A stretch of 64,000 nucleotides of DNA from contig BDSY01000027.1 in the NCBI GenBank assembly GCA_002897895.1, forward strand, positions 4,644 to 68,643, read 5' to 3'. The stretch comes from a bacterium BMS3Abin06 (lineage in GTDB: Bacteria; Nitrospirota; Thermodesulfovibrionia; UBA6902). Positions within the stretch are counted from its first letter, which is position 1, and the number at the start of each line of letters is the position of its first letter. The notes under the pieces were generated by a model. It was not told the origin of the DNA. It ran no database searches and saw nothing but the letters and a program-made list of their open reading frames with translations. The position numbers and the translations under genes were made by a program. Shown here one piece after another: positions 1 to 64,000 of the stretch.

Positions 1-34
1 AGACATCAAATAAAGAAAAAGATTTAATTGCAAA

Positions 35-1033
35 ATGGAAATTAAAAACAGGAAAGTTCTTGTTACAGGGGCAGACGGTTTTATCGGCAGCCATCTTGTT
101 GAGAGACTGGTGGAAGAGGGCTGTCAGGTAAAGGCCTTTGTGTTTTATAACTCATTTAATTCATGGGGCTGGCTTGATACGTATTCAAACGGTTTTATGA
201 AAGAGATTGAGATATTCCCCGGCGATGTTCGTGATCCGAATGGAGTAAGGAAGGCTGTTAAAGATGTAAACCTCGTTTTTCATCTCGCTGCGTTAATAGC
301 TATACCGTTTTCGTATCATTCACCTGATTCTTATATTGATACAAACATAAAAGGCACCCTGAATGTCCTTCAGGCATGCAGGGATTTTGACATCGAGAGG
401 GTTATTGTCACGTCCACTTCCGAGGTATATGGTACGGCACAGTATGTTCCGATTGATGAAAGTCATCCCCTGCAGGGCCAGTCTCCGTACTCGGCCACAA
501 AGATAGCGGCGGATAAAATCGCCGAATCTTTCTACAGGTCTTTTGACCTGCCTGTAATTACGGCAAGGCCTTTTAATACTTATGGGCCGAGGCAGTCGGC
601 CCGGGCCGTATTGCCCACGATTATTACACAGTTGCTGTCAGGGGGAATAGAGATAAAGTTAGGTTCTTTACACCCGACGAGAGATTTGAATTATGTCAGG
701 GATATATGTGAGGGATTTATTGCCATTGCAAGGTCTGAACAAACAATCGGGAAAGAGATAAATATTTGCAGCAATAAGGAGATATCCGTCGGCAATCTGG
801 CTCAGATGCTGGTTGATATGATAAATCCGGAAGCTGCAATTATAAATGATGAACAGAGGACAAGACCCGGTAACAGTGAAGTCGAAAGATTAATGGGAAA
901 CAATGAAAAGATTAAAAAACTGACCGGTTGGAATCCTGATTACACATTGGATTCAGGACTAAAAGAAACGATTGAATGGTTCAAAAAGAAAGAAAATCTC
1001 AGGCGGTATAAAACGAAAATTTACAATGTATAA
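35..1033 (+). CDS. legB: NAD-dependent 4,6-dehydratase, LegB-type
   Basis: GADGFIGSHL Rossmann motif, SPYSATK (YxxxK), PFNTYGPRQSARAV; heads a nonulosonic acid cluster. Confidence 0.85.
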   Translation: MEIKNRKVLVTGADGFIGSHLVERLVEEGCQVKAFVFYNSFNSWGWLDTYSNGFMKEIEIFPGDVRDPNGVRKAVKDVNLVFHLAALIAIPFSYHSPDSYIDTNIKGTLNVLQACRDFDIERVIVTSTSEVYGTAQYVPIDESHPLQGQSPYSATKIAADKIAESFYRSFDLPVITARPFNTYGPRQSARAVLPTIITQLLSGGIEIKLGSLHPTRDLNYVRDICEGFIAIARSEQTIGKEINICSNKEISVGNLAQMLVDMINPEAAIINDEQRTRPGNSEVERLMGNNEKIKKLTGWNPDYTLDSGLKETIEWFKKKENLRRYKTKIYNV

Positions 1034-2144
1034 AGAAATTTATTTAGATGCTCCGAATATCGGGGAACTTGAAAAACTCTATCTGAATAAAGCGATAGAC
1101 AGCGGGTATATATCGTCAGTAGGTCCCTCTGTTCCTGAATTTGAAGAGAAATGCGCTGATTATCTGCAGATCAAAAAATCCGTTTCAACTAACTCCGGTA
1201 CGTCCGCCCTGCATATAGCCTTATACGATCTTGGAATCGGAACAGGCGATGAGGTGATTGTTCCTGCTTTAACCTTCATAGCAACTGCAAACCCCGTTAT
1301 ATATGTTGGAGCAACTCCGGTATTAGTTGATGTCGATACACGGACATGGGACATATATCCAGTGGCAATTGAAAAAGCTGTAACGGAAAAAACAAAGGCG
1401 ATCATACCTGTCCACCTGTACGGCAACCCCTGCGATATGAATGAAATCAATCGAATCGCAAAAAAATATAATCTGTATGTTATTGAGGATGCAGCGGAAA
1501 GTCTGGGCGCAAAATATGGAGGCAAATTTACAGGAACTCTCGGTGATCTCGGATGTTTCAGTTTTAACGGGAACAAGACAATTACTACAGGCGGCGGCGG
1601 CATGGTCGCCGGGAATGACGAACAGCGATTGGATCATATTAAATTTCTCATTAATCAGGCGAGAGATAACCCCGGCGAAATATACCATTCGGAGATTGGT
1701 TTTAATTATAGAATGACAAATCTGCAAGCCGCAATAGGTCTTGCCCAGTTTGAGAGATTGGAAGAACTTCTTGCGAAAAAGAGGGCATTCAATAGCGCGT
1801 ATAAAGAGGAGCTGAAAGACCTTAAAACTGTCCGCTTCCAGAAAGAATATGAAACGGCAGAGAGTTCATCCTGGTTTACGGGCATTATTGCTGAGGATGC
1901 AACTATAAGAAGTGATTTACAGAAAAGACTGAAAGAAAGAGGTATCCCGACGAGAAGGGTTTTCAGACCACTCAATGAATTCCCTCCTTACCGGAATTGC
2001 AGATTTATAGACCACGGCAATTCACATTACATTTATGAGAGAGGAATCTGTCTGCCGGGTTCAACTCTTAACGAAATAGAAGACGTTAATTATATATGTA
2101 AAACATTAAAGGAGTTTTATTGTGAAGGCAGTTTCGTCTGCTAA
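1026..2144 (+). CDS. legC: DegT/DnrJ/EryC1/StrS PLP aminotransferase, LegC-like (start moved to ATG 1026, overlapping legB stop)
   Basis: IEDAAESLG, FSFNGNKTITTGGGGM, GFNYRMTNLQAA motifs; position after legB. Confidence 0.8.
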   Translation: MYKEIYLDAPNIGELEKLYLNKAIDSGYISSVGPSVPEFEEKCADYLQIKKSVSTNSGTSALHIALYDLGIGTGDEVIVPALTFIATANPVIYVGATPVLVDVDTRTWDIYPVAIEKAVTEKTKAIIPVHLYGNPCDMNEINRIAKKYNLYVIEDAAESLGAKYGGKFTGTLGDLGCFSFNGNKTITTGGGGMVAGNDEQRLDHIKFLINQARDNPGEIYHSEIGFNYRMTNLQAAIGLAQFERLEELLAKKRAFNSAYKEELKDLKTVRFQKEYETAESSSWFTGIIAEDATIRSDLQKRLKERGIPTRRVFRPLNEFPPYRNCRFIDHGNSHYIYERGICLPGSTLNEIEDVNYICKTLKEFYCEGSFVC

Positions 2145-2187
2145 TACAGGAAACAGGGTTTATTGCCGGATATTTTGAAGGATTGTG

Positions 2188-2826
2188 ATGGAAGGACGCG
2201 AAAAAATTATTTTATTGGGCGGCGGTGGACACTCGAAGGTTCTGGCAGAACTTATACGATTGTCGGGGAAATATGAAATCATGGGGATATTAGATTCAGA
2301 GCTTGAAGCAGGTGCTACTATTTGCGGGATTACTGTTCTTGGTAATGATGAACTGCTTCCCGGTTTAAATGTAAACGGGATAAAGAATGCATGTATAGCT
2401 GTCGGAAGCGTTAAAGATAACAGGAAAAGAAAAAAACTTTATGAGTTAGTCAGAAGCTCCGGGTTTTATGTGCCGTATTTAATTCATCCGCAGGCAATTG
2501 TATCGCAGACTGATACAGATATTTCCGAGGGTGTGCAGATAATGGCAGGCGCAATTGTCCAGGCAGGAAGCATCATTGGTGAGAATACCATTATTAATAC
2601 CGGTGCAATAGTCGAGCATGATTGCACAATCGGCAAAAATGTACATATTTGTCCGGGGGCTGTTGTATGCGGCGGCAGTACCATCGGCGATAATTCCTTT
2701 ATAGGCGCAGGCGCAACAGTGATACAGGGAATTGAAATTGGTAAAGACACTGTAGTCGGGGCAGGAGCATTGGTTCATAAAAATTTGACTGAAGGAGTTT
2801 TGGTAAAGGGGGCTCATACGAAATGA
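2188..2826 (+). CDS. NeuD/PglD-family hexapeptide-repeat sugar acetyltransferase
   Basis: LGGGGHSKV N-terminus, IHPQA, left-handed beta-helix repeats (IINTGAIVEHDC). Confidence 0.9.
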   Translation: MEGREKIILLGGGGHSKVLAELIRLSGKYEIMGILDSELEAGATICGITVLGNDELLPGLNVNGIKNACIAVGSVKDNRKRKKLYELVRSSGFYVPYLIHPQAIVSQTDTDISEGVQIMAGAIVQAGSIIGENTIINTGAIVEHDCTIGKNVHICPGAVVCGGSTIGDNSFIGAGATVIQGIEIGKDTVVGAGALVHKNLTEGVLVKGAHTK

Positions 2827-3824
2827 AAACCTTTATCATTGCAGAGGCAGGCGTAAACCACAACGGTAAAATAGATATCGCCAGAAAGCTTGTTGACGCT
2901 GCTGTGGATTCAGGCGCGGATGCAGTTAAATTCCAGACTTTCAAAGCAGAAAAACTGGTAAGCCGTTATGCGCCTAAAGCTGAATATCAAGCTCAGACAA
3001 CTGACAGAAACGAGTCGCAATACGAAATGCTGAAAAGGCTGGAGCTGGATGCCGGGGCATTTAAGGAACTGGTCAGCTACAGCAGGAAAAGAGGAATTGT
3101 ATTTTTATCTACGGCGTTTGATTTGGAGAGTATTGATTTCCTGAATGAACTCGATCTGGAAATATTCAAGATCCCATCCGGTGAAATTACCAATCTGCCG
3201 TATCTGTGGAGAGCAGGAAGTTTATCGAAGAAAATAATTATATCAACCGGCATGGCAGACATGGGAGAGATAGAAGATGCCCTCGATGTTCTTACAGAGG
3301 CAGGAACTCCTAAAGAAAATATAACGGTTTTACACTGTAATACAGAGTACCCCACTCCTTTTGAGGATGTGAATCTGCTTGCCATGCAGACTATCAGAGA
3401 TGCATTCAAAATCAAGGCAGGTTATTCGGATCATACACAGGGCATAGAAGTATCTGTTGCCGCAGCCGCGCTCGGGGCAGCAGTCATAGAAAAACATTTC
3501 ACACTCGATAAAAAGATGCCGGGTCCTGACCACAGCGCCTCTCTGGAACCATATGAACTTAAGGCAATGGTAATGGCAGTAAGGAATATCGAAAAAGCCA
3601 TAGGCAGCGGAATTAAAAAACCTTCGCCTTCAGAATTGAAAAACAGGGCTGCAGCCCGCAAGAGCATAGTAGCATTAAGAAATATAAGAAAAGGGGAACT
3701 CTTGTCAGAGGAAATAATAACCACGAAGAGGCCGGGGACAGGGATCAGCCCCATGCAGTGGGATAAGGTGGTAGGCCAAACCGCGCTGAAAGATTTTGAA
3801 GCCGATGCGCTTATAGAAATTTAA
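2823..3824 (+). CDS. neuB: N-acetylneuraminate/legionaminate synthase (NeuB/LegI family) with C-terminal SAF domain
   Basis: IIAEAGVNHNG, AVKFQTF, KIPSGEITN, GYSDHT, IEKHFTLD, KRPGTGISP. Confidence 0.95.
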   Translation: MKTFIIAEAGVNHNGKIDIARKLVDAAVDSGADAVKFQTFKAEKLVSRYAPKAEYQAQTTDRNESQYEMLKRLELDAGAFKELVSYSRKRGIVFLSTAFDLESIDFLNELDLEIFKIPSGEITNLPYLWRAGSLSKKIIISTGMADMGEIEDALDVLTEAGTPKENITVLHCNTEYPTPFEDVNLLAMQTIRDAFKIKAGYSDHTQGIEVSVAAAALGAAVIEKHFTLDKKMPGPDHSASLEPYELKAMVMAVRNIEKAIGSGIKKPSPSELKNRAAARKSIVALRNIRKGELLSEEIITTKRPGTGISPMQWDKVVGQTALKDFEADALIEI

Positions 3825-3827
3825 AAA

Positions 3828-3980
3828 TTATTCAGGCAGGCACAAAGGCACATAGTGGCAAAGGCACAAAGTGAAAAAAAGAATGAAAAACTTTTCTTGT
3901 ATTCCTGTAACCCTTTGTGCCTATGTGCCTTTGCCACTTTGTGCCTATGTGCCTTTGCCACTTTGTGCCTGAGTAGTTAC
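3828..3980. repeat. MITE-like element of inverted GGCACAAA-type 8-mer arrays flanked by a 12-bp direct repeat
   Basis: Left arm ggcacaaa-ggcacata-gtggcaaa-ggcacaaa (3839-3872). Right arm is the complement, with a 24-bp unit repeated exactly (3913-3936, 3937-3960), ending cctgagtagttac. gaaatttaaaaa at both 3816-3827 and 3981-3992. Confidence 0.8.
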
Positions 3981-3995
3981 GAAATTTAAAAACTT

Positions 3996-4943
3996 ATGGA
4001 GACGGGAATGTCGGAAACCCTGAAACAGATAAAACCGAAGCAGCACCACAATTACGTTGCATTCTTTCTGACCCTGGCATGCAATCTGCGCTGTCCCTAT
4101 TGCATCAATCTGCATGATGGTGGATTGCGATATAAAAAGGCAAAAAGAAGGCAGATGAAGGCAGATGACTGGATAAAGGCGGCAAACAGGCTGGTTCTGA
4201 GGGATGATCTGCCCCTTTCACTTCAGGGGGGCGAGGCAACCCTTTACAGGGACTTTTACAGGTTTGTTAATGAAGTGAAGGAAGAAATAAAAATGGATTT
4301 GTTGACCAACATGATGTTTGATGTCGATGAATTCATCAAAAATGTTCCGCTGTGGAGATTCACAAGGGAAGCGCCCTATGCAGCCATACGGGCCAGTTAT
4401 CATCCCGGTCAGAACAACATAGATGATCTGATTGAAAAGACCTGCAAACTTCAGGATGCCGGTTTCAGGATCGGGATTTACGGTATCGATCATCCGTCCA
4501 TTACAGATCATATTCTTGAGACAAAGGAAAGATGTCTGAAGCAGGGCATTGATTTCAGGACAAAAGAGTTTCTTGGAGAATGGGAAGACAAACTCTATGG
4601 GACGTTTAAGTATGAAGGCTCTGTGCGTGGAGATGAAATGAAACACCGCGAATGCAGAACTACTGAAATAATCGTGGATCCGGCAGGGTATGTATATAAA
4701 TGCCATTCAGACCTTTACAACGGAAGAAATCCTTTTGCCCATATACTGGATGATGACTTTAACGAGGACGAAATAGAAAAGTTCAGGCCCTGTGATTTTT
4801 ATGGTGACTGCAACCCATGTGATGTAAAGGTCAAGACAAACAGGTTCCAGATATTCGGCCATACGAGCGTGGAGATAAGGAACCTGAAAGACCTGATGGA
4901 AAATAAAAAAGTAAAGGAAATGCATTTAGCTGCAAAGGAATAA
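3996..4943 (+). CDS. Radical SAM protein with Cys-rich C-terminal (SPASM/twitch-like) region; start may be ATG 4008
   Basis: CNLRCPYC, LQGGEATL, C-terminal YKCH...CDFYGDCNPCD. Confidence 0.85.
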   Translation: METGMSETLKQIKPKQHHNYVAFFLTLACNLRCPYCINLHDGGLRYKKAKRRQMKADDWIKAANRLVLRDDLPLSLQGGEATLYRDFYRFVNEVKEEIKMDLLTNMMFDVDEFIKNVPLWRFTREAPYAAIRASYHPGQNNIDDLIEKTCKLQDAGFRIGIYGIDHPSITDHILETKERCLKQGIDFRTKEFLGEWEDKLYGTFKYEGSVRGDEMKHRECRTTEIIVDPAGYVYKCHSDLYNGRNPFAHILDDDFNEDEIEKFRPCDFYGDCNPCDVKVKTNRFQIFGHTSVEIRNLKDLMENKKVKEMHLAAKE

Positions 4944-6016
4944 TGGATAAGTATCTTATAGACAGTCATAAACTGCTCTGGCATCTCGACAGGGTCACAG
5001 AATGGCAGGACAAAAGGGTCATTGCACCTGTTTATATTGAGATCAGCCCGGTCTCATTCTGTAACCACAAATGTATCTTCTGCGGAATCGACTTTGCGAG
5101 AGACAAGGGCTTCAAGCTGGAGAGGGAGGCACTCTGTAAAAGACTTGAAGAAATGGGGAAGGCAGGTGTAAAGAGCGTAATGTTTGCCGGAGAAGGTGAG
5201 CCTTTATTGCATAAAGACCTGCCGGAATTTATCAGGACTGCAAGCAATGCCGGCATCGATGTTTCGGTAACAACAAACGGAACCTTGGGAAATTATGATT
5301 TATGGAAAGAGACACTCCCTCATCTTACCTGGATAAGATTCAGTGTGGATGCCGGAACTGCCGGGGTACATGCCAGGGTCCATAATGTTCCGGAAACTTT
5401 TTTTGAGAGGACAGTTGAGAGCATTGAACAGGCTGTCAAGGTAAAAAAGGTGCAAGGGCTTGATGTCACTGTAGGTGTTCAGTTTTTGATAATCGAGGAA
5501 AACCTGAATGATATTGAAAATGCCCTGAGCCTGTTTTCAGGACTTGGGGTTGATTACATAAGCCTTAAACCGTACTCCCTGCATCCACAGATGATAAAGA
5601 AAAAAGAGACCGTTTACACGGATGAAGTAATAAGACATATAGATGATGTAGTTGATGGGTACAGGAAGAACTCAGGTCTGAACATAATTTTCAGGAAAGA
5701 GGCGCTAAAGAAATATATGACTAAGATAAAAATGTTTAAACACTGCTCTGCTCTTCCATTCTGGGGATACATATCTTCAAAAGGCGATTTCTACACATGC
5801 AGTGTATTCATCGGCGATGAGAGATTTAAAACCGGGAACATTCATGAAAACAATATAGATCAGATTTTTTTCGGACAAAAAAGAAAGCAGTCAATACGAT
5901 ACGGAGAGGACGGACTGGTTATTAAAGAAGAGTGCAGACTGAACTGCAGAATGGCGCGGATAAACGAGTTCCTCGAAATTATTGAAAATAAGCCGGAGCA
6001 TGCAAACTTTATTTAG
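4943..6016 (+). CDS. Radical SAM/SPASM-type protein
   Basis: CNHKCIFC, FAGEGEPLL, WIRFSVDA, C-terminal C..LPF...GDFYTC...CRLNC. Confidence 0.9.
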   Translation: MDKYLIDSHKLLWHLDRVTEWQDKRVIAPVYIEISPVSFCNHKCIFCGIDFARDKGFKLEREALCKRLEEMGKAGVKSVMFAGEGEPLLHKDLPEFIRTASNAGIDVSVTTNGTLGNYDLWKETLPHLTWIRFSVDAGTAGVHARVHNVPETFFERTVESIEQAVKVKKVQGLDVTVGVQFLIIEENLNDIENALSLFSGLGVDYISLKPYSLHPQMIKKKETVYTDEVIRHIDDVVDGYRKNSGLNIIFRKEALKKYMTKIKMFKHCSALPFWGYISSKGDFYTCSVFIGDERFKTGNIHENNIDQIFFGQKRKQSIRYGEDGLVIKEECRLNCRMARINEFLEIIENKPEHANFI

Positions 6017-6024
6017 GAGGCCGT

Positions 6025-6990
6025 ATGGCTACAAAAGTACTCATAATTAAACTCGGTTATTCAGAGACACTGGACCAGGAGATAGGAAGGATTCCGAGCC
6101 TCGGGGATGTCCTTAGAACGACCCCGATCCTCTGGGGATTTAAAGAAAAGTATCCTGACAGTCATATAACATGGCTTGTTTCACGTGAAGCGGAACCACT
6201 GCTTACAGGCAACAAGTTCATTGACAGGCTAATGATATGGGATGAATTTGTTCCTTATCAACTGATGAGAGAAAAGTTTGATGTAATGGTAAACCTTGAA
6301 AAGATTCCGGGAGTATGTGCGCTGTCCGATATGATTGATGCATGGGTTAAATATGGATTCCGTTTTGAAAGTGTTAGCGGAACATACCATGCCTATGAGA
6401 AAGGTCTGAACTTCATTGAGTATATAAAAGATAAGCAGAACAGGAAAAAGAGCAAGGACCACTGGCAGCAGGTATTGATAGAAATGGTCGGTGTTAAGTG
6501 GAGGGGACAGGGTTATATCCTGGGATATGATCCCAGGTCTACAGAGAAATACGACATTGGATTTAACTACAATGTCGGAAAGAAATTTCAGACCAAGGCC
6601 ATGTCGATCGGGAAATGGAAAGCACTTGAAAGCAGTCTCGAAGAGCAGGGGTACAATGTATCATGGCAGGAAGGGTTAAAAGATCTTAATGATTATATTG
6701 AATGGATTAACTCCTGCAGACTTTTGATAACACAGGACAGTCTTGGGGTCCATATAGCCCTTGCCCTTAAAAAGAGGATGATAGGATTGTTCGGCCCCAC
6801 GGATGCACAGGAGATATACTTCCATAATTTCGGCAAGTCAATATATTCAAGGCAGGAGTGTCACCTTATGCATTGCTATAGTCCCACATGTTTGACTGGA
6901 TTGAACTGTATGGAATATCTGAATACGGATGAGATACTGAAAGCAGTCGATGAAATGCTCGGAGCAAAGAAGGTAAGTTTGGCAAATTAA
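6025..6990 (+). CDS. Glycosyltransferase family 9 (heptosyltransferase-like)
   Basis: SLGDVLRTTP, ITWLVS, ITQDSLGVHIALALKK..IGLFGPT. Confidence 0.85.
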   Translation: MATKVLIIKLGYSETLDQEIGRIPSLGDVLRTTPILWGFKEKYPDSHITWLVSREAEPLLTGNKFIDRLMIWDEFVPYQLMREKFDVMVNLEKIPGVCALSDMIDAWVKYGFRFESVSGTYHAYEKGLNFIEYIKDKQNRKKSKDHWQQVLIEMVGVKWRGQGYILGYDPRSTEKYDIGFNYNVGKKFQTKAMSIGKWKALESSLEEQGYNVSWQEGLKDLNDYIEWINSCRLLITQDSLGVHIALALKKRMIGLFGPTDAQEIYFHNFGKSIYSRQECHLMHCYSPTCLTGLNCMEYLNTDEILKAVDEMLGAKKVSLAN

Positions 6991-7148
6991 AAGGAGATTA
7001 CGAAAACATTTTAAACAAAACGTCATCCGATTGACATCTCCATCTCTAAAAAACTTTAAAACTAAGTGGTTAGCTTTGGCATGTATATTGCTTTTATGCC
7101 TTGCATGAGAAAAATATCTGTTCTGAAGTGCAAAGGTGAGTCAGCGTC

Positions 7149-7823
7149 ATGAGTTCAAATGTAAAAAGCGCTGTAAAGAATATTTTTAAATACCGGCATA
7201 TTATTTTCGATTTTGACGGAGTGCTGGCTGATACGAATCCGATACGGATTGAAGGATTCGCTAAACTCTTTAAAGAGTATCCCCCTGAGCAGGTGGATGA
7301 GATAATTGCGTTTGCCAACGCCAACGGCGGGCTTTCACGTTTCAAGAAAATCCGCTATTTCTTTAATGAGATCAGGAAGGAATCTTTGTCCAACAAAGAG
7401 CTCTCTGGCTGGGCTGAAAAATATTCCGATATCGTCAAACAGGATGTAATAAACGCGGAGGCAGTTGAAGGGGCTGTTGAATTCCTGACGGGATTTAACG
7501 AGTGTCACAACTTTGCTCTTATTTCCGGATCAGAAGAGCGGGAGCTTCGCGATGTATGCCGGCAGAGGAAGATCGACCGGTATTTTGTAATGATACTCGG
7601 ATCGCCTTCAACAAAGGAAGAGAACATTCATGAATTATTTAAACGTATGCCATGGCAAAAAGAAGAGAGTGTATTTGTCGGTGATTCGGTCAATGATTAC
7701 ACGGCAGCAAAGGCAGTAGGACTCGGTTTTATCGGCCGGAATTCAGGAATGACAGACTGGTCGGCTTACGGGGATGTGTATAGTTTTGATGATTTTAATG
7801 AATTGATAAGAAGAAAAGAATAA
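7149..7823 (+). CDS. HAD-family hydrolase/phosphatase
   Basis: FDFDGVLADT motif I, FVGDSVND motif IV. Confidence 0.9.
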   Translation: MSSNVKSAVKNIFKYRHIIFDFDGVLADTNPIRIEGFAKLFKEYPPEQVDEIIAFANANGGLSRFKKIRYFFNEIRKESLSNKELSGWAEKYSDIVKQDVINAEAVEGAVEFLTGFNECHNFALISGSEERELRDVCRQRKIDRYFVMILGSPSTKEENIHELFKRMPWQKEESVFVGDSVNDYTAAKAVGLGFIGRNSGMTDWSAYGDVYSFDDFNELIRRKE

Positions 7824-7840
7824 TTAAAAAGGAGCTTGGT

Positions 7841-8356
7841 GTGAGATCTGTAATAATAACTGCCCAGAATTTTCAGGATGAGGAATTAACGTATCCGTAT
7901 TACCGGCTTAAGGAAGAAGGGATTATAGTGGATGTGGCTACGCCGGACAAGATGGAGTGTTTCGGTAAATATGGTGTACCGGCACGGCCTACTGTTGATA
8001 CGAAGGACTTGAAGGCGGAAGATTATGACCTTGTGGTCCTGCCTGGTGGTTTTGAGGCGCCGGACCGTCTGAGGTTGCGCAAAGAGGTTCTTAAGTTTAT
8101 TAAGGACATGTATGAAGGCGGAAAGGTCGTTGCCGCGATCTGTCACGGGCCGTGGCTATGTGTTTCGGCCGGGATTTTAAAGGGCAAAAAGGCGACAGCT
8201 TTTCAGTCCATAGCTGATGATGTCCGAAATGCCGGGGCTGAATATCTTGACCGGGATGTTGTTGTGGATGGAAACCTTGTGACCTCGCCCCATTACAGGA
8301 ACAATGGGGATTTTATGAAGGCCACACTTAATTTGCTCAGAGTAAAAACAGAGTAA
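7841..8356 (+). CDS. DJ-1/PfpI family protein (type 1 glutamine amidotransferase-like)
   Basis: FQDEE, LPGG..APDRLR, AICHGPW. Confidence 0.9.
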   Translation: MRSVIITAQNFQDEELTYPYYRLKEEGIIVDVATPDKMECFGKYGVPARPTVDTKDLKAEDYDLVVLPGGFEAPDRLRLRKEVLKFIKDMYEGGKVVAAICHGPWLCVSAGILKGKKATAFQSIADDVRNAGAEYLDRDVVVDGNLVTSPHYRNNGDFMKATLNLLRVKTE

Positions 8357-8362
8357 GGGAAG

Positions 8363-10927
8363 ATGATATATTCAATTTTAGAACAGAAAAACATGGATGT
8401 TACATCAGAAGATGCGGGACCGTCGTCAGCCGAGGGTACTGATTATAACAATGTTATTGTCAAGAAGCCATGGGGATATGAGTACCTGGCTTTTGAGAAT
8501 GAACACGTAGCCATATGGATCCTTCAGCTTGTCCGTAAAAGAAAGACATCAATGCATTGCCACCCCAGAAAAAAGACTTCATTAATCCTCCTGCAGGGGC
8601 AGGCAGTATTTCATCATCTGGACGGCAATGTTTCTTTAGGGGACATGGATGGAGTTGTTATCAAAAATGGAGTTTTTCACTCGACAGAAGCTTATAATCC
8701 TCTGCCCATTACTCCACAATCCGAAAACGGAATATGGGTCATGGAGATTGAATCACCTCCTTATAAATCCGATCTTGTACGCATGCAGGATGCGTATGGA
8801 CGGGCAGGGACTGCTTATGAAGGATCGAGCCATATGGTGCAGGAACCCGAAAGTTACCTGCAGCTGCGGGTGCCGGATTCTTCAGAAGATCTAAAACAGA
8901 AGTTTTTTGACTGTATCTTTACTGTTCATAAAGGCGTCTTTGATAAAGAACTGCCGGCTGATGATGCTCTGATATCAGTGATTGCGCGCGGCGGGGAGAA
9001 TGGAAGTAAGAATCCGGCTTTTTCGGTAGGCGGGTTATCTGAATTCAGGGAATTCAGGAAGAGCGTGGAAAATGTGGACCTCGATGGATATGTTTTTTTG
9101 ATTATTGAAAAAGAGAAAAAGATCATGAGGACTGCTGACTATGTTTTTAACCGAATTGCCGAGTTAGGTGTGAAAGAAGTATTTGCAGTCTCGGGCGGCG
9201 GGGCCATGCATCTTGTGGATGCCGCAGGAAAAAACGAAGACATTAACTATGTCGCGGTCTACCATGAACAGGCAGCTGCCATGGCCGCGGAAGGATATGC
9301 ACGCATAACCGGTAAACCGGGAGTCACGCTCGTTACTTCAGGCCCTGGTGGTACGAATACCATTACCGGTCTCTGCGGGGCATGGATTGATTCAATACCG
9401 ACGATCTTTATTTCAGGACAGGTGACGACCAATACACTGCTGGAAGGGACCGGCCTCCGGCAGTTCGGCATTCAGGAATCAGACATTGTCAGTCTGGTTA
9501 AACCGGTCACAAAATACGCGGTGACAGTAAAAGATCCGGAGATGATCCGGTACCATATTGAAGAAGCGATCTATCATGCGACCAGTGGACGCCCCGGTCC
9601 TGTATGGCTGGACATCCCGCTTGATATTCAGAGCAGACTTATTAATCCCGATGAACTCAGACAGTTCAATCCCCATAGTAAATCTATCCGGGTAGTTTCG
9701 GATGATCTTAAGGGGAAGGTGTCTAAGTGTATAGATTTAATAAAGAAAGCTGAAAGGCCAGTTGTAATCAGTGGTTATGGGATAAGGCTTTCGCATGGAG
9801 AAGAGGAATTTATCCGGTTAGTTGAAATGATAGGGGCGCCTGTTATTTCTTCATGGACGAGCAGCGATTTAATCCCGTCCGATCATGATCTCTATATCGG
9901 GCGCAGCGGGATCATGGGAGACAGGGCCGGTAACTTTACTGTCCAGAATGCTGACCTGCTGCTGGTCATTGGATCAAGGATGTCGATCCCCCAGGTTGGT
10001 TACAACTTCAAGGTATTTGCACGGGAGGCCAAAAAGATAGTTGTAGACATTGACAGGGCCGAGCTTGAAAAGGAGTCGCTCCGGACTGACCTCCCGATCC
10101 AGAGTGACGCAAAGGAATTCATTGAGGAATTGATAAGACAGTTGGAAGAATCAGGCGCAGAGGCCGGATCTCGGAGCTGGCTTGATCAATGCAGAAAGTG
10201 GAAAGAGAAATATCCGGTTGTCCTGCCTGAATATGAAGGCAATGAAGATGCAGTGAACTCATTTTATTTCGTGGATCTGCTTTCGAAGAAGCTCGATAAG
10301 GATGCGGTCATTGTTACGGACATGGGGACAAGTTTTACCTGTACCATGCAGACATTCAAAATCAAAGCGGAGCAGAGGCTCTTTACTTCAAGCGGCCACG
10401 CATCCATGGGTTTCGGACTGCCAGGGGCAATAGGGGCATGCTTCGCGCACGGGAAGAAGACTATATGCATTAGCGGTGACGGAGGTCTCCAGATGAACAT
10501 CCAGGAATTTCAGACACTGGTCCAGTATAAACTGCCGGTCATCCTGTTTGTCTTGAATAATCAGGGGTATCTCACAATTAAATTAATGCAGCAAAATCAT
10601 TTTGGCAGATATGTTGGATCTGATCCGTCCAGCGGAGTCGGAACCCCGGATATTGTAAAGATTGCTCAGGCTTATGGAATTAAAGCGGATCGCATTGCAG
10701 ACCATAAAGAATTAAATCAGAAGATTGATTCCATCCTTGCGGAAGATGGCCCGTTTGTATGTGAGGTGATGATGCCGCCGGAACAGCAGTTGATTCCGAG
10801 GGTTTCTTCCCTGAAAAAACCTGACGGAACTATTATTTCAAAACCACTGGAAGATTTATACCCATTTCTGGACAGAGAAGAATTTCTGGAAAATATGATT
10901 GTGAAACCGGTGGAACCGCTAAAGTGA
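8363..10927 (+). CDS. Fusion of N-terminal cupin domain and ThDP-dependent acetolactate-synthase-like enzyme
   Basis: KPWGYEY...SMHCHP...FHST cupin. HEQAAAMAAEGY, TSGPGGTN, GRPGPVWLDIP, GDGGLQMN...NNQGY ThDP motif. Confidence 0.85.
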   Translation: MIYSILEQKNMDVTSEDAGPSSAEGTDYNNVIVKKPWGYEYLAFENEHVAIWILQLVRKRKTSMHCHPRKKTSLILLQGQAVFHHLDGNVSLGDMDGVVIKNGVFHSTEAYNPLPITPQSENGIWVMEIESPPYKSDLVRMQDAYGRAGTAYEGSSHMVQEPESYLQLRVPDSSEDLKQKFFDCIFTVHKGVFDKELPADDALISVIARGGENGSKNPAFSVGGLSEFREFRKSVENVDLDGYVFLIIEKEKKIMRTADYVFNRIAELGVKEVFAVSGGGAMHLVDAAGKNEDINYVAVYHEQAAAMAAEGYARITGKPGVTLVTSGPGGTNTITGLCGAWIDSIPTIFISGQVTTNTLLEGTGLRQFGIQESDIVSLVKPVTKYAVTVKDPEMIRYHIEEAIYHATSGRPGPVWLDIPLDIQSRLINPDELRQFNPHSKSIRVVSDDLKGKVSKCIDLIKKAERPVVISGYGIRLSHGEEEFIRLVEMIGAPVISSWTSSDLIPSDHDLYIGRSGIMGDRAGNFTVQNADLLLVIGSRMSIPQVGYNFKVFAREAKKIVVDIDRAELEKESLRTDLPIQSDAKEFIEELIRQLEESGAEAGSRSWLDQCRKWKEKYPVVLPEYEGNEDAVNSFYFVDLLSKKLDKDAVIVTDMGTSFTCTMQTFKIKAEQRLFTSSGHASMGFGLPGAIGACFAHGKKTICISGDGGLQMNIQEFQTLVQYKLPVILFVLNNQGYLTIKLMQQNHFGRYVGSDPSSGVGTPDIVKIAQAYGIKADRIADHKELNQKIDSILAEDGPFVCEVMMPPEQQLIPRVSSLKKPDGTIISKPLEDLYPFLDREEFLENMIVKPVEPLK

Positions 10928-12489
10928 CCATGACAACTAATGTAGAAAAATCTGTTTATGATGCCGTGATAGTAATGAATACTGAGCATGATCAAACAGC
11001 GATTGCAAAAGTCGACATTGAAGCAGGGGAAGCGATTACAGATAATGGTATTGTCATTGAAATCAGGAATTCTGTAAAAAAGGGGGAGAGGTTTGCGATC
11101 AGGGAGATCCCCCAGGGTGAATATGTCCGTCAGAATGGATATGCGTTTGGCCGGTCAAAGGGAATAGAAAAAGGTGAGATTATCTCTTCTCTCAATATTA
11201 TAAATATGATTCCTGATACTGACCTGGAAGAATACAGTGAACCGGCAGATACAGAATATAATGAAGAATTGTGCAGAAAGACATTTTCAGGTTATCCGCG
11301 AAAAGACGGTACGGCGGGGACAAGAAATTATTATTTAGTAATTCCTACATCAATGTGTGCCAGTGAAGTTGCTCTGCAGGTTGCATCATCTTTTGCAGAT
11401 AACGAGAATCTGCTGGAAAAATATTCGTCACTGGACGGCATTATTGCAATACCTCATACAGAGGGGTGCGGATGCGATTCGGAGATTTCGATCAGCAGGC
11501 TCATGAGGGTGCTGGCAGGGTATGCGCGCCACCCCAATGTCGGCGGATGTCTTATTATCGACCTTGGATGTGAACAGACTAATTACAGGGTGATGCATTC
11601 GTATATGGAGCAGGAGATCCCAAAAAATCTGAAGCCGATCGACTGGATTACCATTGAAGAGAACGGGGGTGTGGAGGCGTCGATAAAAAAAGCGCGGGAA
11701 ATAATCATCGGACAATTAAGAGAGCTTAATGAGAACAGAAGACAGGACTGTCCGATTGAAAAACTTGTCGTTGGCACGGAATGCGGGGCTTCGGATTCCT
11801 TCTCGGGTCTTACGGCCAACCCCCTGATAGGGAATGTAGCAGACAGAATCGTTTTGGGGAAAGGGATGGTCATCCTCTCCGAGATACCTGAACTGGTCGG
11901 GACTGAGCAGATGCTGCATTCACGGTTCAGCAATCTGAACGTGTCTAAGAAATTCCGGAACTTGATTAAATGGTATGAAGATCTTGCAGGTAAACTGGGT
12001 ATGACATTAGAATCCAATCTTGTTCCCAAAAATGTTGAAGGCGGATTATTTAATACGTATATAAAAAGTCTGGGCGCTGTGTTAAAAGGCGGGACAACAG
12101 TAATTGAAGATGTTGTTGATTATGGAGAACCTCTTGTGAAAAGCGGACTGAATATCATGCAGGGTCCGGGAGGTGACCTTGAATCCGTGACAGGCATGGT
12201 AGCGTCCGGGGCAAACATGGTCCTGTTTTCAACAGGGCAGGGCACCCCGACAGGAAATGCGATATGTCCGGTAATCAAGGTTGCATCCAACAGCGATGTT
12301 TTTTTGAAACTGAGTAATGATCTGGATTTTAACGGTGGTCGGCTGTTTGATGAGTATGAGACTATTGAATCATTAGGAGATGAACTGCTGAATATGGTCA
12401 TTGAAGTTGCGTCCGGAAAGCAGACGGCAGCCGAAAAATTGAAACAGCGGCAGTTTCAGATATGGACAGCGGGGAAGTTGCCATTGTGA
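10924..12489 (+). CDS. UxaA/GarD-family sugar-acid dehydratase with SAF domain
   Basis: GTRNY, HTEGCG, HPNVGG, GTECGASD, NPLIG, TGQGTPTG. Confidence 0.9.
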   Translation: MTMTTNVEKSVYDAVIVMNTEHDQTAIAKVDIEAGEAITDNGIVIEIRNSVKKGERFAIREIPQGEYVRQNGYAFGRSKGIEKGEIISSLNIINMIPDTDLEEYSEPADTEYNEELCRKTFSGYPRKDGTAGTRNYYLVIPTSMCASEVALQVASSFADNENLLEKYSSLDGIIAIPHTEGCGCDSEISISRLMRVLAGYARHPNVGGCLIIDLGCEQTNYRVMHSYMEQEIPKNLKPIDWITIEENGGVEASIKKAREIIIGQLRELNENRRQDCPIEKLVVGTECGASDSFSGLTANPLIGNVADRIVLGKGMVILSEIPELVGTEQMLHSRFSNLNVSKKFRNLIKWYEDLAGKLGMTLESNLVPKNVEGGLFNTYIKSLGAVLKGGTTVIEDVVDYGEPLVKSGLNIMQGPGGDLESVTGMVASGANMVLFSTGQGTPTGNAICPVIKVASNSDVFLKLSNDLDFNGGRLFDEYETIESLGDELLNMVIEVASGKQTAAEKLKQRQFQIWTAGKLPL

Positions 12490-12493
12490 AAAC

Positions 12494-12560
12494 AATTAAG
12501 AATTATGAATTACGAATGAAGGAAAAATAATTACGAATCAAAGATTCGTAATTCGTAATT
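12494..12560. repeat. AATTACG-type heptamer array with 11-bp hairpin
   Basis: aattaag-aattatg-aattacg-aat; aattacgaatc-aaa-gattcgtaatt-cgtaatt. Confidence 0.75.
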
Positions 12561-12579
12561 GATTTTAAAGGAGGTTGTT

Positions 12580-14022
12580 GTGTTAAGGAAACCGAACAAT
12601 CCGAATAATATTAATTTGACAAAGGAATCTCTTGTTACACCGAATCAGGATGAGATAATCAAGTATCACAGCCGCAAGGGGGCTTTTTATACCGCGTTTC
12701 CGTCCCCAGGTTTGTGGGAAGATAGTTTTCAGTATCCGCAGTACCGCGACTCTCTGAAAGATGTATATGGTACGGAGCCGGACCTGCCGACACAGTTTTA
12801 TGTCCATTTTCCGTTTTGTAAAACACAGTGCTGGTACTGCCAGTGCTTCCAGGTCGTCTCAAGAAACCAGGAGAAGATGGACCACTTTATGGAATATATG
12901 TTCAAGGAGATAGACCTGCATCTGGAGTTCTTTGAGCAGAATGGGATTAAACCGAATTTTAACGAGATCCATCTCGGGGGCGGGACACCTTCGTATATAT
13001 CCCCCCAAATGTTCGATAAGATGATCGCCAAATTGCGCACGTTTATCGATATTGATAATATTGAAGAATTTGCAATCGAGATAGACCCCCGTACAACTGA
13101 CAAGGAAAAACTTCAGGCTTATCGCGATGCAGGGATCAACCGCGTCTCTTTCGGGATACAGGACTTTGATCTGAAAGTACAGAAGGCGATCAACCGTGTC
13201 CAGCCGGTCGAAATGATCGAGGAGCTACTTGAGATGCGCCACCTGTTTAAGGGAGTCAATTTTGATCTGATTTATGGAATGCCGTTACAGACACGGGAGT
13301 CATTGCGGAAGACGTTAGAGACGGTCATGCGTCTGTCCCCGGACCGGATTGCCTTCAGTATCCTCGGGTACCGGCCGGATGTATTCCGGCATAACGCTAA
13401 TATCAATGCCGACGATATCCCGGGGTTTATCGAGAAGGCGTATATGTGGGAAGACTCGTTCCCGTTTTTCCTGGAGCATGGGTATGAGCGTGTCGGGATG
13501 GACCACTTTGCCAGGCCTGACGATGAATTGACCATTGCAAAGAACAATGAGGTACTGTTCCGAAATCAGATGGGCTACTCGCCCGGCCGGTTTGCGGACA
13601 ACCTGGGAATCGGCCCGTCCGGCATGAGCCGTCTTAAGAATTATTATACCTGCAACAGCTATAGTCTGGATGACTACAAAAAGATGATTGATGAAAAGAC
13701 ATTCCCGGTTATCAGAGGGATTACATTAAACAGGGACCTCGAAATCCGGCGGGATGTGATGAACAAGATCATGGTCTATTATCATGTTAATTTCACTTAT
13801 TTTAATCATCTCTACAATATTGAGTTTAAGGACTATTTCAAAAAAGAACTCGAAGCTATGCGGGAATTCGTGGAGATCGGGGCACTGGAGATCAATGAAG
13901 ACAGCTTTTCGATGACACCTTACGGCAATTTTTTCCTGCGGAACATCTGCATCATCTTCGATAACCTCGGTAAGGAATATAAACATAATATGGAAACAGG
14001 GGTAAAGATCGCTGCCTGTTAG
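12580..14022 (+). CDS. HemN-like (class C-type) radical SAM enzyme; probable GTG start 12580 after AAGGAGG
   Basis: YVHFPFCKTQCWYC, GGGTPS, EIDPR, NRVSFGIQD, DLIYGMP, GMDHFA; diverged FYTAFP and RNQMGY motifs. Confidence 0.85.
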   Translation: MLRKPNNPNNINLTKESLVTPNQDEIIKYHSRKGAFYTAFPSPGLWEDSFQYPQYRDSLKDVYGTEPDLPTQFYVHFPFCKTQCWYCQCFQVVSRNQEKMDHFMEYMFKEIDLHLEFFEQNGIKPNFNEIHLGGGTPSYISPQMFDKMIAKLRTFIDIDNIEEFAIEIDPRTTDKEKLQAYRDAGINRVSFGIQDFDLKVQKAINRVQPVEMIEELLEMRHLFKGVNFDLIYGMPLQTRESLRKTLETVMRLSPDRIAFSILGYRPDVFRHNANINADDIPGFIEKAYMWEDSFPFFLEHGYERVGMDHFARPDDELTIAKNNEVLFRNQMGYSPGRFADNLGIGPSGMSRLKNYYTCNSYSLDDYKKMIDEKTFPVIRGITLNRDLEIRRDVMNKIMVYYHVNFTYFNHLYNIEFKDYFKKELEAMREFVEIGALEINEDSFSMTPYGNFFLRNICIIFDNLGKEYKHNMETGVKIAAC

Positions 14023-14031
14023 GAGACGCGT

Positions 14032-14814
14032 ATGGGAAAAGTCCAGTTTGGCCTGGAAGATAAAGGCGTTCTCATTACAGGCGCCTCAAAAGGATTAGGG
14101 GCTGTATGCGCGGGTGCGCTGAGTGAAGAAGGGGCGCGTCTGGTCCTGATGGCCCGCTCAGGAGACAGGCTTGAAGAGGTGCGGAAGAATTGCAGGGACA
14201 GAGACAGACATTTGAGTATTGCCCTGGACCTGTGTGATATGCAGGCGCTTGAAAGTGCGGTGAAAAAAGCAGAGGAGTTTCTGGGTGATATTGATGTTGT
14301 CCTGCATGTTGCCGGCGGCGGCCTGGGTATGCGTGATCCATTGTTAAGTGCGGATGAGTTCTTTAAATTGTTTTCGCTTAATGTTGCCGCGTCTGTACAG
14401 ATCAATAAAATGGTTGCCCCTAAGATGATGGAAAGAAAACAGGGAAACCTCGTTCATGTCTGTTCCATTTCATCAAGTGAAGCAACCGGTTCTGTTGGTT
14501 ACAACACTGTCAAGGCGGCTCTGGCCGCATATGTGCGCTCTCTGGGACGGGAGATTGCGGGATCAGGTGTTGTGGCAACAGGTATCCTGCCCGGTGGTTT
14601 TTATGCGCCGGAAAATGCGTTTGCCCGATTGAAAGAAAGAAATCCGGAAGGGTTTAAAGACTTTGTTGAAAGACGTCTCCCACGCAAAGTTATCGGAAGA
14701 GCAGAAGAGCTTGTCCCGATGATACTTCTATTATCTTCTGAAGCAGCATCCATGATGGGCGGGTGTCTGGTCCCTATTGATGCAGGTGAAGGATTGAATT
14801 TTATAACGTCATGA
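14032..14814 (+). CDS. SDR-family oxidoreductase
   Basis: TGASKGLG, YNTVK (YxxxK). Confidence 0.9.
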   Translation: MGKVQFGLEDKGVLITGASKGLGAVCAGALSEEGARLVLMARSGDRLEEVRKNCRDRDRHLSIALDLCDMQALESAVKKAEEFLGDIDVVLHVAGGGLGMRDPLLSADEFFKLFSLNVAASVQINKMVAPKMMERKQGNLVHVCSISSSEATGSVGYNTVKAALAAYVRSLGREIAGSGVVATGILPGGFYAPENAFARLKERNPEGFKDFVERRLPRKVIGRAEELVPMILLLSSEAASMMGGCLVPIDAGEGLNFITS

Positions 14815-16694
14815 TAGAAACTGAAACAATGATCCCGGTGGTCAGTCACGAGAACGCTGAATTTGATAACAGCAAACTGGAAGCGTATGTACGGGAGCTG
14901 CGCCGGAAGTTTCATCTGAACAACCGGCTTCTTCTGGTGCAGACCCTTCAGTTTCAATTAGACGCGTTTAATATCGAGGTAGCACGTAATCGGGGATACT
15001 ATGCATATCCTCCGGCAGGGCTGCAGTGTTTAGTCAAGGCTTTGAAAGACCAGGGGCTTGAGATCGAGATACTGGACCTGAATTATGAACTGCTGAAAAG
15101 GGTTATCGAGGATGAAACATTTGATCATACGGATTGGCTCACTATTCTGGATGAAACACTTGAGCGGTTTGGGCCGACCATGGTGGGTGTAACCTGTATA
15201 GGAGTGGCCGCGCAATTATCAAAACCTTCACATCCTCTGACTGGTGTCCTGAGGCATCTTGCGGAAAAAAATAAATATGTACTTATGGCAGGTGGGCCGA
15301 TCGCGACTGATGAGAAGTATGGGTATCTTTTTGAAGAACTCTGTCATTTTGTTGTTGAGAGTGAAGGAGAAAATAAAATCAATGTTCTTATAGATCATCT
15401 TCTGGATAAAGAAGAGAAGCATAAGCCAACACCCGGTATCTGTTTTAAATATGAAGGTGAATTTGAACAGTCCCGGGGGGCGGAGGATAAAGTGAGAGTC
15501 GAAGGGAATTTGATTGATTATTACAAATACCCGATTGCTGATTATTGCAGGGCTGGTTCCCTGAATCCTTTTTCGAGAATGGCAGGGCAGGATGTGCCGT
15601 TTGCCTCGATCCAGTTGAACAGGGGGTGCCGCTCCAACTGCCGGTTTTGCGGAGTCACAAAGTTTATGGGACCCGGTGTGCGTCAGGCGCCGGTGCAAGC
15701 TGTTTATAATGAAATAGTTTATCTTGTAGAAGAGAAGGGCATCAGGCATTTTGAACTCCTTGATGATGATTTTTTCGGTCCGCCGGGACTTCGAGCAGGA
15801 GTTAATGAATTGTTGGGCAACATGTGTAAATTAAAGGAAACGTATGGCATAAGCTGGTCAGCCGGAAACGGTTTGATCGCAGGTTCTATTGATGACAATC
15901 TCATGCAGTTAATTCATGACTCGGGCTGCATAGGTTTTCGCATAGGGATCGAGTCGGGAAATACGGAGATCCTGGAAAAAATGCGCAAACCCGCATCTGT
16001 CAAATCTATAAAAACGTTTGCATCAAAGACAAAGGATTATCCGGACATGTTTGTGAGTGCGAATTATATTATCGGCTTATACGGTGAAGAGACCTTCGGA
16101 CAGATGATGGATACTTATCGCATGTCATGTGAACTGGACCTTGATTGGTCATCGTATTCGACATTTCAGTTTTCGAGCAAATCAACGAGCAGGATCGAGG
16201 GATTGAGAGATGATGATAAGGGCGCCACTGAATGTATTCCGAGCAAAGACAGTGTATCCCGTGAGATCACAAGGAAAGAAGGTCTCCTCTCTGGCGCTGA
16301 GATATTTAATATCCCGGAGGAGACGGTTCCTTCAAGGGAGCAGGTGATAGAGATATGGTACACCTTTAATTTCCTTTCGAATTATATCTATAACAAAAAC
16401 CTCAGACCCGGAGGGAACCACCGAAAACTCGTTTCATGGATAAAGGCTCTCCAGTTGACCTATCCGAATAACGCATATATGCCGCTTTTTACAGGATTGG
16501 GATATGTCCTCTGTAATGATCCGGAAAAGGCTAAAGAAGAGCTTGAGAAAACAAAAACAAATATAAGGCATTCAGAGGAAGCCGCGTCACGGTTCGCAGA
16601 GTTTCACCTGACAGGCCTGGTCGATGACTTTCCGTCTGAAAAGGAAGAAGTTTATCAGCGTCTGGAAGAAATTGGAAAGAGATTTCCTCATTGA
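14811..16694 (+). CDS. Cobalamin-binding radical SAM protein
   Basis: YPPAGLQCL, AGGPIAT, RGCRSNCRFC, LLDDDF, GIESGN. Confidence 0.85.
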   Translation: MIETETMIPVVSHENAEFDNSKLEAYVRELRRKFHLNNRLLLVQTLQFQLDAFNIEVARNRGYYAYPPAGLQCLVKALKDQGLEIEILDLNYELLKRVIEDETFDHTDWLTILDETLERFGPTMVGVTCIGVAAQLSKPSHPLTGVLRHLAEKNKYVLMAGGPIATDEKYGYLFEELCHFVVESEGENKINVLIDHLLDKEEKHKPTPGICFKYEGEFEQSRGAEDKVRVEGNLIDYYKYPIADYCRAGSLNPFSRMAGQDVPFASIQLNRGCRSNCRFCGVTKFMGPGVRQAPVQAVYNEIVYLVEEKGIRHFELLDDDFFGPPGLRAGVNELLGNMCKLKETYGISWSAGNGLIAGSIDDNLMQLIHDSGCIGFRIGIESGNTEILEKMRKPASVKSIKTFASKTKDYPDMFVSANYIIGLYGEETFGQMMDTYRMSCELDLDWSSYSTFQFSSKSTSRIEGLRDDDKGATECIPSKDSVSREITRKEGLLSGAEIFNIPEETVPSREQVIEIWYTFNFLSNYIYNKNLRPGGNHRKLVSWIKALQLTYPNNAYMPLFTGLGYVLCNDPEKAKEELEKTKTNIRHSEEAASRFAEFHLTGLVDDFPSEKEEVYQRLEEIGKRFPH

Positions 16695-16700
16695 GATAAT

Positions 16701-18770
16701 GTGATGAACGATAACAAAACAAAAAAAGGGATCTATATAGCTCAATTCGGGACAGGATCAACTATTAACCTTCTGCCTCTGGCTGCGGGGCTTCTCGTCT
16801 CACGTTTGAAAGAGGAGAAGGAGTTTTTAAAAAAATATCATCTTGGGGAGATTATTTTTCAAAGGCCGGATAACCCTGAAGAGTTCGTTGCGTCCCTCAG
16901 GGAAGTATTCGTAATGGGTTTATCATTTTCGCTCTGGAATATGAACATTAATTTTACCATTGCCGGAGAGGTAAGGAAAATGTTCCCTGATGCCTTAATT
17001 GTCGGGGGTGGTCCCTCGATTGCCAAGGACCCGGAACTGGTAGATGCCTTTTTTAAAGAACATCCTTATATTGATGTAATTGCGGCCGGGGAGGGTGAGG
17101 AAGCGTTTGTCTCTTTATGCAAACATCATGATGAGGGCAGGAGTTTTGACGATATACCGGGGATCATTTATCGTAACCGGAAAACAGGTGAAGTCCATTA
17201 CGGCCGGCCGGATGAGATACTGCAGATGGAGAAGCTGCCGTCTCCTTTTCTGGACGGGACGTTTGATGACCTGTATGAAAAGTACCATGATGTGTTCTCC
17301 GGAATGATCTGGGAAACCAACCGTGGATGTCCGTTTACATGCTCGTACTGCACGTGGGGTAACTATTCTTCAAGAAAGATACGGATGAATTCCATGGAGC
17401 GTATACGAAGCGAAGTGGAGTGGATCGGGAAAAATAATATCGGCTATATTGCTATGAGTGACGCGAATTTCGGAATTAAAGCACGCGATGTCGAGATAGC
17501 AGGCATGCTGGCTGAATGTAAGAAGAAGTATGGTGTGCCGAATTTCATCTCGGTCAGTTGGGTAAAGAATATAGCGGACAGGGTCCTTCAGATATCGGAT
17601 ATTTTAAAGACTGCCGGGATAGGGTTCCGGGTTACCATGGCGCTGCAGAGCCATAATGAAGATGTTGTTGAGGCGGTGAATCGAAAGAATGTAAAGAAGA
17701 GTACGTTCACCAGGATCAAGGACGTTTACCATTCGCAGAGGCTTTATTCCTATACTGAACTGATACTGGGTCTGCCGCTTGAGACGTATGAATCATTTGT
17801 TTCAGGAGTTGAGAAGAGTTTAAGTGAGAGTGTGTTTGATCAGGTCTATATTTACCCCTGTTTTCTTTTTCCGAACACGCAGCTTTCTTCCCCCCGGAGT
17901 ATTGAGCGGTACGGGATAAAGAGCAAAGAGACAGCCGGCGGATATACCAAAAGCAAGGGTTCTTCAAAGATCGGGGAGAAGATGGATATTGTTGTCGGGA
18001 CAGATGCCATGCCAATGGAAAAATGGGTTGATTCGTTTGTAGAAGGATATTTTATGACAGGGCTGCATGATGACCGCCTGGCTTTTTTTGTGTTCCAGTA
18101 TCTGAAGAAAACATTCGGGATAAAGGTGAAGAATATTATTGTGTTTATGCGCGGGAGAAGCTCGCCGGACAGAACACCGCTTATCAGCAGGGAGTTTAGA
18201 AGGATCGAAAGGACCGCAGAAAATGTCCAGTCTCACGGGGAGTCGCACCTAATGGAGCTTCCTGACTATGGCGGGATTATCTATGACTCGCCGGATGCAG
18301 TTTTTCTGGACCTGCTGTATAAACGCGATGCGTTCTATATAGAGATGCAATCGCTGGTTGAGATGTATCTTAATGAAGCGCAGGTGGGATTTGATCAGAC
18401 AAAGCTGGATGACCTGTTCATTTTTCAAAAGGCGGTCATGGCGCATCCGGACGGCCCTGGCGCTGACGCGGTCGATTTACAGTATGACTGGATAAAGTAT
18501 TTCCGGTTTGCCTTTAATTATGCTGAGGAACCTCTTCAGGAGAAGACAGACCGATTACAGATTATTGATACTGCTCCTTCTGATGGAGACGGAGAACAAT
18601 TCTTAAAGAACCATTTTAATGTGCGGGGTGAACCGGCATTTAATCTTTTGGTGGATGAAGATGGGACGATTGTGTTCCCGTCTGTTTTGATTACGCGTAC
18701 CGGTGGCAGGGAATATTCCGGGGAAGAAAGAAAGTTTAATGATAAAAGAGTAAAGGAACTTGTTGGATAG
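16701..18770 (+). CDS. Cobalamin-binding radical SAM protein with long C-terminal extension
   Basis: LPLAAGLL, VGGGPS, GEGEEAF, ETNRGCPFTCSYC, SDANFG, ELILGLPLET. Confidence 0.85.
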   Translation: MMNDNKTKKGIYIAQFGTGSTINLLPLAAGLLVSRLKEEKEFLKKYHLGEIIFQRPDNPEEFVASLREVFVMGLSFSLWNMNINFTIAGEVRKMFPDALIVGGGPSIAKDPELVDAFFKEHPYIDVIAAGEGEEAFVSLCKHHDEGRSFDDIPGIIYRNRKTGEVHYGRPDEILQMEKLPSPFLDGTFDDLYEKYHDVFSGMIWETNRGCPFTCSYCTWGNYSSRKIRMNSMERIRSEVEWIGKNNIGYIAMSDANFGIKARDVEIAGMLAECKKKYGVPNFISVSWVKNIADRVLQISDILKTAGIGFRVTMALQSHNEDVVEAVNRKNVKKSTFTRIKDVYHSQRLYSYTELILGLPLETYESFVSGVEKSLSESVFDQVYIYPCFLFPNTQLSSPRSIERYGIKSKETAGGYTKSKGSSKIGEKMDIVVGTDAMPMEKWVDSFVEGYFMTGLHDDRLAFFVFQYLKKTFGIKVKNIIVFMRGRSSPDRTPLISREFRRIERTAENVQSHGESHLMELPDYGGIIYDSPDAVFLDLLYKRDAFYIEMQSLVEMYLNEAQVGFDQTKLDDLFIFQKAVMAHPDGPGADAVDLQYDWIKYFRFAFNYAEEPLQEKTDRLQIIDTAPSDGDGEQFLKNHFNVRGEPAFNLLVDEDGTIVFPSVLITRTGGREYSGEERKFNDKRVKELVG

Positions 18771-18790
18771 TTTCCGGAGAGGGACCAGTA

Positions 18791-19489
18791 ATGAGAGAAT
18801 TTAATGCGTTAAGAGTTTATCCTCAGCCTTCAAAACCGCGTTATGTCGGTAAGCATATTCGTACGATCCATAACCGTATCATTGCGTCTTACAGGGGGGA
18901 GGAATACTACGACGGAGACCGTAACAACGGGTATGGCGGGTTCAAGTATGACGGGCGATGGAAAAAGATCGTTGACTCCATGCGCAAAGATTACGGCATA
19001 GACGAAAACACAAAGATATTGCAGCTGGGATGTGAAAAAGGATTTCTATTGCATGATTTTAAGGAGAAGTTTCCTGGTATGAATATCCGTGGTTATGAAA
19101 TGGGCGGGTATCCGGTTGATAATGCGATGCCGTCGGTAAAGGAGTTTATTGATCAGGGCGAATATAAAAAATTGCCATACATGGACAATCAATTTGATTT
19201 TGTGATTGCTATAGGGGTCATTTATACTTTAACCCTGGCAGATGCCATCTCTTGCATTAAGGAGATTCAGAGAGTCGGCAAGGGAAAAAGTTTTATTACA
19301 TTAGGATCTTATCGTGATGATGAGGAACAGAAGCTGTTTAACATGTGGACTGTTCTGGGCTCAACGATCCTGCACGTGGATGACTGGACCGAGGTGCTGA
19401 AACATGCCGGGTATACCGGCGACTATCTTTTCACCACCTCCGGGTATCTGAATTTAGTTGAGGTGAATGAAGGGGTGACTGAATTGTGA
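18791..19489 (+). CDS. Class I SAM-dependent methyltransferase
   Basis: ILQLGCEKGFLL motif I, LPYMDNQFDFV; YDGDRNNGYGGFKYDGRW N-terminal motif. Confidence 0.85.
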   Translation: MREFNALRVYPQPSKPRYVGKHIRTIHNRIIASYRGEEYYDGDRNNGYGGFKYDGRWKKIVDSMRKDYGIDENTKILQLGCEKGFLLHDFKEKFPGMNIRGYEMGGYPVDNAMPSVKEFIDQGEYKKLPYMDNQFDFVIAIGVIYTLTLADAISCIKEIQRVGKGKSFITLGSYRDDEEQKLFNMWTVLGSTILHVDDWTEVLKHAGYTGDYLFTTSGYLNLVEVNEGVTEL

Positions 19490-19566
19490 AAGAATCCGGA
19501 CGTGGAGTGAAAACTGTTAAACCGGCAGATTACGTAAATATTTATTTTTAGTGAAAGGGACACCGA

Positions 19567-20637
19567 ATGGGTATTTTATACACGAAGATGAAGATATTTC
19601 ATTATAAAGACAAAATAGAGTCGCTGAATATGAATACGGATAAAATAATGCCGCCTGTCCATATAAGGATAAAACCGACAAATGTATGCCCACATAACTG
19701 CCGTTATTGCGCTTACCGGGCGGACAATCTGCAACTTGGCAAAGATATGCGTCTGGCAGATTATATACCGAAAAAAAGAATGATGGAAATCATAGATGAT
19801 ATTGTGGAAATGAGAGTCAAAGCCGTAACTTTCAGTGGGGGAGGCGACCCTTTTTACTACCCTTATTTACTCGATACGGTCAGGAAACTCTCAAAGACAC
19901 CGGTGAAATTTGCATCTCTAACAAATGGAGCAGGGCTTAATGGTGAGGTTGCAGAGATTTTCGCACATAAAGGTACCTGGCTCAGGATTTCCATGGATGG
20001 ATGGGATAATGAGAGTTACTCTTTTTACAGGAAGGTGCCGGAAGGGGAGTTTACAAAAGTAATGAATAATATGGAGGATTTCAAGAAACTCGGAGGCGGA
20101 TGCTTCCTCGGAGTCAGCCTGATCGTTGACAGGAAGAATTCAGATCATGTTTTCGATTTTATCCGCAGGCTTAAAGAGATCGGAGTGGACAGTGTAAAGG
20201 TTTCTCCCTGCATTGTAAGCAATGACGGAGAAGCTAATAACGAATATCACCGGCCTGTATTTGAAAAAGTAAAAGAACAGATGAAGAGCGCAATGGAAGA
20301 TATGGATGATAAGGACTTCGAGATCTTTGACGCTTATCACGAACTGGATAATAAATTCATTAAAGAATATACCTGGTGTCCCTATCTGCAGATTTTGCCT
20401 GTAATAGGGGCTGATCTTAACATATATCCCTGCCAGGACAAGGCATATAATCTGGAAGAGGGACTTGTCGGTTCGATTAAAGATCAAAGTTTCAGGGATT
20501 TCTGGTTTAATGACAAGAACAAGTTTTACAAAATAAACCCTTCAATTGTCTGTAATCACCACTGTGTGGCTAATACAAAAAACAAAATAGTACTGGAGTA
20601 TCTGGATACGGATAAAGAACATATGGGGTTTGTTTGA
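19567..20637 (+). CDS. Radical SAM/SPASM-type protein, paralogue of 4943-6016
   Basis: CPHNCRYC, FSGGGDP, WLRISMDG, C..LQILPVIGADLNIYPC...CNHHC. Confidence 0.9.
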   Translation: MGILYTKMKIFHYKDKIESLNMNTDKIMPPVHIRIKPTNVCPHNCRYCAYRADNLQLGKDMRLADYIPKKRMMEIIDDIVEMRVKAVTFSGGGDPFYYPYLLDTVRKLSKTPVKFASLTNGAGLNGEVAEIFAHKGTWLRISMDGWDNESYSFYRKVPEGEFTKVMNNMEDFKKLGGGCFLGVSLIVDRKNSDHVFDFIRRLKEIGVDSVKVSPCIVSNDGEANNEYHRPVFEKVKEQMKSAMEDMDDKDFEIFDAYHELDNKFIKEYTWCPYLQILPVIGADLNIYPCQDKAYNLEEGLVGSIKDQSFRDFWFNDKNKFYKINPSIVCNHHCVANTKNKIVLEYLDTDKEHMGFV

Positions 20638-20732
20638 GTGAGAGGCTCATTTTAAAGAAAGGATAGAGTTTAATCATGCTTAAATTAAAAGAACGACCAC
20701 GTGAAAAATATCCTTACTATTCGAGTAAATCA

Positions 20733-21749
20733 ATGAACTATAAAATTCTGGTTACCCTCGGGCCGAGCTCACTTAGTGAGCAGATCATTAATCTTATTGA
20801 AAAACAGGATATTTATCTCTTCAGGATTAATTTATCCCATACTCCACTGGATCATGTTGAGGAAAGAATAAATGAAATTAAAAAATATACTGATATCCCC
20901 ATTTGCTTAGATTCGGAAGGGGCCCAAATTCGTAATCGTATAATGGGGGAGGGCGCAGTTTTTTTACGCGAAGACAGCATGATAAAGGTTCATTTTGATG
21001 ATGTGCTGGGTGATTCTTTCAATATTTCGTTTTCACCGGATTATATTGCCACTCAGCTTCAAATTGGTGATGAAATTAGCGTTGATTTTGATGCAGCTAC
21101 AATCAGGATCACTGAGAAGCACAAAGATTATTGTTTAGCGAAAGTGATTGTTCCTGGAAACGTCGGCAGCAATAAAGCTGCGGATTTGCTGAATAGAAAG
21201 CTTGAACTCGATCCGATTACTGAAAAAGACAAGAAGGCAATAGCAATAGGAGAAAAATATGGGATAAAAAATTTCGCACTCTCTTTTGCCGGTAATAAAG
21301 ATAATGTAAAACAGTTTCGTGAATTAGCAGGGAAAGATTCAATGATTATCTCTAAGATAGAGAGTCGTTCCGGTCTACGCAACCTTGACGGAATACTCGA
21401 AGAAAGCAATGAAATTCTGATAGATCGCGGAGATCTTTCCCGTCAGGTACCTTTGGAAAAAATCCCTTTCTTCCAAAGAAAAATTATCTCTTTTGCCAGG
21501 AATAAAATGACCCCGGTTTATGTTGCAACTAATTTGCTTGAATCAATGATTATATCGGCTCAACCCACCAGAGCTGAGGTTAATGATGTGATCAGTACTT
21601 TGATGGATGGAGCGAATGGCCTCGTTCTGGCTGCCGAAACTGCGGTTGGTAAATTTCCGGTCAAATCCGTTGAGATGATAAGGCGGCTTATGGATCAACT
21701 GGAACGCTGGACGCCAAATACCAGTATTCAGGAGTTAATGGATTATTGA
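20733..21749 (+). CDS. Pyruvate kinase-like protein lacking the C-terminal regulatory domain (start ATG 20733 preferred over 20676)
   Basis: KILVTLGPS, RINLSH, SKIE, RGDL, LLESM, PTRAEV, ETAVGKFP; about 338 aa. Confidence 0.85.
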   Translation: MNYKILVTLGPSSLSEQIINLIEKQDIYLFRINLSHTPLDHVEERINEIKKYTDIPICLDSEGAQIRNRIMGEGAVFLREDSMIKVHFDDVLGDSFNISFSPDYIATQLQIGDEISVDFDAATIRITEKHKDYCLAKVIVPGNVGSNKAADLLNRKLELDPITEKDKKAIAIGEKYGIKNFALSFAGNKDNVKQFRELAGKDSMIISKIESRSGLRNLDGILEESNEILIDRGDLSRQVPLEKIPFFQRKIISFARNKMTPVYVATNLLESMIISAQPTRAEVNDVISTLMDGANGLVLAAETAVGKFPVKSVEMIRRLMDQLERWTPNTSIQELMDY

Positions 21750-21816
21750 ACTTGATTGTGTTCAATTGTGATAGCTGTTAAGGCTTATGTTTTTTTAAAA
21801 AAAGGATAGATATTTT

Positions 21817-22350
21817 ATGAACCCTATAATTTGGATAATGGGACCAACTTCAAGCGGCAAAACTACACTTGCGACAGGGCTGTTAAAAAAAATTCGCGGA
21901 GCTCAGATTAAATCTATTACATTTGATGGTGATGAGGTACGTGATTTTTTTGGAAAAGATATCGGGTTTGAACCCGCAGATCGTTTAAGGGTTGTTAGTA
22001 CTATTGTTCATCTATCCAATAAAGCCAGAGAGGCCGGGTTAGTGGTGATAGTTTCAGCCTTAACCGCCAATCAGGATGCTCGAGACTATATTTTGGAGCA
22101 ATTGAATGAGTACCTGATTGTTTATGTCGATTGTAGTATTAAGGCTTGTGCAAAGAGAGACCCAAAAGGTCTTTATGCTTTAGCTGAAAATGGCGCGATT
22201 GATTCACTTATTGGTTTTAATAACGACTATCTGCCCCCGGTTAACCCTGACATAGTCATTCAGACGGAATCTGAAACCAAGGAAGAGAGTATAAATTGTC
22301 TAATTGAATATTTAAAAAAATGCCATCCAGTTATTGAAAGGAACATATAA
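21817..22350 (+). CDS. cysC: Adenylyl-sulfate (APS) kinase-like protein
   Basis: P-loop GPTSSGKTT, DGDEVR, RDPKGLY, Y.PPVNPD. Confidence 0.75.
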   Translation: MNPIIWIMGPTSSGKTTLATGLLKKIRGAQIKSITFDGDEVRDFFGKDIGFEPADRLRVVSTIVHLSNKAREAGLVVIVSALTANQDARDYILEQLNEYLIVYVDCSIKACAKRDPKGLYALAENGAIDSLIGFNNDYLPPVNPDIVIQTESETKEESINCLIEYLKKCHPVIERNI

Positions 22351-22355
22351 ATCAT

Positions 22356-22456
22356 ATGAAATAAAAAGTTGTACGCGACCACTTTCCGTAGAAGATATAA
22401 CGGAAAAATATTGTAGTTGGCTAAATAATGAAGAGAAAAATCGAAAAAAACAATAA
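22356..22456 (+). pseudogene. Remnant of a GNAT/RimJ-like acetyltransferase N-terminus
   Basis: Frame at 22361 reads ...RPLSVEDITEKYCSWLNNEE then stops; upstream ATG 22356 is out of frame. Confidence 0.45.
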
Positions 22457-22516
22457 AGATTGCCCGGATGGAAACGAGTATAAATTCTCACCGGCTCTTT
22501 TACGATTGGAGGCGCT

Positions 22517-23854
22517 ATGATCTTGCAAGAAATTGTTCAGTTAGGGGAACAGTTTTTTTTAAATAAGCCACTGAACAACGCGGTTGAAAATCTCAAAAAA
22601 TATTTGAGCAGAGAAAAAGATAAGATACAAGAGCTGGCCGTATTGGGCTTCCAGAATGAACATATCCCGTTTTTAAATGCCCTGTCTGAGTCATTCCCCG
22701 AGTTGACTATCCGTTCTATCAATATTCCTCAAGAAAATTATCTCTGGAGAAGGTATACAGGACCGGAACAAACACAGCTTGATTACCCGTTTTCGCACAT
22801 AATACTCATTGCTCACCCGGATGGATTCCGGAAATTAATTAGATTTGTGAGATTCATGGTGGGGTATGAGACAAAAATAATATTACCCTTTTCCAAGACG
22901 GATAAAATAGAGGTGGATAAAGAGTATACTCTTGATTTGGAACCGTTGGTCAGAACAAAAATTGGTCTTTTTGGGCCGAATCATGGATCCGGATTACTCT
23001 CAAGGCAGTTGATGCCATTATTTGAGGGGCTTGATATCATGTTTGACCACACTGCGAAAGAGGCCCACCATGATGTCCGTTTTACAAGAAGTATCTCGCC
23101 TGAAAATTTATGTAAAGGTGTTGTTGGTACACGAGGGCAACTCATTCCTGCCGATAAGGTGGATGATTATTACATATCCCTTTTAAAGCTCTACCCAACC
23201 TATGACCGTTGGTTTTTTATCCATTGCTTTGTTAGCCTGGAAAAACTTGTTGAACAGACCCCCCCGGATATTGATTATATTTATTTAATCAGAGACCCAA
23301 GGGCAGTGGTAAATACTACGTATCATAGAGTAATGCACGACAACATGGAGCTGGATTTTGGCCATCTGAAAAAAATGTCAAAAGAAGAATTACTTTCATT
23401 TATTATTGACGGGTGGGAGTACCTGAGAAAGGACTACTTTCTAAGATATCCTTCTGTTCCGGATATGGTAAGGAATTCTCTATTTGCATATGAGTCGAAA
23501 TTACCTAATCTCAATTATATTAAATACGAGGATGCAATGGTTTCACCTCAAGAAACTTACAGGAATTTATTAAAAAACATTCGATTCGGAGAAAACGGGT
23601 TTACCGCTGTTTCTGATGTTGCTCTCCAAAACGCAATTGACGCAGGTTCTTTTGAAAAAATTTCAGGAGGCAAGCGAAAAAAAGGAGAGGATAACGTAGG
23701 TATTATAAAAGATGGCTATGGCACAATTACTCTCAGAAAAGGCGTCTTGCGAGATTGGGAAAATATTTTCACCACCCCGATTAAAAATAAAATAAAAGAT
23801 TTGATAGGCGATGAACTCATCAGGCTTGGATATGAGAAAGATCATGACTGGTAA
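22517..23854 (+). CDS. PAPS-dependent sulfotransferase-domain protein
   Basis: IRDPRAVV (3'-PB), IKYED, RKGVLRDWENIFT; 5'-PSB motif divergent (GPNHGSGLL). Confidence 0.75.
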   Translation: MILQEIVQLGEQFFLNKPLNNAVENLKKYLSREKDKIQELAVLGFQNEHIPFLNALSESFPELTIRSINIPQENYLWRRYTGPEQTQLDYPFSHIILIAHPDGFRKLIRFVRFMVGYETKIILPFSKTDKIEVDKEYTLDLEPLVRTKIGLFGPNHGSGLLSRQLMPLFEGLDIMFDHTAKEAHHDVRFTRSISPENLCKGVVGTRGQLIPADKVDDYYISLLKLYPTYDRWFFIHCFVSLEKLVEQTPPDIDYIYLIRDPRAVVNTTYHRVMHDNMELDFGHLKKMSKEELLSFIIDGWEYLRKDYFLRYPSVPDMVRNSLFAYESKLPNLNYIKYEDAMVSPQETYRNLLKNIRFGENGFTAVSDVALQNAIDAGSFEKISGGKRKKGEDNVGIIKDGYGTITLRKGVLRDWENIFTTPIKNKIKDLIGDELIRLGYEKDHDW

Positions 23855-23902
23855 TTTTTGGGTTGGTTAAAAGTTCTTTCAATAGTAATCAAATAAAACG
23901 CT

Positions 23903-25990
23903 ATGCAGGAAATAATTGAAATAGAGGAGGCGTGTGCCTCCGGTAATCATGAAACAGTAGTTTCAATGCTGGAGTCTATAGATTCTTTTGATATAAAAAA
24001 AGAGGCGTTTCTGAAAATTATCGGATATTATGAAAACAAATCTCTATTCGCAACAGGCTATGTGCTTTCCTTTGTGAAGTGGCTGATATTTAATCGTGAT
24101 TATAAAACAGCAATGGAATATATAAATAAATGCAGGAAAAAGAGTGTTGCGGAAGAAAGGTTATCACAACTTATTTTTGAAAGTCTTATAAAGCCGGATG
24201 AAACCTTTTACAAAGAGAAATTTAATAAAAACCTTCGACTGCTCCGGGAAAACAACATATTATTTTCAGAACAGGAGTTTGATTTTGATCAAATAAAAAA
24301 ACAGTTATTGATAATTGCAGATTACCAGCCTGCCATTCCAGAGAGCCTGCTCGAAAAAGTTAATGGCAAGAGACCGTTACTGATAGATATTATTAACGTT
24401 GAATTTATAAATAATCTCCTCAATGTTAATTATGTTTATCTTGTTTATAATGATGTGAAATTGTTTTACTATATGCTTCTGTTTGAAGACTTTTCCGGAA
24501 TAGATCAATACATCAAGCAAAAAAGGCTCATATTTTTTCTTGGTAAAGAGAAAAAAATCCTGGAAGATTTTTTCTTGAACTCATCCACTATAACGCCTGC
24601 TTTCTGTCTTGGCGAATCAATAAATGAGAAATATACTGAAATCATTAATGAGATAGTGAATGTCAGAGAAGAGAAACACCAATCCACTTTAAGGGCGCTT
24701 AATGATATTTATAAAGATCATGATTACAGATATTACAGGGACCTTTTTGCGAAAGGACCGTCAGACATAAAAATTATGCTGATAACGTCAGATAAAACCG
24801 AAATCAATCAGTTTATTGTAAGGAACTGGTATGAAGCCTTTTTGCAGATGGGATATCAGGTAAAACTGGTAATAGAAAGTGAACCCTATGAATATGTCTG
24901 CAATCATCTTATTTGCGATTCAATGAATGAATTTAAGCCGGACATTGTATTTTATATAAATTTTACGGTTAATGATATTTTCCATGATGAGGGGGAAGCA
25001 GGCAGAAATATATTATGGATATCAAGATACAGGGACTCTGTAGGCAGTGAGCTGTATCACGCTGAACCGGGTTATAAATATAATAATATGTTTATCTTGC
25101 CTGTAGCATTGGAATGGGAAGAGGAATTGAAAAAAATTGGTGTGCCTGAAAACAGAATATTGAGCACATCCGATGGAATAAACATTAATATATTTACAAA
25201 AAAGGAGAAAATAAACAAACAGCATGCCTGTGACATTGTAAACGTTAATAATGCAGTCGGAAGTTTGAATTTCAGATTGAATTATTATCTTGAAAACATA
25301 ACAAATGAAAATGTAAAAAAGGTAATTCTTGAACTGGTTGATGAGTTGAAAGAAATAGTTAGTGATGAAACGGTTATTTTTTATCTGCCCAATTCTGATA
25401 ATTTTATAGACAGGTTAAACAAAAGGATAGCACATTATGGAGGTGATTTGACTAAAAGCGGTAAAATATACATGGATAATTTTTTCCTTCATATAATGGA
25501 TTCGTTATGTCGCGCTACGGTTATGGAATGGATTATTGATTCTGGAATTACCAAAAATATCAGACTCTGGGGTAAAGGCTGGTCTAATTGTGAGAAGTTT
25601 AAAAAATACCATATGGGTGTGGCACAACATGGTGAAGAATTGTCAGCTATCTACAGAAGTAGTAAAATCTCCATATCAGACAGTTCATGGGCGCTTCATG
25701 AAAGGAATTTTGAAATTATGGCGAGCGGAGGATTTCCCTTAATAAGATATGTACAAACTCCGGAAGTCGAAGAAATGAACAAAATCACAAATCATTTTAA
25801 AGAAAATGAAGAGGTTGTGCTGTTTTATAGTAAGGATGATTTATTGAACAAGATTCAGTACTACCTTGATAACCCCGAAGAACGGGAAAGAATAGCTGAA
25901 AATGGCAGAAATGTTGTAATGCATGATTTCACTAATATTGCAATTGCAAGGAAGACAATGGAGTTTATTGGAAGTTACTATAGAGAGTGA
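23903..25990 (+). CDS. CgeB/YkvP-like glycosyltransferase (C-terminal GT-B domain)
   Basis: RLWGKGW, RNFEIMASGGF, IQYYLDNPEERERIAENG. Confidence 0.75.
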   Translation: MQEIIEIEEACASGNHETVVSMLESIDSFDIKKEAFLKIIGYYENKSLFATGYVLSFVKWLIFNRDYKTAMEYINKCRKKSVAEERLSQLIFESLIKPDETFYKEKFNKNLRLLRENNILFSEQEFDFDQIKKQLLIIADYQPAIPESLLEKVNGKRPLLIDIINVEFINNLLNVNYVYLVYNDVKLFYYMLLFEDFSGIDQYIKQKRLIFFLGKEKKILEDFFLNSSTITPAFCLGESINEKYTEIINEIVNVREEKHQSTLRALNDIYKDHDYRYYRDLFAKGPSDIKIMLITSDKTEINQFIVRNWYEAFLQMGYQVKLVIESEPYEYVCNHLICDSMNEFKPDIVFYINFTVNDIFHDEGEAGRNILWISRYRDSVGSELYHAEPGYKYNNMFILPVALEWEEELKKIGVPENRILSTSDGININIFTKKEKINKQHACDIVNVNNAVGSLNFRLNYYLENITNENVKKVILELVDELKEIVSDETVIFYLPNSDNFIDRLNKRIAHYGGDLTKSGKIYMDNFFLHIMDSLCRATVMEWIIDSGITKNIRLWGKGWSNCEKFKKYHMGVAQHGEELSAIYRSSKISISDSSWALHERNFEIMASGGFPLIRYVQTPEVEEMNKITNHFKENEEVVLFYSKDDLLNKIQYYLDNPEERERIAENGRNVVMHDFTNIAIARKTMEFIGSYYRE

Positions 25991-26008
25991 TCTGAAAAAT
26001 GTCTTCCT

Positions 26009-26280
26009 TTATCCCCAGATCTCTTTGAGAGGGATGTTAAAATCCGGGAACAGGGAAGGTTTGAATTCATCCTCCCCTGCAATGCCTGACACAAGGCGGC
26101 AAGTTTTTTTCTGTCAAGCTCAAAGCTCTCGATGGTCTGGTTCTCCGGGTCTATAAGCCAGAGGTGTTTAATGCCATACTTTGCATAGATCTTCATCTTA
26201 ACAATACGGTATTTTTGTATGGTCCAGTCTGACAGGATTTCAATGATGAGGTTAGGGGTTCCCTTGCCATTAAATAGCTT
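26009..26280 (-). pseudogene. 5'-truncated, frameshifted Uma2-family endonuclease
   Basis: Minus strand GTPNLIIEILS...KMKIYAKYGIKHLWLIDPENQTIESFELD; after a shift in the A7 run it continues RLVSGIAGEDEFKPSLFPDFNIPLKEIWG-stop. Confidence 0.8.
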
Positions 26281-26335
26281 GAAATTGGGCTACCATTGGG
26301 TTATCATGAAGATGTAGCAGAATTCCGGAGGGCTT

Positions 26336-26878
26336 ATGAAAAATATAAAAATTGACTACATTCCAAGGTATACTTACAATGACTATCTAAACTGGGAGGG
26401 TAGATGGGAATTAATTGAGGGACTTCCCTATGCTATGACTCCGCTGCCAATTATTGAACATCAGGAGGTCAGTAAAAATATTCTTTTACAACTTTCAGAA
26501 CGATTAAAAGACTGCATAAAATGTAAGGCGTTACTCCCGGTAGACTGGAAGATAGATAACGACACGGTTTTACAGCCGGATAATTCAGTAGTCTGTGAAG
26601 AGGTTGGAGGCAAGTATCTAACGAAACCTCCCTCAATGATATTTGAGATAGTCTCACCTGCAACAGCTTTTAAAGATAAGAATATCAAACACAAGATATA
26701 TGAATCTGAAGGGGTTAAATATTATATCATTGTAGATATTGTTGCCAAAGTAGCCGAAGTTTTCCATCTCGATGATGGCAGTTATAAAAAACTCAAAGAT
26801 GCTCAGGATGATGTGATAACTTTTAATTTAGGTGAGTGCGCGATAAATTTTGATTTCGGGACGATATGGGACATTTAA
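26336..26878 (+). CDS. Uma2-family (DUF820) endonuclease
   Basis: WELIEG..YAMTP.P..EHQ, QPD, PSMIFEIVSP, KIYESEGVKYY. Confidence 0.9.
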   Translation: MKNIKIDYIPRYTYNDYLNWEGRWELIEGLPYAMTPLPIIEHQEVSKNILLQLSERLKDCIKCKALLPVDWKIDNDTVLQPDNSVVCEEVGGKYLTKPPSMIFEIVSPATAFKDKNIKHKIYESEGVKYYIIVDIVAKVAEVFHLDDGSYKKLKDAQDDVITFNLGECAINFDFGTIWDI

Positions 26879-27183
26879 TTGTTGGTGGATCCGTAAAAAG
26901 TCTGAAATTGCTTTATATACAGACCCGCAATGTCTGACACAAGGTGATGTGTAATGTCAATTCATTGACAAACCTCTGCATATCACAGGAAAAATATTCC
27001 CGGAAAGAAAAAATATCTGAATTTTTTCTATATCCCCCGTAAAAATACCCGCATGAAAATTTACGATTTATTGTCTGTAGCATTCTTTTTTCTTAATAAT
27101 AACAGGCGGTTATGGATGTGTGAATAATATTCCGTAATTTCTCCATGAATTCAAATCAGTACATGTTAATAAGTTAAAGATTC

Positions 27184-27199
27184 TGGCACTTTATTTGCA
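27184..27199 (+). promoter_or_regulatory. Sigma54 (-24/-12) promoter upstream of the neuC operon
   Basis: TGGCAC-TTTAT-TTGCA, consensus spacing. Confidence 0.75.
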
Positions 27200-27335
27200 G
27201 TCTTTAAAATGTGCATATATATAAGTATTTAACCGGCAGGAATAACACTTTCAAATTAATAGATTTTAATTTTAAAAAGAGTTAAGAAATTATATAACTC
27301 AACTAATAGTTTCCCGGAAGATAATCAGGAAAAGG

Positions 27336-28592
27336 ATGCTGCATATTTCAAAAAAAAAGATTTGCATTGTTACCGGAACAAGGGCTGAGTACGGGCTATT
27401 TTATCCGCTGCTAAAAAGACTTGAAAACAATGCAACATTTGATTTGCAAATAGTTGCAACAGGCATGCACCTTTCTCCTGAATTTGGAATGACATATCAA
27501 GAAATTGAAGAAGACGGCTTTGACATAAAGGAGAAGGTTGAAATGCTTCTTTCAAGTGATACCGGGGTTGGTATTTCAAAATCAATCGGTATCGGGATGT
27601 TATCTTTTGCAGATGTCTTTGAAAGATTGAAACCTGACCTGCTAATAGTGCTTGGTGACAGATTTGAAATTTTTGCGGCAGTCCTGTCGGCATTTATAGC
27701 AAAAATCCCAATCGCTCATTTACACGGCGGAGAGTTGACCGAGGGAGTTATTGATGATGCCTTGCGACATTCCATCACAAAGATGTCCTGTTTTCATTTT
27801 ACATCTACAGAAAAATACAGAAAGCGGGTTATCCAGCTTGGAGAATCTCCTGACAGGGTTTTTAATGTCGGGGCAATCGGTCTTGACAATATAAATGAGA
27901 CTGAACTCCTGCAAAAAGAAGAACTGGAAAACCGGATCTATTTTAAATTCAATGGAAAAACAGCTTTGGTTACTTTTCATCCTGTTACTCTGGAAAACAA
28001 TAGTTCGGAGAAACAGTTTAAAGAGTTGCTGTATGCCCTGGAAGAGATAAAGGAATTAAAAATTATCTTCACAAAACCAAATGCCGATACAGACGGCAGG
28101 GTAATTATCGAATTGATTAATGAATACGGGAAGAGTAATCCGGGAAAAGCCATATCCTTTTCATCTATGGGAAGACTGAATTACTTGTCCGCAATGAAAT
28201 ATGTTGAACTGGTTATTGGAAATTCCTCAAGCGGGATTATAGAATTTCCATCGTTTGGAAAACCCACGGTAAATATCGGGGAGAGGCAGAGAGGGAGAAT
28301 AAAGGCTGAGAGCGTAATCGATTGCGGACCTGTCAAAGATGATATTAAAGCCGCAATAAAAAAGGCCTTATCCGATGATTTTCGGGGGTCATGCGAAGAG
28401 ATGAAGAACCCTTATGGAAATGGCGGCGCTTCAGAAAAGATAGTAAATATCCTGAAAGATAAACTGTCCGGACCCATAAACTTAAAAAAAGCTTTCTTTG
28501 ATATTAAGAAATTTTCATTGGATGAGATGAAGGCGGATAAAATTGAGAACAGAGGAGATGTTAATGCTGCAGAAAGATATATTCATTGCTGA
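27336..28592 (+). CDS. neuC: Hydrolysing nucleotide-sugar 2-epimerase (NeuC/LegG family)
   Basis: VTGTRAEYG, TGMHLS, LGDRFE, HLHGGE, LVTFHP, GNSSSG, NIGERQ. Confidence 0.93.
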   Translation: MLHISKKKICIVTGTRAEYGLFYPLLKRLENNATFDLQIVATGMHLSPEFGMTYQEIEEDGFDIKEKVEMLLSSDTGVGISKSIGIGMLSFADVFERLKPDLLIVLGDRFEIFAAVLSAFIAKIPIAHLHGGELTEGVIDDALRHSITKMSCFHFTSTEKYRKRVIQLGESPDRVFNVGAIGLDNINETELLQKEELENRIYFKFNGKTALVTFHPVTLENNSSEKQFKELLYALEEIKELKIIFTKPNADTDGRVIIELINEYGKSNPGKAISFSSMGRLNYLSAMKYVELVIGNSSSGIIEFPSFGKPTVNIGERQRGRIKAESVIDCGPVKDDIKAAIKKALSDDFRGSCEEMKNPYGNGGASEKIVNILKDKLSGPINLKKAFFDIKKFSLDEMKADKIENRGDVNAAERYIHC

Positions 28593-29634
28593 AAATGAAT
28601 CTGTAAAAGATGTATTAAAAAAATTAGACAGGACGGCTGAGAAACTCCTGTTAGTCACTGACCGGAAAAACAGGCTTCTCGGAACAATAAGTGATGGAGA
28701 TATAAGGCGCTATCTGTTGATGGGAAAAAGCCTTGAGGAGAATATTGAGGATGTCTATTATAAAAATCCCACGTTTCTCAGGAAAGGTGAGTTTTCGATG
28801 GAGTCCGCGAAAAAGATTTTTTTAAAGAAAAAAATAGATCTCATTCCTGTCCTGGACGAAGAGGACACGGTGGTGGATTACATAATCTGGAACCAGGCCT
28901 TTTCAGAAGAAGTAAGGCCGCCTAAAAACGGCAAGATAAAAGTTCCCGTGGTTATTATGGCAGGCGGAAAAGGCACAAGACTGGAACCTTTTACGAAGAT
29001 ACTTCCCAAGCCACTGATACCTGTAAATGACAAACCCATTATTGAATTAATAATAGAGGAATTTAAGAGACAGGGAGGTAAAAAGTTTTATCTGATATTG
29101 AATTCCAAGGGAGAAATGATAGAGGCTTATTTTAACGGTATTAAAAAAGATTATGAAGTGAAATATGTCCGGGAAAATAATTTTCTCGGGACAGCCGGCG
29201 GATTAAAATTGCTGAAGAGGATGGGTACGGATCTTTTTATCGTTTCAAACTGTGATGTTATTGTAAAGGCTGATTTTCAGCAGGTCATTACACGTCATAA
29301 AAAACAGAATGCTGTAATGACGGTATTATCTTCCATTCAGCACCACAAGATACCTTACGGTGTCATAAATTTCAGGGAAAAGGGGCTGGTCACTGATATC
29401 CATGAAAAACCTGAATATACAGTGACAATAAATACGGGCGTATATATATTGAGCAGGGAGGCATTAAAGTTTATACCGGAAAATACTTTTTTTGACATGA
29501 CCGACTTAATCAAGAAGTTGATCGAAAACAATAAAAAGGTAGCGACGTATCCGGTGAATGAGAATGATTATATAGATATAGGCCAGTGGGAGGAGTACAA
29601 AAATGCAGTTGAGAAACTACGGGTATTCAGGTAA
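28564..29634 (+). CDS. CBS-domain sugar-phosphate nucleotidyltransferase (PtmE-like); start ATG 28564
   Basis: N-terminal CBS (GTISDGDIRR), MAGGKGTRL..PKPL, DIGQ. Confidence 0.88.
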   Translation: MLQKDIFIAENESVKDVLKKLDRTAEKLLLVTDRKNRLLGTISDGDIRRYLLMGKSLEENIEDVYYKNPTFLRKGEFSMESAKKIFLKKKIDLIPVLDEEDTVVDYIIWNQAFSEEVRPPKNGKIKVPVVIMAGGKGTRLEPFTKILPKPLIPVNDKPIIELIIEEFKRQGGKKFYLILNSKGEMIEAYFNGIKKDYEVKYVRENNFLGTAGGLKLLKRMGTDLFIVSNCDVIVKADFQQVITRHKKQNAVMTVLSSIQHHKIPYGVINFREKGLVTDIHEKPEYTVTINTGVYILSREALKFIPENTFFDMTDLIKKLIENNKKVATYPVNENDYIDIGQWEEYKNAVEKLRVFR

Positions 29635-29670
29635 TCCCGATGCTTTTAAAAAGGTGTATCGGATTTCGTA

Positions 29671-30393
29671 ATGTATAAGGAGAGGACCATAATTGGAATT
29701 ATTCCCGCGCGCGGAGGCTCCAAAGGGTTGCCGCGAAAAAATGTTCGGGAGATATCCGGTAAGCCTTTGATCGCATGGTCAATAGAACGCGCCCTTTCTT
29801 CCAGGCATCTTGACAGGGTCATTGTGAGTACGGACGATCAGGAAATTGCGGAGACCTCAAAAAAATTCGGCGCTGAAGTTCCGTTTTTAAGACCGCCGGA
29901 AATTGCCGGAGACAAGACCCCGATGATAGATGTAATTATTCATGCTATAGAATTTTATAAAAATATAAACAGGGTTTTTGACTATATCGCGCTATTGGAG
30001 CCCACTTCACCTTTAAGGAAAATCAATGATATTGATTCTGCCATAGAAAAGTTAATCGACCATGAGGCAGAAGCGGACAGCCTTGTGAGCGTTGGAGAAG
30101 TCCAGCTTGAACATCCATCGATTATGAAGGGGATAGACGGAGATTACGTGAAACCATATGAAACGAATGCGCGAATAATAACGAGGAGACAGGAGCTGGA
30201 TAAAGTCTTTTTTCCCTATGGAGTCATCTATCTTTCAAAAACAGAGAAGCTGATTAAACACGGGACATTTTACCATGAGCGGACAATTCCGTATTTCATA
30301 GAGAGATGGCAGAATTATGAAGTAGACGATATATATGACTTTATATGTATAGATGCCGTGATGAAACAGAAGCTAAAGGAGGCCGGTAAATGA
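29671..30393 (+). CDS. neuA: CMP-nonulosonic acid synthetase (NeuA/LegF family)
   Basis: IPARGGSKGLPRKN, VSTDD, EVPFLRP, LEPTSPLR. Confidence 0.92.
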   Translation: MYKERTIIGIIPARGGSKGLPRKNVREISGKPLIAWSIERALSSRHLDRVIVSTDDQEIAETSKKFGAEVPFLRPPEIAGDKTPMIDVIIHAIEFYKNINRVFDYIALLEPTSPLRKINDIDSAIEKLIDHEAEADSLVSVGEVQLEHPSIMKGIDGDYVKPYETNARIITRRQELDKVFFPYGVIYLSKTEKLIKHGTFYHERTIPYFIERWQNYEVDDIYDFICIDAVMKQKLKEAGK

Positions 30394-31418
30394 AAGCAGT
30401 GCAGATAGGTCTGGGTTCCATGGGTAAAAGGAGGATAAGAAACCTTTTATCCGTTGGTATAAATGATATAACGGGTTTTGATAAGAGGGAAGACAGACGC
30501 AGGGAGGCGGAAGACAAATATCAGATAAAGACATCTGCTGAGCTTACCGCTGATCTGTTGTCGGAAAGCGATATCCTTATTGTTTCAACTCCGCCTGACA
30601 GGCACCTTGAGTATCTGAGGCTCGCTGTAGAGCATGGCAAGCCGGCCTTTGTCGAGGCCAGTGTTATCAGGGACGGTCTTGAGGAGGTTTCAGAGCGTGC
30701 AAAGGAAGCAAATGTACTGATCGCACCTTCCTGTACTTTCAGGTTTCACCCCGGTGTAAAGACAATCAAGGATATTGTCCTGAGCGGGAAATACGGCAAG
30801 CTCTGCAATTTTATCTATATCATGGGACAGTATCTTCCTGACTGGCATCCATGGGAGAACATAAAGGATTTTTATGTGAGTAAAAGGGAGACAAGCGCAA
30901 GCAGGGAAATGGTGCCTTTTGAGTTGACATGGCTTCTGGATATAACCGGCCGGCCGGAAGAGGTCTTTGCCTTCTACGGCAGCACCCATAATATGGGCGT
31001 TGATATTGACGATACATATAACGTGAATTTTAAATTTAAAGATTTCCTGGGAACCCTCATTGTTGATGTTGTTTCCCGTTTTGCCACAAGAAGCCTGGTA
31101 ATGAATCTTGAAAAGGCGCAGATAAGATGGAACTGGGAAGAGAGGAGAATCAGACTCTATGAAGCTGAAAATAAAAGCTGGAAACATTTTGATGAACCCG
31201 CGGGCAAGGCAGAGTCAGAGTACAATAAAAATATTATTGAGGAAATGTATGTTGATGAGATGAGCGCCTTTGTTGATTCGGCAAAGGGGATCAAACCATT
31301 TCCAAATACACTTGATGAGGACATCGGAATCCTTACAATCCTTGAAAAGGCAGAACAGACCAATAAGGGCGTGAGCCTGAACGGGGAACTGGGGAACAGA
31401 GAAACGGAGAAGGGGTGA
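30390..31418 (+). CDS. Gfo/Idh/MocA-family oxidoreductase
   Basis: IGLGSMG Rossmann, STPPDRH, YLPDWHPWE. Confidence 0.88.
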   Translation: MKAVQIGLGSMGKRRIRNLLSVGINDITGFDKREDRRREAEDKYQIKTSAELTADLLSESDILIVSTPPDRHLEYLRLAVEHGKPAFVEASVIRDGLEEVSERAKEANVLIAPSCTFRFHPGVKTIKDIVLSGKYGKLCNFIYIMGQYLPDWHPWENIKDFYVSKRETSASREMVPFELTWLLDITGRPEEVFAFYGSTHNMGVDIDDTYNVNFKFKDFLGTLIVDVVSRFATRSLVMNLEKAQIRWNWEERRIRLYEAENKSWKHFDEPAGKAESEYNKNIIEEMYVDEMSAFVDSAKGIKPFPNTLDEDIGILTILEKAEQTNKGVSLNGELGNRETEKG

Positions 31419-31480
31419 AACGGGGACGATCCGGGAGACGGAGACGCGGAGAGACGGGGAGACGGAGAGGCATGGAGAAA
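31380..31480. repeat. GGAGACGG/GGAGAAAC-type degenerate 8-mer array spanning a gene end and spacer
   Basis: gggagacggagacgcggagagacggggagacggagagg. Confidence 0.65.
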
Positions 31481-31485
31481 ATTTA

Positions 31486-32805
31486 ATGAATTGTCATACG
31501 GGCATTGATTTATATAAGCGGGCCAAAAAAATTATTCCGGGCGGGACCCAGCTTCTCTCAAAGAGGCCGGAACTGTTTTTGCCCGGGCAGTGGCCAGCAT
31601 ACTACAGCAAGTGTAATGGGGTTGAAGTCAGTGACCTTGACGGCAATGAATTTATTGACATGAGTATATGCGGTGTAGGCGCGTGTATTCTTGGTTATGC
31701 GGATCCGGACGTGGACAGAGCTGTTAAGAACGCCATAGACAGCGGTACGATGTGTACACTCAATTGTCCGGAGGAAGTTGAACTTGCGGAATTGCTGTGT
31801 GAACTTCATCCATGGGCGGATATGGTGCGATTCGCAAGGGGTGGTGGTGAAGCCATGTCTGTTGCAGTCAGAATTGCACGGGCAGCAACGGGCAGGGACA
31901 GGGTTGCCTTCTGCGGATATCACGGCTGGCACGACTGGTATCTGGCTGCTAATCTCGCTGATGACAGCAACCTGGACGGGCAATTACTTCCGGGACTTGC
32001 ACCTGCGGGTATCCCACGCTCCCTGCAGGCCACTGCGATACCTTTTAACTATAATCAGCCTGAATCACTTGATGCAATCGTTGACGAAGATGAGCAGAAA
32101 CCGGCGGCAATTGTAATGGAACCTGTAAGGCATTCAGAGCCGGAAGCCGGATTTTTAGAGTATGTCAGAGAAACTGCTGACCGGACAGGGGCAGTACTGA
32201 TTTTTGATGAAGTTACATCCGGCTGGAGAATGAACAACGGGGGCATACATCTTCTTTATGGTGTTAATCCGGACATTGCTGTTTTTGCAAAGGGCATAAG
32301 TAACGGATATCCAATGGCAGCTTTAATCGGATGCAGCCCTGTGATGGAGGCGGCTCAGAGATCGTTCATAAGCAGTACATACTGGACAGAAAAGATCGGA
32401 CCGGCGGCAGCGCTGGCGACAATAAGAAAAATGATGTCCTGCAATGTCCCCGAATACCTGAACCGGACGGGGATATCTATAAGAAAAATATGGAGAGACA
32501 ATGCGCGCAAGTATGGTATTAAGGCAATGATCCACGGTATTCCCCCGCTCAGCGTATTGTCTTTTAAATATGAAGATATGTCACAGGCGCTCCATACTCT
32601 TTTTACACAGGAGATGCTGAACAGGGGTTTTCTGGCATCAAAGGCTTTTTATGCAACTTATGTACATAACGAAGAGCATATTAATGCTTATGAGAAGGCT
32701 GTTGAAGAGGTCTTTAAGATAATTGCGGATACGATAAATGAAAACAGTCCGGATGTTTACCTGAAAGGGCCGGTAGCGCATAACGGGTTTAAGAGACTGG
32801 CATAA
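31486..32805 (+). CDS. Class III PLP aminotransferase (GSA-aminomutase-like)
   Basis: DLDGNEFID, GGEAM, GYHGWHD, LIFDEVTSG, FAKGISNG. Confidence 0.88.
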   Translation: MNCHTGIDLYKRAKKIIPGGTQLLSKRPELFLPGQWPAYYSKCNGVEVSDLDGNEFIDMSICGVGACILGYADPDVDRAVKNAIDSGTMCTLNCPEEVELAELLCELHPWADMVRFARGGGEAMSVAVRIARAATGRDRVAFCGYHGWHDWYLAANLADDSNLDGQLLPGLAPAGIPRSLQATAIPFNYNQPESLDAIVDEDEQKPAAIVMEPVRHSEPEAGFLEYVRETADRTGAVLIFDEVTSGWRMNNGGIHLLYGVNPDIAVFAKGISNGYPMAALIGCSPVMEAAQRSFISSTYWTEKIGPAAALATIRKMMSCNVPEYLNRTGISIRKIWRDNARKYGIKAMIHGIPPLSVLSFKYEDMSQALHTLFTQEMLNRGFLASKAFYATYVHNEEHINAYEKAVEEVFKIIADTINENSPDVYLKGPVAHNGFKRLA

Positions 32806-32852
32806 TTTTCGGGAATTACAAATTATTGGTTTGTTAATATCGGTGGTAAAAT

Positions 32853-34775
32853 ATGGTTGTAAAGGCAGGTAAAAAGAAGATGAACCGTCATGGCAGGACG
32901 GTTGATTCACCACAAAGTCTTACTGATATACTCGCAGAGGCGATCAGGCTTCACCAGTCCGGGAATCTTGCAGAAGCCGAATCATTGTACCGTCAAATCC
33001 TGCTGAATGACCCTGACCATGCCGATGCATTGCATTTGCTTGGAGTAACAGCTTACCAGAGAGGCAACAACAAACAGGCTGTTGAAAATATAGAAAGGGC
33101 CATAACAATAAATCCTTCTGTATCTTTTTACCACAATAACCTGGGTAATGCATTCATGAGTTTAAATGAAAATGATAAGGCCCTCCAGTGTTTCAAAGAA
33201 GCGCTTCGCTTAAAGCCTGATAATGTTGAAGCATGCAATAACCTGGGGAATACCCTGAGAAAGCAGGGTAAAAATAAAGAAGCCCTCGTTCAATATATAA
33301 AGGCCGTAGAGATGGACCCTGATTATGTTGCTGCCATCAATAATCTTGCCAATCTGTTAAAAGGGGATGAAGCAATTATGCATTACCGCAGGGCCATAAG
33401 ATTGCAGCCTGACCTTGCGGAGGCATACTACAATCTCGGAAATGCATTGAAGGAATCAGATGAAACCGAAGAAGCCGTTGAACAATACCGCAAGGCAATA
33501 TCTATTAATCCCGGTTTTGCGGATGCGTATAATAATCTCGCCAATGTCCTTAAAAGGCAGAAAGAGTATGTTGAAGCTGCAGAGCATTACCATAAGGCGA
33601 TATCGATTAATCCGGATTTTACAGAAGCATACACTAACCTGGGAGATACTTACAGGGAAGAGGGCAGGTTTGATGAAGCCCTCAAAGAGTGCCGGAAAGC
33701 CATAAGCCTGAACCCTGCTTTTGAAGAGGCATATGTTAACCTCGGCAATATATTTCTTGATCGGGGAAATTTCCGGCAAGCTGTAGAGCAATATAACAGA
33801 GCAATTGATCTGAATCCGGATTTAGCTGATGCCCATTACAATAAGGGGCTTGTGCTGCTTTTGAAGGGTGAATTTGAAGAAGGCTGGAAGGAATATGAAT
33901 GGCGTTTTCAGAGCAGGGAGATTTCAAGAGATATTGGTTATACAAATAATGAAATAACTGTCTGGGACGGCTCACCGCTTAACGGTAAAACGATTTTAAT
34001 AATCTCGGAGCAGGGTATGGGCGACCATATTCAGTTTGTCCGTTATATCCCCCTCGTAAAAAAGCTGGGTGGCAGGGTTGTGTTTGAAAGCCGCCGGGAA
34101 CTGATGCGCCTGTTTGAAGGTTATGAGGGCATTGATCTGCTTTTGGAGGAATCTAAGAGCAGTGAATCTGATATTAATCCGGATACCTGTGTTCAGTTAC
34201 TAAGCCTGCCGCGTATATTCGGTGCAACCCTTGATACCATATTTGCCGATGTACCGTACCTGAAGGCCGATCCTGAAACAACAGATAAATGGAAATCACG
34301 TTTTAATCATGAGTTATTCAATGTAGGACTGGTATGGTCAGGCAGTACGGCACACAGGAATGACTGTAACAGGTCGTGTAGTCTTGCGGATTTTGTTCCA
34401 TTGGCGGATATTCCGGGCGTAGCCCTGTTCAGCCTGCAAAAGGGTGGTATAAGTGAAAATGGAGCGGGTATGCGGATTAAAGATATTGGAAAGGACCTTG
34501 ATGATTTTTATGATACGGCAGCGGCAATAGAAAATATGGACCTTGTGATATCAGTAGATACATCCGTTGCCCATCTGGCCGGAGCATTAGGCAGACCGGT
34601 CTGGACTCTGCTCCCTTTTGTTCCGGACTGGCGCTGGATGCTGAAACGTGAAGATACCCCATGGTATCCGACAATGCGTCTCCTGCGTCAAACAGTACCC
34701 GGAGACTGGGCAAGTGTAATGAAACGTGTTGCTGCCGAATTAAAAAACCTGACATTTGAAAGGAGCGCCAAATGA
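32853..34775 (+). CDS. TPR-repeat protein with C-terminal GT-B glycosyltransferase domain
   Basis: Multiple TPRs (AY.NLG..L); EQGMGDHIQFVRY, VDTSVAHLAGALG, DWRW. Confidence 0.85.
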   Translation: MVVKAGKKKMNRHGRTVDSPQSLTDILAEAIRLHQSGNLAEAESLYRQILLNDPDHADALHLLGVTAYQRGNNKQAVENIERAITINPSVSFYHNNLGNAFMSLNENDKALQCFKEALRLKPDNVEACNNLGNTLRKQGKNKEALVQYIKAVEMDPDYVAAINNLANLLKGDEAIMHYRRAIRLQPDLAEAYYNLGNALKESDETEEAVEQYRKAISINPGFADAYNNLANVLKRQKEYVEAAEHYHKAISINPDFTEAYTNLGDTYREEGRFDEALKECRKAISLNPAFEEAYVNLGNIFLDRGNFRQAVEQYNRAIDLNPDLADAHYNKGLVLLLKGEFEEGWKEYEWRFQSREISRDIGYTNNEITVWDGSPLNGKTILIISEQGMGDHIQFVRYIPLVKKLGGRVVFESRRELMRLFEGYEGIDLLLEESKSSESDINPDTCVQLLSLPRIFGATLDTIFADVPYLKADPETTDKWKSRFNHELFNVGLVWSGSTAHRNDCNRSCSLADFVPLADIPGVALFSLQKGGISENGAGMRIKDIGKDLDDFYDTAAAIENMDLVISVDTSVAHLAGALGRPVWTLLPFVPDWRWMLKREDTPWYPTMRLLRQTVPGDWASVMKRVAAELKNLTFERSAK

Positions 34776-37588
34776 GCATTGATAATAAGCATACATTTGA
34801 CTTTGCAGATCTGGATGAATTCATCCGGTTACCCGAGAAGAAAAGGTTTGACAGACAGGATTTTTCCACAAATAATACCTATCAAAAAAATCTTGAGGCC
34901 CTTGGCAAGCATCATCCTGAGTTGGTAGATACTATTGAATCCATATCTGTTGATGAAAGCAGAATTAAGATACTTGATTCTGAAAGCGGCAACCCAAGGA
35001 TTGTTTATGAGAGAGAGGACGGGGAAAAGATTAATATTCATAGCACGGATGATCCGGTTGCATGCGCAAACAGGGCTATTGAGCTGCTTGGTAAAATTGA
35101 AAAAGAGGGGATTGTAGTACTGTTCGGGTTTGGTCTCGGCTATTTCGTTGAGGAACTGTTTAACAGATTTGAAAAGGGACATATCGTTCTTGTATACGAA
35201 GCAACACCTGAAGTCTTTAAGTTCGCTATGCAAGTAAAGGATTTTTCAGTCCTCTTCAGTTCGGAAAAAGTCAAAATAATTCTTGGAGAGAATGCGGACA
35301 ATTTTTCAGTTATTCACAGTCACCATCATCTTATCGTTAACGGAAAGTTCTGGGTTGTAGAGCACAAGCCTTCCGTCAAATTAAATGCGGATGCATATGG
35401 TAATTTCTTCAAAAGATTAAATGAAGAGAAACGTGTCAGTGATACAGGAGTTGCCACTAATATTCAGAGGGGAAAAGAGTTTATTAATGCCTTCTTTTCA
35501 AATCTACATTCAATAGTCAGGAAGCCGGGTGTTAATGGTTTGAAAGATGTTTTTAAGGGTTGTACGGCAATAGTTGTATCAGCAGGGCCGTCCCTGGATA
35601 AAAACGTGCATTTATTGAGAAAAGCAAAAGGGAAGGCCGTTATAATTGCCACCGGAGGCGCGCTTCCGACACTCCTTTCTTCTGATATTGTTCCTGATTT
35701 GCTGGTGGAAATAGATCCTGTAAGTGACAATATAGAAGATAAATTTCAGGGGATTCCTGCACTGATGAATGTTCCGTTCATCTGTCTTGCTCAGTATACA
35801 CCTGAACTCGTCAATATATATCCCGGGCCAATGTTTATAAACAGTGTAAGCGGGAATATCGCATTTGAATGGCTAAAAGGTTTTTGGGATGAAAAGGGCT
35901 TGATTGAGTGCTTCGGCGGCTCTGTTGCCCACCTTGCATTTGCAGCCGCTGAATTTATAGGTGCAGATGTTATCGGCTTTGTCGGCCAGGACCTTTCATA
36001 TAAAGACGATAGACTGCATACCATAGGCTATTCGGATAATATGGACAGACTGTTGGAAGAAGGAGTAAAAAAGAAACAGGATAATATAATTGGAGGAGTG
36101 CATGTACGTGATATCTTCGATGAAGAAGTCCTTGCGATTAGGCAGTTCCTGGTTTTCAAAAGTTCATTTGAGAACAGGATCAAGGGAACAAATAGAGTTG
36201 TTATAAACGCGACTGAATTCGGACTCCCGATAGATGGTGCAACAAATTTGAGGCTGGTGGACTTTATGGATGAATACTGCGATGGTCAAAAAGAAATAGA
36301 TACATTTTCAGTCTTGTCAGGTTTGTTAAACAGCAACACAGACTGCAGACTTGATGATCTTATAGAAGAAGTATCAGCGGCAAGGAAGAAATTTGCAAGT
36401 ATTAAGAAGACCTCCAGCCAGATATTGAAATATACAAAAAGAGTAAAGAAACTTAAAGGAAGTGAAAATAAAGACTCTCAAGAACTTCATAATATACTTA
36501 AAAAAGTCGGACTACTTATAGAAAAAGTCAAACATCCCTTGCTTAATCTATTAATGGGATATAACTACGGACTGGAACTTTATCTGAAAAAGCAGGAAAT
36601 TCAGGACATAGATGAGATAGAAGATAAATGGGAAATGCTTGATAAACAGCTTGAAAGAGGACAGATATATTACGATGAAATTGTAGGGGCAATACGTTTA
36701 TTTAATAAGCAACTGGATAAAGCAATTACTGCACTTCAGAGGGAAAAGAGGGTGGATTCAATCCTTAATGATGGAAGTATTGAAGAAACGGAGAAATTCT
36801 ACAGGGCAGCTATAATTTATAAAAGGGCAGGTATGGCAACACAGGCAGTAAGGTATTTGGAGAAAGTAGTCAGTAGTCAGGAGTCAGAAGTCAGAAGTCA
36901 GAAAGCCTTGATCCCGCTTGCTGAGATGTATATAAAGCAATTCAGGTTCTATGAAGCAAAAGAAATATTAACAGAAGTCAGAAGTCAGAAGTCACGCATT
37001 ACGGAATTACGTGAGGTTTGCAATAAAAAAATAAGGGAATGGGAAGAAAGAAAGCTAAAGATGAATAAAATGCTTAAAGAGGCTGAAGCAAACTATGGCT
37101 CCCATCTTGAGTCGGGATATTTTTACTTCAGGATAAAGAATTTTGAAATGGCGGAAAAGGCATATTTAAAGGCAGTAAGTAATGAAGAGGCAGGAGGCAG
37201 GGAGCAGGGGGCAGGGGTAGCTGCTTGCTATGGCCTTGCACATACATACCTTGCCATGGACGATCCTGAGAAGGCTGTCGATGCCTTTGAGAAAGCGATA
37301 GAAAGGGAACCGGATAATCCAGTATTATATCGCGATCTGGGTTTTTTGGCCTTCCAGAACAATAATGTTTCATCTGCCGAGATTTTTTTTGCCAGGGCAA
37401 TAGAACTGGCGCCTGACGCAGCCGAGCTGTATAAACCTTTAGCTGATCTTTATATGGGCATCGGAGAGAGAGAAAAGGCGGTTGCCCTTTATGAGAATGC
37501 ACTGCAGGCCAACCCGGCTAATCCGGTTATTCAGCAAGACCTCGCAGTGCTTTTTAAAGAGACTATTGCAGAAACAGAGGGATGCTAA
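34772..37588 (+). CDS. Motility-associated factor (Maf/DUF115) flagellin glycosyltransferase with C-terminal TPRs
   Basis: LFGFGLGY, VVSAGPSLDKN, GGSVAH, FVGQDLSY; directly upstream of flagellin. Confidence 0.85.
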   Translation: MSIDNKHTFDFADLDEFIRLPEKKRFDRQDFSTNNTYQKNLEALGKHHPELVDTIESISVDESRIKILDSESGNPRIVYEREDGEKINIHSTDDPVACANRAIELLGKIEKEGIVVLFGFGLGYFVEELFNRFEKGHIVLVYEATPEVFKFAMQVKDFSVLFSSEKVKIILGENADNFSVIHSHHHLIVNGKFWVVEHKPSVKLNADAYGNFFKRLNEEKRVSDTGVATNIQRGKEFINAFFSNLHSIVRKPGVNGLKDVFKGCTAIVVSAGPSLDKNVHLLRKAKGKAVIIATGGALPTLLSSDIVPDLLVEIDPVSDNIEDKFQGIPALMNVPFICLAQYTPELVNIYPGPMFINSVSGNIAFEWLKGFWDEKGLIECFGGSVAHLAFAAAEFIGADVIGFVGQDLSYKDDRLHTIGYSDNMDRLLEEGVKKKQDNIIGGVHVRDIFDEEVLAIRQFLVFKSSFENRIKGTNRVVINATEFGLPIDGATNLRLVDFMDEYCDGQKEIDTFSVLSGLLNSNTDCRLDDLIEEVSAARKKFASIKKTSSQILKYTKRVKKLKGSENKDSQELHNILKKVGLLIEKVKHPLLNLLMGYNYGLELYLKKQEIQDIDEIEDKWEMLDKQLERGQIYYDEIVGAIRLFNKQLDKAITALQREKRVDSILNDGSIEETEKFYRAAIIYKRAGMATQAVRYLEKVVSSQESEVRSQKALIPLAEMYIKQFRFYEAKEILTEVRSQKSRITELREVCNKKIREWEERKLKMNKMLKEAEANYGSHLESGYFYFRIKNFEMAEKAYLKAVSNEEAGGREQGAGVAACYGLAHTYLAMDDPEKAVDAFEKAIEREPDNPVLYRDLGFLAFQNNNVSSAEIFFARAIELAPDAAELYKPLADLYMGIGEREKAVALYENALQANPANPVIQQDLAVLFKETIAETEGC
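36868..37220. repeat. Three in-frame heptamer arrays inside the maf TPR region
   Basis: AGTCAG(T/G/A) x5 at 36868-36902; CAGAAGT x3 plus TTACG-type units at 36972-37011; GG(A/G)G(G)CA-type units at about 37172-37220. Confidence 0.75.
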
Positions 37589-37731
37589 TCAGTAAGTATT
37601 CTGTGAAGTATTTTATTTTTTAATTACCATTCTATTTTTTCCAAAAAAGCGCTTTCATCCAGCGTATCCTCAAATATATCTTTTCTAAAAAAAATTTTAC
37701 ACTTCCGGTAAAGCTTTTGTATCAAAGCGGC

Positions 37732-37758
37732 TAAAGATTTCTAAAAAAAATCCGATAA
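37732..37758 (+). promoter_or_regulatory. Sigma28 (FliA/SigD) promoter of fliC
   Basis: TAAA-N15-TCCGATAA. Confidence 0.85.
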
Positions 37759-37903
37759 GAGAGTCGAATGAACGAAAGGTGACGGTCCGGAAAGGGGTGA
37801 TGAATGCTGACTGAGCTGGAAACGCAGAAAGAAGGCATGAACAGTTCAGTTAATGTGACCTAACCCTTCTGAAATGTAAAAGCAAGCTTTAGCTTGCAAA
37901 AAA

Positions 37904-37972
37904 CAGGCAAGGAAGCCTGAAAAGTCAAAGGCCGGAAAAAATGGCTGATGATGGAACAAACTTCAAGGAGGA
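37904..37972 (+). promoter_or_regulatory. Putative CsrA-binding GGA hairpins in the fliC leader
   Basis: CAGGC-AAGGAA-GCCTG hairpin with GGA in the loop (37904-37919); further GGA motifs up to the AAGGAGG SD. Confidence 0.55.
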
Positions 37973-37978
37973 AAGACT

Positions 37979-39850
37979 ATGAGTTTAGTTGTTAACACTA
38001 ATATGGCCTCTCTCAACTCGCAGAGACAGTTGGGGAGAACCAGCAGCAAGCTGTCCAAATCTATCGAGAGACTCTCTTCAGGTCTGAGAATTAACTCGGC
38101 GTCAGATGACGCTGCGGGTATGGCGATTGCTTCAAAAATGGGCGCTCAGGTCAGGGGTCTCAATCAGGCAGTAAGAAACGCGAACAATGCAATTACTCTT
38201 ACGCAGACCGCTGAAGGTGGATTAGACACGGTTACGAACATGCTTCAAAGGTTGAGGGAGCTTGCGGTACAGTCATCTTCAGATGACAATACCTCTTCCG
38301 ACCGCACAACCCTGGTAAGTGAGGCTGACAACCTCATTTCAGAGATGACAAGGCTGGTTAACACAACAGAGTATAACACCATGGGGCTTCTGGATGGGTC
38401 ATTCAGCAGTAAATATTTCCAGGTCGGCGCTAACTACGGACAGAAAGTTACATTTACTATAAGCGATTCCCGTGGTAAATCCATTGGTGGCAGAGCACAG
38501 TATGATGCTGATATTGCTGACGGTGTATTAAACGCTGAAAATGGTAATTTCGGTTCCAGCGAATTGAAAATTAACGGTTACGGCGTTAAAGCCACGAGTT
38601 CTTCTGATGACCAGTATTCTGTAATGGAAGTAATGTCAACCAGTTTATCGAATTATGCAACGGATGGAGCATTGTCTAATGTTTCCGGTACTTACACAAT
38701 GATGATAAACAACACTACTGTAAATCTTATTACGATTGCCAGTGGTACAGCTCTTACGGCAGCATCCATAGTAGACACGATTGTCAGCGCCATTAACGCG
38801 GCCTCAATAACCAATGTTTCCGCTTTCACAGTAGGCAGCACATGGGGAATAAGGGCTACTAACGGTGCAGACCTTGAGTTGACAACATCCAATGTTGCAA
38901 CCGGTGGCGCAGCATCAACTGCTGCTCTTGCTTTAACTACACTTGGAATGAACGCTGTAGCCTCAATGTTCGGTTCCGTTGTTGCTTCCGGAAGTGACAT
39001 ACTGAATGCTAACGGACAATCCAGCGCCATTGCAAAAGCTGCTGCTATAAATGAGATTAAAGCTAGTTCCGGTGTTACAGCGAATGCACAGGCAAACACT
39101 ATTACCGGGACTGCTGCTATTTCAGCAGGCTCTATCACCTCAGGCTCTGTTTATATCAATGGAGTGAATCTGGGAGCTGTAACAGTAACTGCAAGTGATG
39201 GGACGGGCGCGCTTGTAAGCGCTATCAATGATATAACATCCTCGACGGGTGTTACAGCTACCACGGATGGAGATAATAAGCTCGTTCTCACGGCAGCTGA
39301 CGGCAGAAACATTTCACTAACTGTTTCAGACACAGAGGAAACAGGTATCCTTGAACTCGGAGAAACTGCTCAGTGGACTAATAATACTGCTGTCTTCAGG
39401 TCTGCTGTAAGGTTAACGAGCGAAAGTGATATTGCATTGACCGGAACTCTCGAGGATCTTTATGAGTCTTCTTCTTCTGCTCCTGCCACTAACACAACTG
39501 ATACCAGTAAAACTGTTGCTACGGACGGAACAACATATAATGTTGCTGCAGTAGCAGTAGACACCCAGGCCAATGCAGAGGCGGCAATCCTCACTATTGA
39601 CGCAGCGCTTAACGATATTAACGGCATCAGGGCTGAGATCGGCGCTGTGCAGAACAGGCTTGAGTTTACAGTGGCCAACCTGGAGATCTCATCCGAAAAC
39701 ATGAGCGCGGCTAAAAGCCAGATCATGGATGCTGACTTTGCTTCTGAGACAGCGATATTCACAAGGAACCAGATAATGGTGCAGGCGGCTACCGCTATAC
39801 TGGCACAGGCCAATACACTGCCGCAGTTAGCACTGCAACTGCTTGGATAG
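37979..39850 (+). CDS. fliC: Flagellin
   Basis: VNTNMASLNSQRQL, LSSGLRINSASDDAAG, QVGAN, GAVQNRLE, S.IMDADFA, AQANTLPQLALQLLG. Confidence 0.98.
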   Translation: MSLVVNTNMASLNSQRQLGRTSSKLSKSIERLSSGLRINSASDDAAGMAIASKMGAQVRGLNQAVRNANNAITLTQTAEGGLDTVTNMLQRLRELAVQSSSDDNTSSDRTTLVSEADNLISEMTRLVNTTEYNTMGLLDGSFSSKYFQVGANYGQKVTFTISDSRGKSIGGRAQYDADIADGVLNAENGNFGSSELKINGYGVKATSSSDDQYSVMEVMSTSLSNYATDGALSNVSGTYTMMINNTTVNLITIASGTALTAASIVDTIVSAINAASITNVSAFTVGSTWGIRATNGADLELTTSNVATGGAASTAALALTTLGMNAVASMFGSVVASGSDILNANGQSSAIAKAAAINEIKASSGVTANAQANTITGTAAISAGSITSGSVYINGVNLGAVTVTASDGTGALVSAINDITSSTGVTATTDGDNKLVLTAADGRNISLTVSDTEETGILELGETAQWTNNTAVFRSAVRLTSESDIALTGTLEDLYESSSSAPATNTTDTSKTVATDGTTYNVAAVAVDTQANAEAAILTIDAALNDINGIRAEIGAVQNRLEFTVANLEISSENMSAAKSQIMDADFASETAIFTRNQIMVQAATAILAQANTLPQLALQLLG

Positions 39851-39867
39851 TAGAATGCAAGAGTATT

Positions 39868-39901
39868 TTGGACAGGGGGGCCTTACGGCTTCCCTGTCCA
39901 A
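39868..39901 (+). terminator. 15-bp hairpin after fliC (terminator or mRNA-stabilising stem; no U-tract)
   Basis: ttggacaggg-gg-gcc-ttac-ggc-tt-ccctgtccaa. Confidence 0.55.
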
Positions 39902-39942
39902 TCTCTATCTTACGATAGGGGAGGATAGGGGGAAAGATAAAT

Positions 39943-40335
39943 ATGGAAGTAAATAACATCAATCCTGTAAAAATAAAACCTGATCGCCCGGAACCGCTGG
40001 TATCGATTGCCAACACCAGGAAAGTAAAGCAAGAAAGCAGAGAGACAACTGTTACTAATGAAAGATCTGCTACTGTATCAAAGACTGATCTTGAGAGGGC
40101 AGTGGAGAGTGCCAATGAAACAGGGCAACTTTTAAAACGAAAATTAAACTTTTCTGTAGATGAGGCAACGGAGAAGCTTGTTGTTAAGGTGATTGATGAA
40201 GAATCCGGCGAAGTTGTGAGGCAGATTCCAGCAAATGAAATGTTGCGAATAGCAGCGCATCTTAAACAATTTCAGGAAATGAATGACAGGGTAATGAGTG
40301 CAGTGAAGTCAATTATTCTGGACGTGAGATACTGA
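39943..40335 (+). CDS. flaG: Flagellar protein FlaG
   Basis: LNFSVDEATEKLVVKVIDEESGEVVRQIP. Confidence 0.93.
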   Translation: MEVNNINPVKIKPDRPEPLVSIANTRKVKQESRETTVTNERSATVSKTDLERAVESANETGQLLKRKLNFSVDEATEKLVVKVIDEESGEVVRQIPANEMLRIAAHLKQFQEMNDRVMSAVKSIILDVRY

Positions 40336-40521
40336 TTTTTCAGATTTTTTTTATTTCCTCGCAAAAGTCGCCTGTTTGTTATCCTGAATCCGCCGGAATC
40401 TCCTTTAGAATCGATCCCGATGACCCCGGGTTCCAATATTTTATAACCAATTGATTTATCGGGGTTCTGAAACAAGATCAGAATAACACCCGACATGTTT
40501 TTAAGATTTTTTAAGAGCCTC

Positions 40522-40549
40522 TAAAGTTTTAATTTGCTTATACCGATAA
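40522..40549 (+). promoter_or_regulatory. Sigma28 promoter of fliD
   Basis: TAAAGTTT-N12-ACCGATAA. Confidence 0.75.
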
Positions 40550-40601
40550 GATATTCAGGCATATTAATAAGTGAAAGCCATTATAAAAAACGGGGAGGTT
40601 A

Positions 40602-42926
40602 ATGATGATTTCGGGTATTGCATCAAGCGGTCTGATATCGGGTCTCGACGTCTATGGACTCGTGGATCAGATACTGGAGATTGATCGAAGGCCGATTACA
40701 GTACTTCAGTCAAGACAGAGTGACTATGAACTGGAGATCGCTGCAGTCCTCAATCTTTCAACAAAGCTGTCATCATACAAGACTTCCCTGGAGACGCTGA
40801 ATGACAGCGAGAAATACAATACAAAGTCGGCATCTGTTACCAAAACCTCAAGCGGCTCGGAACTCCTTACCGTGTCTGCCTCCAGTACGGCAACGGGAGG
40901 GAGTTATTCTATCAACGTAAACCAGCTTGCTGCAGCCAACAGAAAGGCTTCGCAGGGGTGGGTTGATCAAAATTCAACAGCCATTGCTTCTTCTACGGGG
41001 AGTTTTAAATTCAAGGTCGGCAACAGCGGTGCGGTTACAAGTATCGGCATTACGAGCACAACAACCCTGCAGGGTCTGAGGGATGATATTAACTCTGCTA
41101 ACGCGGGAGTGACGGCATCTATTATCAATGACGGGACTGGTTCAAACAAATACAGGCTTACTTTAACTGCGGACAATACAGGTTCATCCAATACCGTATA
41201 TATAACCCAGAATGATACCAACCTTGATTTTTCAAACAAGAAGGTAGAGGCTGGTTATGCGTATACGGACAATACTTATTCAGGAACATTCGCATCAAAT
41301 GAAGGCAATAATTATACCGGAACTACAAACAAGACATATCTGATAGCGGCAGTCTCAGCCGGGGCATCAGGGACAGCGACATATAAATATTCCGTAGACG
41401 GCGGTATAACCTGGCTGGGTTATGGCGGGGCCACGTATGATTCGACAGCGACCGATGATACAAGCGGCGGCGCGATAACTACAAGCGCTTCACTGAAGGC
41501 AATTGATGGAGCAGGCACTAGTAATGAGGGCGTCCAGGCTTCTTTTTCATCCGGCAGCGACCTTGCTTCAGGAGATAAATTCAGTATAGATGTATTCAAT
41601 CCCGAAATGCAGGAGGCAAAGGACGCTGTTATAGAGATTGATAATGCAACCATAGTTAAAAGCACGAATACCATAACCGACGCAATTCCGGGTATAACAA
41701 TGAACCTCCTTAAGGCGGACACATCCTCGACACTGACATTAACGGTTTCATCAAGCAGTTCATCAGCAAAAAGCTCCATAGAAAGTTTTGTTGATTCATA
41801 TAATGATCTGTTTGAATTCATAAGTGACCAGTTAAGTTATGATCCTGATGAGGGAGAGGCAAATCCCCTGCTTGGGGACCCGACATTGCTTGAGATAAGG
41901 AGGAAGATCGCTGATGCTGTGACAGGTATAGTACCTGGCCTTTCCACGAATTCGTATACAAACCTGTCTCAGATAGGGATCACATCCGATTATCAGACAG
42001 GACAGTTATCCATAGACGATACAATACTTGACAATGTTTTAAGCGCAAACCCTGATGATGTTGCAAAGTTGTTTATAGGAACCGCGACTCCTACCAACCA
42101 GGCCATAACATTTGAGAGTAAAACCTCAAAAACACAGGCAGGCACCTATAGCATATCTATTGCTACTGCGCCGGAGCAGGCAACACTCACAAGTGACAAC
42201 GACCTCTCATCTACCGGCTTAGGGAGTGATGAGGTTTTGACATTCAAGTACTCGGACAACTACACACAAACCGACGCCACTACTACTGCGTTTTCAGTTA
42301 CACTGACTTCAGGCTCAACAATAAACACTATAGTCACTTCGCTTAACAGTGAATTTGCCACTCAGGGTGTAGGGCTTACCGCTTCAAACAGCAGCGGCAA
42401 GCTGAAGATTACATCTACCGGTTATGGAAAGGATTTCTGGTTCAAGGTGACTACCGATCAGGGCAATGCAACCAATCAACTGTGGGATACATCCGGTTCA
42501 AGGGAGGATGACGGTGTGGATATAGCCGGAACTATAAATAATCATGTGGCCACAGGGGAAGGAAATGTCCTTACCGCTGCATCGGGCTTTTCCGAAGAGG
42601 GTCTCAAGATAAGCACAACATCAAACCAGACCGGCCTGTTCGGGACAATAACGGTTTCATTAGGAATGGCAGACCGTCTTCCATCAACGCTGGATTACTA
42701 TACAGATTCAGAATCGGGGATATTAAAATCAAAAGAATCTTCCCTGCAGGATTCAATTGATGATATAGAATCCCGGATAGAGACGATGGAAAAGAGGCTT
42801 GAGGGTAAAGAGGAAAGGCTGCTTGCAGAGTTCACAAGACTCGAGGTGATGCTCGCAAAGTATGATTCATTATCCCAGTATCTCACTGCTTCATTAGATG
42901 CATTACCAAGAATCGGTGAATATTAA
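40602..42926 (+). CDS. fliD: Flagellar filament cap protein FliD (long, 774 aa)
   Basis: SGLISGLDV, QEAKDAVI, SNTITDAIPGITMNL, FTRLEVML. Confidence 0.95.
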   Translation: MMISGIASSGLISGLDVYGLVDQILEIDRRPITVLQSRQSDYELEIAAVLNLSTKLSSYKTSLETLNDSEKYNTKSASVTKTSSGSELLTVSASSTATGGSYSINVNQLAAANRKASQGWVDQNSTAIASSTGSFKFKVGNSGAVTSIGITSTTTLQGLRDDINSANAGVTASIINDGTGSNKYRLTLTADNTGSSNTVYITQNDTNLDFSNKKVEAGYAYTDNTYSGTFASNEGNNYTGTTNKTYLIAAVSAGASGTATYKYSVDGGITWLGYGGATYDSTATDDTSGGAITTSASLKAIDGAGTSNEGVQASFSSGSDLASGDKFSIDVFNPEMQEAKDAVIEIDNATIVKSTNTITDAIPGITMNLLKADTSSTLTLTVSSSSSSAKSSIESFVDSYNDLFEFISDQLSYDPDEGEANPLLGDPTLLEIRRKIADAVTGIVPGLSTNSYTNLSQIGITSDYQTGQLSIDDTILDNVLSANPDDVAKLFIGTATPTNQAITFESKTSKTQAGTYSISIATAPEQATLTSDNDLSSTGLGSDEVLTFKYSDNYTQTDATTTAFSVTLTSGSTINTIVTSLNSEFATQGVGLTASNSSGKLKITSTGYGKDFWFKVTTDQGNATNQLWDTSGSREDDGVDIAGTINNHVATGEGNVLTAASGFSEEGLKISTTSNQTGLFGTITVSLGMADRLPSTLDYYTDSESGILKSKESSLQDSIDDIESRIETMEKRLEGKEERLLAEFTRLEVMLAKYDSLSQYLTASLDALPRIGEY

Positions 42927-43002
42927 ATAACAATTAGGCCGGAAATAATAATAGAAGAGACTGCCGCAAACTTCAAGTGATTAATTAGGAGGATATTGAA
43001 AT

Positions 43003-43479
43003 ATGTCGAATACCAGTTTATCACGGTACAGAGAAAGCCAGATCACAGCTACTCCGCCTGAAAAAACAGTTCTCATGTTATATGATGGTGCAATACGCTT
43101 TCTCGAGTCGGCTATGAAAGAACTCGAAGAAAATAATAATATGCCGGAAAAGTCCAGGTTAGTAGAAAAAACAGTAAAAATTATAGATCACCTTCAGTCA
43201 TGTCTTGATCAGGAAAAAGGTGGTGTTATTGCCGGGAATCTCAACAAACTCTATGATTATATGTCGATTAAACTGACTGAAGCCAATCTCAGGAATGATA
43301 TCCCCAAGATGGGAGAAGTTCTGAATCTTTTGCTGACAATCAGAGATGGCTGGAAAGATATTTGTGATAAAAGCACCGGCAATGATAACAGTAACACAAA
43401 CTATATCCATCCGTCGGCTGATTCCGGCTTTGATGCAGCAGAATCCCGGCCGGAAAGAAAAGTCGGGGTGAAAGTATGA
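43003..43479 (+). CDS. fliS: Flagellin chaperone FliS
   Basis: TATPPEK.VLMLYDGAIRFL, NL.KLYDYM, IRDGW. Confidence 0.93.
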   Translation: MSNTSLSRYRESQITATPPEKTVLMLYDGAIRFLESAMKELEENNNMPEKSRLVEKTVKIIDHLQSCLDQEKGGVIAGNLNKLYDYMSIKLTEANLRNDIPKMGEVLNLLLTIRDGWKDICDKSTGNDNSNTNYIHPSADSGFDAAESRPERKVGVKV

Positions 43480-43522
43480 TTGCCGGTATGAGTATCGGCG
43501 GCTTACGGAAAGGGAGGAGATA

Positions 43523-43864
43523 ATGAAAACAGATGCAAATAAATTAATTGCATTATACAAAAAAATGCTCGACATTGCTGCGAAAGAGCAAAAAGAGATA
43601 GCAGAAAATAATCTCGACAAAATAGAGCACTACTGTTCACTTAAAATTGATATTATAAGAGAGATAGATGAGATAAATAATGGTGAATCACTGACCTACT
43701 GTTCTGAAAAAAACGATGAACTTGCGTTACTTATAAAACAGATCATTGTTATCAACAAAGCCAATGCCGAGGCTCTCAGTAAAAAAAGAAATGAGATTAT
43801 GAGTGAGTTATCTACCGTTCAAAGAAGAAAAACAGCTTTCAGGGCATATGAAACATGTGCTTAA
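43523..43864 (+). CDS. Helical protein, probable FliT/FlgN-like chaperone
   Basis: 113 aa amphipathic helices; position after fliS. Confidence 0.55.
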   Translation: MKTDANKLIALYKKMLDIAAKEQKEIAENNLDKIEHYCSLKIDIIREIDEINNGESLTYCSEKNDELALLIKQIIVINKANAEALSKKRNEIMSELSTVQRRKTAFRAYETCA

Positions 43865-43866
43865 AA

Positions 43867-43905
43867 ACTCAGGGGCAAAGTAGCAGAGGCACAAAGGCAC
43901 AAAGT
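43867..43905. repeat. GGCACAAA-type half element
   Basis: actcaggggcaaagtagcagaggcacaaaggcacaaagt. Confidence 0.65.
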
Positions 43906-43924
43906 TTAAAAGCAACATTAAACC

Positions 43925-45220
43925 TTACAGGTCTACTTCCGGCATTTTCAGGGCTTTATTCCTGTAGCTGAGATTTGCTCCTATTCGTGTGATGAGATTT
44001 CCCGGACTTCTCAGACATCGTTTTAACATGTTCTTTAATGTATAAGTTTTGCGATACACCCACCAGTAGCCCCGCTGAAGCTCATCAGCAGTCATGTTTT
44101 CAGGTTTGAATATAACTTCACCTGTATGGTATTTTGACCAGTCCCTGTCTGTTATCCTTCCTTCTTGTTCCATGGCTCTATAGAGTTCCGTGCCTGGAAA
44201 GGGTGTTAGTATATGGAACTGTGCTGCGTCGATATTATTTTCCATAATAAAATCAAATGTCTTTTGAAATACTGCGGGGTTATCCTCGTCAAGCCCGAAA
44301 ATGAAACTGCCTATTATATTAATGCCGGCTTTATGTATCTTTTTTATTGCCTCTTTATACGCATTCGGGGAGTTCCATGATTTGTTCATCTTCCTGAGAT
44401 TGCTTTCCGAAAGTGTCTCAAAGCCGATAAATGCATATCTTCCCCCGCTCCTTGCGTATAATGAAAGAAGCTCTTCATCGTTTGCGAAGTTTATGGTAGT
44501 TTGTCCACCCCAGATACGCTTCAGGGGTATCAGCTCTTTAAAAAGCTCCCTGGCGTATTTTGGCTGACCGGTGATATTATCATCAACGAAAAAAAAGTCC
44601 TTAGTATCGAATCCCCTGATCTCATCAATAACTTCGGCTATCGGTCTTGTCCTGTACTTGTTGCCGAAAAAAGCCGTGACCGCGCAATATTCACACTTGA
44701 ATGGACAGCCTCGGGTAGCTTGCAAAGAATTGAAAGATGAATACATGTTCCTGTCCAGAAGGTCTCTGCGTGAAACAGCCATGCCGGTCATTTCAATTAA
44801 TTCATCTGAACGGTAGACCTGTTTTAATTCTCCCTTTTCACAATCGCTCAGCAGCTTTTCCCACACGCCTTCAGCTTCACCGACTACCACGCTGTCAGCA
44901 TGTTGAAGTGCTTCTTCCGGCAGGGCAGAGACATGAATACCGCCCATGACCACTTTTATGCCTTTATTCCTGAAGCCGTCTGCTAATTTATAAGCGCCGG
45001 GTATTTCAGCGGTAAATGCTGTAATTCCCACGAGATCAACTTTTTTATCAAAATCTACTGGTGTGGTCCGGGCATCAAGGATTTCTATATCCCAGTCTGA
45101 CGGGGTCAGGGCGGCAACAGCAGGAAGGCTCAGACGTACAAAACCGGCCTTTCCGTTTTTTGAAACCTTTCCCCAGTAACCCCGTTTGCTACGGGGCAGA
45201 ATCAGAAGCAGTTTTTTCAA
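43925..45220 (-). CDS. Cobalamin-binding radical SAM protein
   Basis: MGGIHVS, GEAEG, TRGCPFKCEYC, FVDDNI, IGFET. Confidence 0.9.
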   Translation of the reverse strand: MKKLLLILPRSKRGYWGKVSKNGKAGFVRLSLPAVAALTPSDWDIEILDARTTPVDFDKKVDLVGITAFTAEIPGAYKLADGFRNKGIKVVMGGIHVSALPEEALQHADSVVVGEAEGVWEKLLSDCEKGELKQVYRSDELIEMTGMAVSRRDLLDRNMYSSFNSLQATRGCPFKCEYCAVTAFFGNKYRTRPIAEVIDEIRGFDTKDFFFVDDNITGQPKYARELFKELIPLKRIWGGQTTINFANDEELLSLYARSGGRYAFIGFETLSESNLRKMNKSWNSPNAYKEAIKKIHKAGINIIGSFIFGLDEDNPAVFQKTFDFIMENNIDAAQFHILTPFPGTELYRAMEQEGRITDRDWSKYHTGEVIFKPENMTADELQRGYWWVYRKTYTLKNMLKRCLRSPGNLITRIGANLSYRNKALKMPEVDL

Positions 45221-45357
45221 TGAATGTTCCTCCGTGAAGAGATGGCTTATAGCATTATTGCAGTTAAAGGCGTATAATTCATTTGCCTGATTTGCTTGAT
45301 AACGTTGTGTTGCAAGGATAAAATAAAAACTGATAAAATGTCAAAATCCTTTTCCGG

Positions 45358-45387
45358 TTGACAATTACCGGTAATTAGACATAAATT
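45358..45387 (+). promoter_or_regulatory. Putative sigma70 promoter of valS with a 14-bp palindrome in the spacer
   Basis: TTGACA-N18-TAAATT; aattaccggtaatt at 45363-45376. Confidence 0.4.
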
Positions 45388-45434
45388 ATTCTGGTTTAAA
45401 ATTTTATGTGGATCCTTGATCCCCTGACGAAAAA

Positions 45435-48107
45435 ATGTTAGACAAACGATACAATCCGAAAGAGATAGAAAAAAAATGGTATGACTTCTGGCTTGAGAAG
45501 GAATATTTCAAAGCCGAACCTCAAAGCAACAAGACTTCGTATTGCATAGTTATCCCTCCACCAAATGTTACAGGTTCCCTGCATATCGGCCATGCACTCG
45601 ATATTACTCTTCAGGATGTAATGATCAGATGGAAGAGGATGTCGGGGTTTAATACACTCTGGCTGCCGGGGACTGACCATGCCGGCATTGCGACACAGAA
45701 TGTTGTTGAAAAAGACCTTCAAAATCAGGGAATAGACAGGCACGCACTCGGCAGGGAAAAATTTATTGAAAAGGTCTGGGAGTGGAAGAAGTTGTATGGA
45801 GACACGATAATAAATCAGCTTAAAAGCATGGGGGCTTCATGCGACTGGAGCAGGGAGAGGTTTACTCTTGATGAGGGATTGTCTATGGCTGTTAAAGAGG
45901 TTTTCGTCAGGCTCTATGAAGAGGGACGTATCTATAGAGGTGATTACATTATAAACTGGTGCCCGCGGTGCCATACTGCTTTATCCGACCTTGAAGTAGA
46001 ACATGAAGATAAAAAAGGCAAGCTCTGGTATATAAAATATAAATTTGCACGTGAAGCCGGATATATAACAGTTGCAACTACAAGACCTGAGACGTATCTG
46101 GGGGATACGGCAGTTGCAGTGAACCCGGATGATAAAAGATATAAAGATTTTATAGGAAAAACCGTTAAGCTGCCGGTTTTAAACAGGGAGATTCCAATAA
46201 TAGCAGACGGGTTCGTTGATTCCTCTTTTGGCACTGGCGCTGTAAAAGTCACTCCTGCTCATGATCCGAATGATTTTGAAATGGCTAAAAGACATGATCT
46301 TCCATTTATAAATATAATGACCGGCGATGCAAAGATGACAGAGGAAGCAGGTCCATACAGCGGGCAGGACAGGTTTGAATGCAGAAAGAATGTCCTTAAT
46401 GATCTGGAAGACCTTGGTCAGCTTGAAAAGGTTACGGATCATGATCTGGCAATAGGCCATTGTTACAGATGCAAAACAGTTGTCGAACCGTACCTTTCCA
46501 AACAGTGGTTTGTAAAAATAAAGCCCCTTGCCGAAGAGGCAATTAAAGCTGTAAAAGACAGCCGTGTCAGGATCATTCCGTCCGGGTGGGAGAATAGCTA
46601 TTTTGACTGGATGGAGAATATCAAGGACTGGTGCATATCGAGGCAGATATGGTGGGGACACAGGATTCCGGTATGGTACTGTAAAAGTTGCGAAGAGATA
46701 ATTGTATCAAGAGAGACTCCCGCAAAATGCAAATGCGGGAGCGAAAATTTAAGGCAGGATCAAGATGTGCTTGATACATGGTTTTCATCGGCGCTCTGGC
46801 CGTTTTCTACTCTTGGCTGGCCTGATGATACGGATGACCTCAAAACGTTTTATCCCACAAGCGTCCTGATTACGGGTTTTGACATCCTTTTCTTCTGGGT
46901 TGCTCGGATGATTATGATGGGATTGAAATTCATGAATAAACAGCCGTTCGATCATGTTTATATTCATGCCCTCATCAGAGACGCTGAAGGCCGGAAGATG
47001 AGTAAATCAAAGGGCAATGTTGTCGACCCTCTGAAGATGACCGGGATATACGGCACTGATGCACTCAGGTTTACGCTTGCAGCATATGCAGCGCAGGGAA
47101 GGGATATAAAGTTTGATGAGAAGAGGGTAGAGGGGTACAGGCATTTTCTCAACAAGATATGGAATGTTGCAAGATTTATTTCAATGAACATAAAAGAAGG
47201 CGAAGAAATCATTTCCGTACCGGAGTTATGCAGGAATGATTCGCAAATCGCCCTTACCCTTGCCGACAGATGGATTTTAAGCCGTTTGTCAAAGGTCTGT
47301 TCGGAAGTAAACAAATCACTTGAAGATTACAGATTTAATGACACGGCAAGTATTTTATACCGGTTTATATGGCACGAGTTGTGCGACTGGTATGTTGAGA
47401 TGATAAAGCCTGAATTATATGGTGAAAATGAGGAATCGAAAAAGGCTGCAATAAGTACATTGGTGCATGTTTTTGAAGCGGCGCTTGCCCTTATACATCC
47501 TTTCATGCCGTTTATAAGTGAAGAAATATGGCAGCAGCTCCCGGGGAAAAAAGAAGTCGACAGCCTCTGTATCCGTAAATATCCGACTCCGGAAGATGGA
47601 ATTGAAGACAAAGAGGCTGAGGAGAAAATGTCTGTTATTATGGATGCCGTAACCGCCATAAGGAGCATAAGAGGTGAATTGAATATATCACCTTCGCTCG
47701 AACTCAGGGCATTGATCAGGACCTTTGACAGCGCAGAGGCTATACTGAATACGAATATCACCTATGTTAAAAAACTGGCTAAAGCTAAAGATATTGAAAT
47801 CGGCAACGATGTTCAGTCACCCAAAAATGCGGCCACTGCAATTAAACCTGCCATGGAGATATTTGTTCCCCTGAAAGGCTTAATTGATATCGATACAGAA
47901 ATAAACAGGTTAAATAAAGAACTGGCCAGGACTGAAAAGGAACTAATGTTCGTGAAAAAAAAGCTTGCCAATGAAGATTTCATAAGCAAGGCGCCCAGGG
48001 CCGTTGTGGAGGAGAATAAAGCCAGGCATAATGATTATGTAGAAAAATTGCAGGGTATACGGAATAGTATTGAAAAGCTTGAACAATGGGGGAAACCGGA
48101 AGGGTGA
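45435..48107 (+). CDS. valS: Valine--tRNA ligase
   Basis: PPPNVTGSLHIGH, GTDHAGIATQ, DWCISRQ, KMSKS. Confidence 0.98.
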   Translation: MLDKRYNPKEIEKKWYDFWLEKEYFKAEPQSNKTSYCIVIPPPNVTGSLHIGHALDITLQDVMIRWKRMSGFNTLWLPGTDHAGIATQNVVEKDLQNQGIDRHALGREKFIEKVWEWKKLYGDTIINQLKSMGASCDWSRERFTLDEGLSMAVKEVFVRLYEEGRIYRGDYIINWCPRCHTALSDLEVEHEDKKGKLWYIKYKFAREAGYITVATTRPETYLGDTAVAVNPDDKRYKDFIGKTVKLPVLNREIPIIADGFVDSSFGTGAVKVTPAHDPNDFEMAKRHDLPFINIMTGDAKMTEEAGPYSGQDRFECRKNVLNDLEDLGQLEKVTDHDLAIGHCYRCKTVVEPYLSKQWFVKIKPLAEEAIKAVKDSRVRIIPSGWENSYFDWMENIKDWCISRQIWWGHRIPVWYCKSCEEIIVSRETPAKCKCGSENLRQDQDVLDTWFSSALWPFSTLGWPDDTDDLKTFYPTSVLITGFDILFFWVARMIMMGLKFMNKQPFDHVYIHALIRDAEGRKMSKSKGNVVDPLKMTGIYGTDALRFTLAAYAAQGRDIKFDEKRVEGYRHFLNKIWNVARFISMNIKEGEEIISVPELCRNDSQIALTLADRWILSRLSKVCSEVNKSLEDYRFNDTASILYRFIWHELCDWYVEMIKPELYGENEESKKAAISTLVHVFEAALALIHPFMPFISEEIWQQLPGKKEVDSLCIRKYPTPEDGIEDKEAEEKMSVIMDAVTAIRSIRGELNISPSLELRALIRTFDSAEAILNTNITYVKKLAKAKDIEIGNDVQSPKNAATAIKPAMEIFVPLKGLIDIDTEINRLNKELARTEKELMFVKKKLANEDFISKAPRAVVEENKARHNDYVEKLQGIRNSIEKLEQWGKPEG

Positions 48108-48110
48108 TCA

Positions 48111-48150
48111 AAGGCAGGCACAAAGGGGCAAAGGCACAGAGGCACAAAGT
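48111..48150. repeat. GGCACAAA-type half element between valS and nadC
   Basis: aaggcaggcacaaaggggcaaaggcacagaggcacaaagt. Confidence 0.65.
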
Positions 48151-48153
48151 ATA

Positions 48154-49008
48154 ATGACGGATAATATTTATAATCAGATTGATGCAGTTATTATAAATGC
48201 CCTCAAAGAGGACATAGGCAGCGGTGATGTAACAACATTATCTTTAATCCCTGAAGATAATGTTTCCGAGGCTGTTTTTATCTCTAAAGAAGATTTGGTC
48301 CTGGCAGGCCTGCCGTTTGCAGAAAGAGTCTTTCAGTTAGTTGATAAAAGTCTTAAGTTCAAAACTCTCAAAAGAGAAGGGAGCCGGGTCAGGGCAGGCA
48401 GTGTTGCAGCAAGAATCAGGGGGAAGACTAAAAGTCTCCTGATTGCCGAGAGGACGGCCCTGAACTTCTTGCAACGGCTTTCCGGGATTGCAACTCTTAC
48501 AAGTAATTATGTTAAAGCCGTCAAAGGACTGATGGTTAAAATTACGGATACCAGAAAAACCGCTCCGGGACTCAGATTTTTTGACAAATATGCAGTCAGA
48601 ACCGGGGGAGGGAATAATCATCGCTGCGGGCTTTTTGACGGGGTGCTGATTAAAGATAATCACATTGCGGCAGCAGGAGGCATTGGAAAGGCGGTAAAAC
48701 TGGCCCGGTCAAAAGTGCATCATCTGTTAAAGGTTGAAGTAGAGGTGAAGAATATCCCGGAGCTGAAAGAGGCATTAACAGCAGGCGCAGACGTTATCAT
48801 GCTTGACAATATGTCTGTCGGCATGATTAAAAAAGCGGTCAGTATCATACATAGCAAAGACCCTGCTGTAATAATAGAGGCATCGGGCAATATAAATCTG
48901 GAAAATGTGCGCAGGATAGCGGAAACCGGAGTAGATATGGTCTCTATAGGGGCGCTTACTCACTCTGCTCCTGCTGTGGACATCAGTCTTGAGATTACTT
49001 CCGCATGA
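48154..49008 (+). CDS. nadC: Nicotinate-nucleotide diphosphorylase (start ATG 48154)
   Basis: EDIGSGDVT, ERTALN, DTRKT, LIKDNH, IMLDNM, EASG. Confidence 0.96.
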   Translation: MTDNIYNQIDAVIINALKEDIGSGDVTTLSLIPEDNVSEAVFISKEDLVLAGLPFAERVFQLVDKSLKFKTLKREGSRVRAGSVAARIRGKTKSLLIAERTALNFLQRLSGIATLTSNYVKAVKGLMVKITDTRKTAPGLRFFDKYAVRTGGGNNHRCGLFDGVLIKDNHIAAAGGIGKAVKLARSKVHHLLKVEVEVKNIPELKEALTAGADVIMLDNMSVGMIKKAVSIIHSKDPAVIIEASGNINLENVRRIAETGVDMVSIGALTHSAPAVDISLEITSA

Positions 49009-49020
49009 ATGTTAATTAGT

Positions 49021-49050
49021 TTGACAAGTAGCTTATGCACTCCTTATAAT
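49021..49050 (+). promoter_or_regulatory. Sigma70 promoter of the DUF177-rpmF-plsX-fabH operon
   Basis: TTGACA-N18-TATAAT. Confidence 0.75.
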
Positions 49051-49083
49051 TTAAAGTCTATTTTGATGCGGAAGATCTTTGAT

Positions 49084-49605
49084 ATGCGGCTAAATGTTTC
49101 TGATATTCCTGATGATGGATTGCAGGCGGAACTGGATCTGCCTGTTGAAATAAGCGGCAGTGCCGGACCTGAAGTTGTGCATGTCCGTATAAACGCCTCC
49201 AGATTCGGTAAGAAGATATTAATTGAAGGCTCTTTAAAGATGTCTTTGTCACTGGAATGCAGCCGTTGTTTGAAGGAATATTCTTTTCCTCTGGATCTGG
49301 CTTTCAGAGATGAGTATAACCCGGTTGAGGAATTTGAAAATGAAGATGAACAGGAATTAACAGGCAGGGAATTGGATATCAGTTCTTATAGTAATGATGA
49401 AATAGATATTTCGGAATTGATAAAAGAGCAGGTCCTGTTAAATGTCCCCATGAAACCCCTCTGCAGATCCGACTGTCAGGGGATATGTCCGGGATGCGGA
49501 AAGCATTTAAATGAGGGATCATGTGAATGTAAAGCAAAAGAAATAGACCCGAGGTTAGCTCCTCTTAAAAAACTTAAAGAATCGATGAAAGATCAGGATG
49601 TCTGA
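49084..49605 (+). CDS. DUF177/YceD family protein (start likely ATG 49084; the longer ORF overlaps the promoter)
   Basis: ECSRCL, PMKPLCRSDCQGICPGCG, DPRLAPL; upstream of rpmF. Confidence 0.9.
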   Translation: MRLNVSDIPDDGLQAELDLPVEISGSAGPEVVHVRINASRFGKKILIEGSLKMSLSLECSRCLKEYSFPLDLAFRDEYNPVEEFENEDEQELTGRELDISSYSNDEIDISELIKEQVLLNVPMKPLCRSDCQGICPGCGKHLNEGSCECKAKEIDPRLAPLKKLKESMKDQDV

Positions 49606-49634
49606 CCACACAGATATAAATCAAGGAGGAAACA

Positions 49635-49826
49635 ATGGCAAATCCAACTTCTAAACATACCAGGTCCAGGAGAGACAAAAGACGTGCTAACTGGAAGATC
49701 AGCGCCCCTAACGTAACCGTTTGTCCTGATTGTCAGGAGCCGAAACTTCCGCACAGGGTCTGCATGAGCTGTGGAAGTTACAATGGAAAAAAGATACTTG
49801 AAGTTGTTGAAAAAGAGCCTGTATGA
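49635..49826 (+). CDS. rpmF: 50S ribosomal protein L32
   Basis: MANP..KHTRSRRDKRRA, CPDC..PHRVC..CG.Y. Confidence 0.97.
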   Translation: MANPTSKHTRSRRDKRRANWKISAPNVTVCPDCQEPKLPHRVCMSCGSYNGKKILEVVEKEPV

Positions 49827-50857
49827 AAATAGCCTTAGATGCAATGGGCGGGGATTTCGCCCCTGCTTCAACTGTTGAAGGTGCGATTGGTGCAATTAAC
49901 GAGTATCAGGACCTTTCAGTCATACTTGTCGGTGATGAGACGAAAATAAAAAAAGAGCTTGATGAAAGGGATTGTTCCAATCTGCCGGTCAGCATCAGGC
50001 ATGCTTCCCAAACAGTGGAGATGGATGATTCTCCACTTTCAGCGCTCCGGCACAAAAAGGATTCTTCTATAAGAATAGCTATAGATATTGTGAAATCCAA
50101 TGACGCCGACGCCATGGTCAGTGCAGGGAATTCAGGTGTGGTAATGGCTACGGCGCTTTACGTTCTGGGAAAACTTCCGGGCGTTGAAAGACCTGCCATA
50201 GCTACAGTAATGCCGAGCCTGAAAGATCATTTTGTGCTGCTGGACGCCGGGGCAAATGTGGATTGCAAACCGCTTCACCTCTATCAATTTGCGATTATGG
50301 GAGAGGCCTACGCAAGTTTCATTTTTGAAAATGACAATCCCAGGGTCGGACTCCTGAGCATAGGCGAGGAGGATGCAAAAGGGAATGAACTTACGAAAGA
50401 GTCATTTAAACTGATAAAAAATTCATCTGTTAATTTTATAGGAAATATTGAAGGCCAGGATATTTTTTCGGGTGAAGCGGATGTTGTAGTGTGTGACGGC
50501 TTTGTAGGTAATATTGCCTTAAAGGTCAGCGAGGGGCTGGCTGAAACAATAGCCGTGATGTTAAAAAGAGAGATTATGGAAAAGGCGGCATCGGCCGGGA
50601 AGGAAGGCGCACTGTTAATAAAAGAGGCATTCGCTAATTTAAAGAAGAGGACTGATTATTCCGAATACGGCGGGGCTCCGCTTTTAGGAATCAGTAAACC
50701 ATGTATAATCAGTCACGGCCGCTCAACGGCAAAGGCAATAAAAAATGCCATCAAAGTTGCCGGCGTTTTCCATAAAAAACGTATCCTTGATGTTATTTCA
50801 AAGGAATTTAACGAAGGGCTTTCACGGAGGGAGATAATAGTTGCGTCTGAAAAGTAG
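49823..50857 (+). CDS. plsX: Phosphate acyltransferase PlsX
   Basis: DAMGGDFAP, SAGNSG, DAGAN, GFVGN, HGRS. Confidence 0.97.
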   Translation: MKIALDAMGGDFAPASTVEGAIGAINEYQDLSVILVGDETKIKKELDERDCSNLPVSIRHASQTVEMDDSPLSALRHKKDSSIRIAIDIVKSNDADAMVSAGNSGVVMATALYVLGKLPGVERPAIATVMPSLKDHFVLLDAGANVDCKPLHLYQFAIMGEAYASFIFENDNPRVGLLSIGEEDAKGNELTKESFKLIKNSSVNFIGNIEGQDIFSGEADVVVCDGFVGNIALKVSEGLAETIAVMLKREIMEKAASAGKEGALLIKEAFANLKKRTDYSEYGGAPLLGISKPCIISHGRSTAKAIKNAIKVAGVFHKKRILDVISKEFNEGLSRREIIVASEK

Positions 50858-51824
50858 GATAACAGGCACCGGCTCTTATGTCCCTGCAAAGATACTTGAT
50901 AATTTTGATCTGGAAAAGAAAGTAGACACATCGGATGAGTGGATTATCGAAAGAACAGGCATCAGGGAACGAAGAATTGTTGAAAATGATGAAACCACAT
51001 CCGATCTCTCCCTGGAAGCTTCAAAAAAAGCGCTTCAGGCAGCGGGTATTAAACCGAAAGAAATTGATCTGATTATTGTTGCAACAATGACCGGCGATAT
51101 GCCGATGCCTTCAACCGCATCGTTCCTGCAGAAAAAACTCGGCGCTAAAAATGCCGGGGCGTTTGATCTTAATGCAGCATGCAGTGGGTTCCTGTATGGC
51201 CTTTCAGTTGCGGATAATTTTATAAAGGCAGGCACATTTAAAAAAGTGCTTCTTGTCGGAGCCGAGGTGATGTCAAAATTCCTGGACTGGAAGGACAGGA
51301 CGACATGTGTATTATTCGGCGACGGAGCAGGCGCTGTGGTGCTGGAGACAACAAACGGGAAAAGAGGAATATTATCAACTCATATTTATTCAGACGGTAA
51401 CTTGTGGGATTTTATTTGTCTGCCGGGGGGTGGCTCTAAACATCCCCCTTCATTAAAAACAATAAAAAACAGGATGCATTTTGTAAAGATGAAGGGTAAT
51501 GAGACATTCAAGATAGCTGTCAGGACACTTGAAAAGCTTGTTGTAAATACATTGAAGGTGAATAATGTAAAGCCGTCCGAGCTTGCAATGCTGATCCCCC
51601 ATCAGGCGAATCTCAGGATAATAAGCGCAACCGCCAAAAGGCTTAAGCTGCCTATGGGCAAGGTTGCCGTAAATCTTGATAAATATGGAAACACATCAAG
51701 CGCATCAATACCGATCGCCCTTGATGAAGTGGTGAGAGACGGAAGAATCAGGAATGGAGATTACATTCTTTTAGAGGCATTCGGCAGCGGACTGACCTGG
51801 GCATCGGCGTTAATTAAATGGTGA
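50841..51824 (+). CDS. fabH: Beta-ketoacyl-ACP synthase III
   Basis: AACSGF, PHQAN, GNTSSAS. Confidence 0.97.
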   Translation: MRLKSRITGTGSYVPAKILDNFDLEKKVDTSDEWIIERTGIRERRIVENDETTSDLSLEASKKALQAAGIKPKEIDLIIVATMTGDMPMPSTASFLQKKLGAKNAGAFDLNAACSGFLYGLSVADNFIKAGTFKKVLLVGAEVMSKFLDWKDRTTCVLFGDGAGAVVLETTNGKRGILSTHIYSDGNLWDFICLPGGGSKHPPSLKTIKNRMHFVKMKGNETFKIAVRTLEKLVVNTLKVNNVKPSELAMLIPHQANLRIISATAKRLKLPMGKVAVNLDKYGNTSSASIPIALDEVVRDGRIRNGDYILLEAFGSGLTWASALIKW

Positions 51825-51825
51825 T

Positions 51826-51958
51826 AAAAATAAAAAATAAAATATCAAAAATCAAAATTGTGGGAAAAAATTTGTAATTGCCTATGTATCCCCCTTTGGC
51901 AAAGTGGGATAAAGAAAATATGCCTGAGCAGTTACAAAAAGTTTTATTTTTGATTTTT
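51826..51958. repeat. Nested inverted-repeat element
   Basis: Outer aaaatca-type heptamers vs atttttgattttt; inner tttgtaattgc / gcagttacaaa; central hairpin atccccctttggcaaagtgggat; shares the cctgag.agttac end with 3828-3980. Confidence 0.55.
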
Positions 51959-51972
51959 CCGGAGGGGGTTGA

Positions 51973-53130
51973 ATGGACTATTTTTTAAATGAAGAACAAT
52001 TGATGATAAGAGATCTGGCACGGCAGATAGCTGAAGAAAAGGTCATGCCTGTCAGGGCTGAGCTTGATGAAAAAGAAGAATTCCCATGGGATATTATGAA
52101 TAGTCTTGCACAGTCGGATTTTTTCGGACTTTATATCCCCGAGGAATATGGAGGATTTGGAAAAGGGAGCTTTGAATTAATACTGGCTATCGAAGAACTG
52201 AGCAGGGCCTGTCTCGGGGTATCGACAACATATGCGGCAAATGCGCTCGGAACTTATCCGATCCTTCTTTACGGTTCAGAGGAACAAAAGAAGAAACACC
52301 TTCCCGACATTGCATCAGGCAAAAAGCTCGTTGCATTTGCACTTACAGAGGCAAGCGCGGGCAGTGACGCTGCAGGCGTGCAGACTACAGCGAAACTTGA
52401 AGGCAATGAATATGTCCTTAACGGGACAAAGCAGTGGATAACCAATGGCGGCGAGGCTGAAATTTATACCGTGATTGCAATGACGGACAAGAGCAGAGGG
52501 GCAAGGGGGGCATCCGCTTTTATTGTTGAAAAAGGCACCCCGGGATTCAGCTTTGGCAAGAAAGAAAAGAAGATGGGTATAAGGGCATCATCGACAAGGG
52601 AGCTGTTATTTGAAGACTGCCGTATCCCCAAGGAAAATATTATTTCCAGACAGGGGATGGGTTTTATAGTGGCAATGAAGACCCTTGATAGTTCGAGGAC
52701 AGGGGTCGGCGCCCAGGGAGTCGGCGTTGCGCAGGGGGCGTTTGAAACAGCAGCGTCTTATGCAAAAGAGAGACAGCAATTCGGGCAGCCGGTAATCAGT
52801 ATCCAGGCTGTCCAGCACATGCTTGCCGATATGGCGACCAATATTGAAGCGGCAAGGGCTTTAGTATATTCAGTCGCCAGATTTATAGACAGCGGCGCCA
52901 GAGATGTGTCGAAGAATTCTGCAATAGCAAAGCTGTTTGCTACGGATGTTGCAATGAAAGTTACTATAGACGCAGTGCAGGTAATGGGGGGAGCAGGGTA
53001 TATGAGGGAGTATCCCGTTGAAAAGATGATGCGTGATGCGAAAATCCTGCAGATATATGAAGGGACAAACCAGATACAGAAAAATGTTATCGGCCAGGCA
53101 CTAATAAAAGAGACGGCAAAGAAAAAATAA
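51973..53130 (+). CDS. Acyl-CoA dehydrogenase
   Basis: FALTE..AGSDA, KQWITNG, R.QFG, MGGAGY, IYEGTNQIQ. Confidence 0.95.
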   Translation: MDYFLNEEQLMIRDLARQIAEEKVMPVRAELDEKEEFPWDIMNSLAQSDFFGLYIPEEYGGFGKGSFELILAIEELSRACLGVSTTYAANALGTYPILLYGSEEQKKKHLPDIASGKKLVAFALTEASAGSDAAGVQTTAKLEGNEYVLNGTKQWITNGGEAEIYTVIAMTDKSRGARGASAFIVEKGTPGFSFGKKEKKMGIRASSTRELLFEDCRIPKENIISRQGMGFIVAMKTLDSSRTGVGAQGVGVAQGAFETAASYAKERQQFGQPVISIQAVQHMLADMATNIEAARALVYSVARFIDSGARDVSKNSAIAKLFATDVAMKVTIDAVQVMGGAGYMREYPVEKMMRDAKILQIYEGTNQIQKNVIGQALIKETAKKK

Positions 53131-53194
53131 ATGCAATTTATTTGATACAATATATTTATAGTAAAAATAACGTAACATGATATAAGAGCGGATT

Positions 53195-53539
53195 ATGAAG
53201 GCAAAAAATATATTCATGTTTTTAATCGTTATGCTTTTAACCGGACTTCTGGGTTGTGTCCCTTATCTTTCAAAAAGGTCTGCCGGTGTTCAAATAGAAG
53301 ATAATACGAAAATATTTAAAAATTGCAAATTAAAGGGCACTGTGAAAGGCTCAGCTTCTGTAGGATTGACAAAAGCCCACAAGGTTGAAATCGCCATAGA
53401 CGAGATAAAGAGCAAAGCCGCTCTTTTAGGGGCAGACACAGTCCTCATAGTCAGCAAAGAATCCATGTTTAAAGAAACGGTAATAACAGGCAGAGCTTAT
53501 GACTGTCCGCCCAGACTCATGATCAGATCATTCTTCTGA
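53195..53539 (+). CDS. Lipoprotein, DUF4156-like
   Basis: Lipobox LLGC; C..KG.V...AA.LGADTV...G.AYDC. Confidence 0.7.
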   Translation: MKAKNIFMFLIVMLLTGLLGCVPYLSKRSAGVQIEDNTKIFKNCKLKGTVKGSASVGLTKAHKVEIAIDEIKSKAALLGADTVLIVSKESMFKETVITGRAYDCPPRLMIRSFF

Positions 53540-53757
53540 TTATTACCCATAAAATCTTCCCTTTGGTCACAACTCTGCCGGGATCAAGAGATATTTCCAT
53601 TGCCGATACGAGGGTGTCTTTCTTTTCCCCCACAGCGTATTTCCTTGTCACTCATTTGTTGTGTCTGAATCGCAAAATATTACCATGCTATCTTGTTTGA
53701 TACAAAAAAGGTATGATAAACTTAATCCGTTAACTTGTTGCTGAAGGGAGAGAATGT

Positions 53758-53946
53758 TTGATGAAACAGATGATAGCCCTGGTGATTTCTTTAATAATTG
53801 CCGGATCATTGTTATTTACAACAAGCTGTAAAAAGGCTGAATCTCCTGAATCTTCCAGGGATAAGACTACAGCTTCCGCTCCTCAGAAGCCTGCGTTTAA
53901 TCCGGATGAACCGGCTCCTGTTCCGGAGGGTACACCGCCGTATTAA
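53758..53946 (+). CDS. Small Pro-rich lipoprotein
   Basis: Signal peptide ending TTSC, low-complexity tail, upstream GGAGA SD. Confidence 0.6.
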   Translation: MMKQMIALVISLIIAGSLLFTTSCKKAESPESSRDKTTASAPQKPAFNPDEPAPVPEGTPPY

Positions 53947-53981
53947 GGATTTTTAAAGGAGACCGGCAAGTCACATCTTTT

Positions 53982-56489
53982 TTATAAATATCTTACAGTC
54001 GCCTGCGTTGTATTAGCCGGAAGTTTCACATCATTTCCTGTTATCGCCAGAGAACTTCCATCTGCTGTCACCGAGCTTACGCCGGAGCCGAAACGACAGG
54101 GATATATAAAGCTTACATGAGACGGGGGAGGCTGTAATATCTGTATTTCAACAGACCTGGCGGCCTGGTTGTGGGTTAACTTATAGCCGAACAAACTGCC
54201 GAAAACAGTCGGCGCATCTGATACACTTATTGATTTACCGTCTCCCAGCCAATGGGGCATAACACCCGGTGCTATATAGATGTGAGGTTCGTTGTCTTCA
54301 TCTGCTTCAAAAAAGAGGATATCACGCAAAAGCAATAAATACTCTGCACATGCCCAGCCATGGGGAATATCTCCCATGTACCACCAGCGCTGAGGGACCT
54401 CAGCAAAATCTTTAGCAGCAGGATAGCAGTGCTGTTCATTCCATGCACCGGACACCACCTGCCACCTGTCGGAAGACTCTCCTTCATAACGGCTGATTTT
54501 TGCATATCCGGCATTGACTGCCCAGGCAAGACATTTGTCCATCTTTTCCACATCCCCTGTCAATAAAAAGGCATGAGCCAGCTGGAGAGTCAGATATGGG
54601 CCATAGCAGTACCAGGCAGTATCATGCCGGAAGCCGCCTTCCATAAAATGTGCCCAGATTGTTTCAAGCGTCATCTTTGCAGCCCAGTCTATGTCAGCGC
54701 CTAATTTTGCGCCCATGTACAGGCGGCAGGGATGAAAATATGCAAGGACTCCGACCATTGTAGAATCCAGTCTTCCCGGGTCTCCCGGGCCCGTAGGGAT
54801 AAAAGTTTCCCAGAATCCCCGGCGTCTCTGCTCATCCAGTACCCATCTGATAGAGTCTGCCGTTGCACGATTAAGGTCATTATACGCCCACCATATCTCA
54901 CCCGCTTCCGGTGCGCCGATCCTTTCTGCTAATTTTGCAGCCTCCCAGAGACCGGCCAGACCCCATAAATCATCCCAGAAATGGGGCTTGTGCTTTTCCC
55001 CAATATGCTCGGCGCTCCATCCGCTGTGCATTATGCCGTAAGGACTGCGGTTGTCGCGTATCCAGCGCGCGCCTTCAATCACATAAGGTGAAAACATGCT
55101 TGCGCCAAAGCCGTTTCCGCTGCCATTAATCCGGTCAAAGCGGCCGATAGCCCACAGGGCCTGACCATTGCTGTCCCATTCAAAATCATTCTTTTCGTGT
55201 TCTCCCCCAAAGAAACCATGAAGCGAGACAGGCCCCAGGCGCTCATATCCCAGGTTGAATATGGTTGGATAATGATGGCCGAACTGCCTTGAAGCCAGAT
55301 TTTTATCGCCGCTGAGGGAACAGGCGATTCCCTCCACTGAAGAATCTCTGACCCAGAAAGAATCGTAAATGGTCGGCCCCGGATGAATCTGGCCGTGGTC
55401 GGAAAGAATGAGCAGGTTTGCGCGGCATGTCCGGTAGAGATCAAAGAGATGACGTACAACAGGAGAGAGAGATGCCTGGAGACCGCTGTTATCGAGTTTG
55501 TTTGTCCAGAAGGTACGATTATTGTTTTCGAGTGAGTCTGCATCAGCCGAAATAATTTCCATCAGGTCATGAGGCCCCCTGTAATCATCAACTGGAAGCC
55601 ATATATCAAGGGAAAAGGTACGGCTGCCTGCGGAGAGATTGATCGGCCAGGCAAATACACCTTTGCATAGTCCTGCAATATGGTCTGTTGCCGTATTCCA
55701 CCCGTTGAGCCCCCCGCTTGAGGCAAGGTCATGGTATGGACTGTTGTCAATATAAAAGTCCGGATCATAAGAACTGCCGTTCCCATAGGTGCCGAAATGT
55801 ACCGGTGCCTTGTCAAACACAGGCCCCCACGAAGAATTTATAAAGACCCGTTTCTCAGCCCCCAGATATTTTATAAAGGAAAGCCGCCGGTCGGCAATGT
55901 ACCGGCCTGCCTTATCGTGGCGTTGAAAGCCTGTAGGGCCGGTCGGGGATACTGAAATGCACAACCAGGCGTTGGCAGGCGTTGAGCCTGAAAGTCGTGC
56001 GGTGGTTCTGACCAGCACAACACTTCTCTGATCCGCGCCTACTGTAGTGGCGATCACTTTTTGCTCTATTATAATGTTCATGGGAGACCGGTAACTTGTA
56101 TTCACCACCGGAAGATATCCATCCTCCAGTCCCTGCTCCAAAGGTGACAGGCTTCCGTCGTAGACAGGGTGTTGAGGAAAGTGGAGTTTTTTTGTTGAAG
56201 GTTCGAAGAGAAAAAAGCTCAGGGCATATTGGTCATATACGGGCTCTATCTCTCCTGCCTGACCTATCAGGCTCTCCTGACGATGGTCTTTGACGCCGAC
56301 CATATTCCAGTAGCGATAATGGGCGTTTGATGAAAAGGCCGCCTCTTTTGAGGAAAAAAGTCCGCTGTCATAAGGTTCGACCCAGTGCCTGAAGTACTGC
56401 TGCACCCACCAAGGAAGCGGTACCGGTCTGCCCCCGGCCTCTGCCCGCCACATTACTTCATAAAACATCCATTCATGCGTAGTAGCCAT
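53982..56489 (-). CDS. Uncharacterised 835-aa protein, probable six-hairpin (alpha/alpha)6 glycosidase-like
   Basis: YDSFWVRD, EWDSNGQ, FWDDLW, PHGWACAE acidic/aromatic motifs; no signal peptide. Confidence 0.55.
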   Translation of the reverse strand: MATTHEWMFYEVMWRAEAGGRPVPLPWWVQQYFRHWVEPYDSGLFSSKEAAFSSNAHYRYWNMVGVKDHRQESLIGQAGEIEPVYDQYALSFFLFEPSTKKLHFPQHPVYDGSLSPLEQGLEDGYLPVVNTSYRSPMNIIIEQKVIATTVGADQRSVVLVRTTARLSGSTPANAWLCISVSPTGPTGFQRHDKAGRYIADRRLSFIKYLGAEKRVFINSSWGPVFDKAPVHFGTYGNGSSYDPDFYIDNSPYHDLASSGGLNGWNTATDHIAGLCKGVFAWPINLSAGSRTFSLDIWLPVDDYRGPHDLMEIISADADSLENNNRTFWTNKLDNSGLQASLSPVVRHLFDLYRTCRANLLILSDHGQIHPGPTIYDSFWVRDSSVEGIACSLSGDKNLASRQFGHHYPTIFNLGYERLGPVSLHGFFGGEHEKNDFEWDSNGQALWAIGRFDRINGSGNGFGASMFSPYVIEGARWIRDNRSPYGIMHSGWSAEHIGEKHKPHFWDDLWGLAGLWEAAKLAERIGAPEAGEIWWAYNDLNRATADSIRWVLDEQRRRGFWETFIPTGPGDPGRLDSTMVGVLAYFHPCRLYMGAKLGADIDWAAKMTLETIWAHFMEGGFRHDTAWYCYGPYLTLQLAHAFLLTGDVEKMDKCLAWAVNAGYAKISRYEGESSDRWQVVSGAWNEQHCYPAAKDFAEVPQRWWYMGDIPHGWACAEYLLLLRDILFFEADEDNEPHIYIAPGVMPHWLGDGKSISVSDAPTVFGSLFGYKLTHNQAARSVEIQILQPPPSHVSFIYPCRFGSGVSSVTADGSSLAITGNDVKLPANTTQATVRYL

Positions 56490-56502
56490 AATCCCCCCAT
56501 GC

Positions 56503-57066
56503 CTACAAGTTTAAAAAATTCCTCAACAAGTCTTTCCCGACTTTTGTAAGAATTGACTCCGGATGGAACTGGACGCCCTCGATAAGCATCTTTTTGTGTC
56601 TTATCCCCATGATCTCATCCTTGTCTGTCCATGCGGTTATTTTAAAATCTTTCGGCAGTGTATCTTTTTTTATGATTAACGAATGATAGCGGGTTGCCTC
56701 AAAGGGATTGGGAAGGCCTTTGAAAATTGTCTTCCCGTCGTGATGTATCATGGATGTTTTCCCGTGCATCAATCTTGGTGCGTTCACTATTTCAGCTCCG
56801 TAAGCTGCACCTATTGACTGATGTCCAAGACAGACTCCGAGGAGGGGGATTTTTCCGGCAAAATGCTGTACGACATTTATAGATATTCCTGCCTCTTTCG
56901 GTGTACAGGGTCCGGGGGAAATAACGATTTTCTCAGGGTTCAGTTTCTCAATCTGGGGAATTGTAATTTTGTCGTTTCTAAAGACCCTTATATCTTCACC
57001 CAGCTCACCGAGGTACTGGACCAGGTTGTAGGTGAATGAATCGTAATTGTCTATCATTAGTAACAT
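56503..57066 (-). CDS. trpG: Anthranilate synthase component II (TrpG/PabA family)
   Basis: [33 protein letters not shown]. Confidence 0.93.
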
Positions 57067-57093
57067 AAATCCGAACTCCTGACTCTAAACGCA

Positions 57094-57121
57094 GTAAGGA
57101 CGTATTGCAATACGCCCCTAC
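57094..57121. repeat. REP-like palindrome (GTAGGGGCG...CCCTAC type) overlapping the trpE stop
   Basis: gtaaggacgtattgcaatacgcccctac. Confidence 0.7.
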
Positions 57122-58623
57122 AGTTCCTTCTCAGCCATTTCTATGGCCTTGAACATTGCTTTTGCCTTGTTTACGGTTTCCTTGAATTCTTTTTCAGGGT
57201 CGGAATCGGCTACTATTCCGGCGCCTGCCTGAATATAGGCTTTTTTGTTTTTGAAGATTATTGTCCTTATTGTAATACACATGTCCATATTCCCGGAAAA
57301 GTCAAAATATCCCACAGAGCCTGCGTAGGGCCCGCGCTTTGTGGGCTCCAGTTCTTCAATGATCTCCATGGCCCTTATCTTTGGAGCGCCCGTTACCGTG
57401 CCTGCGGGGAAAGATGCCCGGAGCACGTCAAATGCATTATGCTTCTTCCCGAGTTTCCCGACCACGTTGGATGCAAGATGCATGACATGAGAATATCTTT
57501 CAACTGTCATTAATTCCGTGACCTCGACAGTGCCTGTTTCTGCAACCCTGCCGGTATCATTTCTGCCGAGGTCGACAAGCATGATATGCTCTGCAATTTC
57601 CTTTGGATCAGCCTTGAGTTCTTCTTCATAAAACCGGTCTTCTTCGGGTGTCTTTCCTCTCTTTCTTGTGCCTGCAATCGGTCTCAGCTCTATGGAATCC
57701 CCTTCGACCCTGACAAGTATCTCAGGGGAAGACCCTACAATCGTGCTTTTCCCGGTTTCAAGGTAATACATGTAAGGAGAGGGATTTATAACACGAAGCG
57801 CCCTGTATGCATTTATAGGCGGGATATCCGTCTCACATTGAAAGTTCTGTGATATCACTGTCTGAATAACATCGCCTGCCTTTACATAGTCTTTTGTTTT
57901 TTCTACTGCTTTTAAAAAGTCTTTTTTTGAGAAATTCGAGGTGAATTTTACCTTTCCGGAAACAGCCCCCTTTCGAGGTGATGCCCCTCTGCCGGGTACA
58001 ACAAATTTTGATCTGAGTTTTTTAACTATGCCGTCAATCTTTTTTTCCGCTTTTTCATAGGCTTTTTTGGGGCTCTCTTCTATATATGCGTTTGATATCA
58101 CTTTGATCTTATGTGTCAGGTTGTCAAAGACGACCAGAGTGTCGGTAAGCATAAGAAATATATCCGGAAGGTTCAGTCCGGGATGGTCGTTGTCCGGGAG
58201 TTTTTCGAAGTATCGCACAGTATCATATCCTATGTAACCGAGAAATCCGCCAAAGAACCTCGGCAGACCGGGGATAATCACAGGCTTATATTTTTTCAGT
58301 TCCGCTGATATAACATCCAGAGGGTCCCTGAATTGACTTGTACCGCCATTTCCGATCCGAATCTTTTCTTCTTTCGGGCCTCTTTTTATTGTAAGACTAT
58401 TTCCTTTGCCCTCGATTATTATGGACGGATTGCTCCCGATAAAGGAGTACCTGGCCCATTTTTCGCCGCCTTCCACACTTTCAAGGAGAAAGCATCTTTT
58501 CCCTTTCAGCTTCAGAAATGCGGAGAGCGGGGTGTCGAGGTCGGCAAGGATTTCCCTGTACACAGGAATCAGGTTGCCTTCTTTTGATTTCTTCTTAAAT
58601 TCGTTAAAATCAGGGGTTAGCAT
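57118..58623 (-). CDS. trpE: Anthranilate synthase component I
   Basis: FLLES, NPSPYMY, PIAGT, EHIMLVDLGRND, GAPKIRAM, QAGAGIV. Confidence 0.93.
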   Translation of the reverse strand: MLTPDFNEFKKKSKEGNLIPVYREILADLDTPLSAFLKLKGKRCFLLESVEGGEKWARYSFIGSNPSIIIEGKGNSLTIKRGPKEEKIRIGNGGTSQFRDPLDVISAELKKYKPVIIPGLPRFFGGFLGYIGYDTVRYFEKLPDNDHPGLNLPDIFLMLTDTLVVFDNLTHKIKVISNAYIEESPKKAYEKAEKKIDGIVKKLRSKFVVPGRGASPRKGAVSGKVKFTSNFSKKDFLKAVEKTKDYVKAGDVIQTVISQNFQCETDIPPINAYRALRVINPSPYMYYLETGKSTIVGSSPEILVRVEGDSIELRPIAGTRKRGKTPEEDRFYEEELKADPKEIAEHIMLVDLGRNDTGRVAETGTVEVTELMTVERYSHVMHLASNVVGKLGKKHNAFDVLRASFPAGTVTGAPKIRAMEIIEELEPTKRGPYAGSVGYFDFSGNMDMCITIRTIIFKNKKAYIQAGAGIVADSDPEKEFKETVNKAKAMFKAIEMAEKEL

Positions 58624-58754
58624 TTGACAAAACAGTCTTTTATTAATTAATATTTTAGTTGTCTATTATAGACTATTTAGTATATTAAGTTAACAGAAGA
58701 AAGTTTTTTTGATTCTCAACCCATAACTCTTCACTTTAAGCGTTAACTTTATTT

Positions 58755-58830
58755 GCGGGAGTAGCTCAGCTGGTAGAGCACAACCTTGCCAAGGTTGGGG
58801 TCGCGGGTTCGAATCCCGTCTCCCGCTCCA
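58755..58830 (+). tRNA. tRNA-Gly(GCC)
   Basis: GCGGGAG acceptor stem, AGCTGGTAGAG D-arm, caacc-ttGCCaa-ggttg anticodon arm, GGTTCGAATCCC T-arm, encoded CCA; 76 nt. Confidence 0.97.
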
Positions 58831-59142
58831 TTCTAAATTTGCTTTACTGCCACTGCCCCTCTCTTTCCATCTCCATCTTTAAACATTACCATCTATAAAT
58901 TTCAAAAATTCTCCACAGATTTTTACCGTAAGTGTTATAATTTACGGAACAATTTATGGCTTAGTAAGGGACAGTTGGTTGTAACACTGAGCGAGGATGG
59001 CAGGCTCTGCATAATTCATGAAGAAGAAGTGGCATATAAATCGAGGATTATCTGCTCAATGGGGTTGTTCGGAGCAGGCCCATAAAATTATGATAATATA
59101 TAATCTCAAGGCGCTAAGACAGTGAACACCGGAGACAGGATC

Positions 59143-59436
59143 ATGACTGATCTGGACGAGATAAAGAAAACTATAAGGCAGCACAGAGACATTCTGGAAG
59201 AAAAGTACGGTATTGCTGTTGTGGGCATCTTCGGCTCCCATGTCAGGGGCGAAGAAAAGCAGGCCAGTGATATAGACCTGCTGGCAGAGATTTTGAAACC
59301 AGTAAGCCTTTTGGAGCTTGTTGGCGCCGAGATATACCTGAGTGATCTGCTTGGGATAAAAGTTGATCTTGTGCCTAGGCGCAGCCTGCGGGAAGAATTG
59401 AAGGAGTCGATCCTTAAAGAGGCTATGCCGGTATGA
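59143..59436 (+). CDS. mntA: Minimal nucleotidyltransferase antitoxin (MntA-like); start ATG 59143
   Basis: FGSHVRGE...SDIDL, KVDLV. Confidence 0.88.
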   Translation: MTDLDEIKKTIRQHRDILEEKYGIAVVGIFGSHVRGEEKQASDIDLLAEILKPVSLLELVGAEIYLSDLLGIKVDLVPRRSLREELKESILKEAMPV

Positions 59437-59786
59437 GCCGCAATATTACTCTATACATAAAAGATATCCTGCAAAATATGTCGGATGCAGAGGATTTTAT
59501 CAGCGGCATCTCTTATGAACAGTTTACCAATGACCAAAAGACCCTGAATGCGGTGCTGCGTTCAATTGAGGTAATCGGGGAAGCTGCGAAGAATATTCCC
59601 GACAATATCCGCAACCTGTATCAGGATATACCGTGGAGAGAGATGGCAGGAATGCGGGACAAGGTGATTCACTTTTATTTTGGTGTGGATAAAGAGGTTA
59701 TATGGTTTGTCGTCAAGGAACGTATCCCCGATCTTAAACCCGTGATCAGCCGGTTGCTTCGGGAGCTTGAAGATCAGGGCATATGA
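59433..59786 (+). CDS. hepT: DUF86 HEPN RNase toxin (HepT-like)
   Basis: IEVIGEAAK, IPW, RDKVIHFY (RX4HXY). Confidence 0.9.
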   Translation: MSRNITLYIKDILQNMSDAEDFISGISYEQFTNDQKTLNAVLRSIEVIGEAAKNIPDNIRNLYQDIPWREMAGMRDKVIHFYFGVDKEVIWFVVKERIPDLKPVISRLLRELEDQGI

Positions 59787-62700
59787 ATCCGGATAGCCGC
59801 AGATCCCGCAAATATCTGAGAGAGTTTAATTTCAAGTCTCTCTTTATAGAAGAACTTGGATGGGATCATTACGACAAAGAACTTGAAATCTTTGCAGACA
59901 GTAAAACATTTACTCTCTCTGCAATAGCCGAAAAAAGGGGCATGGCCGCCTTTCTCTGCCCTTGTCCCCGGAATGGGCGTATTCCCGATTATGCCGCAAG
60001 AAGAAAAATAGAGAAACAGACAGCCGAATCTGTTCATGAGCATATTATTATTTATACTGACCATGAAGAGACCATGCAGATATGGCAGTGGGTAAAGCGT
60101 GAACCCGGCAAACCCGCGGCTTGCCGTGAACATACTTACCATAAGAGTCAGACTGGGGATTCCCTGCTTCAGAAGCTTCAGAATATAGCATTCAGCCTTG
60201 AAGATGAAGAAACCCTTACCCTTCCTCACGTTACAGGACGTATGCGTAAAGCCTTTGATGTAGAACGGGTAACAAAGCGCTTTTATGACCGCTTCAAAAA
60301 AGAACATGATTCTTTCTTCAGTTTTATCATGGGTATCCCGGATGACGATCTTCACCGCTGGTATGCTTCTGTCATGCTCAACCGCCTGATGTTTATTTAC
60401 TTCGTACAAAAGAAAGGATTCCTTGATAGTGATAGTGACTATCTGAGAAACAAACTGATGCAGAGCAAACAGCAGGGAAAGGATCTTTTTTACAAAGATG
60501 TTCTTTGCCCGCTCTTTTTTGAGGGGTTTGCCAAAAAAGCAAAAGACCGTTCTGAAAAGATAAACAGACTTCTTGGTGAAGTGCCTTATCTGAACGGCGG
60601 ACTTTTCTTAAAGCATCAGATAGAAGAGCTGCATGGCAGAGATATTCAGATAACCGACAAAGCCTTTGAAAAACTCTTTGATTTTTTTGATCAGTATCAA
60701 TGGCATCTCGATGAAAGACCACTGAGAAAGGACAATGAAATCAACCCTGATGTGCTTGGATATATTTTTGAAAAATATATCAATCAGAAACAGATGGGGG
60801 CGTATTACACAAAAGAGGATATTACTGAATATATCAGCAAAAACACAGTTATTCCATATCTTTTTGACGCTGCAAAAAAGAAATGCAAAATTGCGTTTGA
60901 GGGGGTGGATTTTGTAGGGGCAGGTTTGAAACCTGCCCCTACGGTATGGCAATTATTACAGACAGACCCCGACCGTTATATCTATGATGCGGTTAAAAAA
61001 GGGGTTGAATTAGAACTGCCTGAAGAAATTGCTGTGGGAATAAAAGATGTATCCAAAAGGACTGAATGGAACAAGCCTGCTGCATCCGAATACGCACTGC
61101 CTACGGAAATCTGGAGAGAAGTTGTTGCAAGGCGTCAGAGATATGAAGAAGTCAAATCCAGAATGCTCAATGGCGACATCCGGTCCATCAATGACCTGAT
61201 AACTTATAATCTTGACATTCGCCAATTTGCACAGGATGTAATCTGGAACTCAGAAGGGCCGGAACTGCTTCGGGCTTTTTATCATGCTATTGAGGATGTA
61301 ACTGTGCTTGATCCTACCTGTGGCTCAGGGGCGTTTCTTTTTGCTGCATTGAATATTCTTGAGCCTCTTTATGAAGCATGCCTTGACCGGATGCAAGTCT
61401 TTGTTGATGAGCTTGAAAGGTCAGAGATAAAGCACCGTAAGGACAAGTATGGCGACTTTAAAGAGATATTAAAGAGGGTCGGTGAACACCCAAACCTTAA
61501 ATACTTCATTTTCAAATCAATAATCGTAAACAACCTCTATGGCGTTGATATCATGGAAGAGGCTATTGAAATATGTAAGCTTCGCCTGTTTCTCAAGCTC
61601 GTAGCTCAAATAGACAGTATTGAGCATATCGAGCCTTTGCCTGATATTGATTTTAATATCCGTGCAGGCAATACACTTGTAGGATTTGCAACTTACGATG
61701 AAGTAAAAAAGGCAGTAACCGGCAGAGATCAAATGGCTATGCAGTTTGATGATACGATGCAACGTATTGAAGAACAGGCCGAGGATGTTGATCGCCTGTT
61801 CCAGCTCTTTCATAAACAACAGACCGAATTGGGCGGAGAAGTTGCCCCTGAAGATAAACAGGCGCTGAAAGATAAATTGAAAGTCTTGGAAGATGAACTG
61901 AACCAATATCTTGCAGGTGAATACGGGATTGATCCGAACAAAAAAACGGCCTATGAAAAGTGGCTCAAATCCCATCATCCTTTTCACTGGTTTATTGAAT
62001 TTTATGGGATATTGAAAAAAGGCGGATTTGATGTAATTATAGGGAATCCGCCGTATGTGGAGTACAGCAAGATAAAAAATGAATACACGATTAAGAATTA
62101 TGGAACTGAGAGTTGCGGCAACATTTATGCTTTTACGATTGAGCGAAGTTTAAAAATTGCCTCGACTAAAGCTTTCTCCGGATTAATAGTTCCATTAAGT
62201 TTAATGTCAACAGAAAGAATGAGCGAATTGCAATCATTGCTTTTAAATGAAAATCGAATACTATGGATTAGTGCTTATGATGTTTACCCTTGTAAACTTT
62301 TCGAGGGAGCTAAACAACGTCTTTCTATACTCTTAACTTCTGCTAAGGTATCAGAAAAACTCCTTTGGACAAGTCGATACAACCGTTGGAAGCCGGAAGA
62401 GCGTGAATATCTTTTTCCTCTTCTGTTTTTTTGGAATTCATCACTCGAAAAAAACATCTCTGTCATACCAAAGTTTGGCAATAAGATTTCAAACGTGATT
62501 CTTAAGAAAGTATCTAAATATAAGCCAGCATCATTTATACGTAGTAATGAACATGTTTCTTTTTATGTTCACAGAATTCCTTATAATTATGTGAAAGCTT
62601 TTGATTTTATACCGTATTTCTATAATGAAAAAGATGGTGTTAAAAAGTCAGAAGATTACAAGCCATATCATCTTCTTGATCCAAAACAAGCAATAGTGAT

Positions 62701-63067
62701 GCTTGCAGTTTTAAATTCAAATCTATTTTTCTGGATGTGGTACACCTTATTTGAAGGTTATCATTGTGGTAGACATGAAATATACTCCTTTCCAATAGGA
62801 TTGGATAAAATGAGTTCTGACAAGAAAAGTAGTTTAATAGAACTTGCTGAAAAATTAATGAAAGATATCAATAGAAATAAAAATCGGAAAAAGTGCTGGT
62901 ATAAAAAAACCGGCAAGGTAGTATATGATGAGTTTTATCCTAGATTATCTAAGCCTATCATTGATGAAATTGACCGGGTGTTAGCGAAACATTATGGCTT
63001 TACAGATGAAGAACTAGATTTCATCATCAACTACGACATCAAGTATCGGTTGGGGATTGATAGTTAG
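59783..63067 (+). CDS. Large N6-adenine DNA methyltransferase (Eco57I/type IIG-like MTase module with C-terminal TRD)
   Basis: PYLNGGLF, LGYIFE, GAYYT, DPTCGSGAFL (motif I), YGVDI, FHWFIEF, GNPPY (motif IV). Confidence 0.88.
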   Translation: MNPDSRRSRKYLREFNFKSLFIEELGWDHYDKELEIFADSKTFTLSAIAEKRGMAAFLCPCPRNGRIPDYAARRKIEKQTAESVHEHIIIYTDHEETMQIWQWVKREPGKPAACREHTYHKSQTGDSLLQKLQNIAFSLEDEETLTLPHVTGRMRKAFDVERVTKRFYDRFKKEHDSFFSFIMGIPDDDLHRWYASVMLNRLMFIYFVQKKGFLDSDSDYLRNKLMQSKQQGKDLFYKDVLCPLFFEGFAKKAKDRSEKINRLLGEVPYLNGGLFLKHQIEELHGRDIQITDKAFEKLFDFFDQYQWHLDERPLRKDNEINPDVLGYIFEKYINQKQMGAYYTKEDITEYISKNTVIPYLFDAAKKKCKIAFEGVDFVGAGLKPAPTVWQLLQTDPDRYIYDAVKKGVELELPEEIAVGIKDVSKRTEWNKPAASEYALPTEIWREVVARRQRYEEVKSRMLNGDIRSINDLITYNLDIRQFAQDVIWNSEGPELLRAFYHAIEDVTVLDPTCGSGAFLFAALNILEPLYEACLDRMQVFVDELERSEIKHRKDKYGDFKEILKRVGEHPNLKYFIFKSIIVNNLYGVDIMEEAIEICKLRLFLKLVAQIDSIEHIEPLPDIDFNIRAGNTLVGFATYDEVKKAVTGRDQMAMQFDDTMQRIEEQAEDVDRLFQLFHKQQTELGGEVAPEDKQALKDKLKVLEDELNQYLAGEYGIDPNKKTAYEKWLKSHHPFHWFIEFYGILKKGGFDVIIGNPPYVEYSKIKNEYTIKNYGTESCGNIYAFTIERSLKIASTKAFSGLIVPLSLMSTERMSELQSLLLNENRILWISAYDVYPCKLFEGAKQRLSILLTSAKVSEKLLWTSRYNRWKPEEREYLFPLLFFWNSSLEKNISVIPKFGNKISNVILKKVSKYKPASFIRSNEHVSFYVHRIPYNYVKAFDFIPYFYNEKDGVKKSEDYKPYHLLDPKQAIVMLAVLNSNLFFWMWYTLFEGYHCGRHEIYSFPIGLDKMSSDKKSSLIELAEKLMKDINRNKNRKKCWYKKTGKVVYDEFYPRLSKPIIDEIDRVLAKHYGFTDEELDFIINYDIKYRLGIDS
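60914..60942. repeat. Perfect REP-like palindrome inserted in frame in the MTase gene
   Basis: GTAGGGGCAGGTTT-G-AAACCTGCCCCTAC; encodes VGAGLKPAPT. Confidence 0.85.
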
Positions 63068-63190
63068 TAGAGATTTATTATATGAGGAATACGAAAACTT
63101 AATATTTATTCTGATTACAGTGGATAGTATATCATTATAAAAATTAAAGACTTATGAAACCTTTTTGATGTGCAATTAGGGAAGGGGAAT

Positions 63191-64000
63191 ATGGAAATTC
63201 CATGGGTGATAGAGGAGCATACAAAAGTAAAACATCAATTATTAAAAAGTTACATCAATCCTTGGATGGCGATATTATTTAGTCAACAGAAAAGAATGGG
63301 ATTCCCGGAAAGACTGTTTTACTTTGATGGATTTTCTGGTCCCGGTATTTATTATGAAGACAATTCAGAAAGTTCAACCTGCCTTGGCTCTCCATTAATT
63401 GTTGCTGAAATAGCGAATAAATATTTAGATGCTAATTCAAAGAGAGAAATCATTCTCACATGTACAGACAATCATGGAGGATGCGTCAATATGCTCAACC
63501 AAAAATTAACTGAAATGAACAAGCATGAGCAGAGATGGAAAGCTTATCACGCTGAATTTGATACAGCTATAAATGCTATATTAGACCTTATCGAAGAAGA
63601 TGGTTTGAATACTTCTCCAATGTTTTTCTTTATTGATCCTTTTGGATATTCAGGGTTCCCCTTGTCGACAATAGAAAGAATCTTAAAATTTCCGCAAGCC
63701 GAACTATTTATAAACTTCATGATATATGACATTATTAGATTTTGTGAGGAGAAGCAATTTGAAGAAAATATGGAAGCATTATTTGGATGCAAAGAATTTA
63801 AAAAAGTCAGTGCCCTCAATGGTGAGGAAAAACAAAGCTACTTAGTAAATCTGTATTGTAAACAATTAAAGAATGTTGCGAGAGCGGAATTTGTTATGCC
63901 TTTCAGAATTAATACACCTAAACAGGGTAATAGGCCAAAATATTATTTAATTCATGCGTCTAAGAAATTTAAAGCATTAAAGGTGATGAAGGATACTATG
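63191..64000 (+). CDS. Three-Cys-motif partner protein TcmP-like (MTase fold); partial, runs off the window end and is absent from the ORF track
   Basis: MEIPWVIEEHTKVKHQLLKSY, FDGFSGPG, FFFIDPFGY, ELFINFM, YYLIHAS. Confidence 0.8.
   Translation, partial: MEIPWVIEEHTKVKHQLLKSYINPWMAILFSQQKRMGFPERLFYFDGFSGPGIYYEDNSESSTCLGSPLIVAEIANKYLDANSKREIILTCTDNHGGCVNMLNQKLTEMNKHEQRWKAYHAEFDTAINAILDLIEEDGLNTSPMFFFIDPFGYSGFPLSTIERILKFPQAELFINFMIYDIIRFCEEKQFEENMEALFGCKEFKKVSALNGEEKQSYLVNLYCKQLKNVARAEFVMPFRINTPKQGNRPKYYLIHASKKFKALKVMKDTM

Follow-up and report, generated by a model that had tools for sequence, protein, structure and literature searches.

Introduction

Among the described systems closest to the locus reported here is cj1293-cj1342 of Campylobacter jejuni NCTC 11168, which shares with it a GDP-linked legionaminic acid (Leg) pathway, a PtmE-type CBS-nucleotidyltransferase, and Maf adjoining flagellin. 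In that strain, where the gene order is neuB2-neuC2-ptmE, legI and legG remain adjacent whereas their equivalents are split here. PMC13130089, citing Howard 2009, describes the C. jejuni leg genes as broken by strain-variable tailoring genes (cj1321-cj1326, ptmG) that alter the Leg derivative. Such an interruption is a further likeness, but cj1321-cj1326 stand between legB/legC (cj1319/20) and the legI/legG block, whereas the present break falls between neuB and neuC. The six-gene C. jejuni tailoring set lacks the radical SAM, ThDP and sulfation enzymes found here, and C. jejuni varies by means of phase-variable homopolymeric tracts, none of which are seen at this locus. The islands of Aeromonas, Clostridium, and Geobacillus, as presented for example in PMC7874193 and PMC5109656, combine a nonulosonate core with strain-variable extras and yield heterogeneous flagellin glycans. 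They resemble our locus in their variable glycosyltransferase and tailoring inserts, but its enzyme content is different in kind.

Although hypervariable flagellin glycosylation islands are already known, the chemistry encoded in the 23-kb interior examined here has not been described before. Among the papers retrieved on glycosylation islands and nonulosonic acids, none reports a radical-SAM-rich island or mentions "radical SAM" at all, and the few co-occurrences of terms came from unrelated papers. Our analysis covers a 64,000-nucleotide stretch of DNA (the window) from an uncultured Nitrospirota bacterium, in which reusable enzyme modules seem to have been patched together inside flagellin-sugar genes.

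Results

The two halves of the Leg pathway lie ~23 kb apart (Table 1), neuB (2823-3824) matching the NeuB_NnaB profile with 511 bits and neuC (27336-28592) the NeuC_NnaA profile with 499 bits, and the space between is occupied by 17 biosynthetic ORFs that all run in one direction (c01-c17, 3996-25990), together with one intact and one fragmentary copy of Uma2. The left flank reads legB-legC-neuD-neuB and the right flank neuC-ptmE-legF-Maf-flagellin; together these genes are predicted to constitute a C. jejuni-type GDP-linked Leg pathway split around the interior. The Maf-type glycosyltransferase has a PseD domain (3.6e-28), the flagellin match is at 1e-110, and Maf, flagellin, FlaG, FliD, and FliS are all encoded downstream of the neuC half. 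A sequence-only reading of this DNA had ended neuB at 3824, started neuC at 27336, counted about 20 tailoring genes between them and proposed a flagellin setting: both coordinates are right, the 17 biosynthetic ORFs plus Uma2 fit the count, and the setting is real.

Table 1. Positions of the genes, repeats and promoter motifs in the window
Feature	Position	Strand	Evidence or remark
legB, NAD-dependent sugar-nucleotide 4,6-dehydratase	35..1033	+	TIGR04180 LegB, 511.4 bits; cut-off 475
legC-type aminotransferase	972..2144	+	TIGR04181 LegC family, 417.3 bits, below cut-off 420; DegT Pfam 7.6e-112
neuD/legH-type N-acetyltransferase	2185..2826	+	TIGR03570, 203 bits; cut-off 160.8
neuB/legI nonulosonate synthase	2823..3824	+	TIGR03569, 511 bits; cut-off 399.7
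MITE-like palindromic repeat, 165 bp, 12-bp target-site duplication	3828..3992	.	sequence, fold, genome-wide copies
c01, small radical SAM enzyme, CNLRCPYC motif + C-terminal Cys cluster	3996..4943	+	Pfam Radical_SAM; left anchor
c02, radical SAM/SPASM enzyme	4943..6016	+	Pfam
c03, GT9-like (heptosyltransferase-family) glycosyltransferase	6025..6990	+	Pfam Glyco_transf_9; PDB 3tov 2.3e-7
sigma54-like site TGGCAT-N5-TTGCT	7077..7092	+	57 nt upstream of c04; consensus match only
c04 HAD phosphatase (7149-7823), c05 DJ-1/PfpI (7841-8356)	7149..8356	+	Pfam
c06, acetolactate-synthase-like ThDP enzyme, 250-aa N-terminal extension	8363..10927	+	Pfam TPP_enzyme N, M, C domains
c07 UxaA/galactarate-type dehydratase, c08 HemN-like radical SAM, c09 SDR	10924..14814	+	
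c10 and c11, two B12-binding radical SAM enzymes; c11 KedN5-like C-methyltransferase	14811..18770	+	
c12 class I methyltransferase, c13 radical SAM (paralogue of c02)	18791..20637	+	
c14 pyruvate-kinase barrel without C domain, c15 APS kinase, c16 divergent sulfotransferase	20676..23854	+	
c17, 695-aa glycosyltransferase, C-terminal Glyco_trans_1_2	23903..25990	+	right anchor
Truncated Uma2 C-terminal fragment	26010..26290 (about)	-	Pfam 2.1e-11, profile positions 94-153 of 172
Intact Uma2 (DUF820) gene, 180 aa	26336..26878	+	Pfam 1.3e-25
sigma54 promoter consensus TGGCAC-N5-TTGCA, exact	27184..27199	+	136 nt upstream of neuC ATG
neuC/legG, ptmE-type CBS-nucleotidyltransferase, legF-type CMP-sugar synthetase	27336..30393	+	
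Gfo/Idh/MocA oxidoreductase + class III aminotransferase	30390..32805	+	
TPR protein, Maf-type flagellin glycosyltransferase (34772-37588), flagellin (37979-39850)	32853..39850	+	

Among the interior genes, c01 is 64-81% identical across phyla and its structure model comes closest in fold to viperin and the SPASM enzymes (TM about 0.5), the top PDB sequence match of c02 is the cytosylglucuronate decarboxylase BlsE (2e-11), and c11 matches the KedN5 subfamily at 6.9e-74, under the family cut-off. All these matches are under family cut-offs or at TM about 0.5; they indicate fold class rather than function. More than 120 full-length relatives of c06 exist at 62-78% identity, and in every locus compared this gene is accompanied by both DJ-1 and a dehydratase of the UxaA type. 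The c14-c16 genes form a putative PAPS/sulfation set; the ATP sulfurylase required for APS supply is encoded elsewhere in the genome, and c16 is rare, with only 12 cluster representatives at E<=1e-30 among 1.84 billion.

The 12-mer gaaatttaaaaa is identical at 3816-3827 and 3981-3992, flanking the 165-bp repeat element, which folds at -70.5 kcal/mol (z = -8.8) and has matches at no fewer than 25 loci on other contigs genome-wide (87-118 nt, 83-97% identity). When this MITE is subtracted, 6 nt separate the neuB stop from the c01 ATG; relatives that lack it have neuB-c01 spacers of 12-20 nt, and it is not present in that spacer in G023 and G032. The MITE is a secondary insertion into the 6-nt spacer. 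As a cassette border it was rejected because the 12-bp duplication flanks the element alone and at least 25 copies lie elsewhere, so that the left edge drawn in the sequence-only reading stands as a repeat with its 12-bp direct repeat but not as an edge. At the other end, where that reading saw only Uma2 debris, a minus-strand fragment is indeed found, but the Uma2 ORF at 26336-26878 is intact and the right edge is therefore more than debris. A 21-nt direct repeat (26076-26096, 26924-26944) brackets the intact gene, and Uma2 occurs in 4 divergent copies in the genome. The GC and codon profile that had been proposed as a check turned out against the cassette, GC and codon use being genome-typical in c01-c13 and low GC being confined to c14-c17, Uma2, neuC, and ptmE (z of -1.5 to -1.6 for c14-c16). 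Since the low-GC stretch of c14-c17 and Uma2 continues into neuC and ptmE, neuC marks no compositional boundary. Gene annotation revealed no integrase or transposase among the genes of the 23-kb region, and no long direct repeat was found around the region as a whole.

Sigma54-type sites are present at three places, before legB, c04, and neuC, and the separate sigma54 promoter formerly proposed for the neuC half is upheld as a motif match, to the exact consensus. G005 has the identical motif upstream of its neuC. The exact pattern occurs twice in the 2.98-Mb genome compared with 2.2 copies expected from composition, and so is not enriched; its second copy lies ~29 nt upstream of a flgF/flgG-type rod-protein gene, the first in a series of flagellar genes that extends to flgK. 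In addition, the genome has two rpoN genes, and a sigma28-like site is located upstream of the flagellin gene. As motif matches, the sites before legB, c04, and neuC point to probable co-regulation with flagellar genes.

In their orthologous islands, four genomes of the same family (G022, G017, G026, and G033) have neuB and neuC 17-26 bp apart or overlapping, providing the empty junction that an earlier proposal for synteny comparison had looked for, and c01 and c13 are absent anywhere in these genomes. Presence of c01 in 9/61 relatives and of c13 in 2/61, together with the overlapping but differing gene sets at the equivalent position in at least three further Nitrospirota-type MAGs (G005, JAMCVL01, and PJEL01), confirms that the intervening genes are accessory, as had been supposed. 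The 21.3-kb insert of G005 has c02 (72%), c03 (78%), c13 (68%), and two c17 copies, its middle being occupied instead by transketolase and other B12 radical SAM genes, and in this single MAG neuB is fused in frame to c01. Identity between G000 and G005 is 72-78% for c01-c03, above the 62-64% for neuB/neuC. JAMCVL01 has the order neuB-c01-c02-c03-HAD-DJ1-ThDP-B12-UxaA-rSAM-c17-[PIN toxin-antitoxin pair]-neuC, while in PJEL01 c01-c03, c13, and c04-c10 are colinear at 62-87% identity (c07-c09 at 73-80%); c04-c05 are colinear in both and in a JGI contig. Homologues of c17 are found shortly before neuC both in G005, where there are two (39-44%), and in JAMCVL01 (52%), and c01 directly follows neuB or neuD in at least five Nitrospirota-type MAGs. 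In G023 and G032, the closest relatives, the contig ends within or just after c01. In the same-genus genome G001, deletion has left no more than remnants, namely legB', legC', and a chimera of neuD', neuB' and c01'; deletions therefore do occur at this locus. The neuB tree is a polytomy in which split and adjacent states are not separated, neuB identity to the window being 64-78% in split-locus lineages and 70% in the empty-site G022.

Geobacteraceae, Sulfurimonas, Arcobacteraceae, and Planctomycetales share the gene order c01-c02-c03-TKN-TKC-c12-c13, and this seven-gene radical-SAM/GT9/split-transketolase/methyltransferase module is found in Nitrospirota, Geobacteraceae, Campylobacterota, Planctomycetota, and Desulfobacteraceae. 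Five of its seven genes (c01-c03, c12-c13) are kept in the window, where the c04-c11 block fills the slot held in other genomes by the split transketolase; the c12-c13 pair follows a split transketolase at 10 or more loci in other phyla. Nitrospirota sequences form one supported clade (95/99) in the c03 tree, indicating that there was no recent import across phyla. One Campylobacterales MAG has the module next to flagellin and Maf, which precede it. Geobacteraceae and other groups have it with GT2 and TPR genes, NulO and flagellin genes being absent from the surrounding 10 kb; a Nitrospinaceae cluster combines the c05, c06, c08, c09, c10, c12, and c13 families away from any glycosyltransferase or flagellar gene; and in an Omnitrophota cluster the block is joined to HldE- and GmhA-like heptose genes. 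Since neither Leg nor flagellar genes lie within 10 kb of the core module in Geobacteraceae and in the Nitrospinaceae cluster, the product of the module may not be specific to flagellin or Leg.

Discussion

We think it probable that the 3.8-27.3 kb region is the variable part, devoted to tailoring, of a flagellin glycosylation island that depends on Maf and is controlled by sigma54, and that it was assembled as an old four-module mosaic plus selfish DNA. Module 1 (c01-c03 and c12-c13) would be the remnants of the cross-phylum module, and module 2 (c04-c11) would contribute the HAD, DJ-1, ALS-like ThDP, UxaA-type dehydratase, HemN-like, SDR, and two B12 radical SAM proteins; module 3 would be the rare low-GC c14-c16 set with APS kinase and sulfotransferase, and module 4 the c17 glycosyltransferase as conserved right anchor, the MITE after neuB and the Uma2 copies before neuC being the presumed selfish DNA. 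As to substrates, product, and attachment to flagellin, we infer that the Leg genes would provide CMP-Leg, that the interior genes would build or remodel a nucleotide-activated sugar through radical chemistry, ThDP-dependent C2 transfer, C-methylation, and sulfation, that c03 and c17 would attach the remodelled sugar, and that Maf would transfer the glycan onto flagellin. The three sigma54-type promoters (legB, c04, neuC) would couple expression to flagellar assembly.

The exchangeable cassette of the sequence-only reading survives in its accessory, variable content. That one 23-kb unit was inserted whole between neuB and neuC, with the repeat element at its left and Uma2 debris at its right, is very improbable and already largely refuted. 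The four empty junctions, the selfish DNA at either end, and neuC's own promoter would all suit such an event, but the 12-bp duplication belongs to a multicopy MITE, neuB and c01 are nearly contiguous without it and fused in G005, c01-c13 are host-like in composition, the sub-blocks differ in distribution (c16 being almost unique), and no recombinase was found in the region and no repeat around it. The interior is probably long resident rather than one recently inserted mobile cassette. A related alternative is that the long form is ancestral in this lineage and that neuB-neuC adjacency in G022 and other genomes arose by deletion, with no insertion into an intact pathway. The interspersed neuB identities, the mixing of states in the tree, the G001 remnant, and the coherent Nitrospirota clade of c03 make this a possibility to be taken seriously, if a doubtful one, but adjacency in the distant G017, G026, and G033 (about 52% identity) and in C. 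jejuni suggests that adjacency is the older state, and the neuB tree resolves neither direction.

It is rather unlikely that the interior is an independent pathway, leading for example to a small metabolite or to a different glycan of the envelope, that merely sits inside the island and whose product does not end up on Leg or flagellin. The Geobacteraceae-type modules away from NulO and flagellin genes, the Nitrospinaceae cluster, and the heptose-linked Omnitrophota block are what such a pathway would predict, but c01 repeatedly stands right after neuB or neuD and is once fused to neuB, the Campylobacterales module follows flagellin and Maf, and the genes all point the same way, overlap or lie close together, and have sigma54-type promoters matching the flagellar regulon.

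For the flagellin tailoring region that we favor, the radical SAM enzymes have parallels, at the level of fold class only, in enzymes acting on nucleoside-linked sugars, c02 resembling BlsE, the c01 model viperin/SPASM enzymes, and c11 KedN5, among the GenK/KedN5-type B12 C-methyltransferases. YerE and YerF carry out ThDP-dependent synthesis of the branched-chain sugar yersiniose by means of an acetolactate-synthase-like enzyme and a reductase. In outline this resembles the proximity of the ALS-like c06 to the reductase c09 in a sugar locus, but c06, with its N-terminal extension and its DJ-1 and UxaA-type dehydratase partners, is unlike the yersiniose system, and we know of no counterpart of the DJ-1/UxaA-type pairing in yersiniose loci. 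The alternative form of the module has transketolase, likewise a ThDP enzyme that transfers a C2 unit.

Organization of the predicted flagellin glycosylation island

Genes on one strand of contig C27 of the source MAG (2.98 Mb, 92% complete) run from legB through a legC-type aminotransferase, a neuD/legH acetyltransferase and neuB to seventeen biosynthetic ORFs (c01-c17), a Uma2 fragment and an intact Uma2 gene, and neuC onward. The coordinates and gene count that the sequence-only reading had given for the neuB-neuC interval are correct (see table). Downstream of neuC come genes for a PtmE-type CBS-nucleotidyltransferase and a CMP-sugar synthetase, followed by those for a Gfo-type oxidoreductase, a class III aminotransferase and a TPR protein, and then by those for a Maf-type transferase and flagellin. 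FlaG, FliD and FliS lie immediately 3' of flagellin, and after them a B12 radical SAM gene is encoded on the minus strand. Housekeeping genes start at ValRS, and the genes 5' of legB are unrelated and on the opposite strand. This gene order, with housekeeping genes on one outer side and unrelated genes on the other, delimits a predicted flagellin glycosylation island some 45 kb long.

The PtmE-type protein has the CBS plus NTP_transferase architecture of the GDP-sugar precursor type. The CMP-sugar synthetase matches CTP_transf_3 at 1.5e-27; its PseF equivalog score is below the cut-off and does not assign a sugar to it. In the Maf-type transferase, the PseD domain is matched at 3.6e-28, under the full-length cut-off. 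A Maf/PseD-like transferase beside flagellin and late flagellar genes is the arrangement from which a Maf-dependent flagellin glycosylation island is predicted. As a separate observation, B12 radical SAM genes are also found behind ptmE or legF in two relatives (G022, G002) and in the Nitrospirota-type MAG JAMCVL01.

Coordinates of features in the window, with the supporting matches.
Feature	Position	Strand	Evidence or remark
legB	35-1033	+	TIGR04180 (LegB), 511.4 bits vs cut-off 475
legC-type aminotransferase			TIGR04181, 417.3 bits vs cut-off 420; top-scoring family
neuB (LegI)	2823-3824	+	TIGR03569, 511 bits, over cut-off; model does not tell Neu from Leg specificity
Left-edge element	3828-3992		Palindrome between neuB and c01
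c01-c17, seventeen biosynthetic ORFs	3996-25990	+
Near-consensus sigma54 site	7077-7092		Before c04
21-nt direct repeat, two copies	26076-26096 / 26924-26944		90% identical
neuC (LegG hydrolysing 2-epimerase)	27336-28592	+	TIGR03568, 499 bits, over cut-off; model does not tell Neu from Leg specificity
Sigma28-like site	37733-37760		TAAAG-N16-CCGATAA
B12-binding radical SAM gene with DUF4070	43925-45220	-	Right behind fliS and a 113-aa ORF
835-aa ORF	53982-56489	-	No Pfam match; highest-GC part of the window (~51%)
MNT/HepT-type nucleotidyltransferase-RNase toxin-antitoxin pair, then type IIG restriction-modification enzyme	59122-63067		Enzyme of 1094 aa, Eco57I/MmeI-like

The neuB-neuC site in relatives

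The sequence-only reading had proposed that a legionaminic acid (Leg) pathway is split by an exchangeable cassette of about 23 kb, and had suggested a search for an empty junction in related genomes. Such a junction is present in four genomes of the same family. In G022, neuB and neuC are separated by a 26-bp spacer and the rest of the island is orthologous from legB through Maf-flagellin, and in G017, G026 and G033 neuB adjoins neuC; c01 and c13, both radical SAM genes, are absent genome-wide from all four. Of the 60 relatives, 25 have neuB and 13 have neuC; c01 occurs in nine of 61 genomes and c13 in two.

Other relatives carry differing gene sets at this site. G005, from a different genus, has a 21.3-kb insert with neuB fused to c01, c02 (72%), c03 (78%), a split transketolase, other B12 radical SAM genes, a GT2 gene, c12 (35%), c13 (68%) and two c17 paralogues (39-44%). 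The order in JAMCVL01 is neuB-c01-c02-c03-HAD-DJ1-ThDP-B12-UxaA-rSAM-c17-TA-neuC, and the MAG PJEL01 has c01-c03, c13 and a colinear c04-c10 block at 62-87% identity. In G023 and G032, neuB-c01 lies at the end of one contig and neuC at the start of a contig, and G001, of the same genus as the window's genome, retains only a deleted remnant. That the intervening genes are accessory and variable is supported by the empty sites in four genomes and the different sets elsewhere. Moreover, these loci imply that the split arrangement is recurrent and old in part of the family, its frame being conserved and its interior variable; neither order of insertion and deletion gains support from the neuB tree.

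Two unusual reading frames were seen in addition. A 500-aa chimeric frame in G001 (L008:5813-7315, DRDE01000151.1) joins the neuD N-terminus to neuB residues 8-249 and c01 residues 100-311; legB and legC are truncated there and unrelated genes come next. The locus represents either an island in decay or an artefact of MAG assembly. An 820-aa open frame of G036 contains a match to NeuB at 43% identity and is possibly a further fusion.

Borders and composition of the interval

The proposed left edge is a palindrome of GGCACAAA-type arrays that folds strongly (z = -8.8) and has 41-nt inverted arms. Copies of the 12-mer gaaatttaaaaa flank this element, the first of them including the final codons and stop of neuB. 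A BLAST search with the element matched 46 contigs of the genome, with alignments of 87-118 nt (83-97% identity) at no fewer than 25 loci. With terminal inverted repeats, a target-site duplication, many copies and no coding capacity, the element is a dispersed MITE, and its 12-bp repeat brackets the MITE only. Once the element and one repeat copy are subtracted, 6 nt separate the neuB stop from the c01 ATG. The nearest relatives, G023 and G032, have neuB-c01 spacers of 12-20 nt and no MITE, and in G005 both genes form a single 659-aa open frame (L003:7675-9654, JADHUV010000002.1). These observations indicate that the MITE inserted late into a tight operon junction and marks no cassette border.

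At the right edge, the described Uma2 debris is in part correct: a truncated minus-strand Uma2 gene exists, but an intact Uma2 gene stands beside it. The 21-nt direct repeat brackets part of the Uma2 fragment together with the intact gene, and may be the footprint of the arrival of a Uma2 copy, of which the genome has four, all divergent. JAMCVL01 has a PIN toxin-antitoxin pair in place of Uma2 at the equivalent spot; the c17-neuC spacer gathers selfish genes.

No recombinase or transposase is found among the ORFs of at least 80 aa in the region, and no long direct repeat spans it as a whole. Against a genomic GC content of 43.1%, c01-c13 lie within +/-1.3 SD and have ordinary codon use. GC is low in c14-c17 and Uma2 (z of -1.5 to -3.0), and is low too in neuC and ptmE outside the region; neither of the proposed borders coincides with a step in composition. 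These data do not support a single exchangeable cassette with the named edges.

Modular content and spread

A search with c01 recovered 24 loci. The order c01-c02-c03-X1-X2-c12-c13, where X1 and X2 each encode one half of a split transketolase, occurs in Geobacteraceae, Sulfurimonas, Arcobacteraceae, other Campylobacterales, Planctomycetota and Desulfobacteraceae, and in one Campylobacterales locus this core module comes straight after flagellin and Maf. In the window, the transketolase slot is filled by c04-c11, an 11.8-kb block centred on an acetolactate synthase (ALS)-like ThDP enzyme (c06), and one ThDP C2-transfer enzyme thus takes the position that another has elsewhere. Transketolase pairs on contigs C58 and C64 of the genome were considered as a relocated copy and rejected: they are only 25-45% identical, and are for this reason probably housekeeping genes or part of another locus. 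Anchors c01-c03 on the left and the glycosyltransferase c17 on the right frame a slot in which enzyme blocks swap, a split transketolase in some genomes and the ALS-like block plus a putative sulfation set here.

The c06 enzyme is in every case accompanied by a DJ-1 protein and a dehydratase, and the DJ1-ThDP-UxaA trio is seen again in Omnitrophota, in Nitrospinaceae and on further metagenome contigs, at times with no Leg or flagellar gene nearby. One Nitrospinaceae locus (L039, JALPWY010000007.1) clusters the c05, c06, c08, c09, c10, c12 and c13 families with NUDIX and PhyH, has no glycosyltransferase, Leg or flagellar gene within 10 kb, and may make a product other than a flagellin glycan there. 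In the c03 tree, Nitrospirota form one supported clade (95/99) apart from the Geobacterales-type, Campylobacterota and Planctomycetota groups, which disfavours recent import from another phylum. The c14-c16 genes plausibly form a PAPS/sulfation set comprising a truncated pyruvate-kinase barrel, APS kinase and sulfotransferase; ATP sulfurylase is encoded in the same genome outside the region. The c16 protein is rare: of 1.84 billion cluster representatives, 12 match it at E<=1e-30, and the closest is 35% identical.

Proposed chemistry and comparison with known systems

The flanking genes would supply CMP-legionaminic acid from a GDP-linked precursor in the C. jejuni fashion, and the interior genes would assemble or remodel a nucleotide-activated sugar. 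Radical chemistry might be performed by c01, c02 and c13, a C2/keto-acid unit could be added or processed by c06 with c07 and c09 (UxaA-type dehydratase and SDR), methylation could fall to c08, c10, c11 and c12, and sulfation to c14-c16. The product would be attached by c03 (GT9-like) and c17, with flagellin then glycosylated by Maf. Among solved structures, BlsE is the best relative of c02. For c01, the AlphaFold model (pLDDT 77.5) is closest to viperin and SPASM enzymes, but viperin, SuiB and anSME, at TM ~0.5, are generic radical-SAM neighbours from which its function cannot be inferred. A PDB sequence search gave no more than fold-class matches for c01 and none for c17, and no Pfam family matches the first 256 aa of c06 or the first 532 aa of c17.

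What the module acts on can be read in several ways. The neuB-c01 link favours action on Leg itself: c01 adjoins neuB or neuD in six Nitrospirota-type MAGs (the window's own genome G000, G005, G023, G032, JAMCVL01 and PJEL01). In one of them the c01 and neuB frames are fused, and c01 exceeds the Leg enzymes in conservation. In the most specific form of this reading, which has the same grounds and which we consider improbable, c01-c03 would take the nonulosonate product of NeuB as their direct substrate and, together with c12/c13 and a C2-transferring ThDP enzyme of the transketolase or ALS-like kind, yield an undescribed radical-tailored ulosonic acid, carbon-extended or branched, and here also C-methylated and sulfated. 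That the module also exists in places without Leg genes speaks instead for synthesis of a second sugar. The product could conceivably be heptose-based, as the GT9 and HAD genes and the HldE/GmhA-like genes of an Omnitrophota cluster would allow, but neither GmhA nor HldE is encoded in the window, and the HAD protein there does not resemble GmhB.

Of the known systems, the flagellar glycosylation locus of C. jejuni comes closest: its Leg genes, too, are broken by a variable tailoring set, in this case cj1321-cj1326 (PMC13130089). Aeromonas, Clostridium and Geobacillus likewise have variable flagellin glycosylation islands. Unlike the window, C. jejuni keeps legI and legG adjacent. Such gene islands are classic diversity hot spots, and flagellin glycans influence motility, phage recognition and surface charge. 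Islands of this kind are already known; the interest of the region lies in its enzymes, among them three non-B12 and two B12 radical SAM proteins, a HemN-like protein and a ThDP enzyme, which to our knowledge have no characterised counterpart in protein glycosylation; our literature search found no paper on radical SAM enzymes in flagellin glycosylation islands. The locus illustrates how flagellin-glycan diversity is assembled beyond well-studied pathogens. Because the core module is carried by the cultured Geobacteraceae Citrifermentans bremense R1 and Geotalea toluenoxydans, its chemistry is accessible to experiment.

Regulation

An exact TGGCAC-N5-TTGCA motif lies 136 nt upstream of neuC, and an identical motif precedes neuC in G005, in line with the sigma54 promoter that had been proposed for this gene. 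With its -24 GG and -12 GC elements, spacing and co-orientation, and rpoN in the genome, the site is a predicted sigma54 promoter. The strict pattern has two copies genome-wide, the number predicted from base composition, and this count therefore proves nothing. The other copy (C22:19106-19121) is about 29 nt before a flgF/flgG-like gene heading flgG-flgA-flgH-flgI...flgM-flgN-flgK; a 97% identical MITE copy happens to lie about 500 bp upstream of it, at C22:18503-18620. Near-consensus sites precede c04 and, just outside the window, legB (GGGCAC-N5-TTGCT). These motifs predict that the Leg and interior genes are part of the sigma54 regulon of the flagellum. Two full-length rpoN genes, each in a 493-aa open frame (C16:45034-45507 and C10:1417-1890), may be paralogues or reflect strain heterogeneity in the MAG. 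The flagellin gene has a sigma28-like site about 220 nt upstream, and the long leader between them contains a GC-rich stretch.

Follow-up and report, generated by a model that had tools for sequence, protein, structure and literature searches.

Six radical SAM genes of an uncultured Nitrospirota bacterium (genome 2.98 Mb, G+C 43.1%) form a single co-directional, tightly packed block, which is flanked by legI (neuB) on one side and legG (neuC) on the other and sits within a Leg/Maf/fliC island. The surrounding 22-kb accessory block (3996-25990) probably constitutes a unit for the biosynthesis and transfer of a second, extensively modified sugar destined for flagellin. This sugar would most likely be C-branched and C-methylated, and in this organism possibly sulfated. 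The first-pass annotation, which had proposed an undescribed radical route to a C-methylated, deoxygenated or branched surface sugar, is partly supported in its overall interpretation.

In the window, i.e. the entire 64,000-nucleotide stretch of DNA analysed, all six ORFs announced as CX3CX2C proteins were recovered (Table 1). They are intact and operon-like on the + strand, each contains exactly one CX3CX2C motif, and all exceed the Pfam gathering score of PF04055 (Radical_SAM; 29.5 bits), reaching 37.8 (rS1), 73.4 (rS2), 79.6 (rS3), 45.2 (rS4), 36.2 (rS5) and 74.7 bits (rS6). The first possible start of rS3 is 12559, while the alternative at 12580 is an in-frame GTG seven codons downstream. 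Junctions at 4943, 10924/10927, 14811/14814 and 16694/16701 overlap or measure 6-20 bp. The whole genome holds 57 Radical_SAM matches, and since the Poisson probability of six such genes in 16.6 kb is about 1e-6 per interval of that size and about 2e-4 genome-wide, their clustering is not due to chance. The interleaved GT9-like, ThDP, SDR and methyltransferase genes lie where they had been described, and the proposed flagellin-glycosylation setting is confirmed by LegB/C/H/I, NeuC/PtmE/NeuA, Maf and fliC/flaG/fliD/fliS; rather than being scattered housekeeping genes, the six are part of a sugar-building block tied to flagellin. Five of the six proteins stay below the NCBIfam cut-off of every characterised enzyme, the exception being rS3, and the literature searched yielded neither a paper that connects flagellin or nonulosonate islands with radical SAM enzymes nor a published product of the cassette, in agreement with its designation as undescribed. 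A seventh radical SAM gene (43925-45220, - strand), encoding B12-binding and DUF4070 domains, is located beyond the range of the earlier annotation.

Table 1. Features of the locus, with positions in the window.
Feature	Position	Strand	Basis
legB-, legC-, legH-, legI(neuB)-like genes	35-3824	+	GDP_Man_Dehyd/Epimerase, DegT, PglD_N+Hexapep, NeuB+SAF (Pfam)
rS1, small radical SAM enzyme, module A anchor	3996-4943	+	CNLRCPYC residues 29-36; PF04055
rS2, radical SAM with SPASM/twitch domain	4943-6016	+	CNHKCIFC residues 40-47; SPASM 24.4 bits
GT9-like (heptosyltransferase-family) glycosyltransferase	6025-6990	+	PF01075 39.4 bits vs cut-off 22
Sigma-54-type promoter-like site, GT9-HAD gap, module B start	7077-7092	+	TGGCAT-N5-TTGCT
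HAD-IA phosphatase	7149-7823	+	PF13419 75.5 bits
DJ-1/PfpI-family protein	7841-8356	+	PF01965 168 bits; TIGR01382 165.8 bits vs cut-off 139
Cupin/YerE-like ThDP carboligase fusion	8363-10927	+	three TPP_enzyme domains
UxaA/GarD-family sugar-acid dehydratase	10924-12489	+	GD_AH_C 286 bits, GD_AH_second 121 bits
rS3, HemN-type two-SAM radical SAM enzyme	12559-14022	+	CKTQCWYCQC at residue 87; CX3CX2C residues 87-94
Classical SDR ketoreductase, candidate YerF-like side-chain reductase	14032-14814	+	adh_short 120.7 bits
rS4, divergent B12-binding-type radical SAM	14811-16694	+	CRSNCRFC residues 273-280
rS5, TokK/CysS/KedN5-like cobalamin-type radical SAM C-methyltransferase (putative)	16701-18770	+	CPFTCSYC residues 210-217
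Class I SAM methyltransferase (MT)	18791-19489	+	Methyltransf_31/11/25
rS6, radical SAM, four C-terminal Cys	19567-20637	+	CPHNCRYC residues 41-48; PF04055
Pyruvate-kinase (PK) barrel protein, APS kinase, sulfotransferase	20676-23854	+	PF00224, PF01583, PF00685
695-aa glycosyltransferase, C-terminal GT-B-like domain	23903-25990	+	Glyco_trans_1_2 72 bits
Perfect sigma-54 consensus upstream of legG/neuC	27184-27199	+	TGGCAC-N5-TTGCA
legG(neuC)-, ptmE-, legF(neuA)-like, GFO/IDH/MocA oxidoreductase, class III aminotransferase	27336-32805	+	Epimerase_2, CBS+NTP_transferase, CTP_transf_3, GFO_IDH_MocA, Aminotran_3 (Pfam)
TPR protein + Maf (MptE-like + Maf_flag10_N + TPR), flagellin nonulosonate transferase	32853-37588	+	
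Flagellin (fliC), 623 aa	37979-39850	+	Flagellin_N, Flagellin_C, Flagellin_IN

Comparison of gene content resolves the six enzymes into two nested modules, module A comprising rS1-rS2-GT9 ... MT-rS6 and module B comprising HAD, DJ-1, cupin-YerE-like ThDP, UxaA, HemN-like rS3, SDR, rS4 and TokK/CysS-like rS5. Of the single six-enzyme pathway originally envisaged, the sugar block stood, but its unity did not, as the two modules are separable and recombine among relatives. The rS1 family numbers 2110 homologues in Nitrospirota, Geobacteraceae (including the cultured Citrifermentans bremense), Desulfuromonadaceae, Planctomycetes and Scalindua, with identities of about 70% between phyla. Among 38 metagenome loci anchored on rS1, each of at least 12 kb, GT9 accompanies it in 37, rS2 in 33, MT in 18 and rS6 in 17, and a thiamine enzyme follows in 26 (split transketolase in 20, YerE-like in 6). 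The order rS1-rS2-GT9-split transketolase-MT-rS6 recurs in C. bremense (L114) as well as in a Planctomycetes-type contig (L115). A Desulfuromonadales MAG encodes counterparts of ThDP (67% identity), UxaA (54%), MT (52%), rS6 (54%), SDR (56%), rS4 (44%), rS5 (50%) and the HemN-like protein (37%), and the same set of genes recurs in L087, L088 and L089. In addition, relatives carry sugar genes for NUDIX, RmlD-like reductase, HldE-like, SIS (GmhA-like) and CMP-sugar synthetase proteins. By its distribution, the cassette is accessory, since the Leg genes of the relative G317 are not interrupted by radical SAM genes and, among 301 genomes sampled from the phylum, only 1 possesses an rS5 orthologue and 6 possess rS1. 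Module B was probably acquired horizontally, as it is confined to the host genome in this sample. With regard to the claim of a new system, the literature searched contained no description of it, but other genomes have it too: on comparative grounds, the cassette is widespread and recurrent in many, mostly anaerobic lineages.

Within module A, rS1 reached no NCBIfam cut-off and matched no PDB sequence. Its invariant cysteines (alignment A2) are 21/25/28 and 172/212/228/258/264/267, with the conserved C-terminal cluster probably corresponding to an auxiliary Fe-S cluster; Foldseek matched its AF2 model (pLDDT 65) to CteB, anSME, viperin and PqqE at a TM of about 0.5. The start of rS2 overlaps the rS1 stop, and its nearest solved structure is the cytosylglucuronate decarboxylase BlsE (46.8 bits). 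A distant paralogue of rS2 (22% identity), rS6 has orthologues in the loci mentioned above that are 53-78% identical (C. bremense 65%, L115 72%). The GT9-like protein, which matches heptosyltransferase NCBIfam models below cut-off only, shares 78% identity with its counterpart in G305 and 66% with that in G179, and MT orthologues share 51-52% identity in YerE-type and 31-37% in transketolase-type loci.

The carboligase of module B (residues 255-845) is fused to a mannose-6-phosphate-isomerase-like cupin (about residues 30-250) and finds its best PDB match, at 466.6 bits compared with 298 for acetolactate synthase, in JanthE (8rph), a YerE-like aldehyde-ketone carboligase (PMC12188165). This places the ThDP enzyme among those of the branched-chain-sugar type, in support of the branched product proposed in the first-pass annotation. 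The cupin domain shows a weak cupin match in the PDB (E = 0.017), and its stand-alone homologues match Pfam Cupin_2 or MannoseP_isomer and are named likewise by JGI. In the YerE-type variant, the HAD gene is invariably located ahead of those for DJ-1 and the ThDP enzyme; its product is not a GmhB equivalog. The UxaA-type enzyme scores 218 bits against galactarate dehydratase 6u7l but misses the equivalog cut-off (270 vs 731 bits), and SDR orthologues in cassette loci are 54-57% identical. A characterised non-glycan subgroup, which according to the first-pass annotation would speak against its reading, is nominally reached by rS3, which passes the HemN equivalog TIGR00538 (407.7 bits vs cut-off 325) and scores 283 bits against E. 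coli HemN (1olt) compared with 65 against NocN; the other five reach none. However, none of 25 relatives has an rS3 orthologue (best identity 23-35%), and in other phyla the gene accompanies the cassette, a HemN-like gene adjoining the rS5 orthologue in L004, L087, L088 and L089; on these comparisons, rS3 is not the housekeeping HemN. In rS4, the B12-binding domain (27.1 bits) falls under the 32.1 cut-off and the PhpK subfamily model (cut-off 600) gives 68 bits, while orthologues in L001, L003 and L004 are 40-48% identical. The B12-binding domain of rS5 is also below the Pfam cut-off, and these low scores count against the favoured reading of the cassette. Homologues of rS5 occur in many lineages (44-60% identity), one of them (P0098) being fused to an NDP-sugar epimerase/reductase domain.

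Around the block, legBCHI make up the first half of the Leg-type nonulosonate pathway and are conserved together with rS1-rS2-GT9 in G305, G179, L123, L124, L127 and L128, while the second half includes NeuC/PtmE/NeuA (27336-30393). Downstream follow Maf (34772-37588) and fliC, flaG, fliD and fliS (37979-43479). The PK barrel protein, devoid of its C-terminal domain, the APS kinase (apsK 133.7 bits, slightly below the 138.7 cut-off) and the sulfotransferase, in a segment of lower G+C (39%), are a candidate PAPS supply and sulfation module and are absent from the cassette in the other loci compared. The variable block is closed by the 695-aa glycosyltransferase, 44% and 48% identical in G305 and G179 at the same pre-neuC position. 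In G179, synteny is complete (LegBCHI-rS1-rS2-GT9-variable block-GT-NeuC-PtmE-NeuA-TPR-Maf-FliC-FliD-FliS), the TPR protein and Maf being 53% and 51% identical in conserved order. A sigma-28-like site (37732-37758; TAAAG-N14-tCCGATAA, one mismatch) precedes flagellin, and the site at the start of module B deviates by one mismatch from TGGCAC-N5-TTGCW. The number of sigma-54 matches in the window equals chance expectation, yet both are intergenic and on the coding strand.

The co-occurrence with fliC that the annotation had suggested examining is evident: a distance of 4-34 kb separates flagellin and cassette in all eight genomes with both genes on one contig (host, G001, G305, G322, G323, G324, G127, G179), spanning Nitrospirota, Desulfuromonadales, Geobacteraceae and Sedimentisphaerales, whereas a random locus would be expected so close in an estimated few percent of cases per genome (2-5 Mb, 2-4 flagellin-family genes). 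This argues against an improbable reading, in which the product has nothing to do with flagella but is a small molecule or a surface glycan (for LPS, an S-layer or pili, for example) and the island merely serves as a hot spot for horizontally acquired sugar genes. Consistent with that reading are the mosaic G+C (module B 45-49%, PK-to-GT segment 33-39%, against the genomic average) and a second, Wzx/polymerase-type polysaccharide locus on host contig C111 with six further radical SAM genes; the cassette, unlike that locus, lacks flippase, polymerase and undecaprenyl-phosphate transferase. Two Nitrospirota genomes with an rS1 homologue (53% identical), GT9 and rS2-like genes contain no flagellin gene, and therefore the cassette is not strictly flagellin-specific; likewise, none of the 38 metagenome loci has flagellin within its 10-kb flanks.

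It is rather unlikely that the block instead tailors the Leg-type nonulosonate, by reworking CMP-Leg or a precursor or by installing an unusual N-acyl group in place of acetyl, so that Maf would transfer a single modified nonulosonate and no second sugar. Insertion exactly between legI and legG, contiguity of LegB/C/H/I-rS1-rS2-GT9 in G305, G179, L123, L127 and L128, the class III aminotransferase (31486-32805), the sugar-acid nature of both nonulosonates and UxaA-family substrates, and the likeness of ThDP, SDR and dehydratase to the acetolactate synthase/reductoisomerase/dihydroxy-acid dehydratase logic for a new 2-keto acid would all suit such a role. However, cassettes adjacent to flagellin occur without NeuB (none in G323, a weak partial match only in G001), or with NeuB 450 kb away (G127) or on other contigs (G324, G322), and the conserved GT9-like and further glycosyltransferases point to a separate transfer step; the Leg-tailoring route as such did not hold. 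Peptide maturation is the activity for which SPASM/twitch radical SAM enzymes are best known, and rS1, rS2 and rS6 are structurally nearest to this group (hits include CteB, anSME, PqqE and SkfB), many members of which act on peptides. RiPP-like C-methylation, epimerisation or cross-linking of flagellin or another protein by some or all of the enzymes is nonetheless very improbable: TPR-bearing proteins nearby could dock on flagellin, and methylation of flagellin by an Fe-S enzyme, FliB, occurs in Salmonella (PMC8598068), but genes for a precursor peptide or a RiPP recognition element were not seen, the radical SAM proteins here lack TPR or docking domains, GT9, ThDP sugar-type enzymes, NDP-sugar epimerases and NUDIX are constant companions, and TokK, CysS and BlsE, the nearest solved relatives of rS5 and rS2, act on small molecules.

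For the proposed second sugar on flagellin, to which the glycosyltransferases interleaved with the cassette genes provide a link, one possible precursor is a nucleotide sugar of the heptose type. Against this scheme, neither a nucleotidyltransferase nor a sugar kinase is encoded in the block, and the host genome has no full HldE-like gene of the L003/L087 type. The cupin may isomerise, the HAD phosphatase dephosphorylate and the UxaA-type enzyme dehydrate an intermediate, to whose carbonyl the ThDP enzyme, replaced at the same position by split transketolase in most relatives, would add a C2 (or longer) unit to build the carbon skeleton. Oxidative decarboxylation of a carboxyalkyl side chain, or methyl/methylene transfer, is conceivable for rS3, O- or N-methylation for the class I methyltransferase, and, restricted to this genome, sulfate addition by APS kinase and sulfotransferase. 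Transfer of the product to flagellin, directly or atop the Leg-type sugar added by Maf, would fall to the GT9-like enzyme and the 695-aa glycosyltransferase. In line with the C-methylation proposed in the first-pass annotation, rS5 is nearest to the iterative cobalamin C-methylases TokK (7kdx, 273 bits) and CysS (9n1b, 177 bits; KedN5 subfamily 249 vs cut-off 700), and together with rS4, perhaps, it may methylate sp3 carbons, possibly repeatedly. The SDR would reduce the new side-chain ketone, a reaction performed by YerF in yersiniose synthesis, while rS1, rS2 and rS6, as twitch/SPASM-type enzymes, may catalyse redox-neutral or oxidative steps at unactivated sugar carbons (dehydrogenation, deoxygenation, epimerisation or decarboxylation), for which BtrN, DesII, AprD4, NeoN and BlsE are the known radical SAM counterparts.

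A block of 22 kb, which carries six radical SAM genes (rS1 to rS6, numbered in gene order), interrupts a legionaminic-acid-type (Leg) operon, and the locus as a whole is a flagellin glycosylation island with an uncharacterised, widespread radical SAM/ThDP sugar cassette. The genes of the block, part of a long plus-strand run in the window, are intact, and their junctions overlap or span a few bases. Each of the six radical SAM ORFs encodes a single CX3CX2C motif, and PF04055 matches of 36.2-79.6 bits lie above the gathering score of 29.5 in all six, which bears out the count of six such enzymes in the first-pass annotation. Since the genome of BMS3Abin06, a Nitrospirota MAG of 2.98 Mb in 112 contigs with 43.1% G+C, contains only 57 Radical_SAM matches, the occurrence of six of these genes within 16.6 kb (chance of approximately 2e-4 genome-wide) constitutes clustering far beyond chance. 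Its PlsX and NeuB fall into 90%-identity clusters whose members include proteins with the name 'Nitrospirae/Nitrospirota bacterium'. In addition, a complete nonulosonate pathway, a Maf transferase and flagellin are combined in a single locus, as in Maf-type islands, and in a genome of the same class (G179) the entire island from LegB to FliS follows the same order around a different variable middle. The initial assignment of the region to flagellin glycosylation is thereby upheld.

Gene content of the island in the window
Feature	Coordinates	Strand	Remark
LegB/C/H/I	35-3824		upstream half of split Leg operon
rS1	3996-4943	+	radical SAM
rS2	4943-6016	+	radical SAM
GT9-like glycosyltransferase	6025-6990	+	
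HAD phosphatase	7149-7823	+	
DJ-1/PfpI protein	7841-8356	+	
ThDP enzyme	8363-10927	+	854 aa
UxaA/GarD-type dehydratase	10924-12489	+	
rS3	12559-14022	+	radical SAM, HemN-like
SDR	14032-14814	+	
rS4	14811-16694	+	radical SAM, divergent, putative B12-binding type
rS5	16701-18770	+	radical SAM, TokK/CysS-like
Class I methyltransferase (MT)	18791-19489	+	
rS6	19567-20637	+	radical SAM
Pyruvate-kinase barrel protein without C-terminal domain, APS kinase, sulfotransferase	20676-23854	+	G+C ~39%
695-aa glycosyltransferase	end 25990	+	last gene of the block
NeuC, PtmE, NeuA, oxidoreductase, aminotransferase	27336-32805		downstream half of Leg operon
TPR protein, then Maf, fliC, flaG, fliD, fliS	3' of the 27336-32805 genes		

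The set of pyruvate-kinase barrel protein, APS kinase (133.7 bits, slightly below the cut-off of 138.7) and sulfotransferase is missing from the cassette elsewhere, which suggests a glycan sulfation restricted to BMS3Abin06. The gap between neuB and rS1 (3828-3992) holds inverted arrays of GGCACAAA-like octamers with repeated gaaatttaaaaa on the flanks and resembles a short repeat element that has been inserted. At the other end, the stretch that separates the variable block from neuC contains a gene for a Uma2-family endonuclease (26336-26878), which may represent a recombination joint; a 94%-identical fragment adjoins other Leg-like genes in a genome of the same genus (G302:C14). Just after fliS lies a seventh radical SAM gene (43925-45220, minus strand), BchE/HpnJ-like with B12-binding and DUF4070 domains, which has paralogues in the same genome (73% identical on C47, 43% on C44) and is probably unrelated to the cassette. 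Moreover, the genome contains a second glycan locus (C111:2250-24358) encoding a Wzx-like flippase, a polymerase-like membrane protein, several glycosyltransferases and a GT9-like protein together with six further radical SAM enzymes, four of them SPASM-like and two of B12 type. The bacterium seems to place radical SAM enzymes in its surface-glycan loci habitually.

Three of the six enzymes, rS1, rS2 and rS6, are small proteins and candidate members of the SPASM/twitch subgroup. For rS2, the SPASM domain is recognised by PF13186 (24.4 bits, cut-off 21.5), and the top solved match is the sugar-acid decarboxylase BlsE with 46.8 bits. rS6 is a paralogue of rS2 (22% identical), featuring four C-terminal cysteines and no SPASM match. 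In the case of rS1, no NCBIfam cut-off was reached and neither a PDB sequence match nor a Pfam SPASM match was obtained; six cysteines outside the SAM-cluster motif are invariant among 27 homologues. An AF2 model of rS1 (pLDDT 65) placed the enzyme next to CteB, anSME, viperin and PqqE at a TM score of ~0.5; these neighbours are generic SPASM/twitch enzymes and yielded no functional assignment.

The putative B12-type enzymes rS4 and rS5 both match PF02310 with 27.1 bits, under the threshold of 32.1. rS5 aligns with TokK over residues 23-475 (273 bits) and with CysS over residues 65-480 (177 bits), and scores 249 bits against the KedN5 model NF033712, under its threshold of 700. As judged from these similarities, rS5 is a relative of the KedN5/TokK/CysS clade outside the curated subfamily. 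TokK and CysS are iterative, cobalamin-dependent methylases of sp3 carbons; TokK and ThnK act on carbapenems and CysS on cystobactamid, and GenK and GenD1 are sugar methylases of the gentamicin pathway. rS5 homologues of 44-60% identity are common in metagenomes, and in one of them (P0098; L003 7089-9932) an NDP-sugar epimerase/reductase domain (RmlD/GDP-Man-dehydratase-like) is naturally fused to the rS5 orthologue, a clue that the substrate may be a nucleotide sugar. rS4 (PF04055 45.2 bits) has PhpK as its nearest curated family (68 bits versus 600) and a top PDB match of just 39.6 bits, and by sequence is a divergent, putatively B12-binding enzyme.

rS3 surpasses the HemN equivalog model TIGR00538 (407.7 bits versus a cut-off of 324.95), has full HemN length, displays the CX3CX2CXC motif as CKTQCWYCQC, and scores 283 bits against HemN but just 65 against NocN, which puts it much nearer to the former. 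The possibility that it is the organism's own housekeeping HemN was nevertheless rejected, because 25 genomes, related at the level of genus, family or order, lack an orthologue and give HemW-sized top matches of 23-35% identity. The sole other relative within the genome is 27% identical, no heme genes were found near rS3, whose neighbours are glycan genes, and four lineages unrelated to one another have a HemN-like gene adjoining their rS5 orthologue.

The partners of these six enzymes are of sugar type. YerE is a ThDP-dependent enzyme that adds a two-carbon branch to a CDP-4-keto sugar in the yersiniose A system, in which YerF is the reductase. The ThDP enzyme of the block, which comprises the TPP_enzyme_N, _M and _C domains, scores 466.6 bits against JanthE (PDB 8rph), a YerE-like aldehyde-ketone carboligase (PMC12188165), versus 298 for the top acetolactate synthase, and by domains and similarity it is assigned to the YerE-like carboligases. 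A distinct domain spans its first 250 residues and was identified as a putative PMI-like cupin by a weak PDB profile match and by stand-alone homologues, which have Cupin_2/MannoseP_isomer Pfam matches and bear names such as 'mannose-6-phosphate isomerase-like (cupin)'; an AF2 model of this domain was unusable (pLDDT 42, three sequences). The adjacent UxaA-type dehydratase is a relative of galactarate/altronate dehydratases that scores under the equivalog cut-off.

As to the precursor, a heptose-type nucleotide sugar is a candidate, to which the GT9 gene points, as do HldE-like and SIS genes that flank the cassette solely in two relatives (L003 and L087). The heptose precursor is kept as no more than a candidate because the window contains neither GmhA nor HldE, the genome holds no full HldE-like gene and has its SIS-domain matches on other contigs, and the HAD protein is not a GmhB equivalog; of an ADP-heptose/GT9 system, the window thus has the GT9-like gene alone.

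Beyond the window, the cassette is modular and conserved across phyla. Module A (rS1-rS2-GT9 and, further along, MT-rS6) encloses module B, which comprises HAD, DJ-1, the cupin-fused YerE-like ThDP enzyme, UxaA, rS3, SDR, rS4 and rS5. rS5 as a single query detected no relative on the genome contigs; an rS5 alignment retrieved, among the matches listed, one true orthologue and many paralogues of 25-33% identity. On contig C70 of G001, a Desulfuromonadales MAG (L004), the order is ThDP enzyme (67% identical), UxaA (54%), MT (52%), rS6 (54%), SDR (56%), rS4 (44%), an extra B12 radical SAM gene, rS5 (50%), a HemN-like gene (37%) and a further radical SAM gene of B12 type, with FkbM/TPR/GT41 proteins and flagellin 9 kb beyond the cassette. 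In L087 and in L088 (Sedimentisphaerales) this gene set is present with HAD and DJ-1 ahead of a ThDP enzyme of ~830-850 aa, L087 being flanked by genes for HldE-like, SIS and CMP-sugar synthetase proteins, and L089 contains the module B core, its upstream end truncated inside a ThDP enzyme of ~846 aa. Two giant proteins adjoin the cassette in such loci: one of 2243 aa on G001:C70 (L084 11300-18031, minus strand), with five module copies that are each 36-43% identical to the TPR protein of the window (32853-34775), and a TPR/GT2/Gtf3-like glycosyltransferase of 3202 aa in L088 (14950-22034).

Module A is anchored by rS1, the family of which is larger still and yields 2110 matches at ~70% identity from Nitrospirota, Geobacteraceae, Desulfuromonadaceae, Planctomycetes and Scalindua. 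In Citrifermentans bremense (L114), rS1, rS2 and GT9 are followed by a split transketolase, MT and rS6, with an SDR further along; a Planctomycetes-type contig (L115) has the same genes with the order of rS2 and GT9 exchanged and an epimerase and a NUDIX gene further along. A census of 38 metagenome loci, each anchored on rS1 and at least 12 kb long, found GT9 in 37, rS2 in 33, MT in 18 and rS6 in 17 of them. Since 20/38 contain the split transketolase and 6/38 the set of HAD, DJ-1, YerE-like ThDP enzyme and UxaA, a ThDP enzyme that forms C-C bonds occupies the same slot in 26/38, in two alternative forms. By gene content, the window corresponds to the rarer YerE-type form with rS3, rS4 and rS5 as an add-on.

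Among 301 sampled Nitrospirota genomes, rS5 has an orthologue in BMS3Abin06 alone and rS1 in six. A genome of the same family (G305) has kept NeuB-rS1-rS2-GT9 (75-78% identical) and MT-rS6-GT, and at the position of module B it has a split transketolase, together with four radical SAM genes of other kinds. G+C content is slightly high in module B (45-49%) and low from the pyruvate-kinase gene to the last glycosyltransferase gene (33-39%). The differing middles in relatives, the rarity and the G+C content therefore argue for a swappable, partly horizontally acquired insert.

The position of the block inside a Leg operon could indicate that the cassette tailors Leg itself. However, carriers without NeuB exist: no true NeuB was found in G323 and just a weak partial match in G001, and the gene is 450 kb distant in G127, whereas G322 and G324 have it on contigs other than that of the cassette. 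The Leg-specific reading was down-weighted for this reason and is rather unlikely. A flagellin-family gene, on the contrary, shares a contig with the cassette at a distance of 4-34 kb in eight genomes, namely BMS3Abin06, G001, G305, G322, G323, G324, G127 and G179. Hence, the cassette is flagellin-associated in most carriers and does not require the nonulosonate pathway. This proximity also weighs against a surface glycan unrelated to flagella, for which one might cite G025 and G092, which combine 53%-identical rS1 with GT9 and rS2-like genes and have no flagellin gene; we regard such a product as improbable. In G242, flagellin and cassette are on separate contigs. Modification of the flagellin polypeptide by the radical SAM enzymes sits poorly with the sugar-type partner enzymes and is very improbable. 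Leg can also occur by itself: on contig C61 of G317, a genome of the same order, a plain Leg-type locus (L111/L112) has zero radical SAM genes, and as the genome has no flagellin gene, Leg probably serves another surface structure in this lineage.

With respect to regulation, a perfect sigma-54 consensus (27184-27199, plus strand) is found in the gap before neuC and a sigma-54-type site with one mismatch (7077-7092, plus strand) in the gap between the GT9 and HAD genes. The number of such sites in the window equals chance expectation and is not suggestive in itself; their placement, both being intergenic and on the coding strand, may be. The best sigma-28-like site of the window (37732-37758, plus strand) has one mismatch and precedes fliC by 220 bp, and together these sites hint that the island may be wired into the flagellar regulon.

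On balance, we favour, with moderate confidence, the reading that the cassette is accessory and provides flagellin with a second sugar that is heavily tailored. Its individual chemical steps are conjecture. The ThDP enzyme would add a C2 or longer unit to the carbonyl of a sugar intermediate, with isomerisation, dephosphorylation and dehydration contributed by the cupin, HAD and UxaA-type enzymes, and the SDR would reduce the side-chain ketone. rS1, rS2 and rS6 could perform chemistry at unactivated sugar carbons, rS5 and perhaps rS4 might catalyse C-methylation, and rS3 decarboxylation or methylation. MT and the sulfotransferase would decorate the sugar, and GT9 and the 695-aa glycosyltransferase would transfer the finished product.

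More tentatively, the core of rS1-rS2-GT9-ThDP-MT-rS6, whose rS1 family exceeds 2000 homologues from five or more bacterial phyla, cultured Geobacteraceae included, may be a route to a sugar class not yet described. The ThDP enzyme would extend or branch the skeleton, three radical SAM enzymes with predicted auxiliary clusters would then modify it, and add-on modules (TokK-like, HemN-like, sulfation) would diversify it; bacterial protein glycosylation, here of flagellin, could thus gain its first pathway that depends on radical SAM enzymes. Flagellin glycans influence motility, filament assembly, phage recognition and immune detection, and to our knowledge the sugars known from them so far (Pse, Leg and their simple derivatives) are made without radical enzymes. 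If the proposal is true, radical sugar chemistry reaches from antibiotic pathways into the mainstream cell-surface biology of anaerobes, and new sugar structures are predicted that are C-branched, C-methylated and possibly sulfated. For enzymologists, the cassette provides a number of very strongly conserved, uncharacterised radical SAM families, rS1 being ~70% identical across phyla, and because the canonical, transketolase-type cassette resides in the cultured C. bremense (DSM 12179), where it shares a contig with a flagellin gene, the question is directly testable.

Among known systems, the island resembles the Maf-type Leg/Pse islands of Campylobacter jejuni, Aeromonas caviae and Clostridium botulinum in its LegB/C/H/I/G/F-like genes, a PtmE-like guanylyltransferase, a Maf protein with an MptE-like domain and the adjacent fliC-flaG-fliD-fliS, but differs in the interruption of its Leg operon by six radical SAM genes together with GT9 and a YerE-like ThDP enzyme. 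We know of no radical SAM enzyme in the characterised Pse and Leg pathways, and a full-text search of the literature available without subscription returned no paper tying radical SAM enzymes to flagellin/nonulosonate islands or to a cassette with GT9, transketolase or YerE. The yersiniose A system (YerE/YerF, JanthE) is approached by a ThDP domain far nearer to JanthE than to acetolactate synthases and by an SDR kept in the cassette, whereas here the carboligase is cupin-fused, stands beside HAD, DJ-1 and UxaA among radical SAM enzymes and is replaced by a split transketolase in most relatives. With the ADP-heptose pathway (GmhA, HldE, GmhB) the cassette shares a GT9-family transferase, the most constant partner of rS1; GT9 heptosyltransferases include the protein O-heptosyltransferases TibC and AAH.

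Small size and putative auxiliary-cluster cysteines are shared with BlsE, BtrN, DesII, AprD4 and NeoN, radical SAM enzymes that serve sugar and aminoglycoside pathways, and rS2 has a SPASM/twitch domain, but the resemblance is confined to the radical SAM core and no curated family threshold is reached; function is not transferable from them. rS3 is like HemN and the class C methyltransferases ChuW, NosN and NocN in motif, length and TIGR00538 score, yet unlike HemN it lacks heme-gene context and orthologues in relatives and is tied to rS5 orthologues in four lineages. Finally, rS5 aligns over ~450 residues with TokK and CysS, and rS4 probably shares the layout of B12-binding and radical SAM domains with the systems of TokK/ThnK, CysS, KedN5 and GenK/GenD1; here, however, these enzymes reside in a protein-glycosylation island instead of an antibiotic cluster, and an orthologue fused to an NDP-sugar epimerase exists.

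What the first reader, a model, noticed from the sequence alone, without database searches (positions are those of the whole stretch)
8363..14814. Cupin-ThDP enzyme fusion + UxaA dehydratase + SDR: possible branched or higher-carbon sugar module
Seen: an 854-aa single ORF with a ~250-aa cupin part fused to an ALS-like enzyme. The uxaA-like gene overlaps its stop codon, and an SDR lies nearby. Known: YerE (ThDP) adds a pyruvate-derived C2 branch to a 4-keto NDP-sugar in yersiniose biosynthesis, followed by reduction. UxaA-type enzymes make 2-keto-3-deoxy acids. Inference: a 2-keto acid donor is ligated to a keto-sugar, perhaps the LegB 4-keto product since no CDP-glucose genes are present. The cupin fusion is unusual.
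Basis: partly seen in the sequence, partly recalled or inferred. Interest (0 to 1): 0.7.

Follow-up and report, generated by a model that had tools for sequence, protein, structure and literature searches.

The report
Cupin fused to sugar-branching thiamine enzyme
One real 854-residue gene in a flagellin-sugar island of an uncultured Nitrospirota bacterium joins a metal-type cupin to a thiamine enzyme of the YerE/JanthE kind, which welds carbon side chains onto sugars. It belongs to a widespread gene cassette whose chemistry I could not find described.

Summary
ORF 8363-10927 (854 aa) is a cupin (about residues 30-135), a small beta domain, and a complete three-domain ThDP enzyme (255-854).

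It is not an assembly artefact. More than 120 full-length relatives exist at 62-78% identity, and 403 matching stretches occur in species genomes from many phyla. In other lineages the same cupin is a separate gene next to the ThDP gene.

It is not housekeeping IlvB. It scores below the IlvB cut-off, and the genome has a true IlvB elsewhere. In PDB searches and a tree the ThDP part groups with JanthE, a YerE-like ketone-accepting carboligase, and PpYerE is the next branch outside that clade.

The steadiest partners are a DJ-1/PfpI Cys-His enzyme (63 of 80 loci) and a HAD phosphatase, not UxaA. UxaA-type dehydratase sits beside the enzyme in only 9 of 34 loci of the window's clade. Other lineages place a different 2-keto-acid-forming enzyme there (enolase-type dehydratase, HpcH aldolase, NeuB-like synthase, Ldh_2). 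A relative has UxaA, DJ-1, cupin and HAD with an E1 alpha/beta ThDP pair instead.

Most likely reading: a 2-keto-3-deoxy acid is decarboxylated and joined to a carbonyl sugar. The acceptor and the roles of the cupin, DJ-1 and HAD are unknown. The LegB-product idea is untested.

The parts
7149..7823 (+). HAD_2-type phosphatase or mutase, a recurrent member of the cassette
   Evidence: Pfam HAD_2 E=7.5e-21. HAD genes of three sequence clusters sit beside the module in many loci. No PDB relative at E<=1e-8.
7841..8356 (+). DJ-1/PfpI-family Cys-His enzyme, the most constant partner of the cupin/ThDP pair
   Evidence: Pfam DJ-1_PfpI E=1.6e-49. tblastn finds it in 63 of 80 loci. Cys101-His102 and Glu15 are conserved in at least 95% of 49 sequences. 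The closest solved structures are PH1704 protease I/deglycase and A. thaliana DJ-1D.
8363..10927 (+). 854-aa fusion protein: cupin, beta domain and YerE/JanthE-like ThDP carboligase
8450..8767 (+). Cupin barrel (residues about 30-135) with invariant His65, His67, Lys70 and His106
   Evidence: Alignments A1 and A2, family-level Pfam hits, AlphaFold pLDDT 91, Foldseek matches to PMI, KdgF and cysteine dioxygenase cupins.
8768..9124 (+). Conserved segment MEIESPPxKxDLxRxxDxYGRxGxxYEG (invariant E128, E130, K135, R140, D143, Y145, R147, Y152), followed by a less conserved beta-rich domain up to residue 254
   Evidence: It is also present in the stand-alone proteins of about 250 aa.
9125..10927 (+). 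ThDP enzyme of the JanthE clade. It has Glu302 in HEQ, G705-D706-G707 with N732-N733, and the C-terminal PRVSSLKKPDGTIISKPLEDLYPFL stretch, which aligns with JanthE; the alignments to PpYerE and plant AHAS end at its start (near residue 815)
   Evidence: PDB 8rph at 466 bits against PpYerE 5ahk at 298 and plant AHAS at 280. Tree. TIGR00118 426 bits, below the cut-off of 538.
10924..12489 (+). UxaA/GarD-family dehydratase, the candidate maker of the 2-keto-3-deoxy acid donor. The start is GTG 10924 or ATG 10930
   Evidence: Pfam GD_AH_second and GD_AH_C. TIGR03248 270 bits, far below the cut-off of 731. GarD 6u7l at 217 bits. Adjacent to the ThDP gene in 9 of 34 loci of the window's clade, and beside DJ-1/cupin/HAD/E1 alpha-beta in relative G057.
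12559..14022 (+). HemN-like radical SAM enzyme (class C type), probably a tailoring enzyme
   Evidence: TIGR00538 407.7 bits (cut-off 325). Found in 13 of 34 loci of the window's clade.
14032..14814 (+). Classical SDR, the candidate ketoreductase of the new side chain (YerF-like role inferred)
   Evidence: adh_short E=7e-35. Found in 21 of 34 clade loci at about 61% identity, usually directly before the B12-radical SAM genes.

Best explanation
The gene encodes a bifunctional enzyme. Its C-terminal 600 residues are a ThDP-dependent carboligase of the YerE/JanthE clade. Such enzymes decarboxylate a 2-keto acid on ThDP and add the resulting acyl-anion equivalent to a ketone or aldehyde, which creates a C-C bond and a tertiary or secondary alcohol. 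In this island the donor is most likely a 2-keto-3-deoxy sugar acid made by the translationally coupled UxaA/GarD-family dehydratase. The acceptor is a carbonyl sugar of the flagellin-glycan pathway. The SDR then reduces the new side-chain ketone, as YerF does, and the HemN-like and B12-radical SAM enzymes methylate or otherwise tailor it. The product would be a C-branched or chain-extended higher sugar. GT9 or the 695-aa glycosyltransferase would add it to the legionaminic-acid-based flagellin glycan. The fused 3-His cupin, the DJ-1/PfpI Cys-His enzyme and the HAD protein are obligate helpers whose steps are not known. My guess is that the cupin is a metal-dependent ene-diol type isomerase, like PMI or KdgF/KduI, that makes or positions the carbonyl partner for the ThDP site. 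Shown here: the architecture, the clade membership, the conserved catalytic motifs and the gene linkage. Inferred: every chemical step.
For: The fusion is real and conserved: more than 120 protein clusters of 850-865 aa at 62-78% identity, and 403 stretches in species genomes. Among the ThDP genes of the 83 loci read (80 of them from that scan) there are 54 fused, 16 split but adjacent, and 2 with a cupin gene nearby. The best solved relatives are JanthE (8rph, E 1e-138, 466 bits, aligned to the C-terminal end) and then PpYerE (5ahk). In the tree the fusion family plus JanthE form one clade at 99% SH-aLRT, PpYerE is the next branch out, and E. coli IlvB, IlvI and the genome's own IlvB lie outside. 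The catalytic Glu and the GDG...NN motif are invariant or nearly so. The genome has a true IlvB (855 bits), while the fusion scores 427. Enzymes that form 2-keto acids recur next to this ThDP clade: UxaA, an MR/MLE dehydratase, HpcH/HpaI aldolase and Ldh_2, and a NeuB-family+cupin protein. In a same-class relative, UxaA, DJ-1, cupin and HAD sit with an E1 alpha/beta ThDP pair. So the helper set and the dehydratase stay together even when the ThDP enzyme is swapped. The published precedent is that ErwE and MyGE use functionalised C4-C8 keto acids as donors (PMC9306805). The island carries a complete legionaminic acid gene set, Maf and flagellin.
Against: No substrate has been tested, and the physiological substrates of JanthE itself are unknown (PMC12188165). 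UxaA is missing from most loci with the fusion. The cassette has no nucleotidyltransferase of its own. The genome lacks the HldE-like gene that accompanies the cassette elsewhere, so the activated acceptor is unidentified. Known YerE clusters have no cupin, DJ-1 or HAD. Their constant presence here means the chemistry may differ materially from YerE's. The full-length AlphaFold model did not place the cupin (pLDDT below 50 for residues 1-161), so there is no structural hint of channelling.
Confidence: 0.5

Rival explanations
1. Chain extension rather than branching. The ThDP enzyme adds the decarboxylated keto acid to the aldehyde or ketone of a free or phosphorylated sugar, as DXS or transketolase do, and not to an NDP-4-keto sugar. 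The PMI-like cupin supplies the ketose or aldose form, and the HAD enzyme removes or moves the phosphate before nucleotide activation.
For: The cupin resembles aldose-ketose isomerases (PF01050 in 63 of 69 relatives; Foldseek PMI at TM 0.83-0.86). HAD_2 enzymes are sugar-phosphate phosphatases or mutases. The window's clade is often linked to sugar-phosphate genes of the heptose type (HldE-like 13 of 34, SIS 6 of 34). The cassette has no 4,6-dehydratase of its own.
Against: All characterised relatives (YerE, ErwE, JanthE) are described as ketone acceptors acting in NDP-deoxysugar contexts. In CPR and DPANN loci the module sits directly among NTP-transferase and 4,6-dehydratase-type genes.
Confidence: 0.2
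2. The acceptor is GDP-2-acetamido-2,6-dideoxy-hexos-4-ulose, the LegB product, diverted from legionaminic acid synthesis.
For: LegB is the only 4,6-dehydratase in the window. The cassette is embedded between legI and legG in this window, and beside LegC- and PglD-like genes in the closest relative L001. NeuB genes lie within 10 kb in 3 further loci. Two Burkholderiales genomes place a JanthE-like gene directly beside nonulosonic-acid genes.
Against: Most loci with the fusion have no Leg genes (NeuB in 3 of 34 and 0 of 46). The Leg set here is complete without the cassette. No direct test was possible.
Confidence: 0.15
3. A decarboxylase route to an acyl or alkyl substituent. The ThDP enzyme only decarboxylates the UxaA product to an aldehyde. 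The SDR reduces or oxidises that aldehyde, and it ends as an N- or O-linked substituent of legionaminic acid.
For: Nonulosonic acids on flagellins often carry unusual acyl groups (my own knowledge). An SDR and methyltransferases are nearby.
Against: The clade is that of carboligases, not of keto-acid decarboxylases. No acyl-activating enzyme or acyltransferase lies in the cassette.
Confidence: 0.1
4. A housekeeping or catabolic acetolactate synthase, with the fusion as an annotation or assembly artefact.
For: The top NCBIfam names are acetolactate synthase. Some public gene calls start at Met255 and give a 600-aa product (P0005).
Against: It scores below every equivalog cut-off. A true IlvB lies elsewhere in the genome. 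It falls outside the IlvB/IlvI group in the tree. The fused architecture is conserved in dozens of phyla, with an invariant Met1 and cupin motifs. The identical protein is on record on 6 contigs.
Confidence: 0.01

Closest known systems
JanthE of Janthinobacterium sp. HH01 (PDB 8rph/8rpi/8rpj), a YerE-like ThDP carboligase
   Same: It is the best solved relative: 466 bits over residues 255-845, including the C-terminal PxxSxxxxDGTxxSxPLEDLxP stretch and the (S/T)R(M/L)xIPQ(V/I)GY segment that replaces the RFDDR of AHAS. It falls in the same clade in the tree. It accepts ketones and 2-keto acids up to functionalised C5.
   Different: JanthE is a 619-aa chain in the PDB with no cupin domain aligned, and it has a CDG rather than a GDG motif. 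Identity to the family is at most 47%. Its physiological reaction is unknown. Its nearest relatives in my set (Bacteroidota L052 and L053) have the cupin as a separate upstream gene, plus DJ-1, HpcH aldolase, Ldh_2 and HAD.
YerE/YerF (yersiniose A) and ErwE/ErwF (erwiniose) sugar-branching systems
   Same: A ThDP enzyme adds a keto-acid-derived acyl group to a keto sugar, and a reductase follows. The donor-forming enzyme is encoded next door (ErwI aldolase) (PMC9306805).
   Different: Those clusters use CDP-3,6-dideoxy-4-keto-glucose and have no cupin, DJ-1/PfpI, HAD or radical SAM genes. Here no CDP-glucose genes are present, and the donor maker is a UxaA/GarD-type dehydratase.
Biosynthetic acetolactate synthase IlvB/IlvI
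   Same: Three-domain ThDP fold, catalytic Glu and GDG...NN motif.
   Different: It scores below the equivalog cut-off (426 against 538). It lies outside the IlvB/IlvI group. A separate true IlvB exists in the genome. The window holds no second ALS-like gene.
Small cupin isomerases: type II/archaeal phosphomannose isomerase (7zvy, 7zvm) and KdgF (5fq0)
   Same: Single-domain metal cupin fold, with TM 0.79-0.86 to these targets, and the PWGxE lead-in typical of PF01050.
   Different: Only 13-16% identity. Lys70 stands where the cupin motif usually has the metal-binding Glu, which leaves a 3-His set. An extra conserved E/K/R/D/Y-rich segment and a second beta domain follow the barrel.
E1 alpha/beta-type sugar-branching ThDP enzymes (the AviB1/AviB2 and Pau11/Pau12 kind)
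   Same: In relative G057 an E1 alpha/beta pair occupies the place of the YerE-like enzyme beside the same cupin, DJ-1, HAD and UxaA genes.
   Different: It belongs to a different ThDP superfamily and is not present in this window.

Membership tests
YerE-like ThDP carboligases (decarboxylase superfamily) | Three-domain PYR-TH3-PP architecture with the catalytic Glu and the GDG(X)24-27NN ThDP motif | tested here: met
   Pfam N, M and C domains. E302, G705, G707, N732 and N733 are invariant and D706 is at least 90% conserved in 20 relatives.
YerE-like ThDP carboligases (decarboxylase superfamily) | Closer to characterised YerE-like enzymes than to AHAS, Gcl or pyruvate oxidase | tested here: met
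   JanthE 466 bits and PpYerE 298 bits are the top two PDB hits. The clade with JanthE has 99% SH-aLRT, and IlvB/IlvI lie outside. The tree used a quick search only. PpYerE sits on a long branch.
YerE-like ThDP carboligases (decarboxylase superfamily) | Uses a ketone as acceptor to give a tertiary alcohol | not testable with these tools
   This needs an enzyme assay.
YerE-like ThDP carboligases (decarboxylase superfamily) | Encoded with an NDP-4-keto-deoxysugar pathway and a side-chain reductase | tested here: inconclusive
   LegB, LegC and an SDR are in the island, but there is no CDP-glucose route. The orthology of the SDR to YerF was not tested.
Biosynthetic acetolactate synthase large subunit (TIGR00118) | Score above the curated equivalog cut-off | tested here: not met
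   426.1 bits against a cut-off of 538.35. The genome's own IlvB scores 855.
Mannose-6-phosphate isomerase type II cupin (PF01050) | Score above the Pfam gathering threshold | tested here: not met
   14.8 bits against 23.6 for the window protein. Relatives reach E=3.5e-7 at best. The stand-alone protein of G057 scores 25.0. I read this as related in fold and perhaps in mechanism, but I do not file it as a PMI.
Cupin superfamily | Double-stranded beta-helix fold with His-rich metal motifs | tested here: met
   AlphaFold pLDDT 91.3. 597 PDB matches at E<=0.001, and the 50 listed are all cupins. H65-x-H67 and H106 are invariant. Metal binding itself was not tested.
UxaA/GarD dehydratases (for 10924-12489) | GD_AH second and C-terminal domains, full-length similarity to GarD | tested here: met
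   It is not a GarD equivalog (270 against 731 bits), so the substrate is unknown.
DJ-1/PfpI (for 7841-8356) | Nucleophile-elbow Cys followed by His, and a conserved Glu | tested here: met
   C101, H102 and E15 are conserved in at least 95% of 49 sequences. PH1704 at 135 bits.

The most novel reading that the evidence does not exclude
DJ-1/PfpI, this 3-His cupin, HAD and an interchangeable ThDP carboligase (YerE-like or E1 alpha/beta), fed by interchangeable 2-keto-3-deoxy-acid makers, form an undescribed, oxygen-independent pathway to a new class of C-branched or chain-extended higher sugars. In this Nitrospirota lineage the sugar is further C-methylated by radical SAM enzymes and displayed on flagellin. 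The cupin and the DJ-1 protein catalyse steps with no precedent in nucleotide-sugar biochemistry. Examples would be metal-dependent keto-isomerisation of the acceptor or of the acyloin product, and Cys-dependent processing of a dicarbonyl intermediate.
Probability: 0.3. Interest if true: 0.8.

Novelty: new variant of a known kind. Interest (0 to 1): 0.62.

Why it matters
YerE-like enzymes are the only well-studied biocatalysts that add acyl groups to ketones to give chiral tertiary alcohols. Only a handful have been characterised, and the physiological reaction of JanthE, the closest one, is unknown.

This gene shows that the JanthE clade is large: hundreds of species, from DPANN archaea and CPR bacteria to Planctomycetota and Nitrospirota. 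It usually works with a dedicated cupin, which is sometimes fused to it, plus a DJ-1/PfpI enzyme and a HAD protein. None of these features in the published schemes I could read.

Working out this module would explain a common, unassigned block of surface-glycan loci in uncultured microbes. It would give the likely native substrates of JanthE-type enzymes. It could also reveal new reactions for the cupin and DJ-1 folds. Here the module sits in a flagellin glycosylation island, so the product should be detectable by mass spectrometry of one abundant protein.

Tried and rejected
- Full-length AlphaFold model with 20 close relatives. The cupin was not modelled (pLDDT below 50 for residues 1-161), so nothing can be said about domain docking. 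A second job on the N-terminal part with 69 diverse sequences worked.
Support against an artefact therefore rests on the conserved architecture and on the identical protein being on record on 6 contigs.
- Search for JanthE's own gene neighbourhood. The strain could not be addressed by name. A scan of 401 genomes of one order found 14 with JanthE-like genes, at 60% identity at best. Their context turned out to be informative, but it is not JanthE's own.
- HAD protein. It has no solved relative at E<=1e-8 and no NCBIfam family at E<=1e-20, so no sub-function could be assigned.
- Link to coenzyme-M-like sulfonate chemistry (Ldh_2, HAD and ThDP; SuyB is UxaA-like; APS kinase and a sulfotransferase lie in the window). 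Rejected as the general explanation, because the PK-like, APS kinase and sulfotransferase genes occur in none of the 83 related loci and the ThDP clade is that of the carboligases.
- Link to methionine-salvage-like chemistry (HAD enolase-phosphatase plus an acireductone dioxygenase cupin giving a 2-keto acid). Considered only as an idea. That chemistry needs O2, the hosts carry many radical SAM genes, and there was no sequence support.
- The cupin of the Burkholderiales NeuB+cupin protein is only generically similar to this cupin (hhalign probability 68%). I do not claim it as the same family.


Full report
WHAT IS THERE

The window is a flagellin glycosylation island.
- It carries a legionaminic-acid gene set: LegB 35-1033 (TIGR04180 511 bits, above the cut-off), a LegC-family gene 972-2144, a NeuD/PglD-type acetyltransferase, NeuB 2823-3824, NeuC 27336-28592, a CBS+nucleotidyltransferase gene and a CMP-transferase gene.
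- A TPR/GT gene, a Maf gene and flagellin (37979-39850) follow.
- Between neuB and neuC lies a cassette of about 20 kb (3996-23854). In order it holds: two radical SAM genes, GT9, HAD, DJ-1/PfpI, the 854-aa ORF, a UxaA/GarD-family gene, a HemN-like radical SAM gene, an SDR, two B12-radical SAM genes, a methyltransferase, another SPASM radical SAM gene, a pyruvate-kinase barrel without its C domain, an APS kinase, a sulfotransferase and a glycosyltransferase.

THE ORF

- ORF 8363-10927 starts at ATG behind a Shine-Dalgarno-like AAGGGAAG and runs 854 codons.
- Residues 255-802 hold the three ThDP-enzyme domains.
- The uxaA-like ORF begins at GTG 10924, overlapping the TGA, or at the in-frame ATG 10930.

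IS THE FUSION REAL?

Yes.
- The word-indexed search returned more than 120 clusters of 835-892 aa at 62-78% identity over 96-100% of the length. They come from NCBI, JGI, ENA and Logan assemblies and are named Omnitrophota, Nitrospirae and Nitrospinaceae.
- The identical protein is on record on 6 contigs.
- A scan of one genome per species found 403 stretches. Hosts include Omnitrophota, Planctomycetota (among them Scalindua), Nitrospina, Nitrosomonadaceae, Myxococcota, Elusimicrobia, Chloroflexota, Bacteroidota, CPR phyla and DPANN archaea.
- Met1 and the cupin motifs are invariant in 20 relatives.
- Among the ThDP genes of the 83 loci I read (80 of them from that scan), 54 are fused. In 16 the same cupin, as a protein of about 250 aa, is encoded directly upstream of the ThDP gene. 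In 2 it lies nearby, and 27 ThDP genes stand alone.
- A full HMMER scan with the cupin part found 827 representatives at 50% clustering. Most are about 250 aa and some are about 850 aa.
- Fused and split forms are mixed on the ThDP tree, which needs at least 3-5 changes. The two parts therefore work together.
- Some public gene calls start at Met255 (P0005, 600 aa). That is an annotation slip.

WHAT KIND OF THDP ENZYME?

- All acetolactate-synthase models score below their cut-offs (TIGR00118 426 against 538).
- The genome has a true IlvB on another contig (855 bits). Its closest named relatives place the host in Nitrospirota/Thermodesulfovibrionia.
- Against the PDB, the best hit by far is 8rph (466 bits, E 1e-138, aligned to residue 845). 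[quoted passage not shown] - The second hit is 5ahk (298 bits). From my own knowledge, not checked here, this is the Pseudomonas protegens YerE. Plant AHAS follows at about 280 bits.
- In a maximum-likelihood tree (quick search, LG+G4), all 98 ThDP sequences from the loci, the window enzyme and JanthE form one clade (99% SH-aLRT). PpYerE is the next branch out. E. coli IlvB, IlvI and the genome's own IlvB lie outside.
- JanthE's nearest neighbours there are two Bacteroidota genes that have the cupin as a separate upstream gene.
The YerE-like reading is supported.

THE N-TERMINAL PART

- On its own the window sequence gives only E=0.03-0.04 to PF01050 and Cupin_2.
- Among relatives, 63 of 69 hit PF01050 and 51 hit Cupin_2.
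- The AlphaFold model on 69 sequences is confident (pLDDT 91.3).
- Foldseek matches small metal cupins: archaeal phosphomannose isomerases (TM 0.83-0.86), KdgF (TM 0.79, rmsd 1.4), cysteine dioxygenase and oxalate decarboxylase.
- Invariant residues are His65, His67, Lys70 and His106, then Glu128, Glu130, Lys135, Arg140, Asp143, Tyr145, Arg147 and Tyr152.
- Lys70 stands near the place of the usual metal-binding Glu, so the site looks like a 3-His site.
- The many invariant charged residues after the barrel suggest a phosphate- or carboxylate-bearing substrate. This is inference.

PARTNERS

I called ORFs in the 83 loci, clustered them and labelled the clusters with Pfam.
- The steadiest neighbour is the DJ-1/PfpI gene: 63 of 80 loci by tblastn, at about 58% identity. 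Its Cys101-His102 and Glu15 are conserved. PH1704 and plant DJ-1D are the closest solved relatives.
- HAD_2 genes of three sequence clusters are the next most typical neighbours.
- The wider context is always glycan synthesis: NAD-dependent epimerase/dehydratases, DegT enzymes, nucleotidyltransferases and GT2.
- The window's own clade (35 rows, 100% support) is the radical SAM-rich version. Counts out of 34 loci: B12-radical SAM 27, SPASM radical SAM 25, SDR 21, HAD 18, HemN-like 13, a bifunctional HldE-like gene 13, UxaA 9, GT9 5.
- UxaA is thus an accessory of this clade only.
- The position beside the ThDP gene is repeatedly taken by some enzyme that makes a 2-keto acid. Examples are UxaA/GarD-type dehydratase, an MR/MLE-type dehydratase in Nitrospinaceae, and HpcH/HpaI aldolase and Ldh_2 dehydrogenase in Bacteroidota and CPR loci.
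- In Burkholderiales genomes with JanthE-like genes but without this cupin or DJ-1, a 502-aa NeuB-family+Cupin_2 protein ends where the ThDP gene starts.
- About 20 loci carry a second, unfused ThDP paralogue directly after the fused one.

A TELLING RELATIVE

- Of 60 relatives (same genus to same class), only one has this cupin. The cassette is therefore an acquired accessory.
- It is absent from all 36 genomes of the same genus or family. Its G+C content (0.45-0.47) is slightly above that of the flank (0.42-0.43).
- In that one relative the gene order is: B12-radical SAM, epimerase, UxaA-like, DJ-1, epimerase/dehydratase, stand-alone cupin, HAD, E1 alpha-like, E1 beta-like.
- The helper set and the UxaA-type dehydratase therefore stay together while the ThDP enzyme is replaced by one of another superfamily. 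That superfamily also contains sugar-branching enzymes. Earlier AI notes of this scan said the same. I checked it here independently.

HOW IT MOST LIKELY WORKS

- The published frame is that YerE adds pyruvate-derived acetyl to CDP-3,6-dideoxy-4-keto-glucose and YerF reduces it. ErwE and mycobacterial homologues use functionalised C4-C8 keto acids made by a neighbouring aldolase (PMC9306805).
- By analogy, the UxaA-like enzyme here would make a 2-keto-3-deoxy sugar acid.
- The ThDP domain would decarboxylate it and join it to a carbonyl sugar.
- The SDR would reduce the new ketone, and the HemN-like and B12-radical SAM enzymes would tailor the product.
- GT9 or the 695-aa glycosyltransferase would transfer it.
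- The architecture, clade, motifs and linkage are shown. All chemistry is inferred.
- The acceptor is open. LegB is the only 4,6-dehydratase in the window, and the genome lacks the HldE-like gene seen in sister loci. However, Leg genes accompany the fusion only rarely.
- The roles of the cupin, DJ-1 and HAD are unknown. I favour an ene-diol type isomerase for the cupin, on fold resemblance only.

LITERATURE

No paper in the searchable library links YerE-like enzymes with a cupin or describes this cassette in flagellin glycosylation. The physiological substrates of JanthE are stated to be unknown.

VERDICT

- It is a new variant of a known kind: a YerE-like sugar-branching enzyme with a fused cupin and an undescribed helper set.
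- It is widespread, and this scan has flagged it before in other genomes. It is not unique to this window.
- Its flagellin context, together with the UxaA/E1 swap in a relative, is useful new detail.

Noticed in passing
L110:7522-9030 (also L104-L109, L108; Burkholderiales-order genomes): A 502-aa protein that joins a NeuB-family domain to a C-terminal Cupin_2 domain ends exactly where a JanthE-like ThDP gene starts (9030). A NeuB-like gene lies directly upstream of the ThDP gene in 7 of 13 such loci and 2.6 kb upstream in an eighth. A CDP-type nucleotidyltransferase, a 4,6-dehydratase and a DegT gene precede it in 4 of them. This is another keto-acid maker (PEP + aldehyde) and another cupin tied to this ThDP clade.
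   Followed up: partly
L102:9004-17400 and L103 (two genomes): A JanthE-like ThDP gene sits directly beside PglD-like, NeuC, DegT, dehydratase and NeuB genes (53% identity to the window's NeuB). This is a second, independent link between nonulosonic-acid loci and this enzyme clade, here without the cupin or DJ-1.
   Followed up: no
L114 (G057:C79:321-10628, minus strand): A same-class relative carries UxaA-like, DJ-1, epimerase/dehydratase, a stand-alone cupin (263 aa, PF01050 25 bits), HAD and an E1 alpha/E1 beta ThDP pair in one operon-like run, preceded by a B12-radical SAM gene and an aldo/keto reductase gene.
   Followed up: yes
about 20 loci, e.g. L048, L050, L056, L058, L067-L069, L072-L075, L082: A fused cupin-ThDP gene is followed directly by a second, unfused ThDP paralogue from a separate well-supported clade. 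This suggests two successive ligations or a heteromeric enzyme.
   Followed up: no
window 12559-14022: The HemN-like radical SAM gene inside the finding's span scores above the curated HemN cut-off (407.7 against 325 bits), yet it sits in a glycan cassette and recurs in 13 of 34 sister loci. It probably has a repurposed class C-type function.
   Followed up: no
window 20676-23854: The pyruvate-kinase barrel without its C domain, the APS kinase and the sulfotransferase have no counterpart in any of the 83 related loci. They are a local addition, probably for glycan sulfation, and not part of the conserved module.
   Followed up: partly
window 3996-23854 against relatives G001-G036: The cupin, and so the cassette, is absent from all 36 genomes of the same genus or family. 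The closest homologues are in another assembly (78%) and in Omnitrophota (about 66-70%). G+C is 0.45-0.47 inside against 0.42-0.43 upstream and 0.33-0.39 at 20-30 kb. This looks like horizontal acquisition into the Leg island.
   Followed up: partly
window 9125 (Met255): Public protein collections also hold a 600-aa version of this gene that starts at Met255 (P0005). Automatic annotation sometimes drops the cupin, which would hide the fusion in database surveys.
   Followed up: no
window 26336-26878: A Uma2-family putative endonuclease gene lies between the cassette's last glycosyltransferase and neuC, in the lowest-G+C stretch of the island.
   Followed up: no
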